A DNA stretch of 64,000 nucleotides from a virus: positions 105,764 to 169,763 of IMG/VR virus record IMGVR_UViG_3300032223_002232; one strand, 5' to 3'. This document shows, in pieces, positions 1-64,000 of the stretch (positions are counted from its first letter, which is position 1; every line of letters starts with the position of its first letter). The notes beneath the pieces are model-generated. The model saw nothing but the letters and a program-made list of their open reading frames with translations. It ran no database searches and was not told where the DNA came from. The translations under genes were made by a program, and so were the position numbers.

Positions 1-111
1 TTCTTACACAAGTATAGCTATATACCAACACAAAATGATCCTAAACCAGTATCTAATGATGATTTAATGAAAACTTTGGAGGAATTACAAACAAATTATG
101 GATCAAAGTAG
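1..111 (+). CDS. 3' end of an upstream glycosyltransferase-like gene (partial)
   Basis: Frame 1 is open from base 1 to TAG at 109-111 (FLHKYSYIPTQNDPKPVSNDDLMKTLEELQTNYGSK*). It loosely resembles the C-terminus of the next GT2 and overlaps its start. Confidence 0.55.
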   Translation, partial: FLHKYSYIPTQNDPKPVSNDDLMKTLEELQTNYGSK

Positions 112-883
112 AATTGGCATAGGTATAATCACATGTAATAGACCTGATTTCTTTTTTAAGTGCTACGAGTCTATTCCTAGCAAATATGCTGATGATATTG
201 TCATTGTTAATGATGGTAAACCATTTGATTTTATTGGCAAAGGTCATTTTATTCAACATGAATCTAATAAAAACGTAGGTTATAGTAAAAATGAAGCTAT
301 GGCATATCTTTTAGATGTAGGATATGATTATATTTTTACATTAGAAGATGATATTATTATAAAAGATAGAGATATCTTTGAGAAATACATTGATGCATCA
401 AATAAAACAGGAATTCAACATTTTAATTTTGGTTTTTCACAAAGAGAGAACCTTGATCATAATTTAAAACCAGTTTATCGTAAAACTATTGATTACGGTG
501 ATGTAAAAATTGTTTTAGCTCCCAATATCCTTGGTGCTTTTACATTTTATACAAGACATGCTCTTCAAACTGTTGGATTACATCATAAAGACTTTAATAA
601 AGGTCATGGTGATCATTTAGAACTCACATACAGGGCAGCTAAACATGGATTTACCACACCATTCTGGTGGTTTGCTGATCTTTATGGTAGTTGGGACATG
701 ATTGAGAATCAAAGTAACTTCACAACAGACTCTGTTGTTAGAAGTAAGAATTTTGAACAGAACTTTAATGAAGCTAGATCTATATTTAAACGTCTTCATG
801 GATGCGATATATTTGAAATACCACAATCATCAGAACAAGAAGTTATAAACATTTTAAAGAAAATTAAAAATGAGAGAAATTAA
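98..883 (+). CDS. Glycosyltransferase family 2 (GT-A fold)
   Basis: IGIITCNRP start, IVIVNDG, NVGYSKN and FTLEDD DxD-like motifs. Confidence 0.85.
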   Translation: MDQSRIGIGIITCNRPDFFFKCYESIPSKYADDIVIVNDGKPFDFIGKGHFIQHESNKNVGYSKNEAMAYLLDVGYDYIFTLEDDIIIKDRDIFEKYIDASNKTGIQHFNFGFSQRENLDHNLKPVYRKTIDYGDVKIVLAPNILGAFTFYTRHALQTVGLHHKDFNKGHGDHLELTYRAAKHGFTTPFWWFADLYGSWDMIENQSNFTTDSVVRSKNFEQNFNEARSIFKRLHGCDIFEIPQSSEQEVINILKKIKNERN

Positions 884-1589
884 CTTTATAAGTGAAACAC
901 ATTTAGGGGATTGTATTTTTACCACTGATTTTTTAAATAAAATGATTAAACTTGATGATAACATCAAAGTTAATTTTTATATTTTTGAAAAACACAAACA
1001 TCAAGTCACAGAACTGATTGAAGATCATGATAGAATACATGTTTTAAACTATTCAGATGCACCTGTAACTGCTAATAGAGCTTGGATGGCACAATATGGT
1101 CAAATTACGCAAATCCCTTTTGATTTTACCAAATTAAAAATGGATTTTTATGACATTCTTTGCAAAGAACTTAAATTGCCAAATCCATATAAAGATAAAA
1201 TAGATTTATTATTTGATCATAAAGATTTAATTGGTAAGGATTATACTGCGGATATACTTTTACTCAATTCAGATCCACTTAGCAATCAATTAGGTGGTGG
1301 AAATTTAGATTGTAGTTCCTTTTTAGAGAAATTCAAAGATAAAAAGATTATAACAACTAAAAAAGTTGATGGATTCCCATGCACATTGGATTATAATTAT
1401 TCAATCTTTGATATTGCAAATATTTCACTTGGTATAAGTAAAATCATTGGTGTTCATACTGGACCTTGGCACGTTATTATGAATAGAAAGAACTATAATA
1501 TGGGTAAAAAGTTCTACTATATAGATAATAACTGCTGGTATACATATGATAACTGCATAAAAATAAAAGATTTAACCGTATTTAACTAA
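870..1589 (+). CDS. Putative GT-B glycosyltransferase (GT9/heptosyltransferase-like)
   Basis: HLGDCIF near the N-terminus and IIGVHTGPWHV resemble the GT9 GD and DSGPxH motifs; located in the GT cluster. Confidence 0.55.
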   Translation: MREINFISETHLGDCIFTTDFLNKMIKLDDNIKVNFYIFEKHKHQVTELIEDHDRIHVLNYSDAPVTANRAWMAQYGQITQIPFDFTKLKMDFYDILCKELKLPNPYKDKIDLLFDHKDLIGKDYTADILLLNSDPLSNQLGGGNLDCSSFLEKFKDKKIITTKKVDGFPCTLDYNYSIFDIANISLGISKIIGVHTGPWHVIMNRKNYNMGKKFYYIDNNCWYTYDNCIKIKDLTVFN

Positions 1590-1591
1590 TT

Positions 1592-2263
1592 ATGATCACA
1601 TACTTCAACAAAAACTACTTGGATTATATCCTCTTACAAAGAACAAGACTCACAACAGAGTATAAAGTTACAGCAGAAAGCAATGAAAGAGATATTTCAT
1701 ATGCATTATCAGTAATGGGTTATAGAGATCTTGAATTAATAAGTCCATTTCTTCCAAACAATAAAAATATTGATTACAATGTTTTAGATATTGGTTGTGG
1801 TCTTGGTGTTATAGATGTACTTCTAAGCAAACATTATCCAAATGCAAATTTTTATTTGCAAGATAAGAGCGAAGAAATTGATTCTACAAAAAAATACAAT
1901 GGTTTTAATGAAACATATCAATATTATAATAATATAGATTTATTAAAAGAGTTTGTAACTAATAATGGTATTAAAAATTTTGAAATTATTGATGGTGCTA
2001 ATTTATATGATACAAATTTAAAATTTGATGTAATAATGTCATTACTTTCTTGTGGGTGGCACTATTCACTTTTAACTTATTTAGAATTTATTAAAACACA
2101 TCTATCGGATGAAGGAATTTTAATTATTGATGTTAGAAATGAAACCGAAGAGGGATTACTTTATGAATATTTCCATAATGTTAATAGGATTTTCAATCCA
2201 TACGAGAAAAGACATGATGGTGGCATAGTAGGTTATCGTTATGTTTGCACATTATTAAAGTAA
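1592..2263 (+). CDS. Class I SAM-dependent methyltransferase
   Basis: VLDIGCGLG motif I, FDVIMS, LSDEGILII. Confidence 0.85.
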   Translation: MITYFNKNYLDYILLQRTRLTTEYKVTAESNERDISYALSVMGYRDLELISPFLPNNKNIDYNVLDIGCGLGVIDVLLSKHYPNANFYLQDKSEEIDSTKKYNGFNETYQYYNNIDLLKEFVTNNGIKNFEIIDGANLYDTNLKFDVIMSLLSCGWHYSLLTYLEFIKTHLSDEGILIIDVRNETEEGLLYEYFHNVNRIFNPYEKRHDGGIVGYRYVCTLLK

Positions 2264-2265
2264 AC

Positions 2266-3219
2266 ATGAAATATTTCATAGCTGGTAATGAAATACATTC
2301 AGATAAGAATCTTCAATCTGGACCATTAGAAAATTATTATGAATTAGGGTTTGAATGTGTTTATACACATTTATTAGCCAAAAGATTCATAAATGATGGT
2401 ACGTTAAATGTAAATGAAGATGTTGTTGTTACATGTGAAGGTAGAGAATTCTTTTATAACAACTATATTAAAACGATAACATGGAAAGAATTTGAAGAAA
2501 TCAAATTAACTCAATTAACGACAACAATTAATGGTACAGAATATCTTTTAAATAACATATTTAAAGAAACAGAGGTTTTCCATGATCTTTATATGGAAGG
2601 TAGTGCACCATTTGGTAAATTATTTAATCCAACTTTACCTGAATCAGAAAATTACAACAATTATGTTAAAACTGGTACACCAAAGTACAAATACTTCCAA
2701 GAAGATTATGATTTAATTACAAATTTAAATTTTAATAAAGAATTAATTATACCTGATCAGAAATATATATGTTTTAATCGTAGATTTAGGAAACATAGAG
2801 AAGAATTTAATATGTCAAAAGACTATGCAGTTAAATTAATGCAAAATTTAATTGAAAAGTTCAATGTTAAAATTTATATCACAGGTTATCATAATGAAAA
2901 ATTTGAAACTGTCATGGATAACGTTAAATGGGTAAATCTTAGAGATTGGTGTACATTAATGAATCATGATAATTGTTTTGCAGCTGTACAAAACCAAACA
3001 GGCACAACTAACCTATCTCAGATAGCTGGAAAAGAAAGACTTTTAAATATTGTAATCAATAATGATGAAACAATGTTTACAAATCCGTTATATTTTAATG
3101 GAAGAAGACCAGATGTTCTTGGTAAAGCTGTTAATTTTAAAAAACTAAGAAATATTCTTTATAGAGGTGCTCAACCATCTATTGATGATATAGTTAAAAA
3201 CATAGAACAATATGCTTGA
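2266..3219 (+). CDS. Hypothetical protein, possibly glycosyltransferase-like
   Basis: ATG at 2266 just after the previous stop; YICFNRR segment and cluster context only. Confidence 0.5.
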   Translation: MKYFIAGNEIHSDKNLQSGPLENYYELGFECVYTHLLAKRFINDGTLNVNEDVVVTCEGREFFYNNYIKTITWKEFEEIKLTQLTTTINGTEYLLNNIFKETEVFHDLYMEGSAPFGKLFNPTLPESENYNNYVKTGTPKYKYFQEDYDLITNLNFNKELIIPDQKYICFNRRFRKHREEFNMSKDYAVKLMQNLIEKFNVKIYITGYHNEKFETVMDNVKWVNLRDWCTLMNHDNCFAAVQNQTGTTNLSQIAGKERLLNIVINNDETMFTNPLYFNGRRPDVLGKAVNFKKLRNILYRGAQPSIDDIVKNIEQYA

Positions 3220-3946
3220 TTTAAAAAACGTTACTATTGTATCTATTAATACTAGAGATCCTGAATTAAGCATTAAAGCTATTGAAAGATCATGCAAATA
3301 TATTAATTTTGGAGAAAATTTATTGCTAACTGATAAAGATCTTAAACATGAGAATATAAAAATTGTAAAAATACCAACAATAAAGTCTTTAAAAGAGTAT
3401 AGTTTATTTTGTATTAAAAATTTACATAATTATATTGATACGGAACATTGTTTATTAGTGCAACCAGATGGATTTGTTACAAATCCTTTCATGTGGTCTG
3501 ATGAATTCTTACATTATGATTATGTAGCTGCTCCTTGGGATAAACTTTTATCACAAAGAGGTCTTTGGATGTGTGGCATGTTAAATATGGATCTAGAAGC
3601 CGTTCCAATTATTATTGGTAATGGTGGATTTTCTTTAAGAAGTAAAAAATTCTTAAAAGAATCATCAAAATTAAATTTTAATATTGATTTACCAGAAGAT
3701 GCATTTTTATGTATTAAAAGTAGAAAAACATTATTAGATAGAGGTATAAAATTTGCACCACTTAGTGTTGCAAAAAGATTTTCACTTGAAAGTCCTATTG
3801 ATTTAAATGAAAAAAATGTAACTCTTGATGCGCATTTTGGATTTCATGGTACACATGAATTCAAAAAACCACTTATGGATCTTTTAGATAACATTGAAAA
3901 TGATGTTGAATCTGTTAAGTTAATCAAAAAGTTCTATGAGTCTTGA
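3212..3946 (+). CDS. DUF5672-like GT-A fold protein
   Basis: LLVQPDG, YDYVAAPW, GNGGFSLRS, PEDAF and FGFH motifs. Confidence 0.8.
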   Translation: MLDLKNVTIVSINTRDPELSIKAIERSCKYINFGENLLLTDKDLKHENIKIVKIPTIKSLKEYSLFCIKNLHNYIDTEHCLLVQPDGFVTNPFMWSDEFLHYDYVAAPWDKLLSQRGLWMCGMLNMDLEAVPIIIGNGGFSLRSKKFLKESSKLNFNIDLPEDAFLCIKSRKTLLDRGIKFAPLSVAKRFSLESPIDLNEKNVTLDAHFGFHGTHEFKKPLMDLLDNIENDVESVKLIKKFYES

Positions 3947-4631
3947 TATAATATACAGATGTTGCAATGCAGAGATAAATCCACCATTTAAGTGGGTTAG
4001 ACCACCTTGGTTTAATAAATTAGCATGTCTTAAATCATTTTTAAAATCAGTAGACTCTAATAAATTTTATATAGGTAAAGTTATTTTTGTTCATGATGGT
4101 CCAAAAGGAGAACTTTATGATAATATTCCAAAAGAATTTGAAATTATTTCAGTTGATTACAAAGATAATGAACTTAGTTTATTAGAAACATTCAAAGTTG
4201 CTGATAAATTAAAAAATAATGTTTATTTTGTGGAAGATGATTATCTACATTTAAAACATTCTATTCAATATATTGCTCAAGGCGTCGAAAACTTTAAACT
4301 TGTCACTGGATATGATCATTTAGATCGTTATAAGCGAGACGATGATATAACTTTTGGTAAAGAACATATAGCTTTTTCTAAAAAAACTAATTGTCATTGG
4401 AGAACAGCAGAATCAACGTGCTGTACATGGGCAACTACAAGAGAATTATGGCGTGGTGCGGTTGGAGATTTTGCAAAAACTTATAGATTACAAGATCGTC
4501 AATTATTTAGAGGTCTTTATAATCAACATAACATAAGACTTTGGAATCCAATACCAGCAGTTACAACACAAGTTGATATAAATTTATCACCCGGTATTGA
4601 TTGGGAAGCTTTTCAATCTAAATTAATTTAA
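3936..4631 (+). CDS. Putative glycosyltransferase (GT-A fold)
   Basis: IFVHDG and YFVEDDYLH motifs. Confidence 0.7.
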   Translation: MSLDIIYRCCNAEINPPFKWVRPPWFNKLACLKSFLKSVDSNKFYIGKVIFVHDGPKGELYDNIPKEFEIISVDYKDNELSLLETFKVADKLKNNVYFVEDDYLHLKHSIQYIAQGVENFKLVTGYDHLDRYKRDDDITFGKEHIAFSKKTNCHWRTAESTCCTWATTRELWRGAVGDFAKTYRLQDRQLFRGLYNQHNIRLWNPIPAVTTQVDINLSPGIDWEAFQSKLI

Positions 4632-4632
4632 T

Positions 4633-5352
4633 ATGGATAATATTACTCATTCAGTTTGGGTAGGTTTAAATGATCTTTCTTTGATGGAAAGATTAACTTT
4701 ATCTTTATTGGTAAAAAATGGTTACAATCCAATTCTTTGGTGCAACAATGAATTAAAAAATGTACCAAAAGGTGTAACTTTAAAACAAATACCTAAAGAT
4801 ATTATTCAACCAATAGGATATAGGGGGAAACCAAATAATACTTTTAATGGTGGTATTGGTTCTTATGCTCTTTGGGCTGATTATTTTTCATTTTATACAT
4901 TATACATGGAAGGTGGGTTATGGGTTCAAATGGATGTTGCAATAACAAAACCAATTGTAAATGAAAAAGAATATTGGTTTAATCCTTGGGCAAATGGTGT
5001 TGGTGTTATGGTATTAAAAATGCCAAAAGGTAATATTATCTGTAAAGATATATTAAATAGAATACATCCTCATGTTTTAAATGGGTTTGAAAGTTCATAT
5101 TGGGAAGTAACAATGGAATTATTATCATTTTTGATTAAAAAATATGATATTCTAGATCAATCATATATATTTGGTGACGAATATATTGATTGTGGTGGGA
5201 ATCCCAATTCAATTTTTAGAAATCCCTCTGATAAGAACTATCAAATAATACATTGGTCGAATGCATCACATATTACAGAAAAAAATAATCCAATAGTTAG
5301 TAGTGAATATCATAGATTATGTCTTGAATGTGGTTTATTAGATAATAAATAA
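4633..5352 (+). CDS. GT32/DXD-type glycosyltransferase-like protein
   Basis: HSVWVG, ADYF...LY..GGLWVQMDV, IIHW. Confidence 0.7.
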   Translation: MDNITHSVWVGLNDLSLMERLTLSLLVKNGYNPILWCNNELKNVPKGVTLKQIPKDIIQPIGYRGKPNNTFNGGIGSYALWADYFSFYTLYMEGGLWVQMDVAITKPIVNEKEYWFNPWANGVGVMVLKMPKGNIICKDILNRIHPHVLNGFESSYWEVTMELLSFLIKKYDILDQSYIFGDEYIDCGGNPNSIFRNPSDKNYQIIHWSNASHITEKNNPIVSSEYHRLCLECGLLDNK

Positions 5353-5356
5353 GAAA

Positions 5357-5902
5357 ATGAGCATAGAAGAACTATATATTCAGAATAAAGAAAACCCTTC
5401 CGATATAAATGAGCATCTAGAGACTCTTTATAAGTACGCTAAAGAGTGTAATACCATTGCAGAATTTGGTCTTAGATGGGTTTGTAGTTCATACGCTCTA
5501 GCTCATGCTAGACCACAAAAATTAATTTGTGTTGATATCAATAATCATGGAAACGTTGACAGTTTTATTGAATTATGTAAGATGGAAAATATAAATGCAG
5601 TATTTCATCAAGCAGATACAAGAAATTATGAATTGGAAGAGGTTGATATGCTTTTTATAGACACTCTTCATACATTTGATCAGTTAACAAAAGAATTAGA
5701 AATACATCCACCAAAGGTAAAAAAATACATGATGTTTCACGATACTGTTTCATATGGTAATGTCGATGAAATGACAGGTCAAACTGGTGAAAATCATGGT
5801 TTAATACCAGCAATTAAAAACTTTTTAAAGAATAATCCACATTGGCAAGAGCTTGAAACTCATACAAACAACAACGGTTTAACCATTCTTAAAAGAGTAT
5901 AA
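5357..5902 (+). CDS. SAM-dependent methyltransferase (Methyltransf_24-like)
   Basis: IAEFG, DMLFIDTLH, MFHDT. Confidence 0.8.
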   Translation: MSIEELYIQNKENPSDINEHLETLYKYAKECNTIAEFGLRWVCSSYALAHARPQKLICVDINNHGNVDSFIELCKMENINAVFHQADTRNYELEEVDMLFIDTLHTFDQLTKELEIHPPKVKKYMMFHDTVSYGNVDEMTGQTGENHGLIPAIKNFLKNNPHWQELETHTNNNGLTILKRV

Positions 5903-5909
5903 AAAAGAA

Positions 5910-5937
5910 TTGCAAGTTTCAATATTCTGTATACAAT
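5910..5937 (+). promoter_or_regulatory. Sigma70-like promoter for gp46
   Basis: TTGCAA-16 nt-TACAAT, ending 6 nt before GTG 5944. Confidence 0.6.
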
Positions 5938-5943
5938 ATAGGC

Positions 5944-7740
5944 GTGAAGAATATTGTTTTTAGTAAAATAAAGATTCAAAACTTTCTATCTATTGGTGAA
6001 AATCCAATTGAAATTGATTTTATCAAAGGTGTAACCATTATTACTGGTGAAAATAAAGATAAGGGTGGTAAAAATGGAATTGGTAAAAGTACTATAGCAG
6101 ATGCATTATATTGGTGTCTGTTTGGTAATACTATTAGAGAGTTAAAGAAGGATAAGATTCAACATAATAAAAATAAAAAGGAATGTGAAGTAATATTACA
6201 ATTTTCCGTATCAGATGGAAAGAATGTTACATCATATACAATTAAAAGAATTCTTGATCCAGCAAAAATAGAAATTTCATCTGGTGATAATGATTTAACT
6301 CTATCCACAATTCCCAAGAATGATGAATTTATTAAAGAATTAATTGGTGCTAATGAAGAAGTGTTTAATAATGCAGTTGTAATGTCATCAAACAATACAA
6401 TCCCATTCATGGCTCAGAAAAAGACGGATAAAAGAAAATTCATTGAAGGTATTCTTCAATTAAATATTTTTAGTGAGATGCTTCTTAAAACAAGAGCAGA
6501 ATATAATGACATAAAAAAAGAAAATGATCTATTGAGTAACAATTTTGTCAATGAACAACGCATGTTATCAACATTAAATGATAATAAATCAAACTTTGAT
6601 GATAGTAAATCATCACGCATTAGTATATTCTTAGAAAAAATTAAAAATACATCAGAACAGATAGATTTTTTAAATAAACAAAACATACCTGATGTTAAAA
6701 CTATAAAAGATAATATTAAAAAGTTAGAAGATAAGAAAACTGAACTAGGCGAATCATTAAAAGAAACAAATAAGAAGATTATTGACATTGGTAAACAATA
6801 TACGTCTATATATGACAAGCTAAGAGATGCAAAAAATGATAAGAAAAAGATTTTAGATAAAGGTAATACTTGTCCAACTTGTAATAGGTTATATTGTGAA
6901 GACGATTTAGATCATGTTGCAAAAGAAATTGAAAAATTAGATAAAATTATTAATGATAATCAACCTATTTATGATGATTTAATTGAAACTAAGAAAGAAA
7001 ATGAAACTCTTGGTAGTAAGATCGTTGATAAAATTGAAAAAGTAAAGGATATGATAAAGGATCTAAATGATGATATAACCAAAGCATCACTTCATGATCA
7101 AAAAATTAAAACTTTAACTGAAAAGATTACTGAATATAGAGAAAATATTCGTGAAATTGAAACAGAAACGTTTAAAGATGATAGTAAGATTACGGAATGT
7201 GAAGATAACATTAAAAAGATAGAGAAAAATCTTAAAAAGATTAAAAAAGACATGGCAGTTTTAGATTCCGTTAAGTTTATTGTATCGGAAGAAGGTGTTA
7301 AGACTTATATTGTTAAAAAAATCATTAATGTTCTTAATACTCGTCTTAACTATTATCTTAAAACTCTTGATGCTCCATGTAAATGTGAGTTTGATGAGAT
7401 GTTTGAAGAGATTATCTACAATGATCAAGGTAAAGAGTGTTCATATTTTAATTTTAGCGGTGGAGAACGTAAAAGAATTGATACAGCAATACTTTTTACA
7501 TTCCAAGATATCATGAGATGTCATTCTGGAACATCATATTCACTTAACATTTACGATGAATTATTTGATTGTGCATTAGATACAAAGGGAACTGATAAAA
7601 TACTTCAGATTTTAAAAGAAAAGGTTGAAAAATACAATGAATCAGTGTATATTATAAGTCACAAATCAAACGATTTAAGTAACATTGATAATGTAATCTT
7701 TTTAGAAAAAGAAAATGGTGTTACAAAAATTAAAACTTGA
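5944..7740 (+). CDS. 46: Recombination endonuclease ATPase subunit (T4 gp46, SbcC/Rad50-like)
   Basis: Walker A GKNGIGKST, coiled coil with CPTC zinc hook, FSGGE signature, YDE, ISH. Confidence 0.93.
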   Translation: MKNIVFSKIKIQNFLSIGENPIEIDFIKGVTIITGENKDKGGKNGIGKSTIADALYWCLFGNTIRELKKDKIQHNKNKKECEVILQFSVSDGKNVTSYTIKRILDPAKIEISSGDNDLTLSTIPKNDEFIKELIGANEEVFNNAVVMSSNNTIPFMAQKKTDKRKFIEGILQLNIFSEMLLKTRAEYNDIKKENDLLSNNFVNEQRMLSTLNDNKSNFDDSKSSRISIFLEKIKNTSEQIDFLNKQNIPDVKTIKDNIKKLEDKKTELGESLKETNKKIIDIGKQYTSIYDKLRDAKNDKKKILDKGNTCPTCNRLYCEDDLDHVAKEIEKLDKIINDNQPIYDDLIETKKENETLGSKIVDKIEKVKDMIKDLNDDITKASLHDQKIKTLTEKITEYRENIREIETETFKDDSKITECEDNIKKIEKNLKKIKKDMAVLDSVKFIVSEEGVKTYIVKKIINVLNTRLNYYLKTLDAPCKCEFDEMFEEIIYNDQGKECSYFNFSGGERKRIDTAILFTFQDIMRCHSGTSYSLNIYDELFDCALDTKGTDKILQILKEKVEKYNESVYIISHKSNDLSNIDNVIFLEKENGVTKIKT

Positions 7741-7769
7741 ATTGTTAAACAATTTTTCTAAATTTACAT

Positions 7770-9071
7770 ATGGCATTAAAAATAAAAGACAACAAAAAAG
7801 ATAATAATTTTGTATTTGCATACAATCCAATTGCCACAACAATTCCAAACCCCCCACCAGCACTTCCTGTTGGAATGCCGACATATAGTTACGCTGGTTT
7901 AAACCCAATTTCTGCACCAAAAACACCAGATCTAGTAATGCCAGAACAAGGATTACCTAGAGCAATTAATTATTATGCCGATTATGGTGGTTGTGGATAT
8001 TGGAGAATGATTTGGCCTGAGTTTGCGCTCAACCAATACAATAAAGCTTGTATTTCTGGTTTAACTCAAATGATTTTAGACATTAGATTCTATCAAGGTA
8101 TTAAAACCATTAGATTCCAGAGGCAAGCTACACCTATTCAGAGAGATTTTGTAAAGGAATTAAGAAAAGCAAGTGAACAAATGGGCTTTAAATTAATGTA
8201 TGAAGTCGATGATATCGTCTTCAAAGAAGATATTCCTGACTATAATCGTTGTAAGGATGCATTTGTTGATGATACTATTATTAATAGCATTCTTGAGATC
8301 ATGGGGATGATGGATGAGATTACAGTCACATGTAAATACATGAAAGACTATTATATTGAAAAGACAGGTAATAAAAATATTACAGTTATTCCAAATTATC
8401 CACCTAAATTCTGGTTAGATCGTTTTTATAACAAAGAACGTGTTGCCAAACTATATGATCAATATAAGAAACGTCCAAGAATTCTTTATTCTGGATCTGG
8501 AACACATATAGACGTTCTTAATAGAACAGGAATGAATGATGATTTCAAACATGTTACCGATGCAATCATCAAAGCTCGTAAGAAATTCAAGTTTGTTTGG
8601 AAGGGATGCTTCCCGATGGCATTGAAACCATATATTGATAATGGCGAAATGGAGTTTATTGATTGGTCACCTCTTCCAGATTATCCACAAGGTCTTGTTG
8701 ACACAAATTGTAACGCTTCATTTGCACCATTGATTGATAATGTGTTCAATAGATCAAAGAGTAACATTAAAATTGTTGAAGCTGGTGCTTTAGGTATGCC
8801 CGGAGTGTATCAAGACATGTGTACATATGAAGATGCTGATTTAAAATTCAAATCAGGTGATGATTTAATTCAACAACTTGAGCATTTAACATCTGATTTT
8901 GATAGGTACATGGATTTTTCAAGTAAAGCTAGAACATTTACAGAGGGATTATGGTTAGAGGATCATTTAGATGAATATCAAGCACTTTACTTTACGGATT
9001 TTGGATCAAAAGAAAGAAAAGAGATGGCTCCTAATCTTATAAAGAACAATCCTGATCAAGATATTGCTTGA
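7770..9071 (+). CDS. Glycosyltransferase (GT-B/GT4-like)
   Basis: GCGYWRMIWP, YEVDD, YSGSGTH and APL..N.FNRSKSNIKIVEAG motifs typical of phage GT-B enzymes. Confidence 0.8.
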   Translation: MALKIKDNKKDNNFVFAYNPIATTIPNPPPALPVGMPTYSYAGLNPISAPKTPDLVMPEQGLPRAINYYADYGGCGYWRMIWPEFALNQYNKACISGLTQMILDIRFYQGIKTIRFQRQATPIQRDFVKELRKASEQMGFKLMYEVDDIVFKEDIPDYNRCKDAFVDDTIINSILEIMGMMDEITVTCKYMKDYYIEKTGNKNITVIPNYPPKFWLDRFYNKERVAKLYDQYKKRPRILYSGSGTHIDVLNRTGMNDDFKHVTDAIIKARKKFKFVWKGCFPMALKPYIDNGEMEFIDWSPLPDYPQGLVDTNCNASFAPLIDNVFNRSKSNIKIVEAGALGMPGVYQDMCTYEDADLKFKSGDDLIQQLEHLTSDFDRYMDFSSKARTFTEGLWLEDHLDEYQALYFTDFGSKERKEMAPNLIKNNPDQDIA

Positions 9072-9096
9072 TTAGTACACCATATTGGTACATAAT
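9068..9096 (+). promoter_or_regulatory. Sigma70-like promoter for DNA polymerase
   Basis: TTGATT-17 nt-CATAAT, 6 nt before ATG 9103. Confidence 0.6.
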
Positions 9097-9102
9097 TGGG
9101 TA

Positions 9103-11673
9103 ATGGCTTATAGAAATGTATATTATGACCCAAAGAATTCCAATATTCATCTTTGGGCATGGGATGAGAGTGGTGAAAGAACAAAGTTCATAACGAGTTA
9201 TGAGCCATATCTATATATTGAATCCGAAAATGGTACTGATGGTAGATCAATCTTTAATACACCTCTTAAAAAATTAAGTTTTAAGAATAGAAAAGCTCGT
9301 CAGACGTATGTTGATGAAACTCCAATTAAAAGATTGTTCTATAATATTGCGGTAGACCAGCAATTTCTTCTTTCAACGTATAAAGATGAGATTGATAAAC
9401 CAGAATTTGGGTCTCATCCGTTAAAAATATTTTATATTGATATTGAAACTTATGCTACAACGCATTTTTCAACACCAGAAGCTGCTACAGATCCAATTAA
9501 TCTTATAACAGTATACGATTCTTTATCGGAAAGATACTATACATGGGGGTGTAAGAATTACTCCACGATGGAAGAAGATGTAACTTACTTTAAATGTAAA
9601 GATGAAAGAGATTTATTAAAAAGTTTTGTTAAATTTTGGAAGAATGATCCACCAGATATAGTTACTGGATGGAATATTCATGGTTATGACATTCCATATA
9701 TCATGAATCGTCTTCCACAGATATTTGCAGATGACTATAATAAGAAATTATCACCAATTGAAAGTATTTATTTAAGAGAAAAAGCTGCTGTTAATAAACT
9801 AGGTCGTGCAATTGATCGTTGGTCTATTGCTGGCGTTAGTATTATTGACTACATGGAGCTTTATGAGTCTCTTTGTGGTGGTAAGAGGGAGTCTATGTCA
9901 CTTAATTACATATCAGAGTATGAATTAGGTGATTCTAAGATTGCAATTGGTAGCACATCACTATCAACTCTTGCTGATAGAGATTGGACTAAATTTGTTG
10001 ACTATAACATTCAGGACGTAAGACTTCTTATCAAGCTTGAACACAAATTAAAATACTTAAAACTTGTAAGAAACCTTGCATATCGTGGATTTATTCCTTT
10101 TGAAAAGTCTATGGGTAAAGTTGCGATGATTACTGGTGCTGTTGCACACGAAGCATTGAAACAAGATATGATAATTCCAACATTTAACATTCAAAATGTT
10201 AAACAGGAATTTAAAGGCGGCTTTGTTTATGAACCAATTAAAGGTTTATATGAAAATGTCGTAACTTATGATGCAAATAGTTTGTATCCTAATACGATTA
10301 TTACGTTAAATATTTCATCAGAGACTAAAATAGGTAAAGTTATAAATAAAGATGAAGAGTTTACCACTTTAAGATTAACAAATGGTCAGGAAAGAAAATT
10401 AAAGCATAGTGATTTTGATAAAATTATTCAAAGTGAAAAGCTTGCGATAACAAAATCTAATGTTTTATATACACAAAAGTTTAAAGGTATATTTCCAACA
10501 CTAATTGATAGACTTTACAACGAAAGAGTCAAAGCTAAGAATACAATGTTGGATGCAAAGAAGAAGTTAAAGAAAGCAAAAACTCCAGAAGAAATTGAAA
10601 CACTTGAAGAAATTGCAAATGATAACGATACATTATCAAATGTGTATAAAGTTTTCTTGAATTCAGTTTACGGTGCATTCTCTAACATTTATTTTCCATT
10701 GTTTGATATGGATCATGCTGAAAGCGTTACTTTAAGTGGGCAAGCTATTGTTAAAAGAGGACCAGAGATTATTTATGAGTACGCAAAGTCTCAAGGTTTC
10801 AATGGTAAGCTTGAAGATATTTTAATTTATCAAGATACGGATAGTGAATTCTTTTCATTTACTGAAATAATGAAGTTAAGAAATGTTTCTTTTTTAGAAA
10901 ATGGTGAAATTTCCAAAGAAGCATATGATATTATTTCTGAATACGGTGATATTCTCAATAAAGGTATTAATGATTGGGCAAAACAGGAATTTAAATCCAT
11001 AGACCCTAGATATGTCTTTAAACGAGAGAAGATTTGTGATGTTGCTTTATTACAAGCAAAGAAATTCTACATTCTACATATTTTAGATAAAGAAGGTGTT
11101 AAAACTGAAGAGTTTGAGTATAAAGGTATTGCTATTGCACAAGCAACATTCTCAAAAGAAGTTAAAGAACTACTTAAAGACATTGTACATTCATCACTCT
11201 TAGCGAAAAACAGAAGGACAGCTACTCATATCTTCCAAGAAGGTTATGAAAAGTTTTTAAAAATGTCGCCAGAAGAAATTGCTACTAGAAAAAAGATCAA
11301 TAATTATGAGAAGTGGGATAATATGATCGGTGATGATAGTGAATTTGGTAAAGGTACACCAATTCAGGTCAAAAGTGCAATGAATTTTAATGAAGCACTT
11401 GAAAAGTTAAACATTACTGACAAATATCCTGCTCTTAAAAGTGGAACAAAGATGAAATTCTTTTATTGTAAGAAAAACATATATGATTATGAAACTATTG
11501 GGTTTATAGATTACTATCCAAAGGAATTATTAGAAGTAGTTAAGCCAGATTACAGGTTTATGTTTGATAAAAACGTTGTTCCAGTTATTTCAAGAATATT
11601 TCAAGTTATTGGATGGCCTTTACCAGCTGTTGGTTGCGAAGAAGTCACTGATCTGATACAATTATTGTCATGA
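9103..11673 (+). CDS. 43: DNA polymerase family B (T4 gp43-like)
   Basis: Exonuclease motifs DIET, GWN..GYD, YNIQD; polymerase motifs YDANSLYP, K...NSVYG, YQDTDS; start moved to ATG 9103. Confidence 0.96.
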   Translation: MAYRNVYYDPKNSNIHLWAWDESGERTKFITSYEPYLYIESENGTDGRSIFNTPLKKLSFKNRKARQTYVDETPIKRLFYNIAVDQQFLLSTYKDEIDKPEFGSHPLKIFYIDIETYATTHFSTPEAATDPINLITVYDSLSERYYTWGCKNYSTMEEDVTYFKCKDERDLLKSFVKFWKNDPPDIVTGWNIHGYDIPYIMNRLPQIFADDYNKKLSPIESIYLREKAAVNKLGRAIDRWSIAGVSIIDYMELYESLCGGKRESMSLNYISEYELGDSKIAIGSTSLSTLADRDWTKFVDYNIQDVRLLIKLEHKLKYLKLVRNLAYRGFIPFEKSMGKVAMITGAVAHEALKQDMIIPTFNIQNVKQEFKGGFVYEPIKGLYENVVTYDANSLYPNTIITLNISSETKIGKVINKDEEFTTLRLTNGQERKLKHSDFDKIIQSEKLAITKSNVLYTQKFKGIFPTLIDRLYNERVKAKNTMLDAKKKLKKAKTPEEIETLEEIANDNDTLSNVYKVFLNSVYGAFSNIYFPLFDMDHAESVTLSGQAIVKRGPEIIYEYAKSQGFNGKLEDILIYQDTDSEFFSFTEIMKLRNVSFLENGEISKEAYDIISEYGDILNKGINDWAKQEFKSIDPRYVFKREKICDVALLQAKKFYILHILDKEGVKTEEFEYKGIAIAQATFSKEVKELLKDIVHSSLLAKNRRTATHIFQEGYEKFLKMSPEEIATRKKINNYEKWDNMIGDDSEFGKGTPIQVKSAMNFNEALEKLNITDKYPALKSGTKMKFFYCKKNIYDYETIGFIDYYPKELLEVVKPDYRFMFDKNVVPVISRIFQVIGWPLPAVGCEEVTDLIQLLS

Positions 11674-12176
11674 GTGTAAAATTAATATCAATAACAAAGC
11701 CAGAAATCGAAGGTGTTGATACAGCTGAAGATTTAATATCATATTGTGCAAGGGTTAGCAACCCTTGTCATCGTAGTTTTAGCTTTCAAGAGTTTAGTCA
11801 GAGATATTCAACAGCCACAGAACTTGAAGATATTGAATGGAGAATGCAAGGTAAAACCAATAGACAAGTTGGCGATGAAGTAATTGAATTATCATTAGAA
11901 TTACAAGACAAGATGTTTCAAGCACAACACCTTTCTTTAAAAATATACGATGAATTAATAGGTTTTGGTATTGCTAAAGAGTGTGCGAGAATGGTGCTTC
12001 CTCTTAACACAACGACAACGATTTACATGAATGGAACAATCCGTTCTTGGATACACTATCTTGAAATAAGATGTAAAGATGATACGCAGAAGAAACATAG
12101 GGAGATTGCAAACATGATTCGATCAATATTTACAAAACATTTTCCTACAATTGCAAAAGCGTTACAAGAAAATTAA
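11670..12176 (+). pseudogene. thyX: Flavin-dependent thymidylate synthase ThyX with an in-frame internal deletion
   Basis: CARVSNP joined directly to CHRSFSFQEFSQRY; ECARMVLP, GTIRSWIHY and TQKKHR present; the usual intervening H.SxFE segment and the first Arg of RHR are missing; only 168 aa. Confidence 0.7.
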
Positions 12177-12230
12177 TATTTTTTAAATTAATACTTGATA
12201 TTACATTAAATTCTGTTAAATTTATATAGT

Positions 12231-12623
12231 ATGACAACTGAAAACACAACAAAAACCCTCGTAGTAATCTTAGACACCATTGGTAGGACTGTACTCGGTG
12301 AGGCAGTAGATTCCCCAAAAGGAAACTTCTCCATCAAGAACCCTGTCATCCTTCATATTGTTCCAGCAGACAATAATGGAAAGATGTCAGTCCAACTTCT
12401 TCCTCTCTTTTTCAGAGAGTTCTTAGCAGACAAATCTGGTGATGTCACATTTACATATGATGCATCTCGTGTAACCAAGACTGATATCGACGCTCTTGAT
12501 TTCCGTCTCCAAGCACAATATGCTCAGATGTTCAATCCACAGAATAGCTTTGTTGCTGATCCATCACAGGCAGCACCAGCAAGTGATTCTGTAGTTAAGC
12601 TTTTTGACGAGGAAGCAAAGTAA
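12231..12623 (+). CDS. Conserved T4-like hypothetical protein (small beta-barrel type found near gp43/UvsX)
   Basis: IKNPVIL...QYAQMF pattern; codon usage of a highly expressed gene; followed by a hairpin. Confidence 0.65.
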   Translation: MTTENTTKTLVVILDTIGRTVLGEAVDSPKGNFSIKNPVILHIVPADNNGKMSVQLLPLFFREFLADKSGDVTFTYDASRVTKTDIDALDFRLQAQYAQMFNPQNSFVADPSQAAPASDSVVKLFDEEAK

Positions 12624-12651
12624 AAAGTACAGATCGGAACTGTATTCATTA

Positions 12652-12687
12652 AGAAACCCCAGAGGGCTTGACTCTCTGGGGTTTTCT
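12652..12687 (+). terminator. Intrinsic terminator overlapping the uvsX promoter
   Basis: AAACCCCAGAG...CTCTGGGGTTT stem followed by a T-rich run; TTGACT (12668-12673) lies at the loop and TATTAT at 12690-12695. Confidence 0.75.
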
Positions 12688-12702
12688 GTTATTATATTAT
12701 AT

Positions 12703-13806
12703 ATGGCTAAAAAGAAAAACGAAGAAATAGAAGAACCAAAGGTTGGAAACATCAAAGATGCATTTGATATTTTATCAGACTTAAATCCAGAAGCTGCATT
12801 TCTTGATGATGGTAGCTTATCAAGTGTAAATGAGTGGATTGATACAGGATCTCTTGCATTAAATGCAATTATTTCAGGATCTTTATATGGTGGAGTTCCA
12901 ATGGGTAGACTTACAGGTTTTATTGGACCTGAATCTTGTGGAAAAACCTTAATGTGTAACAAAGTTATGGCTAATGCACAAAAGAAAAATATGCATATTG
13001 CATATTTTGATACCGAAGGTGCATTAGATGAAAATACAGCTAAAAGACTTGGCTGTGATACATCAAAAATTAAACATGTACCAAGTGAAGTTACAGAAAA
13101 TTGCAGAAATCAAATTGTAAAGTTTCTTGATACGGTTATTGAGAAAGGTTTACAAGGTAAAGTTCTTCTTGTAATTGATTCTCTTGGTAATTTAATCACC
13201 GCACAGGAAAAAAGGAAGATTGAAGAAGGTTCTGATACACCAGATATGGGTAATCGTGCAAAAGCACTTAAATCTATGATGAGAGCAATCACACATTCAG
13301 CCGCAAAAGCTAATTGTCCTGTTGTTTTTACAAATCATATCTATGATGATCCATCACAACTTCATCCAAGTGCCATTAAAAAGCAAGCTGGTGGATCTGG
13401 ACCTCTTTATATGGCATCTGTTATTGTTCAGATGGCAAAGAAAGCCGAAAGATCAGAGGATAGTAAGAACAAAGACTCAAATACTGAGACAACTCTATTA
13501 TCAAAGGGTATTAATGGGTTAACATTAAGAGCCTTGACAACTAAAAATCGTTTTGTTACTCCATTTTTAGAGATAGAGATGTACTTGAATTTTAGAACAG
13601 GTCTTAATAAGTACTCAGGACTACTTGAAATGGCAGAAGGATACGGTGTCATTGAAAAGCAAGGTCATAGATATGCATTTAATGGTGAAACTCTTGGATT
13701 CTTTAAAGATTGGAAAGATGATGAAGCAGTTTGGGAAAGAATTCTTCCAGTTCTTGAGCAAAAACTTCAAGAAGGACTCTCATTTAAAAACGAAGGACAA
13801 CAATAA
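12703..13806 (+). CDS. uvsX: RecA-like recombinase UvsX
   Basis: IDTGS, Walker A GPESCGKT, FDTE, VIDSLG, FTNH, KNR; start moved to ATG 12703. Confidence 0.93.
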   Translation: MAKKKNEEIEEPKVGNIKDAFDILSDLNPEAAFLDDGSLSSVNEWIDTGSLALNAIISGSLYGGVPMGRLTGFIGPESCGKTLMCNKVMANAQKKNMHIAYFDTEGALDENTAKRLGCDTSKIKHVPSEVTENCRNQIVKFLDTVIEKGLQGKVLLVIDSLGNLITAQEKRKIEEGSDTPDMGNRAKALKSMMRAITHSAAKANCPVVFTNHIYDDPSQLHPSAIKKQAGGSGPLYMASVIVQMAKKAERSEDSKNKDSNTETTLLSKGINGLTLRALTTKNRFVTPFLEIEMYLNFRTGLNKYSGLLEMAEGYGVIEKQGHRYAFNGETLGFFKDWKDDEAVWERILPVLEQKLQEGLSFKNEGQQ

Positions 13807-13813
13807 TAATAAT

Positions 13814-14068
13814 ATGATAACAACAAAAGAAATAATAAGTGGAACAGAAGAAGAATTACTTGCACATTTCAAGAAAAAGTATAATTTAGTTGAATCTACA
13901 AGTAATACATTACCAGCATTATCAACAATATTACCTGATAATGGTATAAAAGCTGAATTACCAACCGTTACTACTCCGCAACCAGCAGTTCAACCTGCTG
14001 TAGTTGGTAATAAAGTTACAAAAGGATTTTCTGGACTGTTTGATGGTACAAGTTGGGGTAACAAATGA
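13814..14068 (+). CDS. Hypothetical protein (84 aa)
   Basis: ATG at 13814 after the uvsX stop; fills the gap to the gp41 promoter. Confidence 0.55.
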   Translation: MITTKEIISGTEEELLAHFKKKYNLVESTSNTLPALSTILPDNGIKAELPTVTTPQPAVQPAVVGNKVTKGFSGLFDGTSWGNK

Positions 14069-14072
14069 TTAT

Positions 14073-14105
14073 TAGATTGCATTCTCATAGGATGCAGTCT
14101 ATAAT
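14073..14105 (+). promoter_or_regulatory. Sigma70-like promoter embedded in an inverted repeat
   Basis: TTGCAT-17 nt-TATAAT, 6 nt before ATG 14112; imperfect palindrome TAGATTGCATTCT-CAT-AGGATGCAGTCTA. Confidence 0.7.
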
Positions 14106-14111
14106 TTTTAT

Positions 14112-15506
14112 ATGGTAGATAAAACTTTGCACCTAGACTTTGATTATTTTGAGAAAATCATTATATTCAATGCTCTAATGGATCAACTGTATCTTGAAAC
14201 GATATTGGAACATACAAATCCAATGTTTTTTCGTGATAAGAACATTCAAACAGTATTTAAAGTCCTAAAAGACTTTTATATTGAGAATAAAATTGTTCCA
14301 AACATAACAGAGCTTAAAGCACATCTTAATGATGAGCAAAAAACAGCTTTAAAGGAAGTTTTTATTGGTTTCAATAATATTGATAAGAATTATAATAAAG
14401 AACTACTTATAAAAAATACAGAAAGGTTCCTCAGAGAGAAATCTGTGTTATTAACTGTTGTAGATACATCAATTGATGTTAATTCTGGTAAGATTGATAG
14501 TCAAAAGATCCTTAAAACCTTTGAAAAGGCTTGCGGTATATCATTAACTGATAATATTGGGTTAGATTACCTTGAAGATATTGATAAACATTGTGCGGAT
14601 CTTAGTGAAGTATTCAAAACCATATCAACTGGATGGAAATGGTTGGATAACCATCTTGGTGGTGGCTTTATGGCTGAAGGAAGAGCATTATATGTATTCT
14701 TTGGACAAACAAATGTAGGTAAATCAATCTTTCTTGGTAACATAGCAACTAATATTCTTAATCAAGATAAGACCGTGGTACTAATTTCACTTGAAATGCC
14801 CGAACAAGTATATGCAAAACGTATTTCAGCACAACTTTCTCGCATTCCAATCAATGATTTGAAGCTTCAAGTTGATCCTTTGCGTAATTTTGTTAATCAA
14901 TACAAGATTAGGAATAGTAAATCAAAGTTAATTATTAAAGAGTTTCCACCAAAGGGTGTTAGTGTTCTTAATATTAAGAGCTATATTAACAAATTGATAA
15001 GCAAAGGCATTAAACCAGATACAATTATCATTGATTATATCAACTTGATTGCTCCAGCCGTTGCAAATCAGGGTTCATATGAGTCAATTAAGGGCATTAC
15101 TGAAGGTATTAGAGCATTATCTTATGAATTTAGCTGTCCTGTGATATCCGCAACACAAGCAAATAGGGCTGCTGTTAATGAACCACAACCAGACATGGGT
15201 AAAACCAGCGAATCTCTTGGTCTTTCAATGACAGTTGATGCTCAATTCTCAATTTGGACTCAAGAAGGTGATTCTGATCTCGGAATTATTCATATGGGTA
15301 TCGTAAAGAATCGTTTTGGTGGAAGAGAGGTTTATACTCATCTTAATATTGATTATGAGACCCTTTCGCTTACTGAACCAAGTGATGTTGTAGCTGAATT
15401 CTCAGTAAAGGGTAATGTACCCAAGCTTTCAGCTGATATTGAAGCAACTACAATGGAATCAAGTATACTTGATACATTGAATATGATTGATAACATTGCA
15501 TCATAA
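14112..15506 (+). CDS. 41: Replicative DnaB-like helicase (T4 gp41)
   Basis: GQTNVGKS, ISLEM, IIKEFP, IIDY, SATQANR, KNRFG. Confidence 0.93.
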   Translation: MVDKTLHLDFDYFEKIIIFNALMDQLYLETILEHTNPMFFRDKNIQTVFKVLKDFYIENKIVPNITELKAHLNDEQKTALKEVFIGFNNIDKNYNKELLIKNTERFLREKSVLLTVVDTSIDVNSGKIDSQKILKTFEKACGISLTDNIGLDYLEDIDKHCADLSEVFKTISTGWKWLDNHLGGGFMAEGRALYVFFGQTNVGKSIFLGNIATNILNQDKTVVLISLEMPEQVYAKRISAQLSRIPINDLKLQVDPLRNFVNQYKIRNSKSKLIIKEFPPKGVSVLNIKSYINKLISKGIKPDTIIIDYINLIAPAVANQGSYESIKGITEGIRALSYEFSCPVISATQANRAAVNEPQPDMGKTSESLGLSMTVDAQFSIWTQEGDSDLGIIHMGIVKNRFGGREVYTHLNIDYETLSLTEPSDVVAEFSVKGNVPKLSADIEATTMESSILDTLNMIDNIAS

Positions 15507-16426
15507 TGAATATTCAACAAATCGCTCATCATTTGACTTCAAATAAGTCATTTCAAGTCTTTACACATAAAGATTTGGATGGTGCTGTTAGTTTTCTTAC
15601 ATTATTGTGGTCAAACCCTACAGCAACTATTACATATCGTGAAATTACCAACATGCAAATGGGTGTTATGGATGAATATGTCAAAAAAACATGTAATCCA
15701 CCATCAATTGTTGTTATGGATATGTCTTTAAGGAAACAATTTATTGAAATGCTTGATTATGATTATGTTTATTTTATAGATCATCATAAAGGATCTGAAA
15801 ATTATGTAAAATCGTTCAAACAAGCTAATATTGTATACAAAGAAACTACATCTAATGCATTATTAACAAGAAAGCTGTTAAAAGAATTCTCGCCAGACTT
15901 AACAGATGCTCAAAAAAAGTTAATTCTTCTTGCTGATGATTTTGATTCTAATAAACTTCAACATAAAGAGTCTTATGATTTAAATATTTTATTCTGGACT
16001 CAATTTAAAAATGATTTTTGTTATTTTATTAATTATTATAAAGATGGATTTAAGCCTTTTAGTGAAAAACAAAAAGAAATCATCACTCATGCTAAACAAG
16101 ATGCAAAAGAATTGTTTAAAAATACAAAATGTTTTACTGGTGAGATGATAATTGAAGGATTTCCTCAAAAAGTAATTGCAGCTACAACAGATACATATAA
16201 TAATATTGTAATTGATATGTTAATGAGTAAATATCAGCCAGATATACTCCTGTATATTAATACAAAAAGTGAAAAGGTTAGTATGAGGCAAAAAGAAAGA
16301 CCAAACCCAATTAATCTTTCGGCTTTTGCTGAAAAATATTGCGATGGTAGTGGTCATATGAACGCTGCTGGCGGTAGAATCACGCTTCTTTTCATGGAGT
16401 TAACTAAAAAACTACAACCTCTATGA
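15506..16426 (+). CDS. DHH/DHHA1 phosphoesterase or exonuclease
   Basis: THKDLDG, VVMD, IDHH, SMR, GSGHMNAAG. Confidence 0.88.
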   Translation: MNIQQIAHHLTSNKSFQVFTHKDLDGAVSFLTLLWSNPTATITYREITNMQMGVMDEYVKKTCNPPSIVVMDMSLRKQFIEMLDYDYVYFIDHHKGSENYVKSFKQANIVYKETTSNALLTRKLLKEFSPDLTDAQKKLILLADDFDSNKLQHKESYDLNILFWTQFKNDFCYFINYYKDGFKPFSEKQKEIITHAKQDAKELFKNTKCFTGEMIIEGFPQKVIAATTDTYNNIVIDMLMSKYQPDILLYINTKSEKVSMRQKERPNPINLSAFAEKYCDGSGHMNAAGGRITLLFMELTKKLQPL

Positions 16427-16716
16427 TTATTACATCCTCACAGCAATTAGAAGACGTTTCAAACCCATCAAATGCTTTAAATATTGAAGAATTTGAGCAA
16501 ATTACAATGAAATTTGGTGCTTTTGTTTGTATTTGCAAAGGTAAAAAAATGAATTACCTTAATTTTCTTAAATTTTTAGTTGATGATAAGCGTACACAAA
16601 AAATTTATTTTACACTTTTAGGTGAATTTGATTTACAAAGCATAATAAAAGCGTATCTTGGTTCTACGCCAAATGTCTATAAGAAGATATTTCGTTCAAA
16701 AAATAAAACCAAATAA
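16423..16716 (+). CDS. Hypothetical protein, possibly gp33-like late transcription coactivator
   Basis: Size of 97 aa, MNYLNF helix and position matching the T4 33-59-32 order; weak sequence support. Confidence 0.4.
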   Translation: MIITSSQQLEDVSNPSNALNIEEFEQITMKFGAFVCICKGKKMNYLNFLKFLVDDKRTQKIYFTLLGEFDLQSIIKAYLGSTPNVYKKIFRSKNKTK

Positions 16717-17366
16717 TGAACATTACCAATTTTGAGAAAAGAATTTATAATTGTTATCTCAAAAATTTTAGAAAAGGTCAGCCATACAAAGCAAGACAAG
16801 ATTTTTCTAATTTAGAAGCAAATGTTGCCGCATATTTGCAGAAAATTTCTTATTTCTTAAGCAAATATAATCATATTGATTGTGAAGAATACTTTGATGC
16901 ATTTAATTCGTTGCATCCAGATGATAAATACCCACCATTGAATTACTTTTTCTCAAGAGCAGCTTTAAAAACTTATTCTTTATATAAAAAGCAACAAGAA
17001 GATCGTAATCCCGAAAAGCAATTTGATAAAATTAAAGATGGATTAAGGTTTATTGGTATATATTGCATCAATAACAATATACCATTGAACAAATATTTAT
17101 ATTTTAAAGTGGGATATAGTTATGCTTGGCTAAATCACTATAGAGAACATCGGATAAACCCATATTGTTTATTTGAATTGGGTGACATCTTTGGTATTCT
17201 AAGTGAAATTCCAAAGGATGAACTATATCTTTTTGCAACAAACTTGTATGAAAACCTTATAGCCTTTAAAGATAGGTATGAAAAATCTAAAAACACCAAA
17301 GAATTTGTCAAAACAGTTACACAAAAAGTAAAATTTTTTGTTGAAAAAGAGTTGACGAAACATTAA
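16716..17366 (+). CDS. Possible helicase loader (gp59-like)
   Basis: 216-aa basic helical protein immediately before gp32, as in T4; synteny-based. Confidence 0.5.
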   Translation: MNITNFEKRIYNCYLKNFRKGQPYKARQDFSNLEANVAAYLQKISYFLSKYNHIDCEEYFDAFNSLHPDDKYPPLNYFFSRAALKTYSLYKKQQEDRNPEKQFDKIKDGLRFIGIYCINNNIPLNKYLYFKVGYSYAWLNHYREHRINPYCLFELGDIFGILSEIPKDELYLFATNLYENLIAFKDRYEKSKNTKEFVKTVTQKVKFFVEKELTKH

Positions 17367-17389
17367 AACATGATAATATTATTAGCATT

Positions 17390-18253
17390 ATGAGTACAAA
17401 ATACAACGCAAGTCTCTTTGAATCACTTCAAGAGATCATTAACAACAAGAGTGCAAACTACGAGTCTGGTTTTAAGGATTTCCTTAAACTTGAGACAGAC
17501 AAGACGTATGTTGTTCGTCTTATTCCCAATGTTGAGGATATTTCCAAGACTTGGTATCACTATGCCCAGCACATTTGGGATAGTGTAGTCACAGGCAAGA
17601 AGGTTTCTACCCTTTGCCCTAACACCTACAAGGAGAAGTGTCCTATCTGTGAGTATCGTTCTAAGATCTGGGCTACAAAGAATCAAGATCTCATTGATGG
17701 TATCAATCCTACTAGGAAGAACAAGAGATGGCTCTACAATGTCTTTGTTATCAAAGATCCCACTAACCCTGAGAATGAGGGTAAGATCAAGCTTCTTAAT
17801 GCTGGTGAACAGCTTGAGAAGGTTATTGAGGAAGCTCGTAGTGGTGAGTTTAAGGATGAGTTTGGTTATAAGATCTTTGATCTTTCCGCTAATGGGTGCA
17901 ACCTTAACATTAAGGTTGAGAAAAACAAGGGTGGTTATCCAACATATGTAAGCTCACGCTTCACATCACCATCAAAGATTGACGCTCTTTCTACTGATGC
18001 CGCAATTGACGAGATTCATGCAAATATCAAGCCACTTGATACGATCTTCAAGGTTCGTACATACAACGAGGTCAAGGATCTTCTTGATGTTCACTTCTTG
18101 GGTAAGGATAAGTCAACCGTAACTGACGATAGTATTGATGAGGTTAAAGTTGAGTCGGTTACTGACGATGATGATTTTAGTGTTGTAACAAACACATCAA
18201 GTACATTATCCGATCAAGAGAAGAGAATGAAGGAAATTTTGGAGGATCTCTAA
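17390..18253 (+). CDS. 32: Single-stranded DNA-binding protein (T4 gp32)
   Basis: VVRLIP, H...CP....KCPICE zinc site, VIKDPTNPENEGKI, FDL..GCN, YPTY.SS.F, acidic tail. Confidence 0.92.
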   Translation: MSTKYNASLFESLQEIINNKSANYESGFKDFLKLETDKTYVVRLIPNVEDISKTWYHYAQHIWDSVVTGKKVSTLCPNTYKEKCPICEYRSKIWATKNQDLIDGINPTRKNKRWLYNVFVIKDPTNPENEGKIKLLNAGEQLEKVIEEARSGEFKDEFGYKIFDLSANGCNLNIKVEKNKGGYPTYVSSRFTSPSKIDALSTDAAIDEIHANIKPLDTIFKVRTYNEVKDLLDVHFLGKDKSTVTDDSIDEVKVESVTDDDDFSVVTNTSSTLSDQEKRMKEILEDL

Positions 18254-18256
18254 AAG

Positions 18257-18781
18257 ATGAACGAGCGAGAGGAAGCATTTGAAGTTGCAAAACTTGCAGC
18301 TATGGTTGGTGGACAGATGAATTTAGTTGATCGAATGACAACTGAAAGAATGTCAACCCCTGCTAATAAAATTAATATTCATGATTTTATTAATAAGGTA
18401 AAAAACCCAAATGCTTCCTTTCCTGTTTATGCTCCCCCAACTCCATCAGGATTTGCACCACCTGTTGATGAAAGAATGGTTCAATCAATGGTTCCAGATG
18501 CAGTTCCAACATACATACCACCATCAGAACAAGGTGCTGTTCAACCTCCAACTATACCAGAAACTAAACCACCAGCGGAATCTGTTAACCTTCCTCATAT
18601 TGTAAAACCATCATCAACACCAATGCCACAGCTAGATCCAATTGTTGATGGACCATTTAAACCTGTTTTAACTCGTAGTGATGTTGATAGTATTAGGAAT
18701 TCGTTAAAAAATATTGACAAGACACTTGCTGGTATGCTAAAGTTCTTACAAGAAAGTGGCAAACCAAAAGCAAATGAATGA
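18257..18781 (+). CDS. Hypothetical Pro-rich protein with C-terminal coiled coil
   Basis: ORF in the operon; composition. Confidence 0.65.
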   Translation: MNEREEAFEVAKLAAMVGGQMNLVDRMTTERMSTPANKINIHDFINKVKNPNASFPVYAPPTPSGFAPPVDERMVQSMVPDAVPTYIPPSEQGAVQPPTIPETKPPAESVNLPHIVKPSSTPMPQLDPIVDGPFKPVLTRSDVDSIRNSLKNIDKTLAGMLKFLQESGKPKANE

Positions 18782-19529
18782 CTCCTTAATCCCAATTCCA
18801 AAAACTTCTTTGGAAAAATTATTAAAGCCTGTAAACAGGCTTACAGAATCTTGCGTAATTAGAATTGAATCTAAGAAGTTATTTACTATCTGTACATCAA
18901 CAGACAATAGTGTTATTCTTTATGCTAAAACAGAACTTCCTATGGAAGTTGACCCTATAAAACTTAACTTAATTAATATTAAGAAGTTTATGACAGGTTT
19001 AGATTGCTTGGGTGATGATGGTGATTTTAAACTTTTATATAATGATAACAACATTATATGTAAGTCTATTAACGAAGCAACTGGTGAAAATACACATTTT
19101 AAATATCATCTTGTTGATGATAATATTATTAAAGAATCAACAGTTAATCAGGAAAGTATTGCTAAATTAAATTTTGATACAGTTTTTGAATTATCTTTAA
19201 GTAAGATTAAACAAATCATGTCTGCTTATTCTTTTAGTACAGACGTTAATAAGATTTATTTTTATACAAAAGATAATTCTGTATGTGCTGATATTGATGA
19301 TAAAACCTTACAGAACATTGATAATGTTTCTTTGCAGGTATCTAACGAATTTCAAGGAGAACCCATTTTAACGCCATTGTCGCTTAAAATTGAGGTCTTT
19401 AAGAACTTGGCTACAAGCAAGAATCCTATTAAGGTAAAGATTAATAATCAATTTAAGGTATTTATTTTCCAAACACAGGAAGACCAAAACACTGAGTTAA
19501 AATATATAATTTCTGCACTTGTTAAATAA
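18774..19529 (+). CDS. 45: Sliding clamp (gp45/PCNA-like)
   Basis: About 250 aa alternating beta/alpha pattern, LKYIISAL C-terminus, replication context. Confidence 0.7.
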   Translation: MNDSLIPIPKTSLEKLLKPVNRLTESCVIRIESKKLFTICTSTDNSVILYAKTELPMEVDPIKLNLINIKKFMTGLDCLGDDGDFKLLYNDNNIICKSINEATGENTHFKYHLVDDNIIKESTVNQESIAKLNFDTVFELSLSKIKQIMSAYSFSTDVNKIYFYTKDNSVCADIDDKTLQNIDNVSLQVSNEFQGEPILTPLSLKIEVFKNLATSKNPIKVKINNQFKVFIFQTQEDQNTELKYIISALVK

Positions 19530-19551
19530 CAAATAAGTGGTAAGATATTGT

Positions 19552-19890
19552 ATGTCAAAAAATAAATTAACTACTGTAGGGTATTTTATTAAGCGTCTCC
19601 GTGATTGTGGATATGTAACTGATAAAGTTTTTAATGATTTTGCAACATCTGATGCCAGATCTTGGTGTGTTGTTGTAGATCCTAGAAATACTTCAGTATT
19701 TATTACTTGTTATAATAATCATAATTATTTAGGAGAAGAATACTTTGAATTACATGACGGAGGTCAATTTATCCCTTCTCGTTTTAAATTAAAAACTAGT
19801 TCAATTGAAACTGTTATCGAATACTTGGTTAAGTATAACATAAACAACAAATCTTCTTCATATGGTAAGGAAAAAGAAATTAACCAGTAG
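19552..19890 (+). CDS. Hypothetical protein
   Basis: ORF in the operon. Confidence 0.65.
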   Translation: MSKNKLTTVGYFIKRLRDCGYVTDKVFNDFATSDARSWCVVVDPRNTSVFITCYNNHNYLGEEYFELHDGGQFIPSRFKLKTSSIETVIEYLVKYNINNKSSSYGKEKEINQ

Positions 19891-20257
19891 TAACCCATCT
19901 CTTTCCTCCCAAAATTTAACTAAAGAAGAAAAATCTTCTTCAGTTATGGATGAAAAACAGATAGAAGATTTGCAGAAAAAAGTATTTGCAGCTATTAACA
20001 ATCTAGAGCTTCAAAAAAGTTTAGATAGATGGTTAAAAGAAAATGAAAGTAATACTGCTGTATCTAGAAGAGATTTTAATTTATTAAAAAATAGCATATC
20101 CGAATATATGGATTGCTATTTATTATTTGGATATAATATTAATGGTGATAGAGTAATTATTCAAAAATTTAATAAACCAAGAGACCGTGATGCTATCATG
20201 GAATTCTTAAAAACAATATTTTTAAAACAACAACACGAGAATTTTTTAGATGAGTAA
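19862..20257 (+). CDS. Hypothetical protein
   Basis: ORF overlapping both neighbours. Confidence 0.65.
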   Translation: MVRKKKLTSSNPSLSSQNLTKEEKSSSVMDEKQIEDLQKKVFAAINNLELQKSLDRWLKENESNTAVSRRDFNLLKNSISEYMDCYLLFGYNINGDRVIIQKFNKPRDRDAIMEFLKTIFLKQQHENFLDE

Positions 20258-21263
20258 TATAGACGAAGACATTTATTGTAGTAAACAGCCATTCGATTCG
20301 ACATTGTTTCCAATCGGTTCTGCGAATTTTATGGCTAGAAATAAAAATATATTGCCATTCCTTTGTAATCTATTGCAGTATGCTAATGATGAAACCGTTA
20401 GTCCAGTTATAGTAGAAGCTCCAGAATTCGATATAACGCCTTTTACAGACTTTACAGGATTAACTGCCGTTGGTGATCCAAGAGTTTCTTTAGGTGAAAC
20501 TATGTCAGCCACATTTATAAATTTCTTACCAAGAATGATTGCACAGACTGAAGTTATGCAATCTGGTGGAACTCAAGTTATTGAAAATATTATTTGTAAT
20601 GCTGATGGTATACCTATTAAAGAATCAAGAACAATTCCAGTATTATTATCTTTAGATTTAACTGGTCAAAAACCATATCAATATGGTGCATTAACAATTC
20701 CACCATTATCAGCAACAATTGAAGATTTAATGAAACCAATTAATCCTACTGAAGTTACGGATTATGTTAATAATTATGTATATTCTCTTAAAAAGGATCA
20801 TATAACATATTTTAGTCAATTCTTACAAACATACTTTTTAAACAATGGTTGGGAAGCGTCATTAATTTCATATAATATGCCATCAGTATTTTTAGTTAAA
20901 TTAGATAAAGATACACAAACAATTTATATAAAATATTATACTGATGTTCAAAATGAAGTTGCTTGTACAATAGGTGCAACATCAATATTAACACATTTTG
21001 GAACATCAAATGTTGAAAATAGAGCAATGATTATTGCTATTGGTAATCAAATACCAGATTACAAATATTTAATTGAAAATCCAGATAAAGGTGAACAGTG
21101 GTATCAATATTTAATTGATAATACAATGGCATCTGTTGATCAAAACTTTTCTAATTTGTTTACAAATACTAATGCTGCAACAGCATATATTGCTAAGATG
21201 GATGCATTAAATGTACCAGTTGTAAGTGCAGTTGATGTAAATTGCAACATCAGCACATATTAA
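20250..21263 (+). CDS. Hypothetical protein
   Basis: 337-aa ORF convergent with the tail module. Confidence 0.7.
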   Translation: MSNIDEDIYCSKQPFDSTLFPIGSANFMARNKNILPFLCNLLQYANDETVSPVIVEAPEFDITPFTDFTGLTAVGDPRVSLGETMSATFINFLPRMIAQTEVMQSGGTQVIENIICNADGIPIKESRTIPVLLSLDLTGQKPYQYGALTIPPLSATIEDLMKPINPTEVTDYVNNYVYSLKKDHITYFSQFLQTYFLNNGWEASLISYNMPSVFLVKLDKDTQTIYIKYYTDVQNEVACTIGATSILTHFGTSNVENRAMIIAIGNQIPDYKYLIENPDKGEQWYQYLIDNTMASVDQNFSNLFTNTNAATAYIAKMDALNVPVVSAVDVNCNISTY

Positions 21264-23286
21264 ACTGTGGTGCAACTTTAAGTGTTCCATCTGGATTAAA
21301 TTCAGCATTTACTTGTACATAATTTGTACCATCATAAGGATCACCAGCAATACCATAATTAGAATTTCTATTAGCAGCTGCTTGTGATGGTGTTTTACTA
21401 CCAAAAGCTCCACCACCGCCACCACAAGAAGATGTATCACCTAAAGATTTAACACCCGGAGGTGTTCCCATACCATGAGGTTTAGCTGGTGTTGGTACAT
21501 GACTAGGATTAGGTCTTGCGGCTCTTGATGCGGCAGCATTATCATGTCCATCAAATGCAGGAACAGTTGTATCATGTGAATGATTACCACCCGGTGCATT
21601 ATGATTATGATTATAATTATAAATTGGTATCATTGCAGGAATAACATATCCCTTCATAGCACCAGTTGGTCCTGCAACAATAACATCTAAAGGCATATAT
21701 GTTGTGTAATTCATAACCCAACTATAACCAGTTGGTAAACCATAGTTATCAACTGGTGCAGCTAATGCTATACTTGAATAAGCTTCTTCAACTAATGTTT
21801 TAATTTCAGCAGGACTTATTATATTAAAAGTTAAAAAATTATAAACATCTCTTGTAATTTTTTTTAAACTTTTATCAACTCTGTCATATATAGTTGCTTG
21901 TGGTTTGATTGGATTATTCCATGTAGCATTAGAATGAACTTGGTGAGCAGGACCAGCAGGAGCAGATGGCAATCTTTCTGATGGTATTGTTAAATGTGTA
22001 CAAAAAATCCCACCATCCATCATTAAAGAACCTTTAAGAGCCAAATCACCACTTACATTAAGTTTACCAGATACAATAGTATTATCAGATTCTATTCTAA
22101 CACCAGTGTCACCAGAACGATCTTTTGCATCTATTAAAATGTTTTTACCTTTAATAAATGTTCTATTAGCTGATGTTAAAGTTAATTCACCTTGATTTGC
22201 AACAATTGTTGTTGTAGCAGCATTTAAAGTTACCTTTCCGCTTGTATGAATATCAATTCCGGGCGATCCAGCAGCTAATGTTAATTTGTTTGCAACATCA
22301 ATAAAAAGACTTCCGGGGTTTATAAGAGGATCTGAGTGAACTGCTAACTTTGCACTACCTTTAGTATCAGCTGTAAACGGATCTCCGGGCTTTGCACCAT
22401 TGTTAAACCCAAAATGCGTTGTAGTATTTTGAGTTTCTACAACAGTTGGTGCATCATTTTTTGCCAAACCAACTCTCCAGTGAACATCACCAGAATCACT
22501 TTTAACCTTTGAACCACCAGAACCCATTTTCTTTTGAGCATCATTAATAGCTGTTTGTTTTGTTTTTAATTCATTAGCTGCTTCAGTATTAGCTTTTTGA
22601 ATACCTTTTTGTGCAGTCTTAACCATTCCGTTTTTACAACCGGGACTTCCGCAACCTTTACCACCATTTAATGAAAGATTAGAAGTAGTAGATAAAAATG
22701 GAACTACCAACATGTTTACATATTTTTGAACTACATCTAAAGAATATGGAAAATTTGGAAGATACTTTCTAATTATTTTAAATGCTTTATCCGTAAGAGC
22801 CTGTGCTCTTGCTGTTAATATTTTTTGCTGACAAACTGGACAAGGATATGGATCACCTTCTGTATTTTTAATAGTATCCATTTTCTTTTTGTCAATTTCA
22901 CCAGTGATTTTTTGTAAATCAGCAGCTGCTTTAGCGTGTTCAGTTGCTTGATCACCTGTTTGTTGTGTATGATTTCCTTGTGCAAAATGATGATCATCAC
23001 CACCAACAACATTTTGCCTATCACCTCTAATTGATTCAAAATAATTTTTACCAGCAAGGAAACCTATATCAGAATTAGTTTTAAAAGTAATACCCTCGGC
23101 ATTAGTTTGAATTATATTTTTGAATTTATCTTGTTGTAACCAATATGAACGATCCAATGGTATGTTTGAACCATTTGGATCTGGCGTAACTAAATTTACA
23201 GATTCTTGAATAGATGCTTCAGAAGCAATTAAATTTGATTGCTTTGAACCATTTTGTGAATCTAATGTTGGTGGTGGTTGTGCCAT
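21250..23286 (-). CDS. Baseplate spike, gp5 C-terminal/VgrG-like beta-helix protein
   Basis: 8-residue beta-helix repeats (ESIRGDRQ NVVGGDDH HFAQGNHT), VSGKLNVSGDLALKGSL and a His-rich tip HNHNAPGGNHSH. Confidence 0.7.
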   Translation of the reverse strand: MAQPPPTLDSQNGSKQSNLIASEASIQESVNLVTPDPNGSNIPLDRSYWLQQDKFKNIIQTNAEGITFKTNSDIGFLAGKNYFESIRGDRQNVVGGDDHHFAQGNHTQQTGDQATEHAKAAADLQKITGEIDKKKMDTIKNTEGDPYPCPVCQQKILTARAQALTDKAFKIIRKYLPNFPYSLDVVQKYVNMLVVPFLSTTSNLSLNGGKGCGSPGCKNGMVKTAQKGIQKANTEAANELKTKQTAINDAQKKMGSGGSKVKSDSGDVHWRVGLAKNDAPTVVETQNTTTHFGFNNGAKPGDPFTADTKGSAKLAVHSDPLINPGSLFIDVANKLTLAAGSPGIDIHTSGKVTLNAATTTIVANQGELTLTSANRTFIKGKNILIDAKDRSGDTGVRIESDNTIVSGKLNVSGDLALKGSLMMDGGIFCTHLTIPSERLPSAPAGPAHQVHSNATWNNPIKPQATIYDRVDKSLKKITRDVYNFLTFNIISPAEIKTLVEEAYSSIALAAPVDNYGLPTGYSWVMNYTTYMPLDVIVAGPTGAMKGYVIPAMIPIYNYNHNHNAPGGNHSHDTTVPAFDGHDNAAASRAARPNPSHVPTPAKPHGMGTPPGVKSLGDTSSCGGGGGAFGSKTPSQAAANRNSNYGIAGDPYDGTNYVQVNAEFNPDGTLKVAPQFNMC

Positions 23287-23305
23287 ATATTTCTTATTTA
23301 GTTAA

Positions 23306-24454
23306 TTAACTTGCTGATGCAACATTGTTATGTTCATATACATTTGCAAAATAAACTGGTCTTTGTATATTTTCACCTTGGAAGAATACCCAAACTTTTG
23401 CACCAACTTGAGGTGGTGAAAAAATACCCATTGGTCCACCGGGCCTTGAACCATTCACACTACCAACAGCATTAGCACCCATATTTGTAGTTCTAAATAC
23501 ATTTTGTGATGATTGGGCTGCTCCATCAACAACATCTGGTTTTGCGCCGTTTAAAGCTAATTCTCCACGCTGAACTGGACCAAAGTAACGAGCTTGTCCA
23601 AGCCATTTACCATCTGATGTTCTACCAGCAATAACACCATCACCTTTAATTAAATCTGCTGACATTCCAATTGCAGCATTAGCGTTTGCACATGGATCAT
23701 TAATTGATTCAGCTGTTAAACCCCTTTCACCAACAGTCATACTATAAAGTCCAGCTGAAATAGTTCCATCACTTTCAGTAAAACTTTCGTTTACAGTAAT
23801 ACCACCTTTACTAACAGTTGATTCGGACTGCATTTGTCTATCAAAATAAGAAGTCCATTCTGATTGTGAACCAGTTGTTATTCCATAATTTGCACCATCT
23901 TTTGGTACATAGCCAACAAGACCAGAATTAGTTACAGCATTAGCATTAATATCATGAGCCTCTTGTAATGAAATTTTATGAGCACCAGAACCACATGCTA
24001 AATTACCAGATGTACCAGAACCAATACCAGATGTTTGTCCATCAAATTTACCTTGAGTATTATTAGCACCAGCATTAGTTTCTACTGTTCTGTTATCTGC
24101 TGTTGTATTACCACCACTGTTATTAGTTGTAGATGTAGATCCATTGTTTAATTTTTGATCCGTTGGAATTGGTACAGCACTCCCAATATCAGCATATACA
24201 GGTGCACCTGTAGCACCACCCCAAATAGGAACAGCTGGTTCAGCCCAAGGTAATGTTGATAGAATTCTTTCTTTTAATTCTCCATGAAATACATCATCAC
24301 TAAAGGTTTTAAATGTTATATCTTTTAATTGTTCATTCCAATCTTTATATAAAGTATTAGATAGATGTGGAATAAAAATTTGAACTCTACTTCTAAGTTC
24401 TGGATCTAAAGTATTAACAACTAATCCAATATGATTACCTGAAACATTACTCAT
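23306..24454 (-). CDS. gp5 N-terminal OB-fold protein with an inserted lysozyme/lytic-transglycosylase-like domain
   Basis: GLVVNTLDPELRSRVQIFIP...LPWA at the N-terminus, PPQVGAKVWVFF.GE..QRPVY at the C-terminus; central QSES...SAGLYSM...DP.AN. Confidence 0.75.
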   Translation of the reverse strand: MSNVSGNHIGLVVNTLDPELRSRVQIFIPHLSNTLYKDWNEQLKDITFKTFSDDVFHGELKERILSTLPWAEPAVPIWGGATGAPVYADIGSAVPIPTDQKLNNGSTSTTNNSGGNTTADNRTVETNAGANNTQGKFDGQTSGIGSGTSGNLACGSGAHKISLQEAHDINANAVTNSGLVGYVPKDGANYGITTGSQSEWTSYFDRQMQSESTVSKGGITVNESFTESDGTISAGLYSMTVGERGLTAESINDPCANANAAIGMSADLIKGDGVIAGRTSDGKWLGQARYFGPVQRGELALNGAKPDVVDGAAQSSQNVFRTTNMGANAVGSVNGSRPGGPMGIFSPPQVGAKVWVFFQGENIQRPVYFANVYEHNNVASAS

Positions 24455-26028
24455 TGTGTTATACTTTTAGCTGCTGCAACACCAGCATTAAAATCCTTTG
24501 CTACATTTGAAAAAATATTACCAGAATTAATAGGATGACCGTAAACATCTTCACTACCACCATTATAAAGATTTGGTCCCATAGATGCTGCAACTGAAGG
24601 GAACATTTGAGCACCTTGACCATATCTACTCAATATACCTGTTCCCGATTGTGCTAACATATTACCAATTGGATTGAATGCCGCATATTGTGGACCAAAT
24701 TTATTTGATAATGCACCAAGAATATTACCTTGAAAAGCTTGAGCAGCCCATGCATAACCATGATTTGAAAGTTGATCTGCAAGTAAACCACCCGGATCTG
24801 TACCTAATTGATTTATTTGTTGAATAATATTATTAACATTTGCTGGCAAATAAGCTGATAATGTTGAAAATGGATTACTAACAAGTGTCGATACTTGATT
24901 TACAACATTTTGAACAGAATTTAATGCACTTGTAAATGAATTAGACATATTAAATAATGAAGTAAAAAAGTTAACATCATCAAGTATTGTTTGAAATGTA
25001 TCTAATAATAAACATATTAAATCTAAAGGTATGATATCTTCAATTGCTTGCATTAACAACTTTTGCAATTGACCGATAATACCATTAATCCAAGCATAAA
25101 TTTGTTGTACATATAATATAATACCATTGTATATATCATTTATAATTGATTGAAATGCAGCTACAACACCGTTAATACCTGCAACAATTCTACCAATTGA
25201 ACCCAATGCACCTTTTGGCATTGCAAGATAAGAATGAGTCCTAATAGCATTACAGAATTTCTCTAAATCTGCTAATGCACCCGGATGAATTTTTTCCATT
25301 AAATTTGTAATTAAACTTGGGTGATTTCTTTTTGAACCAAGTGGACTATTAGCCATATTATCGGCGTTCATTTCAGTTGATCCTAGTTTGCCAATATCAT
25401 CAAAACATCCTTTTTGATATGCTGGTGTCTTTTTTAAAGCTTCTTGTAATTGTGGCGTTTTAGCCATTTTTAAAAAGTCATTAATAAACCCTTGATCAAT
25501 TACAAACTTATCACTACCTTGCATTGATGATGATAATATTTTATTATCAAATCCATAAACTAAAAAGTTTAAAAGTAAATAATATTTGTTTATATTGAGA
25601 TTACCAAATTGATGTTTAACTCTTGCTAATTCTCCACCAAAAACATAAGGATATAATGTTAAATTAGTTTGTTTTTCTAAATCAGATATTTCTTTTGCAG
25701 TAACATTGTGACCATTTAAAACATCTTCATAACCTTTAGTTTTTTCTTTATTTGGATTTACTGTAGAATTTGAATTTATAGCAGCTTTGTTTGCTTCAGT
25801 TGGATTAGTTGCATAAGCAGCTGCCGCAGTTGCGTTTGCAGCATTTGGATTGTTATTAGCTGCTGAAATAGGATCAAATGTAAATGCATTTGTCGCTGGA
25901 GAATCCCATATAAGGGGATTAGTGCCACCAATTGTTTCTGTTTGAATTGGTGGTGGTACTGAAACTTCAGTTGGTGTTGTTCCAATAGCAGTTCCATTAG
26001 CTATTACTGATGTAAATGTAAGATCCAT
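24451..26028 (-). CDS. Putative baseplate/tail-associated helical protein
   Basis: Directly upstream of the gp5-like genes; long amphipathic helices. Confidence 0.6.
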   Translation of the reverse strand: MDLTFTSVIANGTAIGTTPTEVSVPPPIQTETIGGTNPLIWDSPATNAFTFDPISAANNNPNAANATAAAAYATNPTEANKAAINSNSTVNPNKEKTKGYEDVLNGHNVTAKEISDLEKQTNLTLYPYVFGGELARVKHQFGNLNINKYYLLLNFLVYGFDNKILSSSMQGSDKFVIDQGFINDFLKMAKTPQLQEALKKTPAYQKGCFDDIGKLGSTEMNADNMANSPLGSKRNHPSLITNLMEKIHPGALADLEKFCNAIRTHSYLAMPKGALGSIGRIVAGINGVVAAFQSIINDIYNGIILYVQQIYAWINGIIGQLQKLLMQAIEDIIPLDLICLLLDTFQTILDDVNFFTSLFNMSNSFTSALNSVQNVVNQVSTLVSNPFSTLSAYLPANVNNIIQQINQLGTDPGGLLADQLSNHGYAWAAQAFQGNILGALSNKFGPQYAAFNPIGNMLAQSGTGILSRYGQGAQMFPSVAASMGPNLYNGGSEDVYGHPINSGNIFSNVAKDFNAGVAAAKSITQ

Positions 26029-26035
26029 ATTTTAT

Positions 26036-26063
26036 TTGCAATTATAGAATTATTGTCTATACT
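26036..26063 (+). promoter_or_regulatory. Sigma70-like promoter for dNMP kinase
   Basis: TTGCAA-16 nt-TATACT, 6 nt before ATG 26070. Confidence 0.65.
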
Positions 26064-26069
26064 ATATTT

Positions 26070-26681
26070 ATGTCAAAAACCGATTTTTTATACCCCCCAA
26101 TAGGCATAGCTGGAGCAGCAAGGGCTGGAAAAGATACTCTTTGTAGAGCACTTATAAGACAATTAAAGGAACATAAAATGGATGCTGTTCGCAAATCTAT
26201 TGCTGGTGATGCTGTTAAAACAGATTTAAAAGATCTTTTATTAGAGAAATTTAATCTTAATTCTTTTACGGAAAATTCTGAACAAAAAGAATTTATGCGC
26301 CCTCTTCTTGTAGAGTATGGTAAAATGCAAAGAAATAAAACACAAGGTAGGTATTTTGTTGATGGATTTGTACCTGAACCTAATGTTGTAAATATTTTAC
26401 CAGATATTCGTTATGTGGAATATCCTGAAGATGAGGTTTATTGGCTTAAAAATGAAGTAAAAGGACTTTTAATTTTTATTAAAAGGAAGGGTGTTCAAGA
26501 TGCTAATGATACAGAAAAGGTTAATAATAAAATCATTAGTAACATGGCTGATTATATTTTAGAATGGGATTCATTAAATGAGAATGACTCAAAAGATTTA
26601 TTTCATATTGATAACTATGCTAAATGGGTTATTGATCAGTATTATATACCAATGGTATACTCAGCTACCACTTACCAATAG
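26070..26681 (+). CDS. Deoxynucleoside monophosphate kinase (T4 gp1-like)
   Basis: IGIAGAARAGKDT P-loop, RPLLVEYG, PDIRY..E. Confidence 0.85.
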   Translation: MSKTDFLYPPIGIAGAARAGKDTLCRALIRQLKEHKMDAVRKSIAGDAVKTDLKDLLLEKFNLNSFTENSEQKEFMRPLLVEYGKMQRNKTQGRYFVDGFVPEPNVVNILPDIRYVEYPEDEVYWLKNEVKGLLIFIKRKGVQDANDTEKVNNKIISNMADYILEWDSLNENDSKDLFHIDNYAKWVIDQYYIPMVYSATTYQ

Positions 26682-26973
26682 GACAACTTGAAGCTTTTAA
26701 GTAAACTTTAACAGCCATAAAACATCCACACTTAGTGCAACGTTCTTGTGATTTATTAAAAAACTCACAAGAGTTACAAACTTCTTTTCTTTTATTTGCT
26801 TGTTCATCATCAGTTTTAAAAGATTCACCAATAGCAACATTTTTAACAGTTTTTACAACATCTTTACCTAAATTTACTGCCATTTGAGGAATAGATGGAA
26901 ATGTTTTATTAGAAGTTTCTAAATTTCTAATTTTAGTTTGTTGTATTGCTTGTTTTAAAAAATTCTTATCCAT
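26665..26973 (-). CDS. Small Cys-rich protein (DUF6171-like)
   Basis: R..VCNSCE...RCTKCGCF...K......CPIGKW; start taken at ATG 26973. Confidence 0.7.
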   Translation of the reverse strand: MDKNFLKQAIQQTKIRNLETSNKTFPSIPQMAVNLGKDVVKTVKNVAIGESFKTDDEQANKRKEVCNSCEFFNKSQERCTKCGCFMAVKVYLKASSCPIGKW

Positions 26974-26977
26974 AAAA

Positions 26978-28600
26978 TTATTTAGTATCAATTTGTTCGA
27001 ATATTTTTGAAAAGCTATCAATTTTAACAGCTATGATTTCGGTTTTGTAATCTTCTTGGGTGAATAAATGATTGGTTTTTATAACTAACCATTGACCTAA
27101 AAATCTATCATCAAAGGGATTTGGTTCACCTGCATCAGATCTGTATATATTAATAAATACGCCGGGGGTTCTTATAGTCAAACCTATAGTTTGAAAGGAA
27201 AGTATTTGATTTAAGAATATAGCATCTAAAATCATTTGATTTAATGGTGCAGTTTCTGGTATAAATTGTCCACTAGAACTAAATTCATTTTTTAACATTT
27301 CACCTAATTGTTTTGTTTTATTTAAATTTAAAAGTATTTGTGGACTTAAATTGCTATTATTTTTATATGAATATAACCCCTTTTGAGCAAAAGTTTTTAA
27401 TGTATCAATTACTTTACTAGCAGTATTTTTTGCAAACTTAATTACAAACTCACCAGTAGAATGATTAAAATAATGTAGTGGTGAGTTTGTAATTCTATTA
27501 TCATCTATTGCAACCATTGGTGAAAAACGATATTTTGATATTTTTGATGCAACAGCAGAATAAAAATTTTGAGTATTAGTTGATTCAGTTTCTGGTCCTC
27601 TTGAAACTGGTGGGTTTTTTGCATTAGTACCAATATCTAATTCTAATTTTTCAACACAAATATCTATGGATTTTTCAAAATATTTAGATAATGGTTTTAA
27701 ATGCCAACCTTTATCATCTACAGATCTACCATAATCAAGTATTACTGGATAGCCTTCTTTATCAGTACAACGTGCCAAAACATAAAACATATCTTGTAAC
27801 CCATTTGTGTTAGCAGGTGAATAATAAAGCATTTTATTATCAGCTTTACCAACTTCCCAATTTTCTTCTATAATTTTATTAAATGGAATATTAGGTTTAT
27901 CTATAGTTCCCTTATCATCAAATCCAATTTTAATTTGTTCTGATGATTTTGCATCTTTACCAGCAATAGTTAAAAATTCTTTTAACACATCATTAGGTAT
28001 TAAAGCTGCTTCAGAATCTTTTAATTGATAAGGTTTTTTACCATTACCTAATTTAGTTGAAGCAATAATAGATGTTGACCATTCTAGATTTTTTTCTACT
28101 AATATTTGATACCTTTCATCTATTAATTTATACATTCTTTTTTTATTCTGAGTGTTATTAACATCAATATCAACAACATCAGTAACAATAAAATCGTAAT
28201 TTATTTCCCAATTTTTTCTTGGTTTATCTGATATATTATTGTCTTCTTCTTGAGGATAAAGTTTAATACTAACTTTATTTCTACCATCAGTTCTATCAAT
28301 ATATGGTGCTTTTATTATTTGTGTAACATTAGATTTATCTACACCAGCACTTGCATTATTAGGACTACCTCTTGATATACTTTCAAATTGTGTATTAAGA
28401 GTTAATTGTCCTTTTGTTACCCAATTATGAAGCGATTCATTTATCTCTAAAGAATCGATCATTAAGAATGGCACATAAAAAGGTTGTTCACCTTCAATTG
28501 AATTATACATTACAACTTCAATGTAATATTTTTGATGACCTATTTGTTGTATAGAACCTCTTTTGCTTAAATCTACACTAACATTTGATACATCACTCAT
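26978..28600 (-). CDS. Baseplate hub protein (gp27/GpD-like)
   Basis: LEINESL, G...RTPG.FI, D.RFLGQWLV....HLF, IAVK C-terminal motifs. Confidence 0.7.
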   Translation of the reverse strand: MSDVSNVSVDLSKRGSIQQIGHQKYYIEVVMYNSIEGEQPFYVPFLMIDSLEINESLHNWVTKGQLTLNTQFESISRGSPNNASAGVDKSNVTQIIKAPYIDRTDGRNKVSIKLYPQEEDNNISDKPRKNWEINYDFIVTDVVDIDVNNTQNKKRMYKLIDERYQILVEKNLEWSTSIIASTKLGNGKKPYQLKDSEAALIPNDVLKEFLTIAGKDAKSSEQIKIGFDDKGTIDKPNIPFNKIIEENWEVGKADNKMLYYSPANTNGLQDMFYVLARCTDKEGYPVILDYGRSVDDKGWHLKPLSKYFEKSIDICVEKLELDIGTNAKNPPVSRGPETESTNTQNFYSAVASKISKYRFSPMVAIDDNRITNSPLHYFNHSTGEFVIKFAKNTASKVIDTLKTFAQKGLYSYKNNSNLSPQILLNLNKTKQLGEMLKNEFSSSGQFIPETAPLNQMILDAIFLNQILSFQTIGLTIRTPGVFINIYRSDAGEPNPFDDRFLGQWLVIKTNHLFTQEDYKTEIIAVKIDSFSKIFEQIDTK

Positions 28601-28605
28601 AACAA

Positions 28606-29214
28606 TTAACAGGTAACTTGATTTACATCTTTAATTAAATTAACATTTAATTGATTAAAAACAAATGTAACAGTTGAATTAATTTCAGATGGGTCTTGAT
28701 TTGAAAATTGTATATCAGATAAAGATGTTGGAAATGCGTTAGTATGTTCAAATGATATAATTTTATTATTAAATTCATCTAATCCATAAATTGTAAAGGT
28801 TGAAGTATAATCCGACATTGGATTAGATAATCTGTTTATAACTTCATTTGTTTGTGTTCCATCTGGAACTGTTGTTATGTTTGATAATGATTTTTTTGCA
28901 TCATTAAATAAATTTATCCAATTCCATAATGCCCAATAATTTTTATAACCATTATCAATTAAAAATTTTATATTTAATGGATCATACGCTTGTCTTGTCA
29001 TTGATGATGCTTTATAAACCTGACCACCAAATGCTACATCTATTGCTGGAACATTAATTGGTGATATTGGTGCACCGTATACTGAAAATTGTATAGGATT
29101 TGCATCAAAGTTTGATCCAACAACTGAATCATATTTTGATTTTAAAGCTTTAGGTAAGTCTAAAACCATAATAAATTTATCATTACGAGATCTGTTTAGT
29201 GGTGCTTGTATCAT
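28606..29214 (-). CDS. Tail completion/tube terminator (T4 gp3-like)
   Basis: YDPLNIKFLID..YKNY..L.NWI, F...AFPTSLS.I.F, TVTF. Confidence 0.8.
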   Translation of the reverse strand: MIQAPLNRSRNDKFIMVLDLPKALKSKYDSVVGSNFDANPIQFSVYGAPISPINVPAIDVAFGGQVYKASSMTRQAYDPLNIKFLIDNGYKNYWALWNWINLFNDAKKSLSNITTVPDGTQTNEVINRLSNPMSDYTSTFTIYGLDEFNNKIISFEHTNAFPTSLSDIQFSNQDPSEINSTVTFVFNQLNVNLIKDVNQVTC

Positions 29215-29220
29215 ATTATT

Positions 29221-31104
29221 TTATATTATAATGGATGGTTTCCATTCTTCTCCATTATATAATTTATCTTTATTATCCATATTATGCTTATCAATTGGTT
29301 CTATTGATGGTGGTTCAACACCAACATTACCCCAATTAGATAACCAATTCATAAGACTAGCAGCATCATCAAGATGCATTGCATCCCTATTATCATATTT
29401 TCCAACAAAAGAATATGTTTTATTAATTAAAATATTTTTCTTCAGACTTGAAACCTGCCCATAAAATAATGGACTTTTTTTAATTAAATCTGAATTATCA
29501 ACCAAAGGTTTTATTTTTAACGGTCTACCCTGATCATCATTTTCAATAATGTTATAATATTTTGAAGCAATAGCTGGATCTAAAATAAATAAACCCCATA
29601 TTAAAGATAAAACTCTATCGTCTAAATCTTCATCTTTTCTTTTACTAAATGTAAAATTTGCATGTCTAACGAAATTACTGAGTTCTAAAAGGGTATCCAT
29701 ATCATATAATTCTAATGCCTTTAAACTATTAGCCCAATATCTAAAATTCGTAACACCCCTGTATCTTGTATTCGTGTGGTTATGTATACCAAAACGATTT
29801 TCTCTATTATAATGTTTACTCATACCATCAAACTGATATGATACAACTGATTCATAATTATGAGTCTGGCATAAAACGTCTAAAACTTGCTGACCATTAT
29901 TATTATTTTCAACAAGGATTGGTGGTCTTCCCCAATCATCAAGAATACCCATAAGTCTTGTTCCAAAATGAAAAGGGCTTATTTGATTTGAAGCATAAAT
30001 TGCAACTTGTTTTATTCTTGTTAAATCTGAAAAATCTAAAACCTGTGCTACTGTATTACTTCTGCCAATACCTTCACTAACGTCAACACCAATAGCATAA
30101 AAACTTTCAGGATTTGGTTCATTAAAAATTTTATAATCACCATTATCCATTACAAGAATTGGCTCTTTACACTGTGCTTTTAATTGCTCAAGCAATTCAG
30201 GATCAATTGCAGTTTTACCTTTTTCATGGAAAACGTTTCCATACTCCTGATCAAAATCTTCTTTAGAACCAATTGCATCTGTAGCATCTTTTTTCCATTG
30301 TTCATCTCTTCCCGGTACTTCCCACCAATCAACTCGTTCTAAGTGCCATTCACTGTTAGGTTCTTGTGATTGTTTATATAAATCATAAAATTTATTATCA
30401 ACACCATTAGGTGTACTAATAATAACTAACTGTGATTTCTTAGAAGATGAAATAATTGGAATAGCTGACTTCCATAATTCTCTCATCAAATCAGGTTGAC
30501 AGTGAGCCATTTCATCAATAATAAGAAGATTACTTGAACTACCACGAGGACCAGCACTTGATGTAGAACTTACTGTAATGGCAGAATCGTTTTCAAGTTG
30601 AAATCCATCTTTTCTCCAAGACTTAACTGATGGTTTCATCCAAAGTGGAAGTTGTTCAAACGCCATTTTAATACGAGCAAAAACTTCCTTTGCAGTGTCT
30701 TCTTTATTTGCAACAATAGTAATTCTCTTATCATTTTGGAAACAAACCATCCAAAGAGCATAGATAGTGATTGTAGTAGTTTTTCCACTCTGACGGCTTG
30801 ATAGCACTACATTAAATCTATTATTAGCAAAAGCTTTTAAAAGACGTTTCTGGTATTTTCTAAGTTCAATTTTTTGTTTACCTTCATCAAGTGTTGTAAT
30901 AAAGAAATAATTTTCAGCAAAATGTAATATTTTTTTGTTACAAGTTTTAATCTCCTCAATCATCTGAGGAGTCCATTTTATTTGAGCATTACCCCTTAAA
31001 AGGTTTTCATTACCTTTAAAGAAATTACCATCGACTAATACATCTTCATTTGATATATTAGCTAGATCAACCTCTTCTACTTCTGTTTTTTTCTTTCGTC
31101 CCAT
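29221..31104 (-). CDS. terL: Terminase large subunit (T4 gp17)
   Basis: SRQSGKTT, IIDEMAH, ISTPNG, QEY, GVDVSEG, VENN, DDRV. Confidence 0.95.
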   Translation of the reverse strand: MGRKKKTEVEEVDLANISNEDVLVDGNFFKGNENLLRGNAQIKWTPQMIEEIKTCNKKILHFAENYFFITTLDEGKQKIELRKYQKRLLKAFANNRFNVVLSSRQSGKTTTITIYALWMVCFQNDKRITIVANKEDTAKEVFARIKMAFEQLPLWMKPSVKSWRKDGFQLENDSAITVSSTSSAGPRGSSSNLLIIDEMAHCQPDLMRELWKSAIPIISSSKKSQLVIISTPNGVDNKFYDLYKQSQEPNSEWHLERVDWWEVPGRDEQWKKDATDAIGSKEDFDQEYGNVFHEKGKTAIDPELLEQLKAQCKEPILVMDNGDYKIFNEPNPESFYAIGVDVSEGIGRSNTVAQVLDFSDLTRIKQVAIYASNQISPFHFGTRLMGILDDWGRPPILVENNNNGQQVLDVLCQTHNYESVVSYQFDGMSKHYNRENRFGIHNHTNTRYRGVTNFRYWANSLKALELYDMDTLLELSNFVRHANFTFSKRKDEDLDDRVLSLIWGLFILDPAIASKYYNIIENDDQGRPLKIKPLVDNSDLIKKSPLFYGQVSSLKKNILINKTYSFVGKYDNRDAMHLDDAASLMNWLSNWGNVGVEPPSIEPIDKHNMDNKDKLYNGEEWKPSIII

Positions 31105-31105
31105 C

Positions 31106-31117
31106 TATAAATACTTA
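31106..31117. promoter_or_regulatory. Overlapping divergent late promoters
   Basis: TATAAATA on + (31106-31113) and TAAGTA on - (31112-31117) inside a 20-bp gap between terL and the gene at 31125. Confidence 0.6.
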
Positions 31118-31124
31118 CTGACAT

Positions 31125-31514
31125 ATGGATATTTTACCTTTAATAGATAACATGTTGTTAAAATTATCTGGTAAAAAAGATAAGATCATACCAATTTTTA
31201 TTAAATGGCCTCTGTATGAATTGGACATTTATGATCAAAAAGGTCTTTGGTTAAATTTTAAAAGAAAATTGAATGAATTAGATCAAAGGAAATTATTATC
31301 ATCACCAACTTTAGAAGAAATTGAAAATTTTTATTATATAAATGCTGATATAGAATTTGAATTAAATTACAGTGATGATTTAGCAAAAAGAAATTTTTTA
31401 TTTAAAGTTAATGATAAAATATATTCTTATGTTATTGGTAAGAAAAATAAAAGATCAAAAAAACTTTTTTATACAAGATTCTTTTTTGATTTAAAAGAAT
31501 TTTTTAATTATTAA
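31125..31514 (+). CDS. Hypothetical protein
   Basis: 129-aa ORF with upstream TATAAATA. Confidence 0.6.
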   Translation: MDILPLIDNMLLKLSGKKDKIIPIFIKWPLYELDIYDQKGLWLNFKRKLNELDQRKLLSSPTLEEIENFYYINADIEFELNYSDDLAKRNFLFKVNDKIYSYVIGKKNKRSKKLFYTRFFFDLKEFFNY

Positions 31515-31860
31515 TTTGTTTATTTAATTCGGTTATAATAGGCCATACATATTGACTCTTTAAAAGTTTCAATTTTGTCCCTAGTTCTGGCATTTCTAAT
31601 GGGTTTGTAATTCTATTATATTCACAAACTAACCACCAAAGATATACTGTATTATAATATTTATAAGATATATTAATCCAAGTATCATTTGGTTCAACGT
31701 AATATATATCCTCAACTGAACTGTCTTGTGCAGGGAAAATATTTATTGATCTTAATAGATTATAAAATTTTGTTTGATCTTTATCTTGATAGATATTGAA
31801 AAAGTTTTCATATCTATATAAAGATAAATTTGGTAATTCTGTAAAGTCTGCTTGTTTCAT
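31504..31860 (-). CDS. Baseplate wedge protein (gp53, LysM-like)
   Basis: Y.V.PNDTW.NISYKYY....LWWLV..YN.I.NP. Confidence 0.85.
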   Translation of the reverse strand: MKQADFTELPNLSLYRYENFFNIYQDKDQTKFYNLLRSINIFPAQDSSVEDIYYVEPNDTWINISYKYYNTVYLWWLVCEYNRITNPLEMPELGTKLKLLKSQYVWPIITELNKQINN

Positions 31861-31863
31861 AAA

Positions 31864-32946
31864 TTATGGTCCTGTTACAACTTGTACACCTTTTGCGATT
31901 GCAGTTTTAGTTTTATCGACACCTTTATTAAAACCTTCAACAGCTGCTCCTTTAGCAAGATTAAAACCTTCCGATAATGATGTTGGTGCATTCGTAATTT
32001 CAATTTTTGAACCGCCCATTGTAGCTCCAAATACATTTGAACTTGGTGAAAGAAGATCTACAAAAGTAATTGTAACTTTATATGCTTCTGGTATTAATAT
32101 TTCTTTAGGACCAAATTGTGCATAATCCCAAAGTTTTCTTGTTGTGCCAATACTATCAACTTTAAATTCACTTACATAGGCTGCTGCCATATATTTTCCA
32201 CCAATTGAACCAGCATCAACTACATATATTTTTGGAGGTAAAAAGGTTAATAATGAAGTTCTTGTCTTCATATTTTGAAATGCAAATAAATTTACAAAAC
32301 TAAAATGATTAAATGCATCTTCTTGTGAAATTGTATTATATAAAGGAAATGATAAAGTTAATGACAATGGTGAACTTCCACCATATTGCATTGTTTGTTC
32401 AAAACCAACTCCGGGCAAAATACCATTAAGAGCACCACCAACAGAAGCACCTATTTTTGCAGCTGTACCTTTTCCACCACTAGATGTAGAATTAAATATA
32501 TCACCAATTGTTGATGCAGGGTTCCATGTATTTCCTACAGCATTTAAATTATCACCATTTTTTAAAAGATATGGCATATTATACCAAAATCCAGTATTAC
32601 TTGCAGCATATAATGAAACATAACTATCTAAACCTTTACCTGATGTTACATTTTTAGCTTGTTTTACAATCTCAAGAAAATTTGCTGCCCATGTACCCAT
32701 TTCAATTTGTTTTTCAGTTATAAAAACACTAGGAACTTCATCAGTACTAGTATAGTTAGACCAACGCATAGTATTAGTAACATCAACTAATCCAGAACCT
32801 TTTGGTTTTAAAATAGTATATGGTTGAGCTAAATTAGAAGCTCCATATGACAATGCTGGGCTTTCTTCAGCAGTAAAATAGTTATTTGATGCAAACGCAC
32901 TCTGTATACCTTGTGCGCCAGATCCAGATTGATTACTAGTATCCAT
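31864..32946 (-). CDS. Baseplate tail-tube cap (gp48-like)
   Basis: LTLSFPLYNT, LPPKIY, A.VSEF.V, IPEAYKVTITF; position next to gp53. Confidence 0.65.
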   Translation of the reverse strand: MDTSNQSGSGAQGIQSAFASNNYFTAEESPALSYGASNLAQPYTILKPKGSGLVDVTNTMRWSNYTSTDEVPSVFITEKQIEMGTWAANFLEIVKQAKNVTSGKGLDSYVSLYAASNTGFWYNMPYLLKNGDNLNAVGNTWNPASTIGDIFNSTSSGGKGTAAKIGASVGGALNGILPGVGFEQTMQYGGSSPLSLTLSFPLYNTISQEDAFNHFSFVNLFAFQNMKTRTSLLTFLPPKIYVVDAGSIGGKYMAAAYVSEFKVDSIGTTRKLWDYAQFGPKEILIPEAYKVTITFVDLLSPSSNVFGATMGGSKIEITNAPTSLSEGFNLAKGAAVEGFNKGVDKTKTAIAKGVQVVTGP

Positions 32947-32955
32947 ATATAATAT

Positions 32956-35193
32956 TTAGATAGTAGCCCTTATTCTTTCAGAATTACCCCACCAAGCACT
33001 TCTAGCTGAAGCATTAGGATCTATTTGTGGTGTAAATAAATAATCTTTACTTGAATGAGAACTACCACCGCCACCACCAGAAACCGTAATTGGTATTGGA
33101 TTTTCTTGTGCTTCTTTTAAAACTTCAATTAAAGAATTTACAGCTTTCACTAAGATATTTGTAGATTCTTGCGTTTTTTGCATTATAACATCAGGATCTG
33201 TTGTTTTTGGTGGTCCTTCATCTTTAACTGGTTCATATTTTACATCAGTTTTATCTTCTAATATTTTTGGAGTCTCTTTTGTTGATGGTTCATAATTAAG
33301 ATTTTGTGTTTTATTCTCACCACCAATATCTATTTTACTAAATTTTTCCATTAAACCACTAATACCAGCCATTGGATTTAACATGGAACTTAAATCTAAA
33401 TCATCAGCTTCTGGTGTTTTTTGTTTTATTGGTTCAACTTTTTGTGTTTTTGATGTTTCTTCTGTTTTTTGTGAAGATGTTTGTTGCTGTGTATTTTCAG
33501 TTTGAGATGAATCTGTAACTGGTTGTTGACCAGTAGCTTTAGAAGCTTCTAATGATTTCTTCCTTTTTTCTATTTCATCTTGAGCTAATTGTTGTGGTGT
33601 AACTGCTGGTGGTGTTGCAGGTGTTTCTATAATTTCACCCTTTGAATCCAAAGGTATACCCATGAAATTAGCAATATCTGTTTTTAACCAAGATGGTAAC
33701 CAACTAAACCAACCAAGAATTGCTTTACCAACTTTCTTTTTAATACTATCCATCAATGATGATGCACTAAATTTTGCACCAGCACCAGCATTTGCTGGAG
33801 TTCCAGCTGATAATATATTTTCAAAGAAAGAAGCAATTGGAGCAAATATAGGTATATTTTTCATACCATTTAATCCAATTTGCATACCACCAATATCACC
33901 AGAAATTATGCTTGTTATAAAATCCCATGTTCCAGTAATACCACCAACAAGACTTGCTACGAATGGAACTTTCATTAACATATTACCTAAACCAGTAAAG
34001 ATTCCTGTTAACGCACCTAACTTAGATTTTTGCCCTTCCTCACCTTTAGCACCATCAGATTTATAATCTAAAAAGGCATTTAAAGCAGAAGCACCTAAAG
34101 ATAAAGCAATACCAACGCCCGGTATAAGATCTCCAATACCACCAGCAAAATCTATAACAGAACCAATATAATCACCTTTATTAAATCTATCATATGCAAA
34201 GTAAAAACTAATTAAACTGCCAATTACTGGTATTGCTTTTAATGCAGCAAAACCAACACCTTTAAATAAGCCGCCAGCAATTTTTGGTAATAACTTTTTG
34301 AAAATACCACCACCCTTGGCTGCTGCTGCTGCACCTTCACCAATACCTTCAGCGGCTGGTAAAATCATTTTTATAGCACTTTTAAGGACACTCTCTATCA
34401 AATCACCAAAAGACGTAAAAGCTTTACCTACGAGGCTTGTAATGCCACCAAAGGCTACCTTAAGACCACCCACAGTAAACCATTTACCAATACCTTCTGC
34501 AATTCCTTGAAATTTATCAAGAAAGTCTAATTTAGTTCCTATTGCATTTTCAAGCCAAGGTTTAATTTTATCCCAGAATGCAGTAACAAGTAGTGTAGCA
34601 ATCCCACCGAGAGCTAAAAGCTTACCTATCATACCCAAGAAACCTTCTTGCTTTGTATTTGCAAGAATTTGATCTTGTTTCTCTAATGAATCTTTAAAAT
34701 ACTTTTTAAATTCACCCTGCATCTTTTCGTCAAAACCAACATTCTTCATTATACCTTTAAAGAAAGATTGGGTTTTATCTGAAAATTCTACTTGTTCTAC
34801 TTTAGGACCAAGTGTTTTTTGTTCACCATCTTCCTGTTGAGGTTTTTGTGCATTTTCTAATGACTGAGGTAAAACTGATGCAGCTGGTGTATCTTTGATT
34901 TTATCAATTGGGTTATCTTTTTTAGCCTTATCATCCTTTTTTTGTTGAGGATTATCAGGTAAATCTTTCATATTCAAAGACTCTTTTACCTTTTTTCTAT
35001 ACTGTTCTACATCATTTTTAAATTCTTTTGCTGTCTTATTAAGACCAAGTGGATCAGAAATTGTCTTATCAATATTTTTTATAACACTTGAAAGTTTCTT
35101 AAAAACTTCTTGTTTCAAAGCATCAAACTGCTCACCACCTAATATTTCTAATAGTGACTTTGAATCTAAACCTTGTGTTTCACCTTCTGGCAT
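32956..35193 (-). CDS. Tape measure protein (gp29-like)
   Basis: Gly/Ala-rich hydrophobic helices, KAIPVIG..I...FAYDRF..GDY.G motif; position in the tail module. Confidence 0.75.
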   Translation of the reverse strand: MPEGETQGLDSKSLLEILGGEQFDALKQEVFKKLSSVIKNIDKTISDPLGLNKTAKEFKNDVEQYRKKVKESLNMKDLPDNPQQKKDDKAKKDNPIDKIKDTPAASVLPQSLENAQKPQQEDGEQKTLGPKVEQVEFSDKTQSFFKGIMKNVGFDEKMQGEFKKYFKDSLEKQDQILANTKQEGFLGMIGKLLALGGIATLLVTAFWDKIKPWLENAIGTKLDFLDKFQGIAEGIGKWFTVGGLKVAFGGITSLVGKAFTSFGDLIESVLKSAIKMILPAAEGIGEGAAAAAKGGGIFKKLLPKIAGGLFKGVGFAALKAIPVIGSLISFYFAYDRFNKGDYIGSVIDFAGGIGDLIPGVGIALSLGASALNAFLDYKSDGAKGEEGQKSKLGALTGIFTGLGNMLMKVPFVASLVGGITGTWDFITSIISGDIGGMQIGLNGMKNIPIFAPIASFFENILSAGTPANAGAGAKFSASSLMDSIKKKVGKAILGWFSWLPSWLKTDIANFMGIPLDSKGEIIETPATPPAVTPQQLAQDEIEKRKKSLEASKATGQQPVTDSSQTENTQQQTSSQKTEETSKTQKVEPIKQKTPEADDLDLSSMLNPMAGISGLMEKFSKIDIGGENKTQNLNYEPSTKETPKILEDKTDVKYEPVKDEGPPKTTDPDVIMQKTQESTNILVKAVNSLIEVLKEAQENPIPITVSGGGGGSSHSSKDYLFTPQIDPNASARSAWWGNSERIRATI

Positions 35194-35227
35194 ATAGTAT
35201 ACTTATTATACTATATTAAAATTTAAC

Positions 35228-36043
35228 TTAATTTAAAAAGAGTAAACTATCAATAGAAATAGTCTTTTTATAATCATCTTGGGTTACAGTAAGAACTTCA
35301 TCCAACTCTTTCTTCCAAGATGATATCTTTTCCAAGATTTTCTGTAATAAACCACTTGGTAACTTTTCAACAACACCAACTCTTTGTTTGAAAGACATAC
35401 TATCAAAATCAACTTCACTATCATTAATCCAGATTTTACTGATATACTTTGAAGTTTCGCCTATAAATGCGGCAGTAATTATATTCTGAACATCTTGATT
35501 TGTTTTAATATCTTCTGTCTTTTTATTCTTTTTAAATTCAGTATCATAATCTAATTCTATTTTTAAATTAGGATATCTAACTTCAGCTTTTAATGTAACT
35601 TTATCATTAATAAGATCTAAAATCACATTTTGTGGTGTTTGATATGTGCGAAATTTATTTATAACATCTTCAACATTAATAATACCAATAACTTCAGATT
35701 TCTCATCAAATACTATTTTTAATTCATTTGATATTTGACCTTTAAGTTGCAAAGCAATACAAGCTTTATCGCTTATCGTAAGAGTATCAATTACATCATT
35801 ACCTTCATCATGAATTAAATTATCTTTTAAAATATTATAAAATGCATTAGAAAAACCTAAATTATAAACAGATGTATCCATAGCAGCACCCAATAGTTCT
35901 TTCTGTTGTTTGGCATTTATCTCTTTAAAAGTAAGAGTATTATTCTTGGATGGAACATATGCATCAACTGTAAATGCATTAGATACATCGTTTAATGTAT
36001 TAATAGCTTGATTAAAATCCAAAATGTTAATTTCTTCTGTCAT
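35228..36043 (-). CDS. Baseplate hub assembly protein (gp26-like)
   Basis: VPS....TFKEINAKQQKELL, LT..DK..I.LQL, RYP. Confidence 0.7.
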   Translation of the reverse strand: MTEEINILDFNQAINTLNDVSNAFTVDAYVPSKNNTLTFKEINAKQQKELLGAAMDTSVYNLGFSNAFYNILKDNLIHDEGNDVIDTLTISDKACIALQLKGQISNELKIVFDEKSEVIGIINVEDVINKFRTYQTPQNVILDLINDKVTLKAEVRYPNLKIELDYDTEFKKNKKTEDIKTNQDVQNIITAAFIGETSKYISKIWINDSEVDFDSMSFKQRVGVVEKLPSGLLQKILEKISSWKKELDEVLTVTQDDYKKTISIDSLLFLN

Positions 36044-36051
36044 GTGATTAT

Positions 36052-37002
36052 TTATGGTACTTGCTCACCAAATTCAAGGGCTAAATCTTTAAGGGCATTA
36101 CTATTTTGACTATTATTACCATCTCTTTTACTTCTTTGTTCTTGTATTATTGATATATAAATCTTTCTTTCAGATGGTGATAAATTTAAAGTATATTCTG
36201 GGTTTATATTAGAGTTTGCTAAAAAATGGATTTCAGAATAAATTGATTTTACATCATAAGAAAATATCATTTTTATATGTTCTATAAAACTTAAATTATA
36301 GATATTAAATCTTTGTTCTTTAAATATCGAAACGTTAAAAATTTCAGATGTTATTAGTTCTTTCAATGCATTAAAAATTTTATTTTGAGAAATTAACTTT
36401 AAATGCATTGGCAATGAATCCAACAAATCATTTTTTTGTTTTGAACTAAATGAATTAAATTGTATTTTCTTATTATCTATTTTTATATACTCTATAAATT
36501 CTTGTATGGAATCATTTATAGATTCATATATATTTTTATCATTTATAAGAAATTCATTAAAAACATTAATGCTTTTTACTATAGGCCAATTTATCTTTAT
36601 AGTTATATTGTTTTCAATTACCGTATTGTTTTCTTCATTTTCAAAAAAACTTGAAGCTCTGTATAAATTTGCAAGATAAGATTTTAAATCAAGTTGTATT
36701 TTGGTTTTTCTCTCAGAGTCTTTCATTAAAAACTCTATAACATTACCAACACTTAAAATTCTTAATTTAACCAAAAATAAAACATATTCAATGATTGTTA
36801 TATTTTGAATATCGTTAAAATTTTCAACACAATTTTCCAATACGTTTAAAATAAAATTATGATAGTCGATTAAAGATTCCTTTGTATTTGCAATGGTTAA
36901 ATTAGCCTTTGCAAGTGCAATTTGCTCTTTTGTATTTAATTCTCTATGATGTAATTTTATTTTAGTATGGGGTAAATCCAAACTATAATTGTAATATTCC
37001 AC
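36052..37002 (-). CDS. Baseplate hub assembly protein (gp26-like with gp51-like C-terminus)
   Basis: RELNTKEQ, EYVLFLVKLRILSVG, and C-terminal NLSPSERKIYI. Confidence 0.7.
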   Translation of the reverse strand: MEYYNYSLDLPHTKIKLHHRELNTKEQIALAKANLTIANTKESLIDYHNFILNVLENCVENFNDIQNITIIEYVLFLVKLRILSVGNVIEFLMKDSERKTKIQLDLKSYLANLYRASSFFENEENNTVIENNITIKINWPIVKSINVFNEFLINDKNIYESINDSIQEFIEYIKIDNKKIQFNSFSSKQKNDLLDSLPMHLKLISQNKIFNALKELITSEIFNVSIFKEQRFNIYNLSFIEHIKMIFSYDVKSIYSEIHFLANSNINPEYTLNLSPSERKIYISIIQEQRSKRDGNNSQNSNALKDLALEFGEQVP

Positions 37003-37010
37003 AATTAAAT

Positions 37011-37730
37011 TTATGGCAATGACAGTAAATTTCCAGTATTACCATCCATTACAGCATATCTATCATATATGAATTTAACATCACCATATTTTAAACCTTC
37101 TTCTTGATATGAATAAGTTTCACCGGGTAATGCGATAGGAGCAACATTATAAAATCTATATACCTTTCTAACTTGCATCGGATTATATGCACCAGTTTTA
37201 GCGTACATAACAACATCAGCAAAATTACATTTTACATTTTTAGGTGAATTTGGATTTCTTGCAATAAGACCATTATAACCAACAGAAATAACCCAAGGTC
37301 TTATTATAAAATCTAAAAATGATGCATTAGTTTCAAGTAATGTAACGCTAAATGGTTCATACTTGCCTCTTGTAGAGGCTGTAGCTGGTGCTTGAAAACC
37401 ACCATAATCAAGTCCTTGATTGCTTGCTTCTATTGTTTCTCCGGGTAATTGAACTTGTCTTGCAAAAGCACAACCCATCATATTATCAACAGATGTTTGT
37501 AATTTACCATCTAACAAATAATTTGTTACATCAGTATTATAAGTCCACTCCGCACCAGCTTCTCTTGATCTTAAACTATTTTGAATTGAACCCATCAATC
37601 CATTATTTCCAGTAATATTACTGAAATCAAAATACATTAACCATTGACTTGCAAGAGCAATGCCAGTAGGCCAACTACCTAGTAAGTCTAGATAAAAAGA
37701 AAATGGACTTTTATCACTATAGATTGACAC
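37011..37730 (-). CDS. Tail tube initiator / tube-like protein (gp54-like)
   Basis: VQLPGE, F.VTLLE, YRFYNVAPI, V.FIY tube-fold motifs. Confidence 0.7.
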   Translation of the reverse strand: MSIYSDKSPFSFYLDLLGSWPTGIALASQWLMYFDFSNITGNNGLMGSIQNSLRSREAGAEWTYNTDVTNYLLDGKLQTSVDNMMGCAFARQVQLPGETIEASNQGLDYGGFQAPATASTRGKYEPFSVTLLETNASFLDFIIRPWVISVGYNGLIARNPNSPKNVKCNFADVVMYAKTGAYNPMQVRKVYRFYNVAPIALPGETYSYQEEGLKYGDVKFIYDRYAVMDGNTGNLLSLP

Positions 37731-37756
37731 AAGAATACTTATGTCTGATTACCAAA

Positions 37757-38299
37757 TTATCTTGATAATCTCCAATACTGGTAAGCAAGTGTTACTTGTT
37801 GTTCTAACACTTCACCAGCACTTGTGACATTAACTGTTAAGTCGCCAATTGCTTGTGGATAAACACCAAATAATGTATATGTTCTAAGTGGGTTACCACT
37901 CTTATCAATGAGTGATAAAACAACTTGATTTGAAGCATCTTTACTTGGGATATTATATGCACCAGTACTATTGGAATCATTGAATACAGTATTAGTCCAA
38001 TCCTCAAACTTTCTACGAATAGAAAGATTTGCTGGTACACGGAATGTCATTTGCCAACCACCACTATTAGGATAGTTTGCTGTACCGGGAACGTTAAACT
38101 TGAGACCCATAAATGGAACCTCAACATTTGTTATTGCTCTTCCGGGGAGCGTGGTTGAAGTTACATAAAGCAACTCTTGTGTTGTGAAGCGAACTCCTCC
38201 GAGTGATACTACTCTGAAAAGATTTTGACGAGCAAAATCATTTGATATAGCTGCATCGTAGAAGTTCTCTATGCCTTGGGTGTCGAATAATCCTGCCAT
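37757..38299 (-). CDS. 19: Tail tube protein (T4 gp19)
   Basis: ARQNLFRV, TLPG, VPFMG..F.VPG, IR.KFEDW, Y.L.GVYP, VTLAYQYW. Confidence 0.92.
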   Translation of the reverse strand: MAGLFDTQGIENFYDAAISNDFARQNLFRVVSLGGVRFTTQELLYVTSTTLPGRAITNVEVPFMGLKFNVPGTANYPNSGGWQMTFRVPANLSIRRKFEDWTNTVFNDSNSTGAYNIPSKDASNQVVLSLIDKSGNPLRTYTLFGVYPQAIGDLTVNVTSAGEVLEQQVTLAYQYWRLSR

Positions 38300-38319
38300 A
38301 TTAATATTTATCCTTTAGG

Positions 38320-40890
38320 TTAACCAATTAATTCAGAAAAATCAACGCCTGTTCTTGTTGCAATAAAGTCAGCTAAGATAAACTCAGCGGCTCTTACTGG
38401 CTTGATATAAATTGAGATTCTCAATTCATTATTATCAATCACATCAGGTGTGTTGTTTGTTTCGTCGCAAACCAAGAGATAATCATAAAGACCATCATTT
38501 AACTTAGCCTGATCGAAGATTGGTACTAATGCACCCTTCAAACGATTTCTTGTTGCGAATGAATTTGGTTCAAACACAAAGTACTTGAGGAGTGCTTGTG
38601 CTTCTTTTTCTAAGGTTAAGAATAATCTACGAACATTAACTCTATCAAATGCTGATGGCTTGCGGAATAATGTCTTCTGACCGTATATTACGAATCCATC
38701 GTTATTGAAGTATGCAATTGGGTTGATGTTAATCTTGTAAAGCAAGTCTCTTTGCTTCTGTGTTGGATTGATTGCAAGATCGGTTACATTTGTTAATGAA
38801 CCTCTATTGAAACCTGCTGGGGCAATCCAAGGGAATGATGATTGTGCAGTTGAAGCGTAGATAGCAGATGCATAACCTGATGATGGAAGCCAAACTTGCT
38901 TATTTATGAAAGCATCATTTGTTTTAATCCAGTTACCATATGTAGCAACATAACTACTTTGAACACTTCCAAAGAGATTCTTTAAAGGCCAGTAGATATC
39001 ATTTGAGAATACATAACTCTTCTTAGCAGAAGTCTTTAAGTTTTCACCTTGTACAAAGATATGTCTAAGTGGATCTGCAATAAAGATATGATCTTTTCTT
39101 GTTTGATCTGCAAAAGAAACAAACTGATCTAAGATGTCTTTATAACCTTCATAAACATAACCATCTGGTGTATCACCAGTGTTTACCTTTAAGCCAACAC
39201 CACCATTTGCAGTTGAACCTAATGTGAAATCTACATTATAATTTTCATCATAAAGGTTATATGCTGATATATTTGCATAGTTTGGATCATATGATTTTGT
39301 ATATGCACTTGCCCAAATTGTACCTAAACCAGCTTCAGCTATAATGTCTACATTTACAGAGTCATTGTCTTCAAGTTTATTGAGAATCTTTTGAAGTTTT
39401 AATGGAACTTCACCAAGATCTTTGATATTTGCATCTGTATCAGATACATAAACACCAGTTGAAATTAATGCTTTAGCTGAATCAGCTACTAAAACTGATT
39501 TAGCTGGTAATGAACCATATTTTGCATCATTAACAATCCAATTACCAGTTTGTGATATATTTGGATTTGTGAGTACTTTAATATTCTTTGATGAATTGTT
39601 TACAACAGTATCAATAAAGAATGACGCTGGCGCACCACCAAGAGGATTATTTTGTGTTCTGTTGGCATATAAGGAACCAGCATAACCTTCAGCAATACTA
39701 TAGGTAAGAGTTACTGTATCTTGATTATATTGTGTTGTTTTAAGTTTTACGAGTAAAACAACCAAACTATCTTTGAATGTTGGTTCAAAGAAATCATAAC
39801 CAGTTGGATAAAGTTCAACAATTTTTGATATGCTATTGGCAGCATTTGATGATGCAGATTGAGTAAGAGTGAAACTTAATCTTGATTCAGGAACCTTTGT
39901 AAATCTTTGAACATTACCATCATAACCTGTTACAGCTGAAATTGCTTTTATGCATGTGTAAGGTTGTGATGGGTTAAATGCTTGCTTAAGATCATCTTGA
40001 CTAGCAATCGCAACATAATAACCTTCATAAAGATTATTTACAGATGTCTTGGAATCGTTGATTACAACTAAACCAGCATTACCAATATCAGCGAATGATG
40101 ATATTGCACCATTTGGTGATGCTTCCCAATTAACAGCATTTGATGTTAATTGCTGATATTCATCTTCAGTAAGAAGTAATGATGTAGGTGCACCTAATGT
40201 GTATTCTGTACTTGATTCAAATGAACCACCAGCAACACCTGCAACACCAATTGCAGCTGATACTTGAGCTTGTGAATCATAATTACCACCTGTCAATAAG
40301 ATTAATGGCTCTGTTACATAACCACTACCAGCATGATGAATTATGACTTCTTTAACCTTACCAACGTTTGCACTTAAAGATGGGTTTGTTAAATATGAAG
40401 AATCATAAATTACAGCATGTAATTTAGCTGGATCTTGTGGATCAAGACCATTTACACCACCACCAATAACTTCAACCATAGGTGCTACATCATAACCAAA
40501 ACCAGAGTCAAATAAGTTAATTGATGTTACACCAATTATATTTGTACCTATTGTGTTTACAGCAACTGGATAAGCAAGAACACTGTAAGAATTAGCATAT
40601 CCATCACCTAAATTTGAACCATATGGTAATCTTGCAACTGTGAGGTTTGCTGGTGAATTCAATAAAACTTGTCTTGCTGTATGATATAAATATCTTTCAG
40701 CTGCGTTTGTTGGTGTACCAAAGATTTGCTCATATTCAGATACACTACTGACACTTACAAACTCATCAGTTGGTCCTTGGTCTGAAAATCCAGTTATAAG
40801 GATATCTGTTGAGCCGATTGGTCTAGAAATTGTACTAAGATCAATTTCGTTAAATTGTACGCCCGGTGATGCTATAGTTCTTGATGACAT
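38320..40890 (-). CDS. 18: Tail sheath protein (T4 gp18)
   Basis: SPGV...EIDL, GP, FG.P, PW.APAGFNRG, QRD.LY...INPI, GQKT, FDRVNVRRLF, FEPN, IKP.RAAEFI. Confidence 0.95.
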   Translation of the reverse strand: MSSRTIASPGVQFNEIDLSTISRPIGSTDILITGFSDQGPTDEFVSVSSVSEYEQIFGTPTNAAERYLYHTARQVLLNSPANLTVARLPYGSNLGDGYANSYSVLAYPVAVNTIGTNIIGVTSINLFDSGFGYDVAPMVEVIGGGVNGLDPQDPAKLHAVIYDSSYLTNPSLSANVGKVKEVIIHHAGSGYVTEPLILLTGGNYDSQAQVSAAIGVAGVAGGSFESSTEYTLGAPTSLLLTEDEYQQLTSNAVNWEASPNGAISSFADIGNAGLVVINDSKTSVNNLYEGYYVAIASQDDLKQAFNPSQPYTCIKAISAVTGYDGNVQRFTKVPESRLSFTLTQSASSNAANSISKIVELYPTGYDFFEPTFKDSLVVLLVKLKTTQYNQDTVTLTYSIAEGYAGSLYANRTQNNPLGGAPASFFIDTVVNNSSKNIKVLTNPNISQTGNWIVNDAKYGSLPAKSVLVADSAKALISTGVYVSDTDANIKDLGEVPLKLQKILNKLEDNDSVNVDIIAEAGLGTIWASAYTKSYDPNYANISAYNLYDENYNVDFTLGSTANGGVGLKVNTGDTPDGYVYEGYKDILDQFVSFADQTRKDHIFIADPLRHIFVQGENLKTSAKKSYVFSNDIYWPLKNLFGSVQSSYVATYGNWIKTNDAFINKQVWLPSSGYASAIYASTAQSSFPWIAPAGFNRGSLTNVTDLAINPTQKQRDLLYKININPIAYFNNDGFVIYGQKTLFRKPSAFDRVNVRRLFLTLEKEAQALLKYFVFEPNSFATRNRLKGALVPIFDQAKLNDGLYDYLLVCDETNNTPDVIDNNELRISIYIKPVRAAEFILADFIATRTGVDFSELIG

Positions 40891-40970
40891 AATTTATAAT
40901 ACTATTTATCTTTAATTTTACCCATTTTTACAAATTGTTTTTATATCTCTCATAATAAGTAAATATAATC

Positions 40971-41240
40971 ATGAATAAATTTGATTTATTAGTATCAAGA
41001 ATACTTACAGAAGCTAATTGCACAAAAGTCACACAAAAAACACATTCTACCAGAAAAGGTAAAAAGTGGATGAAATGTGTTAAGAACCCAAAAGGTGGAT
41101 ATAAAAGAATTCATTGGGGTCAAGCTGGTGTAAGGGTTGGAAAAAATAATCCAAAAAGAAGAAAATCATTTCGTGCTAGACATAAATGTTCTGGCGCAAA
41201 ACCCGGAACTCCAAAATATCAGGCTTGTAAAGATTGGTAA
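40971..41240 (+). CDS. Small basic conserved phage protein (RRKSFRARHKC family)
   Basis: IHWGQ.G......P.RRKSFRARHKC...Y.AC..W; upstream TAAATA; N-terminal FD.L...ILTE leader. Confidence 0.75.
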   Translation: MNKFDLLVSRILTEANCTKVTQKTHSTRKGKKWMKCVKNPKGGYKRIHWGQAGVRVGKNNPKRRKSFRARHKCSGAKPGTPKYQACKDW

Positions 41241-41260
41241 AAAGTGTAAGTATATTTGTT

Positions 41261-41674
41261 ATGAGTAAATTCGATTCTATTTTAGAAACATACATTAAGG
41301 AAGGCACTGTTACAATTAATACTGACACTGCCGCCGCTGATGCAACTAAACTAAAAGGAACGCAATTAGGAAATGCTTTAGGACAGATTGCAGGTGCTGA
41401 ACAACAAGGTGTGACTGATCCAAATTCAATAAAACAACCAGCTGATATTATGCATGGTGTTTTAAGTGATGATAAAGTAAATCCATTAACTTGGGATAAA
41501 GTTAATGAACAAGACAAAGCAAAAGTTTTAGCTGCTTTAGTTGATAAAAAAATAATCCCACCATTACAAGCACAACAAGAAGCTGGTAAGGATAACAAAA
41601 AAGAAACACCATCAATAAGTGCAAGTACAACACCTCAATCTTCACAGCAAGGTGGTACATTACAAGGTGTTTAA
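41261..41674 (+). CDS. Hypothetical late (probably virion) protein
   Basis: TAAGTA 8 nt before ATG 41261; N-terminus MSKFDSILETYIKE. Confidence 0.65.
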   Translation: MSKFDSILETYIKEGTVTINTDTAAADATKLKGTQLGNALGQIAGAEQQGVTDPNSIKQPADIMHGVLSDDKVNPLTWDKVNEQDKAKVLAALVDKKIIPPLQAQQEAGKDNKKETPSISASTTPQSSQQGGTLQGV

Positions 41675-41698
41675 TTAATCCACAATGGATTATAATTT

Positions 41699-42580
41699 AT
41701 GAGCAAAAAAATGCGCCCTAAAAAGGGTTCTGACAGAAAACAATCTGGCAGAATCAATCACGAAACAACTAACCCACAGGTTGGTAAACAAGAGGATAAT
41801 TCTCCTTATGTATTTCAAAGAGACAAAATATCTTTTGATTTAACAATCAAAAATTTACCTTGGACAAATAAACAAAAAGAAATTATAGCAAGATTTCTTG
41901 ATAAAGGTACAAAGGTATTGATGCTTAAAGGTCCAGCAGGAACAAGTAAAACAACTCTTGCTATGTATTGTGGATTAATGCTTCTCAACATGAGAAGAAT
42001 TTCAGATATGGTTCTTGTGAGATCAGCAGTTGAATCTTCTGATTCTAAATTAGGGTTTTTACCCGGAACTCTTGATGAAAAGATTGCAGTTTATCTTACA
42101 CCATTCCATGACAAATTTGAAGAACTCCTCTGCAAAGCCCAATTAGACAGGCTCCAGAAGGACAATCGTTTAACAATTTGCCCAATCAACTTTGCAAGAG
42201 GTCTTCACTTTTCTGCAAAATTTGTTTGTGCTGATGAAGTACAGAATTTTTCTAAAAAAGAAATTCATACTCTCATGAGTCGTATTGGTGAATTCTCAAA
42301 GGTATTTCTTTGTGGTGATCCAGAACAGAGTGATCTTCCTTATGGTAAATCAGGCTTTGATAAAGTTTACAATCTTTTTGATAATGATGAAGCAAAAGCT
42401 CAAGGTATATTCTGTATGGAATTAACTGAAGATGATATTGTTCGTTCTGAACTTTGCAAATTCATTACACATAAGTTTAAAGAACTTTATATTGCCGATC
42501 AACATAAAGATGCTCAACATCAACAGCATATTAAAGAGAATCAACATAAAGATGCTTGGAAACCATCAGAAGGTAAGTAA
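41699..42580 (+). CDS. phoH: PhoH-like ATPase
   Basis: GPAGTSKT, R..VES...LGFLPG, FARG, DEVQN, SRIGE, GDPEQ.DL, DIVRS. Confidence 0.92.
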   Translation: MSKKMRPKKGSDRKQSGRINHETTNPQVGKQEDNSPYVFQRDKISFDLTIKNLPWTNKQKEIIARFLDKGTKVLMLKGPAGTSKTTLAMYCGLMLLNMRRISDMVLVRSAVESSDSKLGFLPGTLDEKIAVYLTPFHDKFEELLCKAQLDRLQKDNRLTICPINFARGLHFSAKFVCADEVQNFSKKEIHTLMSRIGEFSKVFLCGDPEQSDLPYGKSGFDKVYNLFDNDEAKAQGIFCMELTEDDIVRSELCKFITHKFKELYIADQHKDAQHQQHIKENQHKDAWKPSEGK

Positions 42581-42589
42581 GTATATATT

Positions 42590-42772
42590 ATGAATAATAA
42601 TCCCCAATATCAGAATGTAGAAAACAGACCAATCGGTTGTACTTTTTGTGGCGCACATGTCCAAGGAAGAGTTAATGAAAAACTCAATCCTAAAACAAAA
42701 CAAGTTATAAAAGAATGCCGTTGGGTTTGTTCTCGTTGCGGTAACGTTGTTAAAATCGGAAACGTTAACTAA
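42590..42772 (+). CDS. Small zinc-ribbon protein
   Basis: CTFC...CSRC; upstream TAAGTA. Confidence 0.7.
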   Translation: MNNNPQYQNVENRPIGCTFCGAHVQGRVNEKLNPKTKQVIKECRWVCSRCGNVVKIGNVN

Positions 42773-43266
42773 TGGATCTAAACCAGATACTTGAAGAAAT
42801 CTATGATAGGGGTGGTGGTAGCTATCCAGCTTACAGCCAAGCTCCTCGTAAAGATTTTGCTCCAATATCTACAAAGGGAGGATATGATTATCCTTATCAA
42901 CAAACAGGTGTAGCTGGTGCTTTTACCGAGCCACCACCAGATGCACCTATAATTTTACCTTGGCCTATGCAAACCGTTACTGATGATTTAGCTGATGGAT
43001 TTGTATTGATAATGTCAGCAGCAAATAAAATTGTGCAATGTGTTAATTCAAATCCAGCTTTAACTGAAACACAAAAAGAAGAATTAATAGAAATTTATAA
43101 GAAAACAAAACAGGCTTTAGATTTAATTAAAACAGTTGGAATTAATATTGGTAAATCAAATATAGCTGGTCCTCAACCATCACAGAATCCAGTTCCAGCA
43201 CCAGCAAACCCAGCACCAGATTCTCTTCCAAGTACAGGTAATACAGTAGTAATTAAATTACCTTGA
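42772..43266 (+). CDS. Hypothetical protein
   Basis: ORF coupled to the previous stop; N-terminus MDLNQILEE. Confidence 0.65.
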   Translation: MDLNQILEEIYDRGGGSYPAYSQAPRKDFAPISTKGGYDYPYQQTGVAGAFTEPPPDAPIILPWPMQTVTDDLADGFVLIMSAANKIVQCVNSNPALTETQKEELIEIYKKTKQALDLIKTVGINIGKSNIAGPQPSQNPVPAPANPAPDSLPSTGNTVVIKLP

Positions 43267-43291
43267 CAATAATATTCTAACACTATAGTAT
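43263..43291 (+). promoter_or_regulatory. Sigma70-like promoter
   Basis: TTGACA-17 nt-TAGTAT, 6 nt before ATG 43298. Confidence 0.7.
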
Positions 43292-43297
43292 AGTGCT

Positions 43298-43732
43298 ATG
43301 GATAAAAACAAAATTCGTTGGGATATAATACAGTCAACATTAACTGTTATTTTTACATCATCTCTTATTGCGGTATCAGCACTCCTTTTTGGTATTAATT
43401 GGATTGCAACATTTATATTAGCATTTGTTTTACAATATATTTTATTTTCATTTTTTGGAAATATTATTAACAATTATTTTGCAGAGAAAACAAGACAAAA
43501 ACAATTAGATACATTAGAACCACTTTCAACTATTTTAGAATGTGCATATTGTAATGCAAAAAACATAATGACATTTCTTCCAGATGAAACTGAAAGAATT
43601 GAATTTGAATGTGATTCTTGTAAGAAGAAAAATCTTGTTAGTATTCAGTTTGTTGTTGCAAGAATTACAGATGCTGTTACTATTAATACAACAACCAACA
43701 TTCCTTTAATCGATGAAAAAAATGAAATCTAA
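43298..43732 (+). CDS. Membrane protein (2 TM) with C-terminal zinc ribbon
   Basis: Two hydrophobic helices followed by CAYC...CDSC. Confidence 0.7.
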   Translation: MDKNKIRWDIIQSTLTVIFTSSLIAVSALLFGINWIATFILAFVLQYILFSFFGNIINNYFAEKTRQKQLDTLEPLSTILECAYCNAKNIMTFLPDETERIEFECDSCKKKNLVSIQFVVARITDAVTINTTTNIPLIDEKNEI

Positions 43733-44015
43733 AAATTGGGAAAACATTCACGATGAAGCATCCAAGTGGGCTAGATGGATTGCATTATATGAAGCTGTAA
43801 ATTATCTTGCAGATAAAGCACAAGAGAAAGGTTTAAAGTTTGAAAAGTTAGATTTAAAGCCTCTTAAAATATTAGAGTATATTGAATCAACACAAGATAT
43901 TATTTTAAGAAAATTATTGAAACAAGAATATAATATTGATGTATGTTATTCAGATGTTCAATATGATTCAGAATTAAATCCTATTCCACAAAAAGAATAT
44001 CAATATTCACCGTAA
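43713..44015 (+). CDS. Hypothetical protein
   Basis: 100-aa ORF; start may be 43722. Confidence 0.6.
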   Translation: MKKMKSKNWENIHDEASKWARWIALYEAVNYLADKAQEKGLKFEKLDLKPLKILEYIESTQDIILRKLLKQEYNIDVCYSDVQYDSELNPIPQKEYQYSP

Positions 44016-44629
44016 ACACTATCATTACTACAAGGATTTTCTTCTTCGTAGTTAAAGTTAGAATCAGCAAGTTGTTCTAATATGTCATTATCATTATTAG
44101 CAACATTTCCGATACCAGAACCCGGTGATCCATTTTCGAATGAGTAGTCGTATCTCTTGGCTTTCCAGAACCAAACATAGTGACCACCTAAAGCATTTAA
44201 TTGAAATTCATCAATAACTTCAGTTAATTCATATACAGATGGTCCTCTTTTTGGAAAATTAATACGATCACTACCAAATTCTTCCATGAATAAAAGATCA
44301 CCATTTTTAGGTTCAGCAGATACACCAAATGCAGTTGTAAAATGTTTGGGATGAATAACACCTGTCATATCACTATCAGCTACAATACCAAATTTTGACA
44401 ATAGATAAGAATCATTCGTAAGGTTTAATAATACAATTAAAGGTTTTGATGCTGCAAATCCAGCATCAGGTTCTTCACCATAAAGAACATTCATTCCTGT
44501 CAACGATGATTGATTTGAATAGTATTGTATTTGTTGTCCGTAAATTCCTATTTGCTCATACCACCAATTAGAAAAGTTTTGCCTTTCTTGTGTATTAACA
44601 CCTTTATTTAAATAACGTAATGTTTCCAT
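44000..44629 (-). CDS. Neck protein (T4 gp14-like)
   Basis: EQI.IYG...Y, LYGE.P, LSKFG, P..GDL, YE...V, YVW, YS.E. Confidence 0.8.
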   Translation of the reverse strand: METLRYLNKGVNTQERQNFSNWWYEQIGIYGQQIQYYSNQSSLTGMNVLYGEEPDAGFAASKPLIVLLNLTNDSYLLSKFGIVADSDMTGVIHPKHFTTAFGVSAEPKNGDLLFMEEFGSDRINFPKRGPSVYELTEVIDEFQLNALGGHYVWFWKAKRYDYSFENGSPGSGIGNVANNDNDILEQLADSNFNYEEENPCSNDSVYGEY

Positions 44630-45016
44630 TTATTCTCCTTTATATTTCAATATATAAACTTTAGGTGATATTAAAACTAAATGAACACCAGTTTGTTTTA
44701 TTGCCTTTGATGTTTCTTGTGGTGTTGGACAAACATTATATTTTTGTATAATATCAAGTGCTTCTGGATGAGATAAAGCAACGCCTTGATTTGGATCTTT
44801 TCTATTTAAACATAAAGTAATTTTAGGATGTTCATGTTTTTTTTCTGTATGAGTCTTTGCAACGAAATATGGATTTTTTCTATTAAGACCTGAACCCATT
44901 AATCTACCAACAGTTTTATGATGTTCACTTCCAGTATTAATACCCATCTTTGATGCTTTCTTTTCATCAGCACTTAAAGATAAGGCATTTCCATTATAAA
45001 AATCTTTAAAATTCAC
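44630..45016 (-). CDS. Hypothetical late protein
   Basis: TAAGTA 5 nt before GTG; N-terminus MNFKDFY. Confidence 0.65.
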   Translation of the reverse strand: MNFKDFYNGNALSLSADEKKASKMGINTGSEHHKTVGRLMGSGLNRKNPYFVAKTHTEKKHEHPKITLCLNRKDPNQGVALSHPEALDIIQKYNVCPTPQETSKAIKQTGVHLVLISPKVYILKYKGE

Positions 45017-45030
45017 AAGTATACTTACAC

Positions 45031-45062
45031 AAAAAAACCCCGCCGTAGCGGGGTTTTCTTTT
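45031..45062 (-). terminator. Intrinsic terminator (possibly bidirectional)
   Basis: Minus strand AAAACCCCGC-TACG-GCGGGGTTTTTTT. Confidence 0.9.
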
Positions 45063-45075
45063 ATATTAATTTATT

Positions 45076-45942
45076 TTATTCTTGATCAAATAAAGTCTTA
45101 CCAACTTTATCTACAGAACCAACTTTGTTACTACCTTTACCAGTGTGCTTTGAAACACCAGCTTCTGTGGAGTGAGCTTTTGCTACACCATCATGGCCTT
45201 TACCTGTTGATGGTGTTTGTGCTGACTTCTTTGTTACTGGAACTGCACCTTTAACTTCTTTCTTTGACTTATCTGCTAAAGATAAACCTTCAGCACCAGC
45301 GAGTTCTTGCATATCAACTGCTTCCTTGAATGGATTCTCGCCTTCTTCAGACTCTTCACCCTCTTCGGAACCACCAAATGCATGTTCAGCTTCTTCTTCA
45401 CCTTCAGACTCTTCACCTTCATGTTCTTCATCACCAACGAGAACGTTTTGAAGAAGTTCAAGTAATTTGTGTGCTGTTTCTTTATCAAGTTCAAGAGTTA
45501 CTGTTTCATCTTCACCCTCTTCACCTTCACCGAACTCGTCGGATTCTTCATCAGATGATTCGCCACCAAATGGTTCAGCTACTCCAAAAGATGAATCTTC
45601 TGGTGTCTTGCCTGTTGAGAAGGACATTTCTTCGCCTTCTTCACTTAAAATTTTGCTATATAATGCATCAAATGGATTCTTTGCTTCATAAGAAACTGAA
45701 TTCTTTTTAGCTTCACCATCTGTTTCTGCACTCTGTGTTAAGTGTGCAGGTGCTTCTTCTGGTGATTCAACATCATCAGCTGATTCAGGTCCAGTTTTCT
45801 TTTGCGGTGCTTTATTTTTTTCACTTTCAGCGTTGCCGAAAACTTTACCAGTTTGTGAGGTTTCACCTTCAACCTTCTGACCTTTTTGGAGATCTTCAGA
45901 TTCTGTGATGATTTTGAGATATGCTTTTGTTAATGGGTCCAT
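45076..45942 (-). CDS. Highly acidic prohead core/internal head protein (putative)
   Basis: Glu-rich low-complexity sequence, late promoter, own terminator, repeated L..AY.KI..E / FDALY.KIL.E segments. Confidence 0.6.
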   Translation of the reverse strand: MDPLTKAYLKIITESEDLQKGQKVEGETSQTGKVFGNAESEKNKAPQKKTGPESADDVESPEEAPAHLTQSAETDGEAKKNSVSYEAKNPFDALYSKILSEEGEEMSFSTGKTPEDSSFGVAEPFGGESSDEESDEFGEGEEGEDETVTLELDKETAHKLLELLQNVLVGDEEHEGEESEGEEEAEHAFGGSEEGEESEEGENPFKEAVDMQELAGAEGLSLADKSKKEVKGAVPVTKKSAQTPSTGKGHDGVAKAHSTEAGVSKHTGKGSNKVGSVDKVGKTLFDQE

Positions 45943-45992
45943 ATGTTGTTATTTATATTTACCCTACACTTATTCCATTTCCATATTTTTTT

Positions 45993-46796
45993 TTACAAAT
46001 TATTTAATATGGTTTCTGCTTCGTCTTTTAAATTAAGTGTTGGATATAATATATAATTATCCTTTCCACATACCCAAACGATATTTCCATCACCAACTTC
46101 AAATGGTGTATTCCTTTCTATAATCAGCTTATAGAGCCATATTTGTAAACTATATTTTACAAGCTCACAATTTTGTAAATGTGTAAATGGTGCAAGTAAT
46201 CTTTCACCTCTTGGATTTTCAATTTTAATTTCTTTATTAGTCTTATAATCAAATATAGATAACTTCTTTGTTTTTTTGTTATATGACAAATTATCAAGAG
46301 TTCCACATAATTTGGATTTATCATCACCAATTACAAATTCAGATTTTATTAAAACGTGATCTTGCTTCCACCATTCATAAAAATTTAAAAAGTTATTAAT
46401 AAGATGTGCCATTTCACCATAATATTGATCAACATCAGATTGATCAAATTTACTTTTATTTTGTGCAAGGAACACCATAAAAGCTTCCTTATCCAAAGCA
46501 ATCTTTCTACGTTCTAAGAAATTCTCTACAAATAAATGAAACTCAGATCCTTTATGACAAGAATAATCTCTTTTATAAGCCCATTCAGCTAATACATCAT
46601 CAACATCCTTACCATCACGTTTCGCTACATTCCTAGCAACACGATCAGTTTCAAATTCCTTTTCATATTTCTTTAATGCACCAGAGACTGAAGTCTTTGC
46701 TGGTGTATCACCTATAGTGTATTTGTGATTTTTATCAAAGAATTTTACATGTGAAAATGCTTCAGTTAATGTTACGAGAGAGTCAAAATTAAGCAT
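45993..46796 (-). CDS. PD-(D/E)XK nuclease (RecB/Cas4-like exonuclease)
   Basis: TSVS, GSEFH, SE, GTLD, DYKT, Y.LQ..LY; start taken at ATG 46796. Confidence 0.85.
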   Translation of the reverse strand: MLNFDSLVTLTEAFSHVKFFDKNHKYTIGDTPAKTSVSGALKKYEKEFETDRVARNVAKRDGKDVDDVLAEWAYKRDYSCHKGSEFHLFVENFLERRKIALDKEAFMVFLAQNKSKFDQSDVDQYYGEMAHLINNFLNFYEWWKQDHVLIKSEFVIGDDKSKLCGTLDNLSYNKKTKKLSIFDYKTNKEIKIENPRGERLLAPFTHLQNCELVKYSLQIWLYKLIIERNTPFEVGDGNIVWVCGKDNYILYPTLNLKDEAETILNNL

Positions 46797-48006
46797 TGCC
46801 GAATCCGATAACTCTGTTTGATTCTGATTTTTTGGGTTTGTTTCCATATAGTTCTACTTCTTTTTCTAAATTATAAATGTCACTTATTGATAAAGGTTCA
46901 GTAATTTTTTCTTCAATAAATTTCTTTGGGTACTTCAAATGTTTTGCAAGTTTTTTAGCATCCTCAATTGATAACGCACCAAACTCATATTCAGCTTGAA
47001 GTCTACCCTTTCTCTTTAGAGCATCATCAATATCTTGTTTAGGGCAATTGTAAGTTACAATTACTGAAGTCTTTAATATATCACTAAGGATACCATCTGA
47101 CAAGTTTAATAATGATGATACAGCAGATGAATCCATTCCATCACCCTGTCTTTTCATAATTGCCTTTTCAGCATCTTCAAGAATGATGACAGAGTTTGGT
47201 TTTGAAATTAAAGTATGTAAACAGTTTGGATCAGAAGTAAAATTCTCAATCATTGTTGTTGGGATGTAAATGAAATCCCTATTAACTTTATCTGCTAAAT
47301 ACTTGATATAGGTAGTTTTACCAGTTCCGGGCATTCCATGAAACATGAATAAACCATTGGGTTTCTCCATAAGTCTCTCTTTAATAAGTTTATCAATTGG
47401 TAAAAAGTCTTTACCATAATTTAATTCCAAATTTAAATCCTTTGGAAGATTAACTGAAATTGGTTCAAACGTATATTCACCAAATTGGTTTTTAATAAAT
47501 AAGTGAACTTTTGTTTTATTGTCATCAGCAACAATAAACTGATCAAAATCAGATATATCAATTTTTTCTAAGTTTGATGGATATGTTATATGTAAGTTAT
47601 ATATTTTCTTTTCAGTTATTTTTTTCTTATCATCTTCTGAAACAATACCAACATCTCTTAATCTGTAGCTTAAACCAAACTCATCATCTGATGATTCATT
47701 TTTAACTGAAATCTTTAAGTAATAATTTTTATACTTGAACCAGAAAAATCCATTTTTAAAGTTCTTGTAATCAGATTGACATGGTTTTAATTCACCGTTA
47801 ATTGATGAATTAAGGTATATCGCATTTTTAAGTAAAAATGGTAAAATCCCCTCACTAAAGGTATCATCCAAATAAAGATATGATGGAGCAAACCCATAAG
47901 TCGTTGTAATGTAATTCCTTATAGGGAAATCATTGCTCATTTCTACTTTAAAGTGTGTATCTTCAGTGTTAATAGACACTACGTTGTTTTTTCTTATTGG
48001 AAGCAT
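46789..48006 (-). CDS. AAA+ ATPase
   Basis: HGMPGTGKTT, ILEDAE, LLNLSDG, TYN, IDDALKRKGRL. Confidence 0.9.
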   Translation of the reverse strand: MLPIRKNNVVSINTEDTHFKVEMSNDFPIRNYITTTYGFAPSYLYLDDTFSEGILPFLLKNAIYLNSSINGELKPCQSDYKNFKNGFFWFKYKNYYLKISVKNESSDDEFGLSYRLRDVGIVSEDDKKKITEKKIYNLHITYPSNLEKIDISDFDQFIVADDNKTKVHLFIKNQFGEYTFEPISVNLPKDLNLELNYGKDFLPIDKLIKERLMEKPNGLFMFHGMPGTGKTTYIKYLADKVNRDFIYIPTTMIENFTSDPNCLHTLISKPNSVIILEDAEKAIMKRQGDGMDSSAVSSLLNLSDGILSDILKTSVIVTYNCPKQDIDDALKRKGRLQAEYEFGALSIEDAKKLAKHLKYPKKFIEEKITEPLSISDIYNLEKEVELYGNKPKKSESNRVIGFGNA

Positions 48007-48012
48007 TCTTAT

Positions 48013-48040
48013 ACTTTAACTGAAACCTCAGAAAAAGCAA
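48013..48040 (-). promoter_or_regulatory. Sigma70-like promoter for the AAA ATPase
   Basis: TTGCTT-16 nt-TAAAGT, 6 nt before the ATG. Confidence 0.5.
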
Positions 48041-48097
48041 TAAAATATTGACATTCCATTAATTTTATTAGATCATGCTTTTCTTATAAATATTAAT

Positions 48098-48481
48098 ATG
48101 CAACGTTTATCTAAAAAGGAAATGAGCTTGATTCACAAGCGTTGCGTGAATTTGATAAGACGTAAACCACCAGAGTTTTTGGTTTTCAAAAAACTTGGTA
48201 TTTATGGTTGGTGTTTATATGACGAGGATGTACTATTAGTCGATCATAGAAAATCACCAATAAGAACAGCATATCATGAATGCATACATTACTTGTATCC
48301 AGATTGGAGTGAAACAAAGGTTCTTAGAGCAGAATCTCAAATGATAAACAAATTGTCAATGTTGGAAATTGCACAATTCATGAAATATGTTTCCATTAAA
48401 CTTTACAAAAGCGAACTTTCTAAAAAGATTTTCAAAACACGAAAAGCTAATAAGCGAAAAAAAATTAAAAAGAAAAAATAA
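48098..48481 (+). CDS. Small HExxH zinc-metallopeptidase-like protein
   Basis: G.C...T.YHECIH...P..SE; upstream TATAAATA. Confidence 0.65.
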   Translation: MQRLSKKEMSLIHKRCVNLIRRKPPEFLVFKKLGIYGWCLYDEDVLLVDHRKSPIRTAYHECIHYLYPDWSETKVLRAESQMINKLSMLEIAQFMKYVSIKLYKSELSKKIFKTRKANKRKKIKKKK

Positions 48482-48537
48482 AAGAGTTGTGTGATATTAC
48501 ACAAGATGATATAATTTAATAAGTAGTACACAACTTT

Positions 48538-49509
48538 ATGATATTCGAAGAACAAATAAGCCGTAAACCTAATCATTATCCTTGGACAGAAGAATTCATT
48601 GAAGCCATGCATAATGGTTTTTGGACAGACAAAGAATTTAATTTTAAATCTGATGTTCAACAATTCAAAGTAAATTTGAATGATCAAGAAAGAGAAATTA
48701 TTATTCGTACTCTTTCTGCTATTGGTCAGATTGAAATTGCAGTTAAAACTTTCTGGGCAAAGCTTGGAGAAAATCTTCCACACCCATCACTTTCGGATCT
48801 TGGATATGTAATGGCAAATGTTGAAGTTATTCACAATAATGCATATGAAAGATTAATTTCTGCTCTTGGATTGGAAGATATTTTTGAAGAGAATTTAAAG
48901 CTAGATTGGATCGAAGGAAGAGTAAAATATCTTAGAAAATATACTCACAGATTTTATAAGGATTCCAAGAAACAATATCTTTATGCTCTCATCTTATTCA
49001 CATTATTTGTTGAGAATGTTTCTTTATTCTCACAATTCTATGTAATCAATTGGTTTGCTCGTTTTAAGAACGTTCTTAAAGATACAGATCAACAAGTAAA
49101 GTACACTCGCAACGAAGAACAGATTCATGGTCTTGTTGGTACTAGAATCATTAATACAATTAGAGAAGAGTATCCAGAATTATTTGATGAGGAACTTGAA
49201 GCTAAGATTGCTCATGAAGCAAGAGAAGCATTTAAGTCTGAATCGGAAATTGTAGATTGGATGGTTAATGGAATTAAGGAAGAAAATCTTACTGCTCCTA
49301 TTCTCAAAGAGTTTATTAAGAATCGTATCAATGATTCTCTCATTCAAATTAAATTCAAGCCTGTGTTTGAAATTGATAAGGAACTATTAGGTAAAACCAA
49401 ATGGTTTGAAGAAGAACTTATTGGAAATAATATGACAGACTTTTTCCATTCTCGTCCGGTTGAATATTCTAAGAAAGGTCAATCTTTTGATGAGAATGAT
49501 CTTTTCTAA
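48538..49509 (+). CDS. nrdB: Ribonucleotide reductase beta subunit (class Id-like)
   Basis: KP.HYP, FW...EF.F..D, QIE.AVK.FW, EVIH..AY, VENVSLFSQF, EEQIH, DFF..RP..Y. Confidence 0.92.
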   Translation: MIFEEQISRKPNHYPWTEEFIEAMHNGFWTDKEFNFKSDVQQFKVNLNDQEREIIIRTLSAIGQIEIAVKTFWAKLGENLPHPSLSDLGYVMANVEVIHNNAYERLISALGLEDIFEENLKLDWIEGRVKYLRKYTHRFYKDSKKQYLYALILFTLFVENVSLFSQFYVINWFARFKNVLKDTDQQVKYTRNEEQIHGLVGTRIINTIREEYPELFDEELEAKIAHEAREAFKSESEIVDWMVNGIKEENLTAPILKEFIKNRINDSLIQIKFKPVFEIDKELLGKTKWFEEELIGNNMTDFFHSRPVEYSKKGQSFDENDLF

Positions 49510-49524
49510 AGGTAAATATTGAAT

Positions 49525-49701
49525 ATGAGAAATAAAGATACAATTTTATTAGAGAATGCTTATAATTCTATTTTAGAAGCTAAAATGTGTAAATGTAAAT
49601 GTGATTGTGAAGCATGTAAAGAAAAAAAGTGCAAGGATTGCAAACATAAAAATTGCGATTGCGATTGTGAAGGTTGCGAATGTAAAAAGAAAAAAGATTA
49701 A
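49525..49701 (+). CDS. Metallothionein-like Cys/Lys-rich protein
   Basis: C-terminal region with 13 Cys in CxC/CxxC arrays; TAAATA 6 nt before ATG 49525. Confidence 0.7.
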   Translation: MRNKDTILLENAYNSILEAKMCKCKCDCEACKEKKCKDCKHKNCDCDCEGCECKKKKD

Positions 49702-49769
49702 TTCATAAAATAAAACTATAATTTGATTGCTATCTAGCATCAATTTGATAAGATAGATATATCAAATTT

Positions 49770-51446
49770 ATGAGTACCGAAACGCAGCAAACAGAGATTT
49801 ATTGGCTTAACAAAGATTCTAGAAAGTTCCTCCAAAGAGGATATTTGTTAGAAGGAGAAACACCAGAGCAAAGAATTTCTGACATTGCAAAAACAGCACA
49901 GAAACTTTTAGTAGAGTTTACAGGTGATACAAAGTTTGCAAAAAAGTTTGAAGATTATATGCACAGAGGATTTTATTCTCTTGCTTCTCCCATTTGGTCT
50001 AACTTTGGTCGTAAGAGAGGTCTTCCTATTTCTTGTTTTGGTTCTCATATTCCTGACACAATGGCAGGAATTCTTGAGAAGGTTGCTGAAGTTGGAATCA
50101 TGACAAAGAATGGTGGAGGTACTTCTGCTTATTTTGGTGATCTCAGAGCAAGAGGAACGGAGATTTCATCTGGTGGTGAATCTACTGGTTCAATTCACTT
50201 TATGGAGCTTTATAATAAGCTTATGAGCGTTGTATCGCAAGGTAATGTTCGTCGTGGATCATTTGCAGCTTATCTTCCAATTGATCATGGTGATATTGAA
50301 GAGTTTTTAAAGATTCGTGGTGAAGGTAACGAGATCCAAGATCTTTCAATTGGTGTCACTATTACTGATGCTTGGATGAAGTCCATGCTTGATGGTGACA
50401 AAGAGAAGAGAAGAATTTGGGGATTGGTACTCAAGAAGAGATTTGAGTCTGGTTATCCATATATTTTCTTTACTGATAATGTAAACAAACAAGCACCAAA
50501 AGTTTATAAGGATTTGAAGATGAAGATTACCCAATCTAATCTTTGCACAGAAATTATGCTTCCAAATAATGAAGATGAATCATTTGTTTGTGATCTTTCT
50601 TCAATGAATTTGGAGAAGTGGGAAGAGTGGAAAGATACTGATGCAGTAGAGACTATGATTTATTTCTTAGATGCTGTTATGTCAGAATTCATTGGAAAAA
50701 CATATGGTATGAAATTCATGGATGCTCCTCGCAATTTCGCAATTCGTCATCGTGCATTAGGTCTTGGTGTTCTTGGTTGGCATTCTCTCTTGCAGTCAAA
50801 AATGATTGCATTTGAGTCAATGGAAGCAAAACTTCTTAATTCAACTATTTGGAAAACAATTCGTGAAAGAGCAGATAAGGCTAGTATTGAACTTGCTCAA
50901 TTAATTGGTGAACCATTACTCCTCAAGGGATATGGTCGTAGAAACACCACAACGCTTGCTGTAGCCCCTACAACTTCTTCCTCATTTATCTTAGGTCAGG
51001 TTAGTCCGTCTATTGAACCAAATAATAGTAACTATTATGTTAAGGATCTTGCCAAAGGAAAGTTCTCATATAAGAATCCCTATCTCAAGAAGCTCTTAAA
51101 AGAAAAAGGTAAGAATGATGATGACACTTGGATGGACATTCTCAAGCATAGTGGATCGGTTCAGCATGTTGATTTCCTCACCCAAGAAGAGAAAGATGTA
51201 TTCAAGACATTTGAAGAAACATCACAAAAAGAAATCATTATTCAAGCTGCTGGTCGCCAAAAATACATTGATCAGGGTCAGAGTTTAAATATGCTTATCC
51301 CTGCTGGAACACCACCAAAAGCTGTTAATGAACTTATTATCTTTGCTTGGGAACAGGGTATTAAGAGTCTTTACTATCAGAGATCAACCAACCCAGCAAA
51401 AGAACTTGCTCGTTCAATCATGACATGCAAATCTTGTGAGGCATAA
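49770..51446 (+). CDS. nrdA: Ribonucleotide reductase alpha subunit, compact, no ATP cone (class Id-like)
   Basis: LPISCF, GGGTS, SNLCTE, VCDLSS, APTTSSS, DQGQSLN, KSLYY, CKSCEA. Confidence 0.95.
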   Translation: MSTETQQTEIYWLNKDSRKFLQRGYLLEGETPEQRISDIAKTAQKLLVEFTGDTKFAKKFEDYMHRGFYSLASPIWSNFGRKRGLPISCFGSHIPDTMAGILEKVAEVGIMTKNGGGTSAYFGDLRARGTEISSGGESTGSIHFMELYNKLMSVVSQGNVRRGSFAAYLPIDHGDIEEFLKIRGEGNEIQDLSIGVTITDAWMKSMLDGDKEKRRIWGLVLKKRFESGYPYIFFTDNVNKQAPKVYKDLKMKITQSNLCTEIMLPNNEDESFVCDLSSMNLEKWEEWKDTDAVETMIYFLDAVMSEFIGKTYGMKFMDAPRNFAIRHRALGLGVLGWHSLLQSKMIAFESMEAKLLNSTIWKTIRERADKASIELAQLIGEPLLLKGYGRRNTTTLAVAPTTSSSFILGQVSPSIEPNNSNYYVKDLAKGKFSYKNPYLKKLLKEKGKNDDDTWMDILKHSGSVQHVDFLTQEEKDVFKTFEETSQKEIIIQAAGRQKYIDQGQSLNMLIPAGTPPKAVNELIIFAWEQGIKSLYYQRSTNPAKELARSIMTCKSCEA

Positions 51447-51447
51447 T

Positions 51448-51840
51448 ATGAAAATTGCACCAGACATAATAACTGAATTAAAAGATAATGAAATCTTTGT
51501 ATTTGGATCAAATGAAGCAGGTATACATGGAGCAGGAGCAGCCAAGTTAGCTAGAGAAAAATTCGGAGCTATTGGTGGTGAAGGTTTTGGTTTACAAGGT
51601 AAATCATATGCAATTCCAACAAAAGATTATGATATTATCACTTTAAATCTTAATATAATTAATCGTTATGTAAAAGCATTTTTAGTAGAAGCATATAGAT
51701 ATTCTGATTTAAATTTTCTTGTAACAGAGATTGGTTGTGGGCTTGCTGGTTATAAACCAGAAGATATTGCACCATTATTTAAAAGTTCATCAGAAAATGT
51801 TTTTTTACCAAAAAGATTTGTTGATATTTTAACAAAGTAA
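51448..51840 (+). CDS. Conserved phage macro-domain-like protein (A1S_2505-type)
   Basis: EIFVFGSN.AG.HG.GAA, G.G.QG.SYAIPT, VT.IGCGLAG. Confidence 0.8.
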   Translation: MKIAPDIITELKDNEIFVFGSNEAGIHGAGAAKLAREKFGAIGGEGFGLQGKSYAIPTKDYDIITLNLNIINRYVKAFLVEAYRYSDLNFLVTEIGCGLAGYKPEDIAPLFKSSSENVFLPKRFVDILTK

Positions 51841-51855
51841 TATAAAATATTACAT

Positions 51856-52155
51856 ATGATAAAAACAATTCAAACAAGAGAAGAAGCTTATATTCAATTC
51901 ACAGATGAAGAAATTGCAGAGCTTGGCTTAAAGCAAGGCGATGAGTTTGAAGTATCACCAACAGAAGATGGTGGATACATCTTTAAAAAGATGGAAGAGA
52001 TTGAACTTGATCTCAATGAATTCCCAAGAGAGCTTCTTGAATTGTTAATCAAGAAATCTTGTGAAAAGAATGTATCAATTAATACAATCATTAGAGATGC
52101 ATTAAAGGTTTTTGTTGATAGAGATCCAGTATTTGATAATATCAATGCAGAATAA
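51856..52155 (+). CDS. AbrB/MazE-like plus ribbon-helix-helix-like DNA-binding protein
   Basis: LGLKQGD AbrB-like motif; VSINTII.DAL. Confidence 0.6.
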   Translation: MIKTIQTREEAYIQFTDEEIAELGLKQGDEFEVSPTEDGGYIFKKMEEIELDLNEFPRELLELLIKKSCEKNVSINTIIRDALKVFVDRDPVFDNINAE

Positions 52156-52489
52156 TTTCAGATTTAGATCTTGGAATATCTTAAATAAAGATTTTATATA
52201 TTGGGGTTTGTTTGATCAAGACCCAAGAGGTGAGATAACTTTTGGTACAAGTGATCCACAACAGTCCACAGGTCTATTTGATAAAGAAGAAAAGGAAATT
52301 TACGTTGGTGATTATATCTTTTGTATAGATGATATGGAATTTTATGAAGTCTTATTTTATAAGGGCATGTATGTAATTAAGATTGTAGATGGTGATTACT
52401 CACCACTGTATGATTATACATTTGATAGTATTGTAGTTGGTAATGTGTTTAGCACAACGATTGACATACTAAAGAAAAGTTTAGGGTAG
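52145..52489 (+). CDS. YopX-family protein
   Basis: FRFRSW, QSTGL.DK..KEIY.GD, VVGNVF. Confidence 0.85.
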   Translation: MQNNFRFRSWNILNKDFIYWGLFDQDPRGEITFGTSDPQQSTGLFDKEEKEIYVGDYIFCIDDMEFYEVLFYKGMYVIKIVDGDYSPLYDYTFDSIVVGNVFSTTIDILKKSLG

Positions 52490-52567
52490 GTATACCGCTA
52501 AGGAGGCGGCTTGGTCTGTAAAACCAATGTTGTAATGACTCGTCGGGATCGTTACCCGAACTACCCA
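52484..52567 (+). tRNA. tRNA-Tyr(GTA)
   Basis: GGGTAG/CTACCC acceptor, TTGGT-CTGTAAA-ACCAA anticodon arm, long variable region, TCGGG-ATCGTTA-CCCGA T arm; no encoded CCA. Confidence 0.85.
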
Positions 52568-52572
52568 TACTT

Positions 52573-53223
52573 TTAATTCTTTGGCTTGAATACAGCCTTC
52601 TTGAATTTAGGTCTACGATCATCTGGTCGCCTGTTAATGTCTTTAATAGGACAAGCACAATGCTTTTGTAAGATGCATTCAGAGCAACCATAATCAAGAA
52701 AGATATCTGGACGATGGCAAGCAAAGTTTGTAAACGCCTTACAAGCGTCTTTGTCTTTGACTAAGCTGATTGGCTCACGAGCCTTATAAAAATCGATTTT
52801 AGGCAGCGTCTCGCTAATTGCATCACGCCTTGCTTGCATCTCTTCTCTCGTTAAGACCTGCACAACCTTATCTTTCTTTTCAACTTCTGGTTTTGGTTTG
52901 CAATTTTTACAAACAGATTCAGTTAAAACACGTTTCATGTCACCATCAAACTTCTTCATGGCATGAGCCATACCAATTCCTTTAAGACCAATAAAGTCCG
53001 TATGGCAGACAGAACACACAACTCTATTGTGTGGTAATTTCTTTGTTTCGTTCCAAATCTTGAGCCATTGATCAAGATTTTCTAATTGATTTATAGGAAT
53101 ACTCACAATTTTTCTGTCCTTTTTAGAAGGACGGATTTTCTGTTTCTTGACCTTTTTAGAAGGCTTGATTTTTAAAGCTTTTACTTTCTTTGTGGGTTTC
53201 TTGGTAGGCTTTTTCTTTTTCAT
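52573..53223 (-). CDS. Lys-rich, Cys-cluster (Zn or Fe-S) hypothetical protein
   Basis: Histone-H1-like N-terminus; CSVC, CKNC, C...CSEC.....C.C; TAAATA 7 nt upstream. Confidence 0.7.
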   Translation of the reverse strand: MKKKKPTKKPTKKVKALKIKPSKKVKKQKIRPSKKDRKIVSIPINQLENLDQWLKIWNETKKLPHNRVVCSVCHTDFIGLKGIGMAHAMKKFDGDMKRVLTESVCKNCKPKPEVEKKDKVVQVLTREEMQARRDAISETLPKIDFYKAREPISLVKDKDACKAFTNFACHRPDIFLDYGCSECILQKHCACPIKDINRRPDDRRPKFKKAVFKPKN

Positions 53224-53406
53224 AGGACACTATTTAACAATAAGAGTGAAAAGATTACAAGAAAAAAAAGTGGGAAAGTTTTGATTAAAATATAAATGCA
53301 AACAATTGCACCAAATATTAAAATCAAATATCTTATTTCTTTAAACAAGTTTTTCATTGCGTTTTATATTAGGGTATGCTATATTTAATGTCAAGGTAAA
53401 TATATC

Positions 53407-53778
53407 ATGAATAATTTTAATATGTATGTCGAAAAGGTTGAAGAAGATTTAAAAGATAAAGAGTTTCAAATGTTTCTAGCAAAAAGAAAAGCTGGAGCAA
53501 GTAAACTTGCAATCCAAACAAAAAACAAAGGTGGTTATTCCAAATTAACAGCAATTCATTATGAAGCCAAAGCAAAACCTTATGCTGAATCATTAAAACA
53601 TGCTGATGATAAAAATAGAGAATCATTTTTTAAAATGAAAGCAAAAGAAGTTTATAGTAAATTGAGCAATCTTGATTCTTTATCGCAAAGAGATTTTCAA
53701 TCATTGATGGGTCAATTAGAAGTTTGGGGTGAGGTTTATATCAGATCAAAGAAACCATCAAGCATCAAGTTGGATTAA
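53407..53778 (+). CDS. Hypothetical late protein
   Basis: TAAATA 4 nt upstream; 123 aa. Confidence 0.65.
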   Translation: MNNFNMYVEKVEEDLKDKEFQMFLAKRKAGASKLAIQTKNKGGYSKLTAIHYEAKAKPYAESLKHADDKNRESFFKMKAKEVYSKLSNLDSLSQRDFQSLMGQLEVWGEVYIRSKKPSSIKLD

Positions 53779-54153
53779 TTCTATTCCAAATTTCTTTGCA
53801 AGTTCAAGTGTTGATGGATCAAATTTATAAACTTCTTTGTAAATGATCTTTTTAATGCCATAAGCAGCTAATGACTTAAGACAGTCATTACAAGGTAATA
53901 ACGTTGTAGCAGCCATGTAACACTCATTAGGTTTAACGTAACGCAATGCATTAATTTCCGAATGAACAACATATTTCCTACGTTCACCACGATTACTCCA
54001 ATCCTCTTCCATACCAGCAGGAAATCCATTGTAGCCTAATGATGCAATACTATTATCATGCCTTAGAAGACAACATCCTACAGTTTGCCAAGGATCTTTA
54101 GATTTAAGTGCTGCTACTTCAGCTAATTTAAGAGCGTATTGATTCCAATCCAT
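53758..54153 (-). CDS. dCMP deaminase
   Basis: SKDP...VG, GYNG, HSEINAL, PCNDC. Confidence 0.92.
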   Translation of the reverse strand: MDWNQYALKLAEVAALKSKDPWQTVGCCLLRHDNSIASLGYNGFPAGMEEDWSNRGERRKYVVHSEINALRYVKPNECYMAATTLLPCNDCLKSLAAYGIKKIIYKEVYKFDPSTLELAKKFGIELIQLDA

Positions 54154-54154
54154 A

Positions 54155-54739
54155 TTATGCAGTTTTTAAAAACATATTCCATTCGGCTATATTATGTTTA
54201 TTTTTAATGTAAAACGTTGAAGGTAAATGTCTTGGAATAACTGGTTGTTTAATTAATTTCAAACCAGCTTCCTCTGGAGTTCTATTTGCCTTCTTAGCAT
54301 TAATTTCTTTATGGGAGAGAACACAATTATCCCAATTAGATCTACCACCTCTACTTCTTGGAATGACATGATCTACGTTACCTTCATTTTTAGAAAGCTT
54401 TTTACCAGTATATTGACATATACCACCATCACGATTCCAAACTCCACTCAAGGAAAATTTAGGACGTTTAAGTGGTACTTTATCAAAATGACAAAGAACT
54501 ATAACTTTTGGAATTTTAATTTCACCATTAATTGTTTTTACATAATCTGATTCTGGATCGTTTGGTAAATTAATCCAATCATTCCATTTATATGGAATCA
54601 TTTGATCTTCACCCAAAATATCTAATCCAGTTGCATTATCTGTATACATCATCGACAAAGCTTCTGCTGGTGATTTTACATGAATTGCTTGCCAATTCCG
54701 ATTAAGGACAAGTACAGTAGTTCTATTGAGATTACTCAT
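54155..54739 (-). CDS. HNH endonuclease (McrA-like)
   Basis: VLVLN, P.VI.L, RD...CQYTG, VDHVIPRSRGG..WDN.V....IN.KK.NRTPEEAG. Confidence 0.9.
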   Translation of the reverse strand: MSNLNRTTVLVLNRNWQAIHVKSPAEALSMMYTDNATGLDILGEDQMIPYKWNDWINLPNDPESDYVKTINGEIKIPKVIVLCHFDKVPLKRPKFSLSGVWNRDGGICQYTGKKLSKNEGNVDHVIPRSRGGRSNWDNCVLSHKEINAKKANRTPEEAGLKLIKQPVIPRHLPSTFYIKNKHNIAEWNMFLKTA

Positions 54740-54783
54740 ATTATTATATATTATTTATTATCTAGTGGTTTGTCAAGAAAATG

Positions 54784-54857
54784 CGGAATTGACGAGGCTC
54801 GAACTCGCAACCCTCGCCGTGACAGGGCGATGCTCTGACCAATTGAGCTACAATTCC
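54784..54857 (-). tRNA. tRNA-Asp(GTC)
   Basis: GGAATTG/CAATTCC acceptor; TCGCC-CTGTCAC-GGCGA; GTTCGAG T-loop. Confidence 0.93.
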
Positions 54858-54863
54858 GTTTCA

Positions 54864-54936
54864 TAGGACTAGTAGGGATCGAACCTACGACAAACACGTT
54901 ATCAACATGCCACTCTACCAACTGAGTTATAGTCCT
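54864..54936 (-). tRNA. tRNA-Ile(GAT)
   Basis: AGGACTA/TAGTCCT acceptor; GCATG-TTGATAA-CGTGT; GGTTCGATCC. Confidence 0.9.
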
Positions 54937-54943
54937 GATAAAA

Positions 54944-55019
54944 TGGTACACGATGAGGGACTTGAACCCCCGACAAACAGAATGTAAATCTGCCACTCTA
55001 CCAACTGAGTTAATCGTGC
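54944..55019 (-). tRNA. tRNA-Val(TAC) with encoded CCA
   Basis: GCACGAT/ATCGTGT-ACCA; GCAGA-TTTACAT-TCTGT; GGTTCAAGTCC. Confidence 0.92.
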
Positions 55020-55029
55020 TTATTAATAT

Positions 55030-55058
55030 ATACTATAATAATAATTACATATTGTCAA
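55030..55058 (-). promoter_or_regulatory. Sigma70 promoter of the tRNA cluster
   Basis: TTGACA-17 nt-TAGTAT, 10 nt before tRNA-Val. Confidence 0.75.
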
Positions 55059-55059
55059 T

Positions 55060-55086
55060 AAAAAAGCCATCTCACGATGGCTTCTT
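55060..55086 (-). terminator. Intrinsic terminator
   Basis: Minus strand AAGCCATC-GTGA-GATGGCTTTTTT after the gene at 55114-55488. Confidence 0.85.
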
Positions 55087-55113
55087 TAAATTGGTATAAA
55101 CCAAGAAGTAAAT

Positions 55114-55488
55114 TTACTTACGATACATGATTGCATTAGCAACATGCACAATATAATCATTTGCAATAGCAATCTTCTCTTCCATCCAAGGGTCAATGTT
55201 AGCACCATTTTCTAAACATGTAGAAATTTCATGTGCATGTGATCTGATTGTATGAAGATGGGATGCAACCATTCTTTGTTTCTCTTCTTCATTATCTTCC
55301 ATATCTTTAACACTAATATCATGTGTTTCAATATTATCACCAACATTATCCTCACCCATTTCAGACTCATGACCAAGTGACATTTCTTCACCATTTCCCT
55401 GCTCTAAATCATCTTTTGGTGCAAATTCTTTATCAAGAACTACATCATCATAAGCTTCCATTAATGAAATATAATCTTTTCTATTCAT
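55114..55488 (-). CDS. Hypothetical acidic late protein
   Basis: PWMEEKIAIANDYI motif recurrent in T4-like head-associated proteins; TAAGTA 6 nt upstream. Confidence 0.7.
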   Translation of the reverse strand: MNRKDYISLMEAYDDVVLDKEFAPKDDLEQGNGEEMSLGHESEMGEDNVGDNIETHDISVKDMEDNEEEKQRMVASHLHTIRSHAHEISTCLENGANIDPWMEEKIAIANDYIVHVANAIMYRK

Positions 55489-55525
55489 ATTTTATACTTA
55501 CATTTAAAGTCTATCAATTCAAAAG

Positions 55526-57469
55526 TTATTTTGTATAAACTGTTATTGGTGAAGCAACTGAACCAGTTGTAACGCCGTTAATTAAACTTATTGTTTGTGC
55601 AATATTATATATTGTATATGTTGATGTATCTAATATTGCTAAATTAATAGGGGTTAATGATGATACAGGTGAAAACACAGTCATTTCATAACCTTTAGTG
55701 TAATTTGGATTATCAATAACTTTAGAGGAACCTAATATAGTTGATCCACTTAAAGCAATTAATGTTGATCCAGCGGTTTCTATATTTGATCCACTTAATG
55801 ATACTTTTAAATTTTGTATACAATAATAAGGATAAGCTACTGGTGTAGTGAAGAATGAACTCAATGCAGGTAACGGTGATTGTAAATTTGGAGTTACTGA
55901 TGGAGTTGGTGATGGCTGAATAACATTATTAACACTTGTTGATGTAACTGTTGGAGTTGGTGTTTTTGTTAATGTTGGTGTAACTGTTGGTGTAATAGCA
56001 ACACTACTACTTGTTGGAGTTGGTGTTGTTGTTTTGGTAACAGTTGGAGTTGGTGTAATTGTAGCTGTAGGTGTAACAGGTAATGCTGTTGTGATAACAG
56101 ATGTTTTTGTTGGTGTTACAGTTACTGTGGGTGTTACCGTCAATGTTGGTGTAGATGTTACAAATGGAGTTGTAGAAATAGCTCTAGTAACCGATGGTGT
56201 AACTGTTACACTTGGTGTAGGTGCTGGTACAACAACTGGATTAAAAATGTTTCCAATGATTGGACTACCTAACCCTGTTGCGTAATCATAACCAGTTGTA
56301 GATGTATATCTGGTATTATTACCTGTTGTAATATCATTAAAGAAATAATTATAATTTGATGAAGCTAAATTATAAAAAGTGTTTTGTGCTGATCTTGAAT
56401 TAACCTGTGGTAATAATCCAGAACTAGCCATTCTTGCAACAAGTGCAGCCATTTGTGGAGCCGCACAACTAGTTCCTATGAAATACCCCCAACCAGCAAC
56501 ACCGTTTGTTATTGGTTGTGTGACATAAACTGGTACTGGTGAACCAGAGTTGTAAGAGATATCAGGTGTATATCTTGCACTTGTTGTTTGGAAAATTGTT
56601 TGATAGTCGGGTTTTGCAAATGTTGTACTTGGACCACTACCTCCTGCTGACCAAGTTGTTTCAACAAGTGGTCCCGGTGCTATCCAATAATTTGATGCAG
56701 AACCACCATTTAATTGTGAACCACCAACACTTACAACATCAGGTGATGTAGCAGGGAATGATGTTATACCTCCAACATCACCACTTGATACACAGAAAAT
56801 AGCTTTTTGATTTTTAAATACAATATCATTTAATGATGACATTGATGATGGTAAATTAAGACTTTCAGTAGAACCAAAACTCAAAGAAAATATTGTTGCG
56901 CTTAATTGAGTCATAGCGGCATAAACGCCTGTATAGAGCCAACTTGGATCAAGACATGTAATTAAAACTTTCTTTGCGGATGGAGCCATTGCATGAGCAT
57001 ATTGCAAATCAAGATTTGTTTCATAAGCCCAATTCATCCAATCTGCTGATGTAGCGGATGTAACAGTATTCCAACTTGGGATACCACCAACATAATAGTT
57101 ATCTACTGTTGTTTTTGGTAAACCAAACTGTGCACAGAAATAATCTAAATCTGTTTGATAATTTGGATTACCATATGCATCAACTATATAAATTGTCTGA
57201 CCTTGACCTAAATTTCTTACTTTATTGAAACCATAAAAAGCTGATAACTGTGATGGTACTAAACTTTTAATTGATAAAACATCAGGTACGTTTGGTGAAG
57301 GATTTACTATTTGTAAATCAGGTAATTTATCACCACTTGAAACCCAACCTATGCTTTTATTGTTAGCAAGATCTGATTTTGAAGTGTAATGCCAGCCTAA
57401 AAAGGGTTTAGCTTCTATTTTTAGGTCTTTTAATTCTTGTGGTAGTGATACGTTTAATGTTTTATCCAT
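55526..57469 (-). CDS. Sedolisin/kumamolisin (peptidase S53) domain protein with a Thr/Pro-rich linker
   Basis: G.GQTI.IVDAY, ETNLD (E-x3-D), SSGD.G, VGG, GGSG.S, PDIS, GTSCAAP, DITTGNN, GYD.ATGLGSP, then PT repeats. Confidence 0.88.
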   Translation of the reverse strand: MDKTLNVSLPQELKDLKIEAKPFLGWHYTSKSDLANNKSIGWVSSGDKLPDLQIVNPSPNVPDVLSIKSLVPSQLSAFYGFNKVRNLGQGQTIYIVDAYGNPNYQTDLDYFCAQFGLPKTTVDNYYVGGIPSWNTVTSATSADWMNWAYETNLDLQYAHAMAPSAKKVLITCLDPSWLYTGVYAAMTQLSATIFSLSFGSTESLNLPSSMSSLNDIVFKNQKAIFCVSSGDVGGITSFPATSPDVVSVGGSQLNGGSASNYWIAPGPLVETTWSAGGSGPSTTFAKPDYQTIFQTTSARYTPDISYNSGSPVPVYVTQPITNGVAGWGYFIGTSCAAPQMAALVARMASSGLLPQVNSRSAQNTFYNLASSNYNYFFNDITTGNNTRYTSTTGYDYATGLGSPIIGNIFNPVVVPAPTPSVTVTPSVTRAISTTPFVTSTPTLTVTPTVTVTPTKTSVITTALPVTPTATITPTPTVTKTTTPTPTSSSVAITPTVTPTLTKTPTPTVTSTSVNNVIQPSPTPSVTPNLQSPLPALSSFFTTPVAYPYYCIQNLKVSLSGSNIETAGSTLIALSGSTILGSSKVIDNPNYTKGYEMTVFSPVSSLTPINLAILDTSTYTIYNIAQTISLINGVTTGSVASPITVYTK

Positions 57470-57516
57470 GACGATATACTTATCATAAAATATATCAAAT
57501 TTATATTATAAAAAAA

Positions 57517-57579
<63 letters not shown>

Positions 57580-57589
<10 letters not shown>

Positions 57590-58212
57590 TTATATTTCTG
57601 TAAATAAGATTCTACGACCTCATTGTAGGAAGACTTACTCCTTTTTAAAGCTTTTGCAATCTTTTCAAATTCTTTATCTAAAAATTTTAAGTTTGGATCT
57701 AAATGGTGTTCATCAGCTTGAAATTTTACAGCAAATCCACCAGCAGCAATCCATTCATCTACATTCTTCTGTCTATCATCAATTAATATATTAGGTGTAC
57801 CATCTTTCTCTACAGCAGGAGCATCTTTAGCTTTGTTAGGAGTAAAACATCTTTTTAATGGAGCAGGATGTAAATGTTCATCAATCCATTTATTCTTACC
57901 AAGAATACACTGTTGTATGAAATATCTATTTCTATCAGAATTAGAATCTTCTCTTTCATCACATAACGGTGTTGAACAAATATAATAGCCAACACCACCA
58001 GTAAACTTCATTATTTTATCCAAAAGTATACTATTTGATTTAAACTCTGGTAAATCCTTGAAAAAATCATAAACATCACTTTGTTGAGCCATTACTTTAA
58101 AGAAATCATCAACGGATACATCTTTATAGCTTTTTTTACCTGATAAGTTTGTTATGACCTTATAAAGATCAGCTAACACACCATCCATATCTAAAAATAC
58201 TTTATTTTTCAT
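57580..58212 (-). CDS. 5'(3')-deoxyribonucleotidase (HAD, NT5C-like)
   Basis: FLDMDGVLAD, CSTP, K..WI, LIDD...N...W..AGG. Confidence 0.9.
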
Positions 58213-58420
58213 TATTATCTATTGTTTTAACTGTAAATTTATAAATTAACATATCATGACATTTTTTGGGTAGCAATTCTTTTTTTGAACTTAATATTAA
58301 TTTATTTTCCATTTCAGATATTTTTTTTGTTTTTTCTTTTAAACTTTTTTCAGCTTCTTCTTCTGTTTTATGAAACCCTGTCCAATTAAATAAATTTTTA
58401 TTTATTTTAGGGGTTTCCAT
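58202..58420 (-). CDS. Hypothetical protein
   Basis: 72-aa ORF with TAAATA 6 nt upstream. Confidence 0.55.
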   Translation of the reverse strand: METPKINKNLFNWTGFHKTEEEAEKSLKEKTKKISEMENKLILSSKKELLPKKCHDMLIYKFTVKTIDNNEK

Positions 58421-58434
58421 AATATATATTTATA

Positions 58435-59109
58435 TCATACAACACCCTTATATTGTTTATTAATTTCATTTATTTCTTTTGATAATTGATTAATGATTTT
58501 ACTTTCTTTCTTATTAAGACTTTTGTTTATGATTTCTAAATCAGTTAAGAGATAAGCTTGAATTTCATCCTTTAAAACTTTACTTGAATATCTTAATTCG
58601 TATAATGCATCCCTGAATTTATTAAAAATTTTAACAGGAATCTTGTTTATAACTTTATTAACATCTTTTTTATAAAATGGATAGAGATAATAAAATGCAT
58701 GAGCAACTTCATGATCAATCGTTGTTTTTGAAAGTGGATCTGAACCAATTACATAATATTTGTCATCCATTTCAACATAATCTCCAATCTCATTTAAAAT
58801 ATTATAAAAAACATTATCATATTGATTCTTATCTTCAATTTTATCTGAATAATAAAGTTGATGTATTACGTCACTTGGAACATTAAAACCAGCCCAATCA
58901 ATCGGATAAGTGAAACAACCATCTTCTCTACGCATTGAATATATTCTTTGAAACTCCATCATTGTAAAGGGTTTACCTTTTATTTCTTTATAAGGTGATT
59001 CATAAAACTCTTGAACTCTACAAAAAGTCATTGCAAGATCATAAGAGTTTTCAATACCAACAAGAAAAACCTTTGGGTGTATTTGTTCTATTGTATATTT
59101 TACTTTCAT
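58435..59109 (-). CDS. Hypothetical HExxH protein
   Basis: F.RVQEFYESP, W.GFNVP, DHEVAHA, DEIQAY; start 59109 or 59121. Confidence 0.7.
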   Translation of the reverse strand: MKVKYTIEQIHPKVFLVGIENSYDLAMTFCRVQEFYESPYKEIKGKPFTMMEFQRIYSMRREDGCFTYPIDWAGFNVPSDVIHQLYYSDKIEDKNQYDNVFYNILNEIGDYVEMDDKYYVIGSDPLSKTTIDHEVAHAFYYLYPFYKKDVNKVINKIPVKIFNKFRDALYELRYSSKVLKDEIQAYLLTDLEIINKSLNKKESKIINQLSKEINEINKQYKGVV

Positions 59110-59540
59110 AGTTTTATCCATTTGAATTTTGATTTAGGGAGTTTATAAAACATTTCACCTTTGCTAACATATTTGTTAGCAGACTCTTTTAAATTATTAT
59201 CGGTTAAATGTTTTTTAATTTCATCACCCATAATAACACCAATATGAGAATAATCTCTGGATATGATTATATATGAAACATTATTCTCTAAAAAGAATTT
59301 AGCTTTTCTTTCGGGTAAATTAACATCACTAAAAGGAAACTCAGTTTTATTCCAAACTAATCTCCTCTCTAACTCAAACTTCATGGATTTATCTTCTGAT
59401 ACTAAATCAACACCATATTTGTCTTCGTTATCTTTAAGAATTACATTGTATTTTTTAAAAAAGTTTATAACAATTTCTCTTGATTTGGGATCATTCTCAT
59501 TGAATAATTTTTGATCAAACTTTTTATAAAAACCTTTCAT
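59106..59540 (-). CDS. Hypothetical protein, PD-(D/E)XK-like
   Basis: YGVDL...FELE.R..W, ERK.K. Confidence 0.6.
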   Translation of the reverse strand: MKGFYKKFDQKLFNENDPKSREIVINFFKKYNVILKDNEDKYGVDLVSEDKSMKFELERRLVWNKTEFPFSDVNLPERKAKFFLENNVSYIIISRDYSHIGVIMGDEIKKHLTDNNLKESANKYVSKGEMFYKLPKSKFKWIKL

Positions 59541-59560
59541 TATTTATAAGTATATGAATA

Positions 59561-59986
59561 ATGGTTATGAATGTCAATCTTAAAGAATTAAGTATAAAAT
59601 TAGCAGATCAGATTGCTTCATTTATAGGTTCTTGGACTTTTATTATAATTCAATCTACAATTCTAACCATTTGGATTTTAATAAATGTAATAGGATTAGT
59701 TAATTATGATCCATACCCATTTATTCTTTTAAATCTTTTTCTTTCATTTGAAGCTGCTTATGCCACACCTTTAATTCTAATGTCATCCACAAGACAAGCA
59801 GAACAAGACAGAATACATTTAATGAAAGATGTTGCATTGGATCAAGAATCAAATCTTGTTATTAAAAAATTAGCAGAAGATATAAGAATTGATAAAACAG
59901 CTTTAGAATATATTATAAAAGCTAAAGATGAAAGACATGAAATGAGACTTTTGCTAGAAGAAATTCGAGAAATTTTAAAGAAATAA
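59561..59986 (+). CDS. DUF1003 family membrane protein
   Basis: AD.IA.F.GSW.FII, W..IN, DPYPFILLNL.LS..AA...P.ILMS..RQ..D. Confidence 0.88.
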   Translation: MVMNVNLKELSIKLADQIASFIGSWTFIIIQSTILTIWILINVIGLVNYDPYPFILLNLFLSFEAAYATPLILMSSTRQAEQDRIHLMKDVALDQESNLVIKKLAEDIRIDKTALEYIIKAKDERHEMRLLLEEIREILKK

Positions 59987-59989
59987 AAG

Positions 59990-60060
59990 CTACCCCTCAT
60001 GGATTCGAACCATGACTCACAGTGCCAAAAACTGCGGTGCTACCGTTACACCAAAGGGTA
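59990..60060 (-). tRNA. tRNA-Gln(TTG)
   Basis: TACCCTT/AGGGGTA acceptor; GCAGT-TTTTGGC-ACTGT; CATGG-TTCGAAT-CCATG. Confidence 0.92.
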
Positions 60061-60065
60061 TTAAC

Positions 60066-60725
60066 TTATAAAAATGTTTGATCTTTATCTTTTGGAATTG
60101 GTTCGTAATAAACGTAATTAGGTTTTACCGTATATCCAAAATTTTGTAAAGTTATTTTTGCATCATTTGCAGCCTCGCCATCACCACAAAAATAATCTGT
60201 ATTGTGATCTTCAAAATAATCAACTCTTTCTTTATTTTTATTGTAATGTTTAATATGTTCTGGGGTATAATTCCATGCCCATTTAATTTCACGATATTGT
60301 GTTTTTAAAAATCTTTTAAATCTATCCCAAGGTGTTGAAACTTTACTGTAATTAAAATATTCCCAACGTCCAGCAACCGTATCATATGTTTTAAAATCAA
60401 ATAGATTATAAGAAGTATATCTTAAACTTTTTATTGCAATCCAAATTGATTTCAATCTATCCCAAAAAGTATAAGTCATTTTAGGATTGAGTAAAGAATC
60501 TTGTTGTATAGATCTTACGTTTCTGCATTTTGATGTTAAACTCGTATCAATAGTTTTTACAGTATGATTTGCAAGATATTGATCTACATCAACATTATCT
60601 TCTTTGCAAATTTCTTTAAGATAATCTGCTACAGTTGGTAAAGACATAGTTTCTCCTGTTTTTCCTGTTTCAATAGGAAACCCATGAGGAATGCCTTTAA
60701 AAGCTCTTGAAGTCGAATTGCTCAT
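60066..60725 (-). CDS. Hypothetical protein
   Basis: ATG 60725 directly after the purA stop; repeated (F/P)WDR.K segments. Confidence 0.65.
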   Translation of the reverse strand: MSNSTSRAFKGIPHGFPIETGKTGETMSLPTVADYLKEICKEDNVDVDQYLANHTVKTIDTSLTSKCRNVRSIQQDSLLNPKMTYTFWDRLKSIWIAIKSLRYTSYNLFDFKTYDTVAGRWEYFNYSKVSTPWDRFKRFLKTQYREIKWAWNYTPEHIKHYNKNKERVDYFEDHNTDYFCGDGEAANDAKITLQNFGYTVKPNYVYYEPIPKDKDQTFL

Positions 60726-60726
60726 A

Positions 60727-61722
60727 TTATATATTAGTCTTATCTCCAGAAAATACAATATCTTCTTTTGTTAATTCTGTACTAGTTGTAATATCCTCTA
60801 ATAAAAGTTCTTTCATTTTATCAAGACTTCCAGCAATTCTACCAGATAATCCAAAGCTATATCTAAATTCCCCAACCTCTTCTAATACATCACACTTATT
60901 AATAATGAGTTTAGTTACACCAGAAAGATTAATTGCTTCTACTAGCTTTTTTAAATTCAACCAATTAACAAGTCTTTTTCTACCAGTGGTCGTTCCCATT
61001 TCACCACCAATTTCAATAATCTTATCAAGAATTGGATCATCCCAAAGAGATTCGGGAAACAATGGATCTACACCACTTTTGGTATCATATATCTTTGCTA
61101 CACCAATAATATCTCTAATCTTTTTAGGTGAAAAACCAAGAGAACATGCATTATGTGGAAAGGTTTCAGAACTTGTGACATAAGGATAATCTCCCCAATT
61201 TATATCAAGCCAAATACTCTGAGCACCTTCACAAAGAATTTTTCCATCTAAATTACAATCCCAAATAAAATTTTTATTAAGATAATTCTTAACTTGCAAA
61301 CCAGATCTAACTGCTTTATCAGCATAACAAGGAGCAATACCCTGTCCAGTTGTTCCAAGCTTTGGTTTAAGAACATTTACATCATATAATATATGATCCT
61401 GTGTAATGATATGAGCATTAGGATGAACTTTGACCAAAGATGTATCAAAGCCGTTTTTGTCAAGGTAAGATATTTCTTCATAAAATTTATCTACATTAAT
61501 TACACAGTTAGGTCCAATTATCGAAGGTTTATTATGAAATACACCTGATGGAATTAAATGAGTTTTGTATTTGTTATCATTAATATAAACAGTGTGACCA
61601 GCATTTGGTCCACCATTCCAACGACAAACCATGTCATAGTCTTTAGCTAATGCACTTGAGATTTTACCTTTACCTTCATCTCCCCATGCAAGCCCCACAA
61701 TTATGTCTACAAAAGAAATCAT
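60727..61722 (-). CDS. purA: Adenylosuccinate synthetase, short form
   Basis: WGDEGKGK, GG.NAGHT, GTTGQGIAP.Y.DK, EGAQ, DYPYVTSS, GTTTGRKR, NK.DV. Confidence 0.93.
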   Translation of the reverse strand: MISFVDIIVGLAWGDEGKGKISSALAKDYDMVCRWNGGPNAGHTVYINDNKYKTHLIPSGVFHNKPSIIGPNCVINVDKFYEEISYLDKNGFDTSLVKVHPNAHIITQDHILYDVNVLKPKLGTTGQGIAPCYADKAVRSGLQVKNYLNKNFIWDCNLDGKILCEGAQSIWLDINWGDYPYVTSSETFPHNACSLGFSPKKIRDIIGVAKIYDTKSGVDPLFPESLWDDPILDKIIEIGGEMGTTTGRKRLVNWLNLKKLVEAINLSGVTKLIINKCDVLEEVGEFRYSFGLSGRIAGSLDKMKELLLEDITTSTELTKEDIVFSGDKTNI

Positions 61723-61758
61723 CCCACCTATAATAGATGGGATGTTTCATGAAGTCAA
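61720..61758 (-). promoter_or_regulatory. Sigma70 promoter of purA with an inverted repeat spanning the -10 and start codon
   Basis: TTGACT-17 nt-TATTAT, 7 nt before the ATG; CATCCCA(61720-61726)...TGGGATG(61738-61744). Confidence 0.65.
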
Positions 61759-61779
61759 CTAATTTTGTTTAAAAATTAA

Positions 61780-62019
61780 TTATGCCCAAGGGATTGAGGA
61801 CAATGAAAGAACTGCTGTAGCTTTTGCTGTTGCAGATGCATTTGTCCAATCACCAGCGGCTGTGTAATCTGCTTCACCCTTCCAGAGAACGATTGGTCTT
61901 GGGAGACCTTTGACTCTGGCGATGATTGTCTTCTCTGCGAAAAGATCTCTTACAGCAAGTACTTCTACTGCTGAAAGGGATACAGTCTGGAGAGGTTGTG
62001 TTACGACATTAATGCTCAT
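61780..62019 (-). CDS. Hypothetical 79-aa protein
   Basis: ORF with distinct, highly-expressed-style codons; late promoter and structured leader upstream. Confidence 0.7.
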   Translation of the reverse strand: MSINVVTQPLQTVSLSAVEVLAVRDLFAEKTIIARVKGLPRPIVLWKGEADYTAAGDWTNASATAKATAVLSLSSIPWA

Positions 62020-62130
62020 TGTGTATATTGGTTGATTGTTTATGGATTCGTTGTATTCCCCCTACACTCATAGGCGGCGATTCCTTTCTGATAATATTTA
62101 TCTTTGAGTGATACTATTTCTAGTAATTTT

Positions 62131-63519
62131 TTAAATAACTTCTGAAATAAATTGACGCAGTTTACCAGCAGCATTTCTTGGAATACTATCTACAAATACA
62201 AGATCCCATTGAAGATCTTTTGCTACTGAAACATACTGTACTTTTTTGATTCTAGCTAATTCGCTTTCATCTAATTGTCTACTTGTTACTAGATGTAACT
62301 CTATTTTTTCTTCTGTTTTCTGTATTAATTGAAATTCTCTTACCGCTTCAATATCACAGATTTTATAGTGATCAATATCGACTCTTCTTTTTTCTCCATT
62401 TATTAAAAAATAATCTTCTGCTCTACCTACAATTCTCGTGAGAGAAGGAAGACCTCTACCGCAAGAACAAGATCCTCCGACTTCCGCTTCATCTCCAATT
62501 TCATATCTAATAAGAGGCATAGAGAAATTATGTAAAGAGGTTACAACAACTTTCCCAATTTCTCCTTTTTTACAAGAATTACCTTGTTCATCAATTACTT
62601 CCAAGTAAACAGCTTCAGACATAACATGATAGTTTATTCCTTCTGGACATTGAAGAGCCATATAACCTGTTTCATTAGATGTATAGTTATTGTATATAGG
62701 ACAATTTAATACTTCCCAGCACAAAGCTCTAAGAGTACTATCTACAACTTCACTAATCGTCCAAGCTGATTCTATAAAATCTATTTTAATATTATTCTCC
62801 TTAAAATAAGAAAGAAGCAATCTTAATCCAGCAGGACGCATAAGCAAATAAGATGGCTTTCTTTTTAAAACATATTCTGCTTGTTCTGAAAGAGGAAGAT
62901 CGGGTTGAACTAATCCCATACGTCCAGTTTTAGCTATAAAAGAAACAGGAGGATTCCAAGTATTCCATATAATACCCGATTTATCTATTATTGTATTTGG
63001 ATCATTTATTAGTTCTTCCCTAACTTCTTTTCTAAGACCTCTAAAATTTGCTACTTCTTTACTTTCATCTACTTTGTTCCATATTAACTCTCTTATATGA
63101 CAACTCTCCCAAATTAAAGAATCCATTTGACTCTTCTTTACTCCAACTGGTTGACCTGTAGATCCTCCAGAATATGCCATATTACTATTACCAAAAGACT
63201 TTGGATAAGATGGAGCTATAAGTTGATCTTTAAGATTTCTAACATCAGATCTCTTTAATGTTGGTAATCGATTCCATATATCTAATGTCATCGGTTGTCC
63301 TTTAACAAAGCCAGCTTCTTTTAAATTCTTTGCATGAAAAGGAATAGTTGCAGCATGATTAGCTAAAAGCGTAAGTTGTTTAAATTGATTTTCAAGAATT
63401 TGTTCGTTAGGCAACCATTGTGATTGTTCAAACTGATGCTGTAATGCCATTAATGTTGCAGCATGCCCTACATGAACACAAGGCCATGTAACTCCTTCTA
63501 TATTAGAACTTAACTTCAT
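62131..63519 (-). CDS. Phenylacetate-CoA ligase/CapK-like adenylate-forming enzyme
   Basis: SGGSTGQP, YTSNETG..A.QC, G.VVVT.L.N..MPLIRY.IGD, CSCGR, GR..D, GK.R. Confidence 0.88.
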   Translation of the reverse strand: MKLSSNIEGVTWPCVHVGHAATLMALQHQFEQSQWLPNEQILENQFKQLTLLANHAATIPFHAKNLKEAGFVKGQPMTLDIWNRLPTLKRSDVRNLKDQLIAPSYPKSFGNSNMAYSGGSTGQPVGVKKSQMDSLIWESCHIRELIWNKVDESKEVANFRGLRKEVREELINDPNTIIDKSGIIWNTWNPPVSFIAKTGRMGLVQPDLPLSEQAEYVLKRKPSYLLMRPAGLRLLLSYFKENNIKIDFIESAWTISEVVDSTLRALCWEVLNCPIYNNYTSNETGYMALQCPEGINYHVMSEAVYLEVIDEQGNSCKKGEIGKVVVTSLHNFSMPLIRYEIGDEAEVGGSCSCGRGLPSLTRIVGRAEDYFLINGEKRRVDIDHYKICDIEAVREFQLIQKTEEKIELHLVTSRQLDESELARIKKVQYVSVAKDLQWDLVFVDSIPRNAAGKLRQFISEVI

Positions 63520-63998
63520 ATAGTGTGTTCTTTTCTAGAATAGAAATAATTTAATATGTTTTTTTCAATATCGATATTATTAATTTTTATTGTTCCGTTC
63601 TCTTGATACACAATATCGTTTTCTACATCTACTATGTTGTATAGTAATTTATATCTATTAAAATAATTTCTATTTTCAATATCTCCGTGAAAATAATGTG
63701 TTATAGTTCCTTCTATACAACCGACTTTTGTACCTCTTGCTATATTAACATATTTTGTGTAGAAACTTTTATAAAGAACATTTAGTCTTAAATCAGGTAA
63801 ATCAAATGTTCCATCCATTGTACATAAAAGAAAACTATCTCCTCCACCTACAATACATCTATCAAAAAGACCTCCTATCTTGTCATAAAACTTTTTATTA
63901 ATAGCCCAAGTATGACCGGGGTGTCCTACTCGACTTTCATATCCTAATTCTTTTACTTTTCCATATGATAAGAATCCTTTTTCTTTTTCTGGATCAGG
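63516..63998 (-). CDS. Glycosyltransferase-like protein (partial, start outside the window)
   Basis: Frame open from the window end: GHPGHTWAINKKFYDKIGGLFDRCIVGGGD...HYFHG...R.Y..R. Confidence 0.65.
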   Translation of the reverse strand, partial: PDPEKEKGFLSYGKVKELGYESRVGHPGHTWAINKKFYDKIGGLFDRCIVGGGDSFLLCTMDGTFDLPDLRLNVLYKSFYTKYVNIARGTKVGCIEGTITHYFHGDIENRNYFNRYKLLYNIVDVENDIVYQENGTIKINNIDIEKNILNYFYSRKEHTI

Positions 63999-64000
63999 AC

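Follow-up and report, generated by a model that had tools for sequence, protein, structure and literature searches.

The word CCWGG has been lost completely from the phage DNA analysed here, and this loss was achieved by synonymous codon changes from W to S. An exhaustive count found neither CCAGG nor CCTGG in the window, which is a stretch of 64,000 bp from an IMG/VR record of 169,763 bp, while a maximal-order Markov model predicts 39.2 CCWGG sites for it. The whole record is also free of the word, against 108.2 sites expected from the Markov model and 70.5 +/- 4.6 from 200 rounds of synonymous codon shuffling, none of which gave fewer than 56. An earlier note on this DNA, made by reading alone, had reported both words to be absent, and the counts bear this out, with nothing close to the expected frequency under either model. 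The absence extends to all three reading frames, for which 54.8, 9.0 and 6.6 sites were expected, and to the non-coding DNA, with both strands counted.

The source of the record is best explained as an AT-rich, virulent-type, T4-like uncultured phage of a lake bacterium. The record is estimated to be 77 % complete and carries T4-like genes for TerL, the sheath, gp32, the gp43 polymerase, gp46/47, a UvsX-like RecA and NrdAB. The nearest cultured phages by TerL and DNA polymerase are rhizobiophages, cyanomyophages and the Pelagibacter phage HTVC008M. They share only about 30-34 % protein identity with it and give no clue to a host. Among 50,697 phage records, neither megablast nor a tblastn search with the portal protein found a match, and a scan of 185,579 species genomes with a TerL profile remained empty. 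As psbA is absent from the phage, a reading as a cyanophage lacks support.

The loss is most visible at Pro-Gly dipeptides. A Pro-Gly codon pair always reads CCNGG and therefore contains either CCWGG or CCGG. Across the whole record, all 60 Pro-Gly pairs use CCC (40) or CCG (20) and none uses CCA or CCT. Genome-wide, the proline codons are CCA 1591, CCT 726, CCC 119 and CCG 94, so that 92 % of them are CCA or CCT, in agreement with the dominance stated before. In other contexts CCC and CCG account for 6 % of the proline codons, and the chance of 60 out of 60 before glycine is about 1e-72. The dipeptide itself has an observed/expected ratio of 0.38 in the whole genome; at matched loci centred on TerL, the ratio is 0.79 in the clade and 0.92 in the outgroups, which is only a small difference. 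About 26 Pro-Gly dipeptides, all with CCC or CCG, had been listed from reading the window, and its 26 CCSGG sites lie at exactly these places, 25 of them reading in frame as Pro-Gly within called genes (Table 1). The record holds 62 CCSGG sites against 8-19 expected, and this high count is due to CCSGG being the forced by-product of escaping CCWGG at Pro-Gly.

Table 1. The CCWGG-free stretch and the Pro-Gly or CCSGG sites of the window (positions are those of the window).
Feature	ORF or gene	Positions	Strand	Details
CCWGG-free stretch		1-64000 and whole record	both	0 sites
Pro-Gly with CCC	ORF 3936-4631	4590-4594	+	frame 0
Pro-Gly with CCC	ORF 7770-9071	8799-8803	+	frame 0
Six Pro-Gly	ORF 21250-23286	21455-22644	-	two CCG, four CCC; all frame 0; site starts 21455, 21590, 22259, 22313, 22385, 22640
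Pro-Gly with CCC	ORF 23306-24454	23439-23443	-	
Two Pro-Gly with CCG	ORF 24451-26028	24791-25284	-	site starts 24791, 25280
Pro-Gly with CCC	ORF 26978-28600	27162-27166	-	
Pro-Gly with CCG	large terminase gene 29221-31104	30311-30315	-	
Pro-Gly with CCC	ORF 31864-32946	32411-32415	-	
Pro-Gly with CCG	ORF 32956-35193	34118-34122	-	
Two Pro-Gly with CCC	ORF 37011-37730	37123-37445	-	site starts 37123, 37441
Two Pro-Gly with CCC	ORF 37757-38299	38085-38146	-	site starts 38085, 38142
Pro-Gly with CCG	tail sheath gene 38320-40890	40862-40866	-	
Pro-Gly with CCC	small ORF 40971-41240	41202-41206	+	
Pro-Gly with CCC	PhoH gene 41699-42580	42062-42066	+	
Pro-Gly with CCG	ORF 44000-44629	44121-44125	-	
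Pro-Gly with CCC	AAA ATPase gene 46789-48006	47327-47331	-	
Pro-Gly with CCG	ORF 55526-57469	56673-56677	-	
CCSGG	ORF running off the window end	63916-63920		no frame assigned

An effect that is clearest at Pro-Gly could suggest translational or codon-pair selection for CCC and CCG before glycine. This has next to no probability, as CCWGG is also missing from the two remaining frames and from non-coding DNA, relatives have CCA or CCT at the same Pro-Gly positions, and the phage has no tRNA-Pro. For annotators, this means that CCC and CCG before glycine in this phage are not of translational origin. Mutational decay, in which Dcm-type methylation and subsequent 5mC deamination would erode CCWGG, is extremely improbable as well. 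One pair of deamination products, CCAAG/CTTGG, is moderately high (304 vs 218), but the other, CTAGG/CCTAG, is not raised (46 vs 57), and the main gain is in CCSGG (61 vs 7.6), which deamination cannot produce. Moreover, the loss of CCWGG is total, and sister phages are reversed at the same codons.

CCWGG is not a special case. At least 15 words have been purged, CCWGG among them, and the majority are palindromes of 4-6 bp of the Type II restriction type. Based on the coding sequences, with codon shuffling as expectation, CTGCAG (33 expected), CCATGG (20), GGATCC (10), GGTACC (14), GGCACC (14), CGCG (20), TGGCCA (20), TACGTA (20) and CACGTA (22) do not occur at all, and CAGCTC occurs once instead of 36 times. 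Variants that differ by one flanking base are found at normal levels, such as CAGCTG (55 vs 47), GGATCA (107 vs 106), CTGCAA (107 vs 106) and AGGCCA (23 vs 19). GGWCC is likewise normal, as is GATC, with 233 copies in the window and 536 observed against 516 expected in the coding sequences of the whole record. The view that both CCSGG and GATC are frequent thus stands for CCSGG, while GATC is ordinary. We know of no enzyme matching the purged non-palindromic 5-6-mers CTCGA, ACGGG, CAGCTC and CCAGTC, which speaks against host restriction. In the survey of Rusinov et al. 2018, the sites of Type IIG, I and III enzymes are little avoided. The pattern documented there, in which non-temperate dsDNA phages avoid mainly the sites of orthodox Type II enzymes, speaks for host restriction (PMC6286503).

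The number of purged words also bears on the possibility that the phage dodges methylation instead of cleavage. A Dcm-type CCWGG methylase of the host would then yield progeny carrying 5mC, which Type IV or Type IIM nucleases would destroy in the next host. This also predicts that the words vanish irrespective of strand and frame, and methyl-dependent enzymes have been linked to GATC avoidance as a documented exception (PMC6286503). However, an orphan methylase and a Type IV system would be needed for each of the about 15 words, and the avoidance reported by Rusinov et al. for modification-dependent enzymes is weak and ascribed to overlapping Type II sites (PMC6286503). We therefore regard methylation dodging as unlikely.

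CCGG, the word created by escaping CCWGG at Pro-Gly, has been purged wherever it is not forced. Outside the forced Pro-Gly pairs, 6 copies were found where 58.5 were expected, the lowest count in 100 shuffles being 39, and the forced copies left in the genome are 60, all at Pro-Gly. For comparison, about 50 related metagenomic phages were used. Three separate sister clades show the reverse state, in which CCGG is purged and CCWGG is kept at Pro-Gly only. These clades are separately supported on a TerL tree, on which at least three changes between the CCWGG and the CCGG state can be placed. In G004, for example, CCGG occurs once against about 40 expected, and all 20 CCWGG sites lie at Pro-Gly. 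At conserved Pro-Gly pairs, CCS in this phage faces CCW in the relative at 13 of 14 positions for G004, 11 of 11 for G005 and 8 of 9 for L012. Unforced CCWGG is nevertheless purged in the sister phages, while forced CCWGG remains at about one per 3.8 kb; three relatives from independent metagenomes have 0 unforced sites against 33.5 expected (G001), 0 against 14.0 (G004) and 1 against 17.4 (G005). A historical lag behind the purges of unforced sites was considered and is unlikely, since fourfold sites are only 0.50-0.53 identical between lineages. Together with the loss in all frames, on both strands and in non-coding DNA, the opposite codons of the relatives give strong support to the long-term selection against CCWGG that had been proposed.

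All members of the clade share the loss of unforced CCWGG, CTGCAG, CGCG, TGGCCA and GGTACC. The purges of ACGGG, CTCGA, GGCGGA and AGGCC, as well as the CCWGG/CCGG flip, vary between close relatives. The purge pattern is thus heritable and varies among relatives, as an arms race predicts. The shared core could alternatively reflect conserved phage genes, if the phage avoided its own weapon, namely self-encoded sequence-specific nucleases that recognise the purged words and cut up the host DNA there; the phage apparently has no modified base by which its own DNA could be told from that of the host. This would, however, need at least 12 phage nucleases, and nuclease domains are visible only in an HNH ORF of the homing type and in the recombination nuclease gp46/47. 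Words that differ between close relatives also fit variable host defences better, which makes a self-encoded weapon very unlikely.

The suggestion that DNA modification does not protect CCWGG sites appears reasonable. Within the record, which is 77 % complete by estimate, no C5, N6 or N4 DNA methyltransferase family was found, nor any family of thymidylate-synthase-like dCMP/dUMP hydroxymethylases or TGT/DpdA deazaguanine transferases; the missing part of the genome could still encode a modification enzyme. PF00145, PF02086, PF01555, PF02384, PF00303 and PF01702 were absent from it, and the controls worked. A Z-genome with PurZ and 2-aminoadenine was considered and rejected, because the PurA-like ORF, a member of a viral family whose proteins are about 330 aa long, is much closer to PurA (1e-55) than to the PurZ structures (7e-17 and 7e-10). 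A Pfam search for EcoRII-C gave no match, but neither did its control.

Host restriction enzymes offer the best explanation for the word loss and were probably the selective agent behind it. With DNA that is apparently ordinary and unmodified, the phage would escape sequence-specific host nucleases by lacking their target words. One of these specificities would be CCWGG, as in EcoRII, PspGI or BstNI, and a putative EcoRII/Dcm-type host enzyme could have exerted this pressure. The sole escape from CCWGG at Pro-Gly would be CCC or CCG, at the price of CCGG, so that the proline codon would record the costlier pressure, which would be CCWGG in this phage and CCGG in the three sister clades. Each site seems to be selected separately, as unforced sites are removed though forced ones must stay. 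Since the 60 forced sites would remain open to a plain CCGG cutter, a benefit of the other purges assumes a per-site (multiplicative) or a two-site model.

These considerations lead to a broader reading, to which we give about even chances. Pro-Gly would be a pinch point at which the CCWGG and CCGG specificities cannot both be escaped, the clade having flipped between them at least three times while unforced copies of both were purged throughout. The proline codon before glycine would then read out the dominant specificity in the host population, the retained forced sites would indicate selection site by site or two-site enzymes, and the purged words, taken as a full list, could be used as a fingerprint for matching the phage to host methylomes.

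The case is exceptionally clean, with 0 sites against about 70-108 expected and 60 of 60 codon pairs in agreement. The list of about 15 purged words provides a specific and testable fingerprint of the restriction enzymes that the uncultured freshwater host would possess, and it could be matched to methylomes from long-read metagenomes in order to assign the host. The choice between CCWGG and CCGG at Pro-Gly, made in opposite ways by sister clades, amounts to a natural experiment that bears on selection per site and on how strong the two defences are relative to each other.

The avoidance of restriction sites is textbook knowledge. Classical cases are Staphylococcus phage K, which has lost GATC, and T3 and T7, in which CCWGG sites are sparse and refractory to EcoRII. 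The phage described here is a new, clean example. As in these known avoiders, the loss affects both strands, the changes behind it are synonymous, and the phage is of the lytic type, with no genes for protective modification. Unlike them, at least 15 words are purged in one genome, and Pro-Gly couples CCWGG to CCGG, a coupling that relatives solve in opposite ways. The complete or nearly complete loss of short, mostly palindromic Type II words matches the avoidance described for virulent dsDNA phages (PMC6286503).

CCWGG is also the site of EcoRII/Dcm. EcoRII, a Type IIE enzyme, requires two sites for cleavage and is related to endonucleases of the CCGG family (PMC2770665). With such a two-site requirement, a phage could profit from having fewer unforced sites despite the forced ones. 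A one-site enzyme of the BstNI/MvaI type or one of the PspGI type would, however, leave an equal footprint in this genome. T4 and other Tevenvirinae resist restriction by means of glucosyl-hydroxymethylcytosine. The present phage resembles T4 in its gene set, but no dCMP hydroxymethylase or DNA methylase was found in its record, and the loss of sites takes the place of base modification.

Neither CCAGG nor CCTGG occurs in the window by exhaustive count, against 39 CCWGG sites expected under a maximal-order Markov model. The whole record, a single virus sequence of 169,763 bp with a G+C content of 31 % of which the window is the final 64 kb, likewise contains 0 sites. Here, 108 are expected under a Markov model and 70.5 +/- 4.6 under a codon shuffle (minimum 56 in 200 shuffles), in which synonymous codons are swapped among positions while proteins and codon usage remain unchanged. 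These counts bear out the systematic avoidance of CCWGG described in an earlier note, and its statement that Pro-Gly is encoded solely by CCC and CCG holds for the entire genome. Across all contexts, Pro is encoded by CCA 1591, CCT 726, CCC 119 and CCG 94 times, but before Gly by CCC 40 and CCG 20 times and never by CCA or CCT. The 26 CCSGG sites of the window lie where the note had placed them; 25 are in-frame Pro-Gly pairs within called genes, and the remaining one belongs to an ORF truncated where the window ends. GATC had been called frequent together with CCSGG. It occurs 233 times in the window, but its number in the coding DNA of the genome is merely normal (536 observed, 516 expected).

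Deamination decay of Dcm-methylated CCWGG fails to explain this absence, since the gain falls on CCSGG (61 versus 7.6) and CTAGG/CCTAG are not elevated (46 versus 57). Translational or codon-pair selection fails as well. The CCWGG deficit is present in all three frames (54.8 sites expected for the frame of Pro-Gly, 9.0 and 6.6 for the remaining ones), and relatives make the opposite choice at Pro-Gly.

With CCN for Pro followed by GGN for Gly, a Pro-Gly pair always reads CCNGG. Therefore, either CCWGG or CCGG is unavoidable at such a forced site, and no silent change can escape both. The genome contains 67 CCGG, 62 of them within CCSGG. Forced Pro-Gly pairs account for 60 of those in coding DNA. 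Just 6 are found elsewhere in it, whereas shuffling predicts 58.5 (at least 39 in each of 100 shuffles), and CCGG is therefore a purged word too, which this phage tolerates at Pro-Gly.

Five larger metagenomic relatives (G001-G005) were analysed in full or large part. Unforced CCWGG is purged throughout, with observed/expected values of 0/33.5 in G001, 0/6.9 in G002, 0/8.8 in G003, 0/14.0 in G004 and 1/17.4 in G005. In G001, G002 and G003, Pro-Gly is recoded to CCC/CCG as in this phage. G004 is reversed, having 1 CCGG versus about 40 expected and 20 retained CCWGG, all at Pro-Gly, and the 20-kb loci L005, L012, L047, L050, L041/L063 and L076 behave similarly. At conserved Pro-Gly pairs, CCS in this phage corresponds to CCW in the relative in 13/14 cases for G004, 11/11 for G005 and 8/9 for L012; the sister pair G001/G005 shows the same contrast at 14/15 positions. 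G005 is intermediate, with CCW at Pro-Gly, unforced CCWGG purged and CCGG merely halved, which would be compatible with pressure of the CCNGG or CCSGG type, although the numbers are too small for a decision. In a maximum-likelihood tree of TerL, the CCGG-purging phages fall into three clades, each with its own support and each embedded among clades that purge CCWGG. Fourfold sites are heavily diverged between lineages (identity 0.50-0.53), and therefore each pattern probably reflects current selection and not an ancestral leftover.

Despite CCWGG at Pro-Gly, TCCAGG (complement CCTGGA) is missing from G004 (0/12) and G005 (1/12), the records behind L006 and L008; their retained CCAGG sites are preceded by A or G, not T. 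A longer avoided word may overlap CCWGG in these two genomes. Two distant T4-like contigs (L074 and L075; TerL 31 % identical, G+C 42 %) also lack CCWGG (1/28 and 0/21), CTGCAG and GGATCC, and the same specificities may press on further phage lineages of these habitats.

The earlier note had proposed extending the count to all 4-6-mers; compared with the codon-shuffle expectation, this revealed many more erased words besides CCWGG. Observed/expected values in coding DNA are CTGCAG 0/33, CCATGG 0/20, GGATCC 0/10, GGTACC 0/14 and GGCACC 0/14 (jointly GGYRCC 1/29), CGCG 0/20, TGGCCA 0/20, TACGTA 0/20 and CACGTA 0/22 (with CACGTG forming YACGTR), CACGTC 0/8, CAGCTC 1/36, GAGCTC 0/8, AGCGCC and AGCGCT jointly 0/15, CTCGA 2/41, ACGGG 1/26, CCAGTC 0/17 and GGCGGA 1/10. 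Variants differing in one flanking base are at normal levels (CAGCTG 55/47, GGATCA 107/106, CTGCAA 107/106, AGGCCA 23/19, GGTACA 102/112), as are GGWCC (71/76) and AAGCTT (70/58). CGCG, CTGCAG, CAGCTC, CCAGTC, GGTACC, TGGCCA and ACCGGT form a purged core common to all six genomes. Unlike G001, G004 and G005, this phage has erased ACGGG, CTCGA and YACGTR, and erasure of ACGGG and CTCGA is confined to its lineage and nearest kin. Conversely, the non-palindromic AGGCC is erased in G001 (0/37), G004 (0/22) and G005 (0/27) but normal in this phage (27/35). We know of no enzyme with the specificity AGGCC, ACGGG or CTCGA. Genome-wide, CTTA/TAAG (ratio 0.68), AACC and CACA are strongly depleted under the Markov model, CACC (1.8-fold) and CGCC (2.8-fold) are high, and TAAGTA occurs 32 times where the codon shuffle predicts 132; none of these words is restriction-like.

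The erased words are so numerous and variable that avoidance of the targets of the phage's own nucleases is unlikely. Avoidance of methylation to evade methyl-dependent nucleases has a low probability, as it would require many matched pairs of systems. The record provisionally lacks any family able to protect DNA chemically: C5, N6/N4, D12 and N6_Mtase methylases, thymidylate-synthase-type hydroxymethylases and TGT/DpdA were absent in searches whose controls responded, a result that is provisional because the record is an estimated 77 % complete. Two methyltransferase ORFs in the window were rejected as DNA methylases, being of small-molecule or sugar type, and the PurA-like ORF was rejected as PurZ (true adenylosuccinate synthetase structures 1e-55 versus PurZ 7e-17 and 7e-10). 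The viral family in which it falls comprises proteins of about 330 AA, and its Atlas clusters have 60-150 members each.

Window ORFs with coordinates
Feature	Position in window	Strand	Description
PurA-like ORF	60727-61722	-	331 AA, adenylosuccinate-synthetase-like, shorter than bacterial PurA
HNH endonuclease ORF	54155-54739	-	probably a homing-type element; adjoins tRNA cluster 54783-55019 (three tRNA genes)

The window also encodes a T4-type large terminase, tail sheath, family-B DNA polymerase, Rad50-like gp46, RecA/UvsX-like protein, DnaB-like helicase, gp32, PhoH, an AAA ATPase and NrdA/NrdB; its five tRNAs do not include one for Pro. No close cultured phage was found; the best cultured matches of TerL and polymerase (about 30-34 % identity) are rhizobiophages, cyanomyophages and Pelagibacter phage HTVC008M. 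The IMG/VR metagenomic contigs include about 50 relatives whose TerL is 63-88 % identical. psbA was searched for and is absent. A Shine-Dalgarno 4-mer core precedes just 20 of the 173 genes called genome-wide, G accounts for 5-15 % at positions -20 to -1, many starts directly follow an A/T-rich, -10-like box, and several genes share a conserved motif whose TATAAT-like box stops a few bases 5' of the start codon, which suggests leaderless or non-SD initiation.

The purge is best read as selection by putative sequence-specific host nucleases of restriction-modification type, because of its short-palindrome specificity, frame and strand independence, silent changes and variation among relatives. 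If restriction escape is roughly multiplicative over sites, every removed unforced site would pay even though forced ones remain. Alternatively, the CCWGG nuclease may resemble EcoRII in cutting only where two sites lie near each other, so that thinning would help; EcoRII is described as requiring two sites (PMC2770665). The literature searched yielded no account of the coupling that Pro-Gly forces, nor of sister phages repeatedly reversing it, which does not prove that none exists. Orthodox Type II sites leave a specific, mostly palindromic avoidance footprint in non-temperate dsDNA phages (PMC6286503), and the footprint in this phage is likewise specific and mostly palindromic. Restriction-site avoidance itself is already known, and this phage is a new and very clean case of it.
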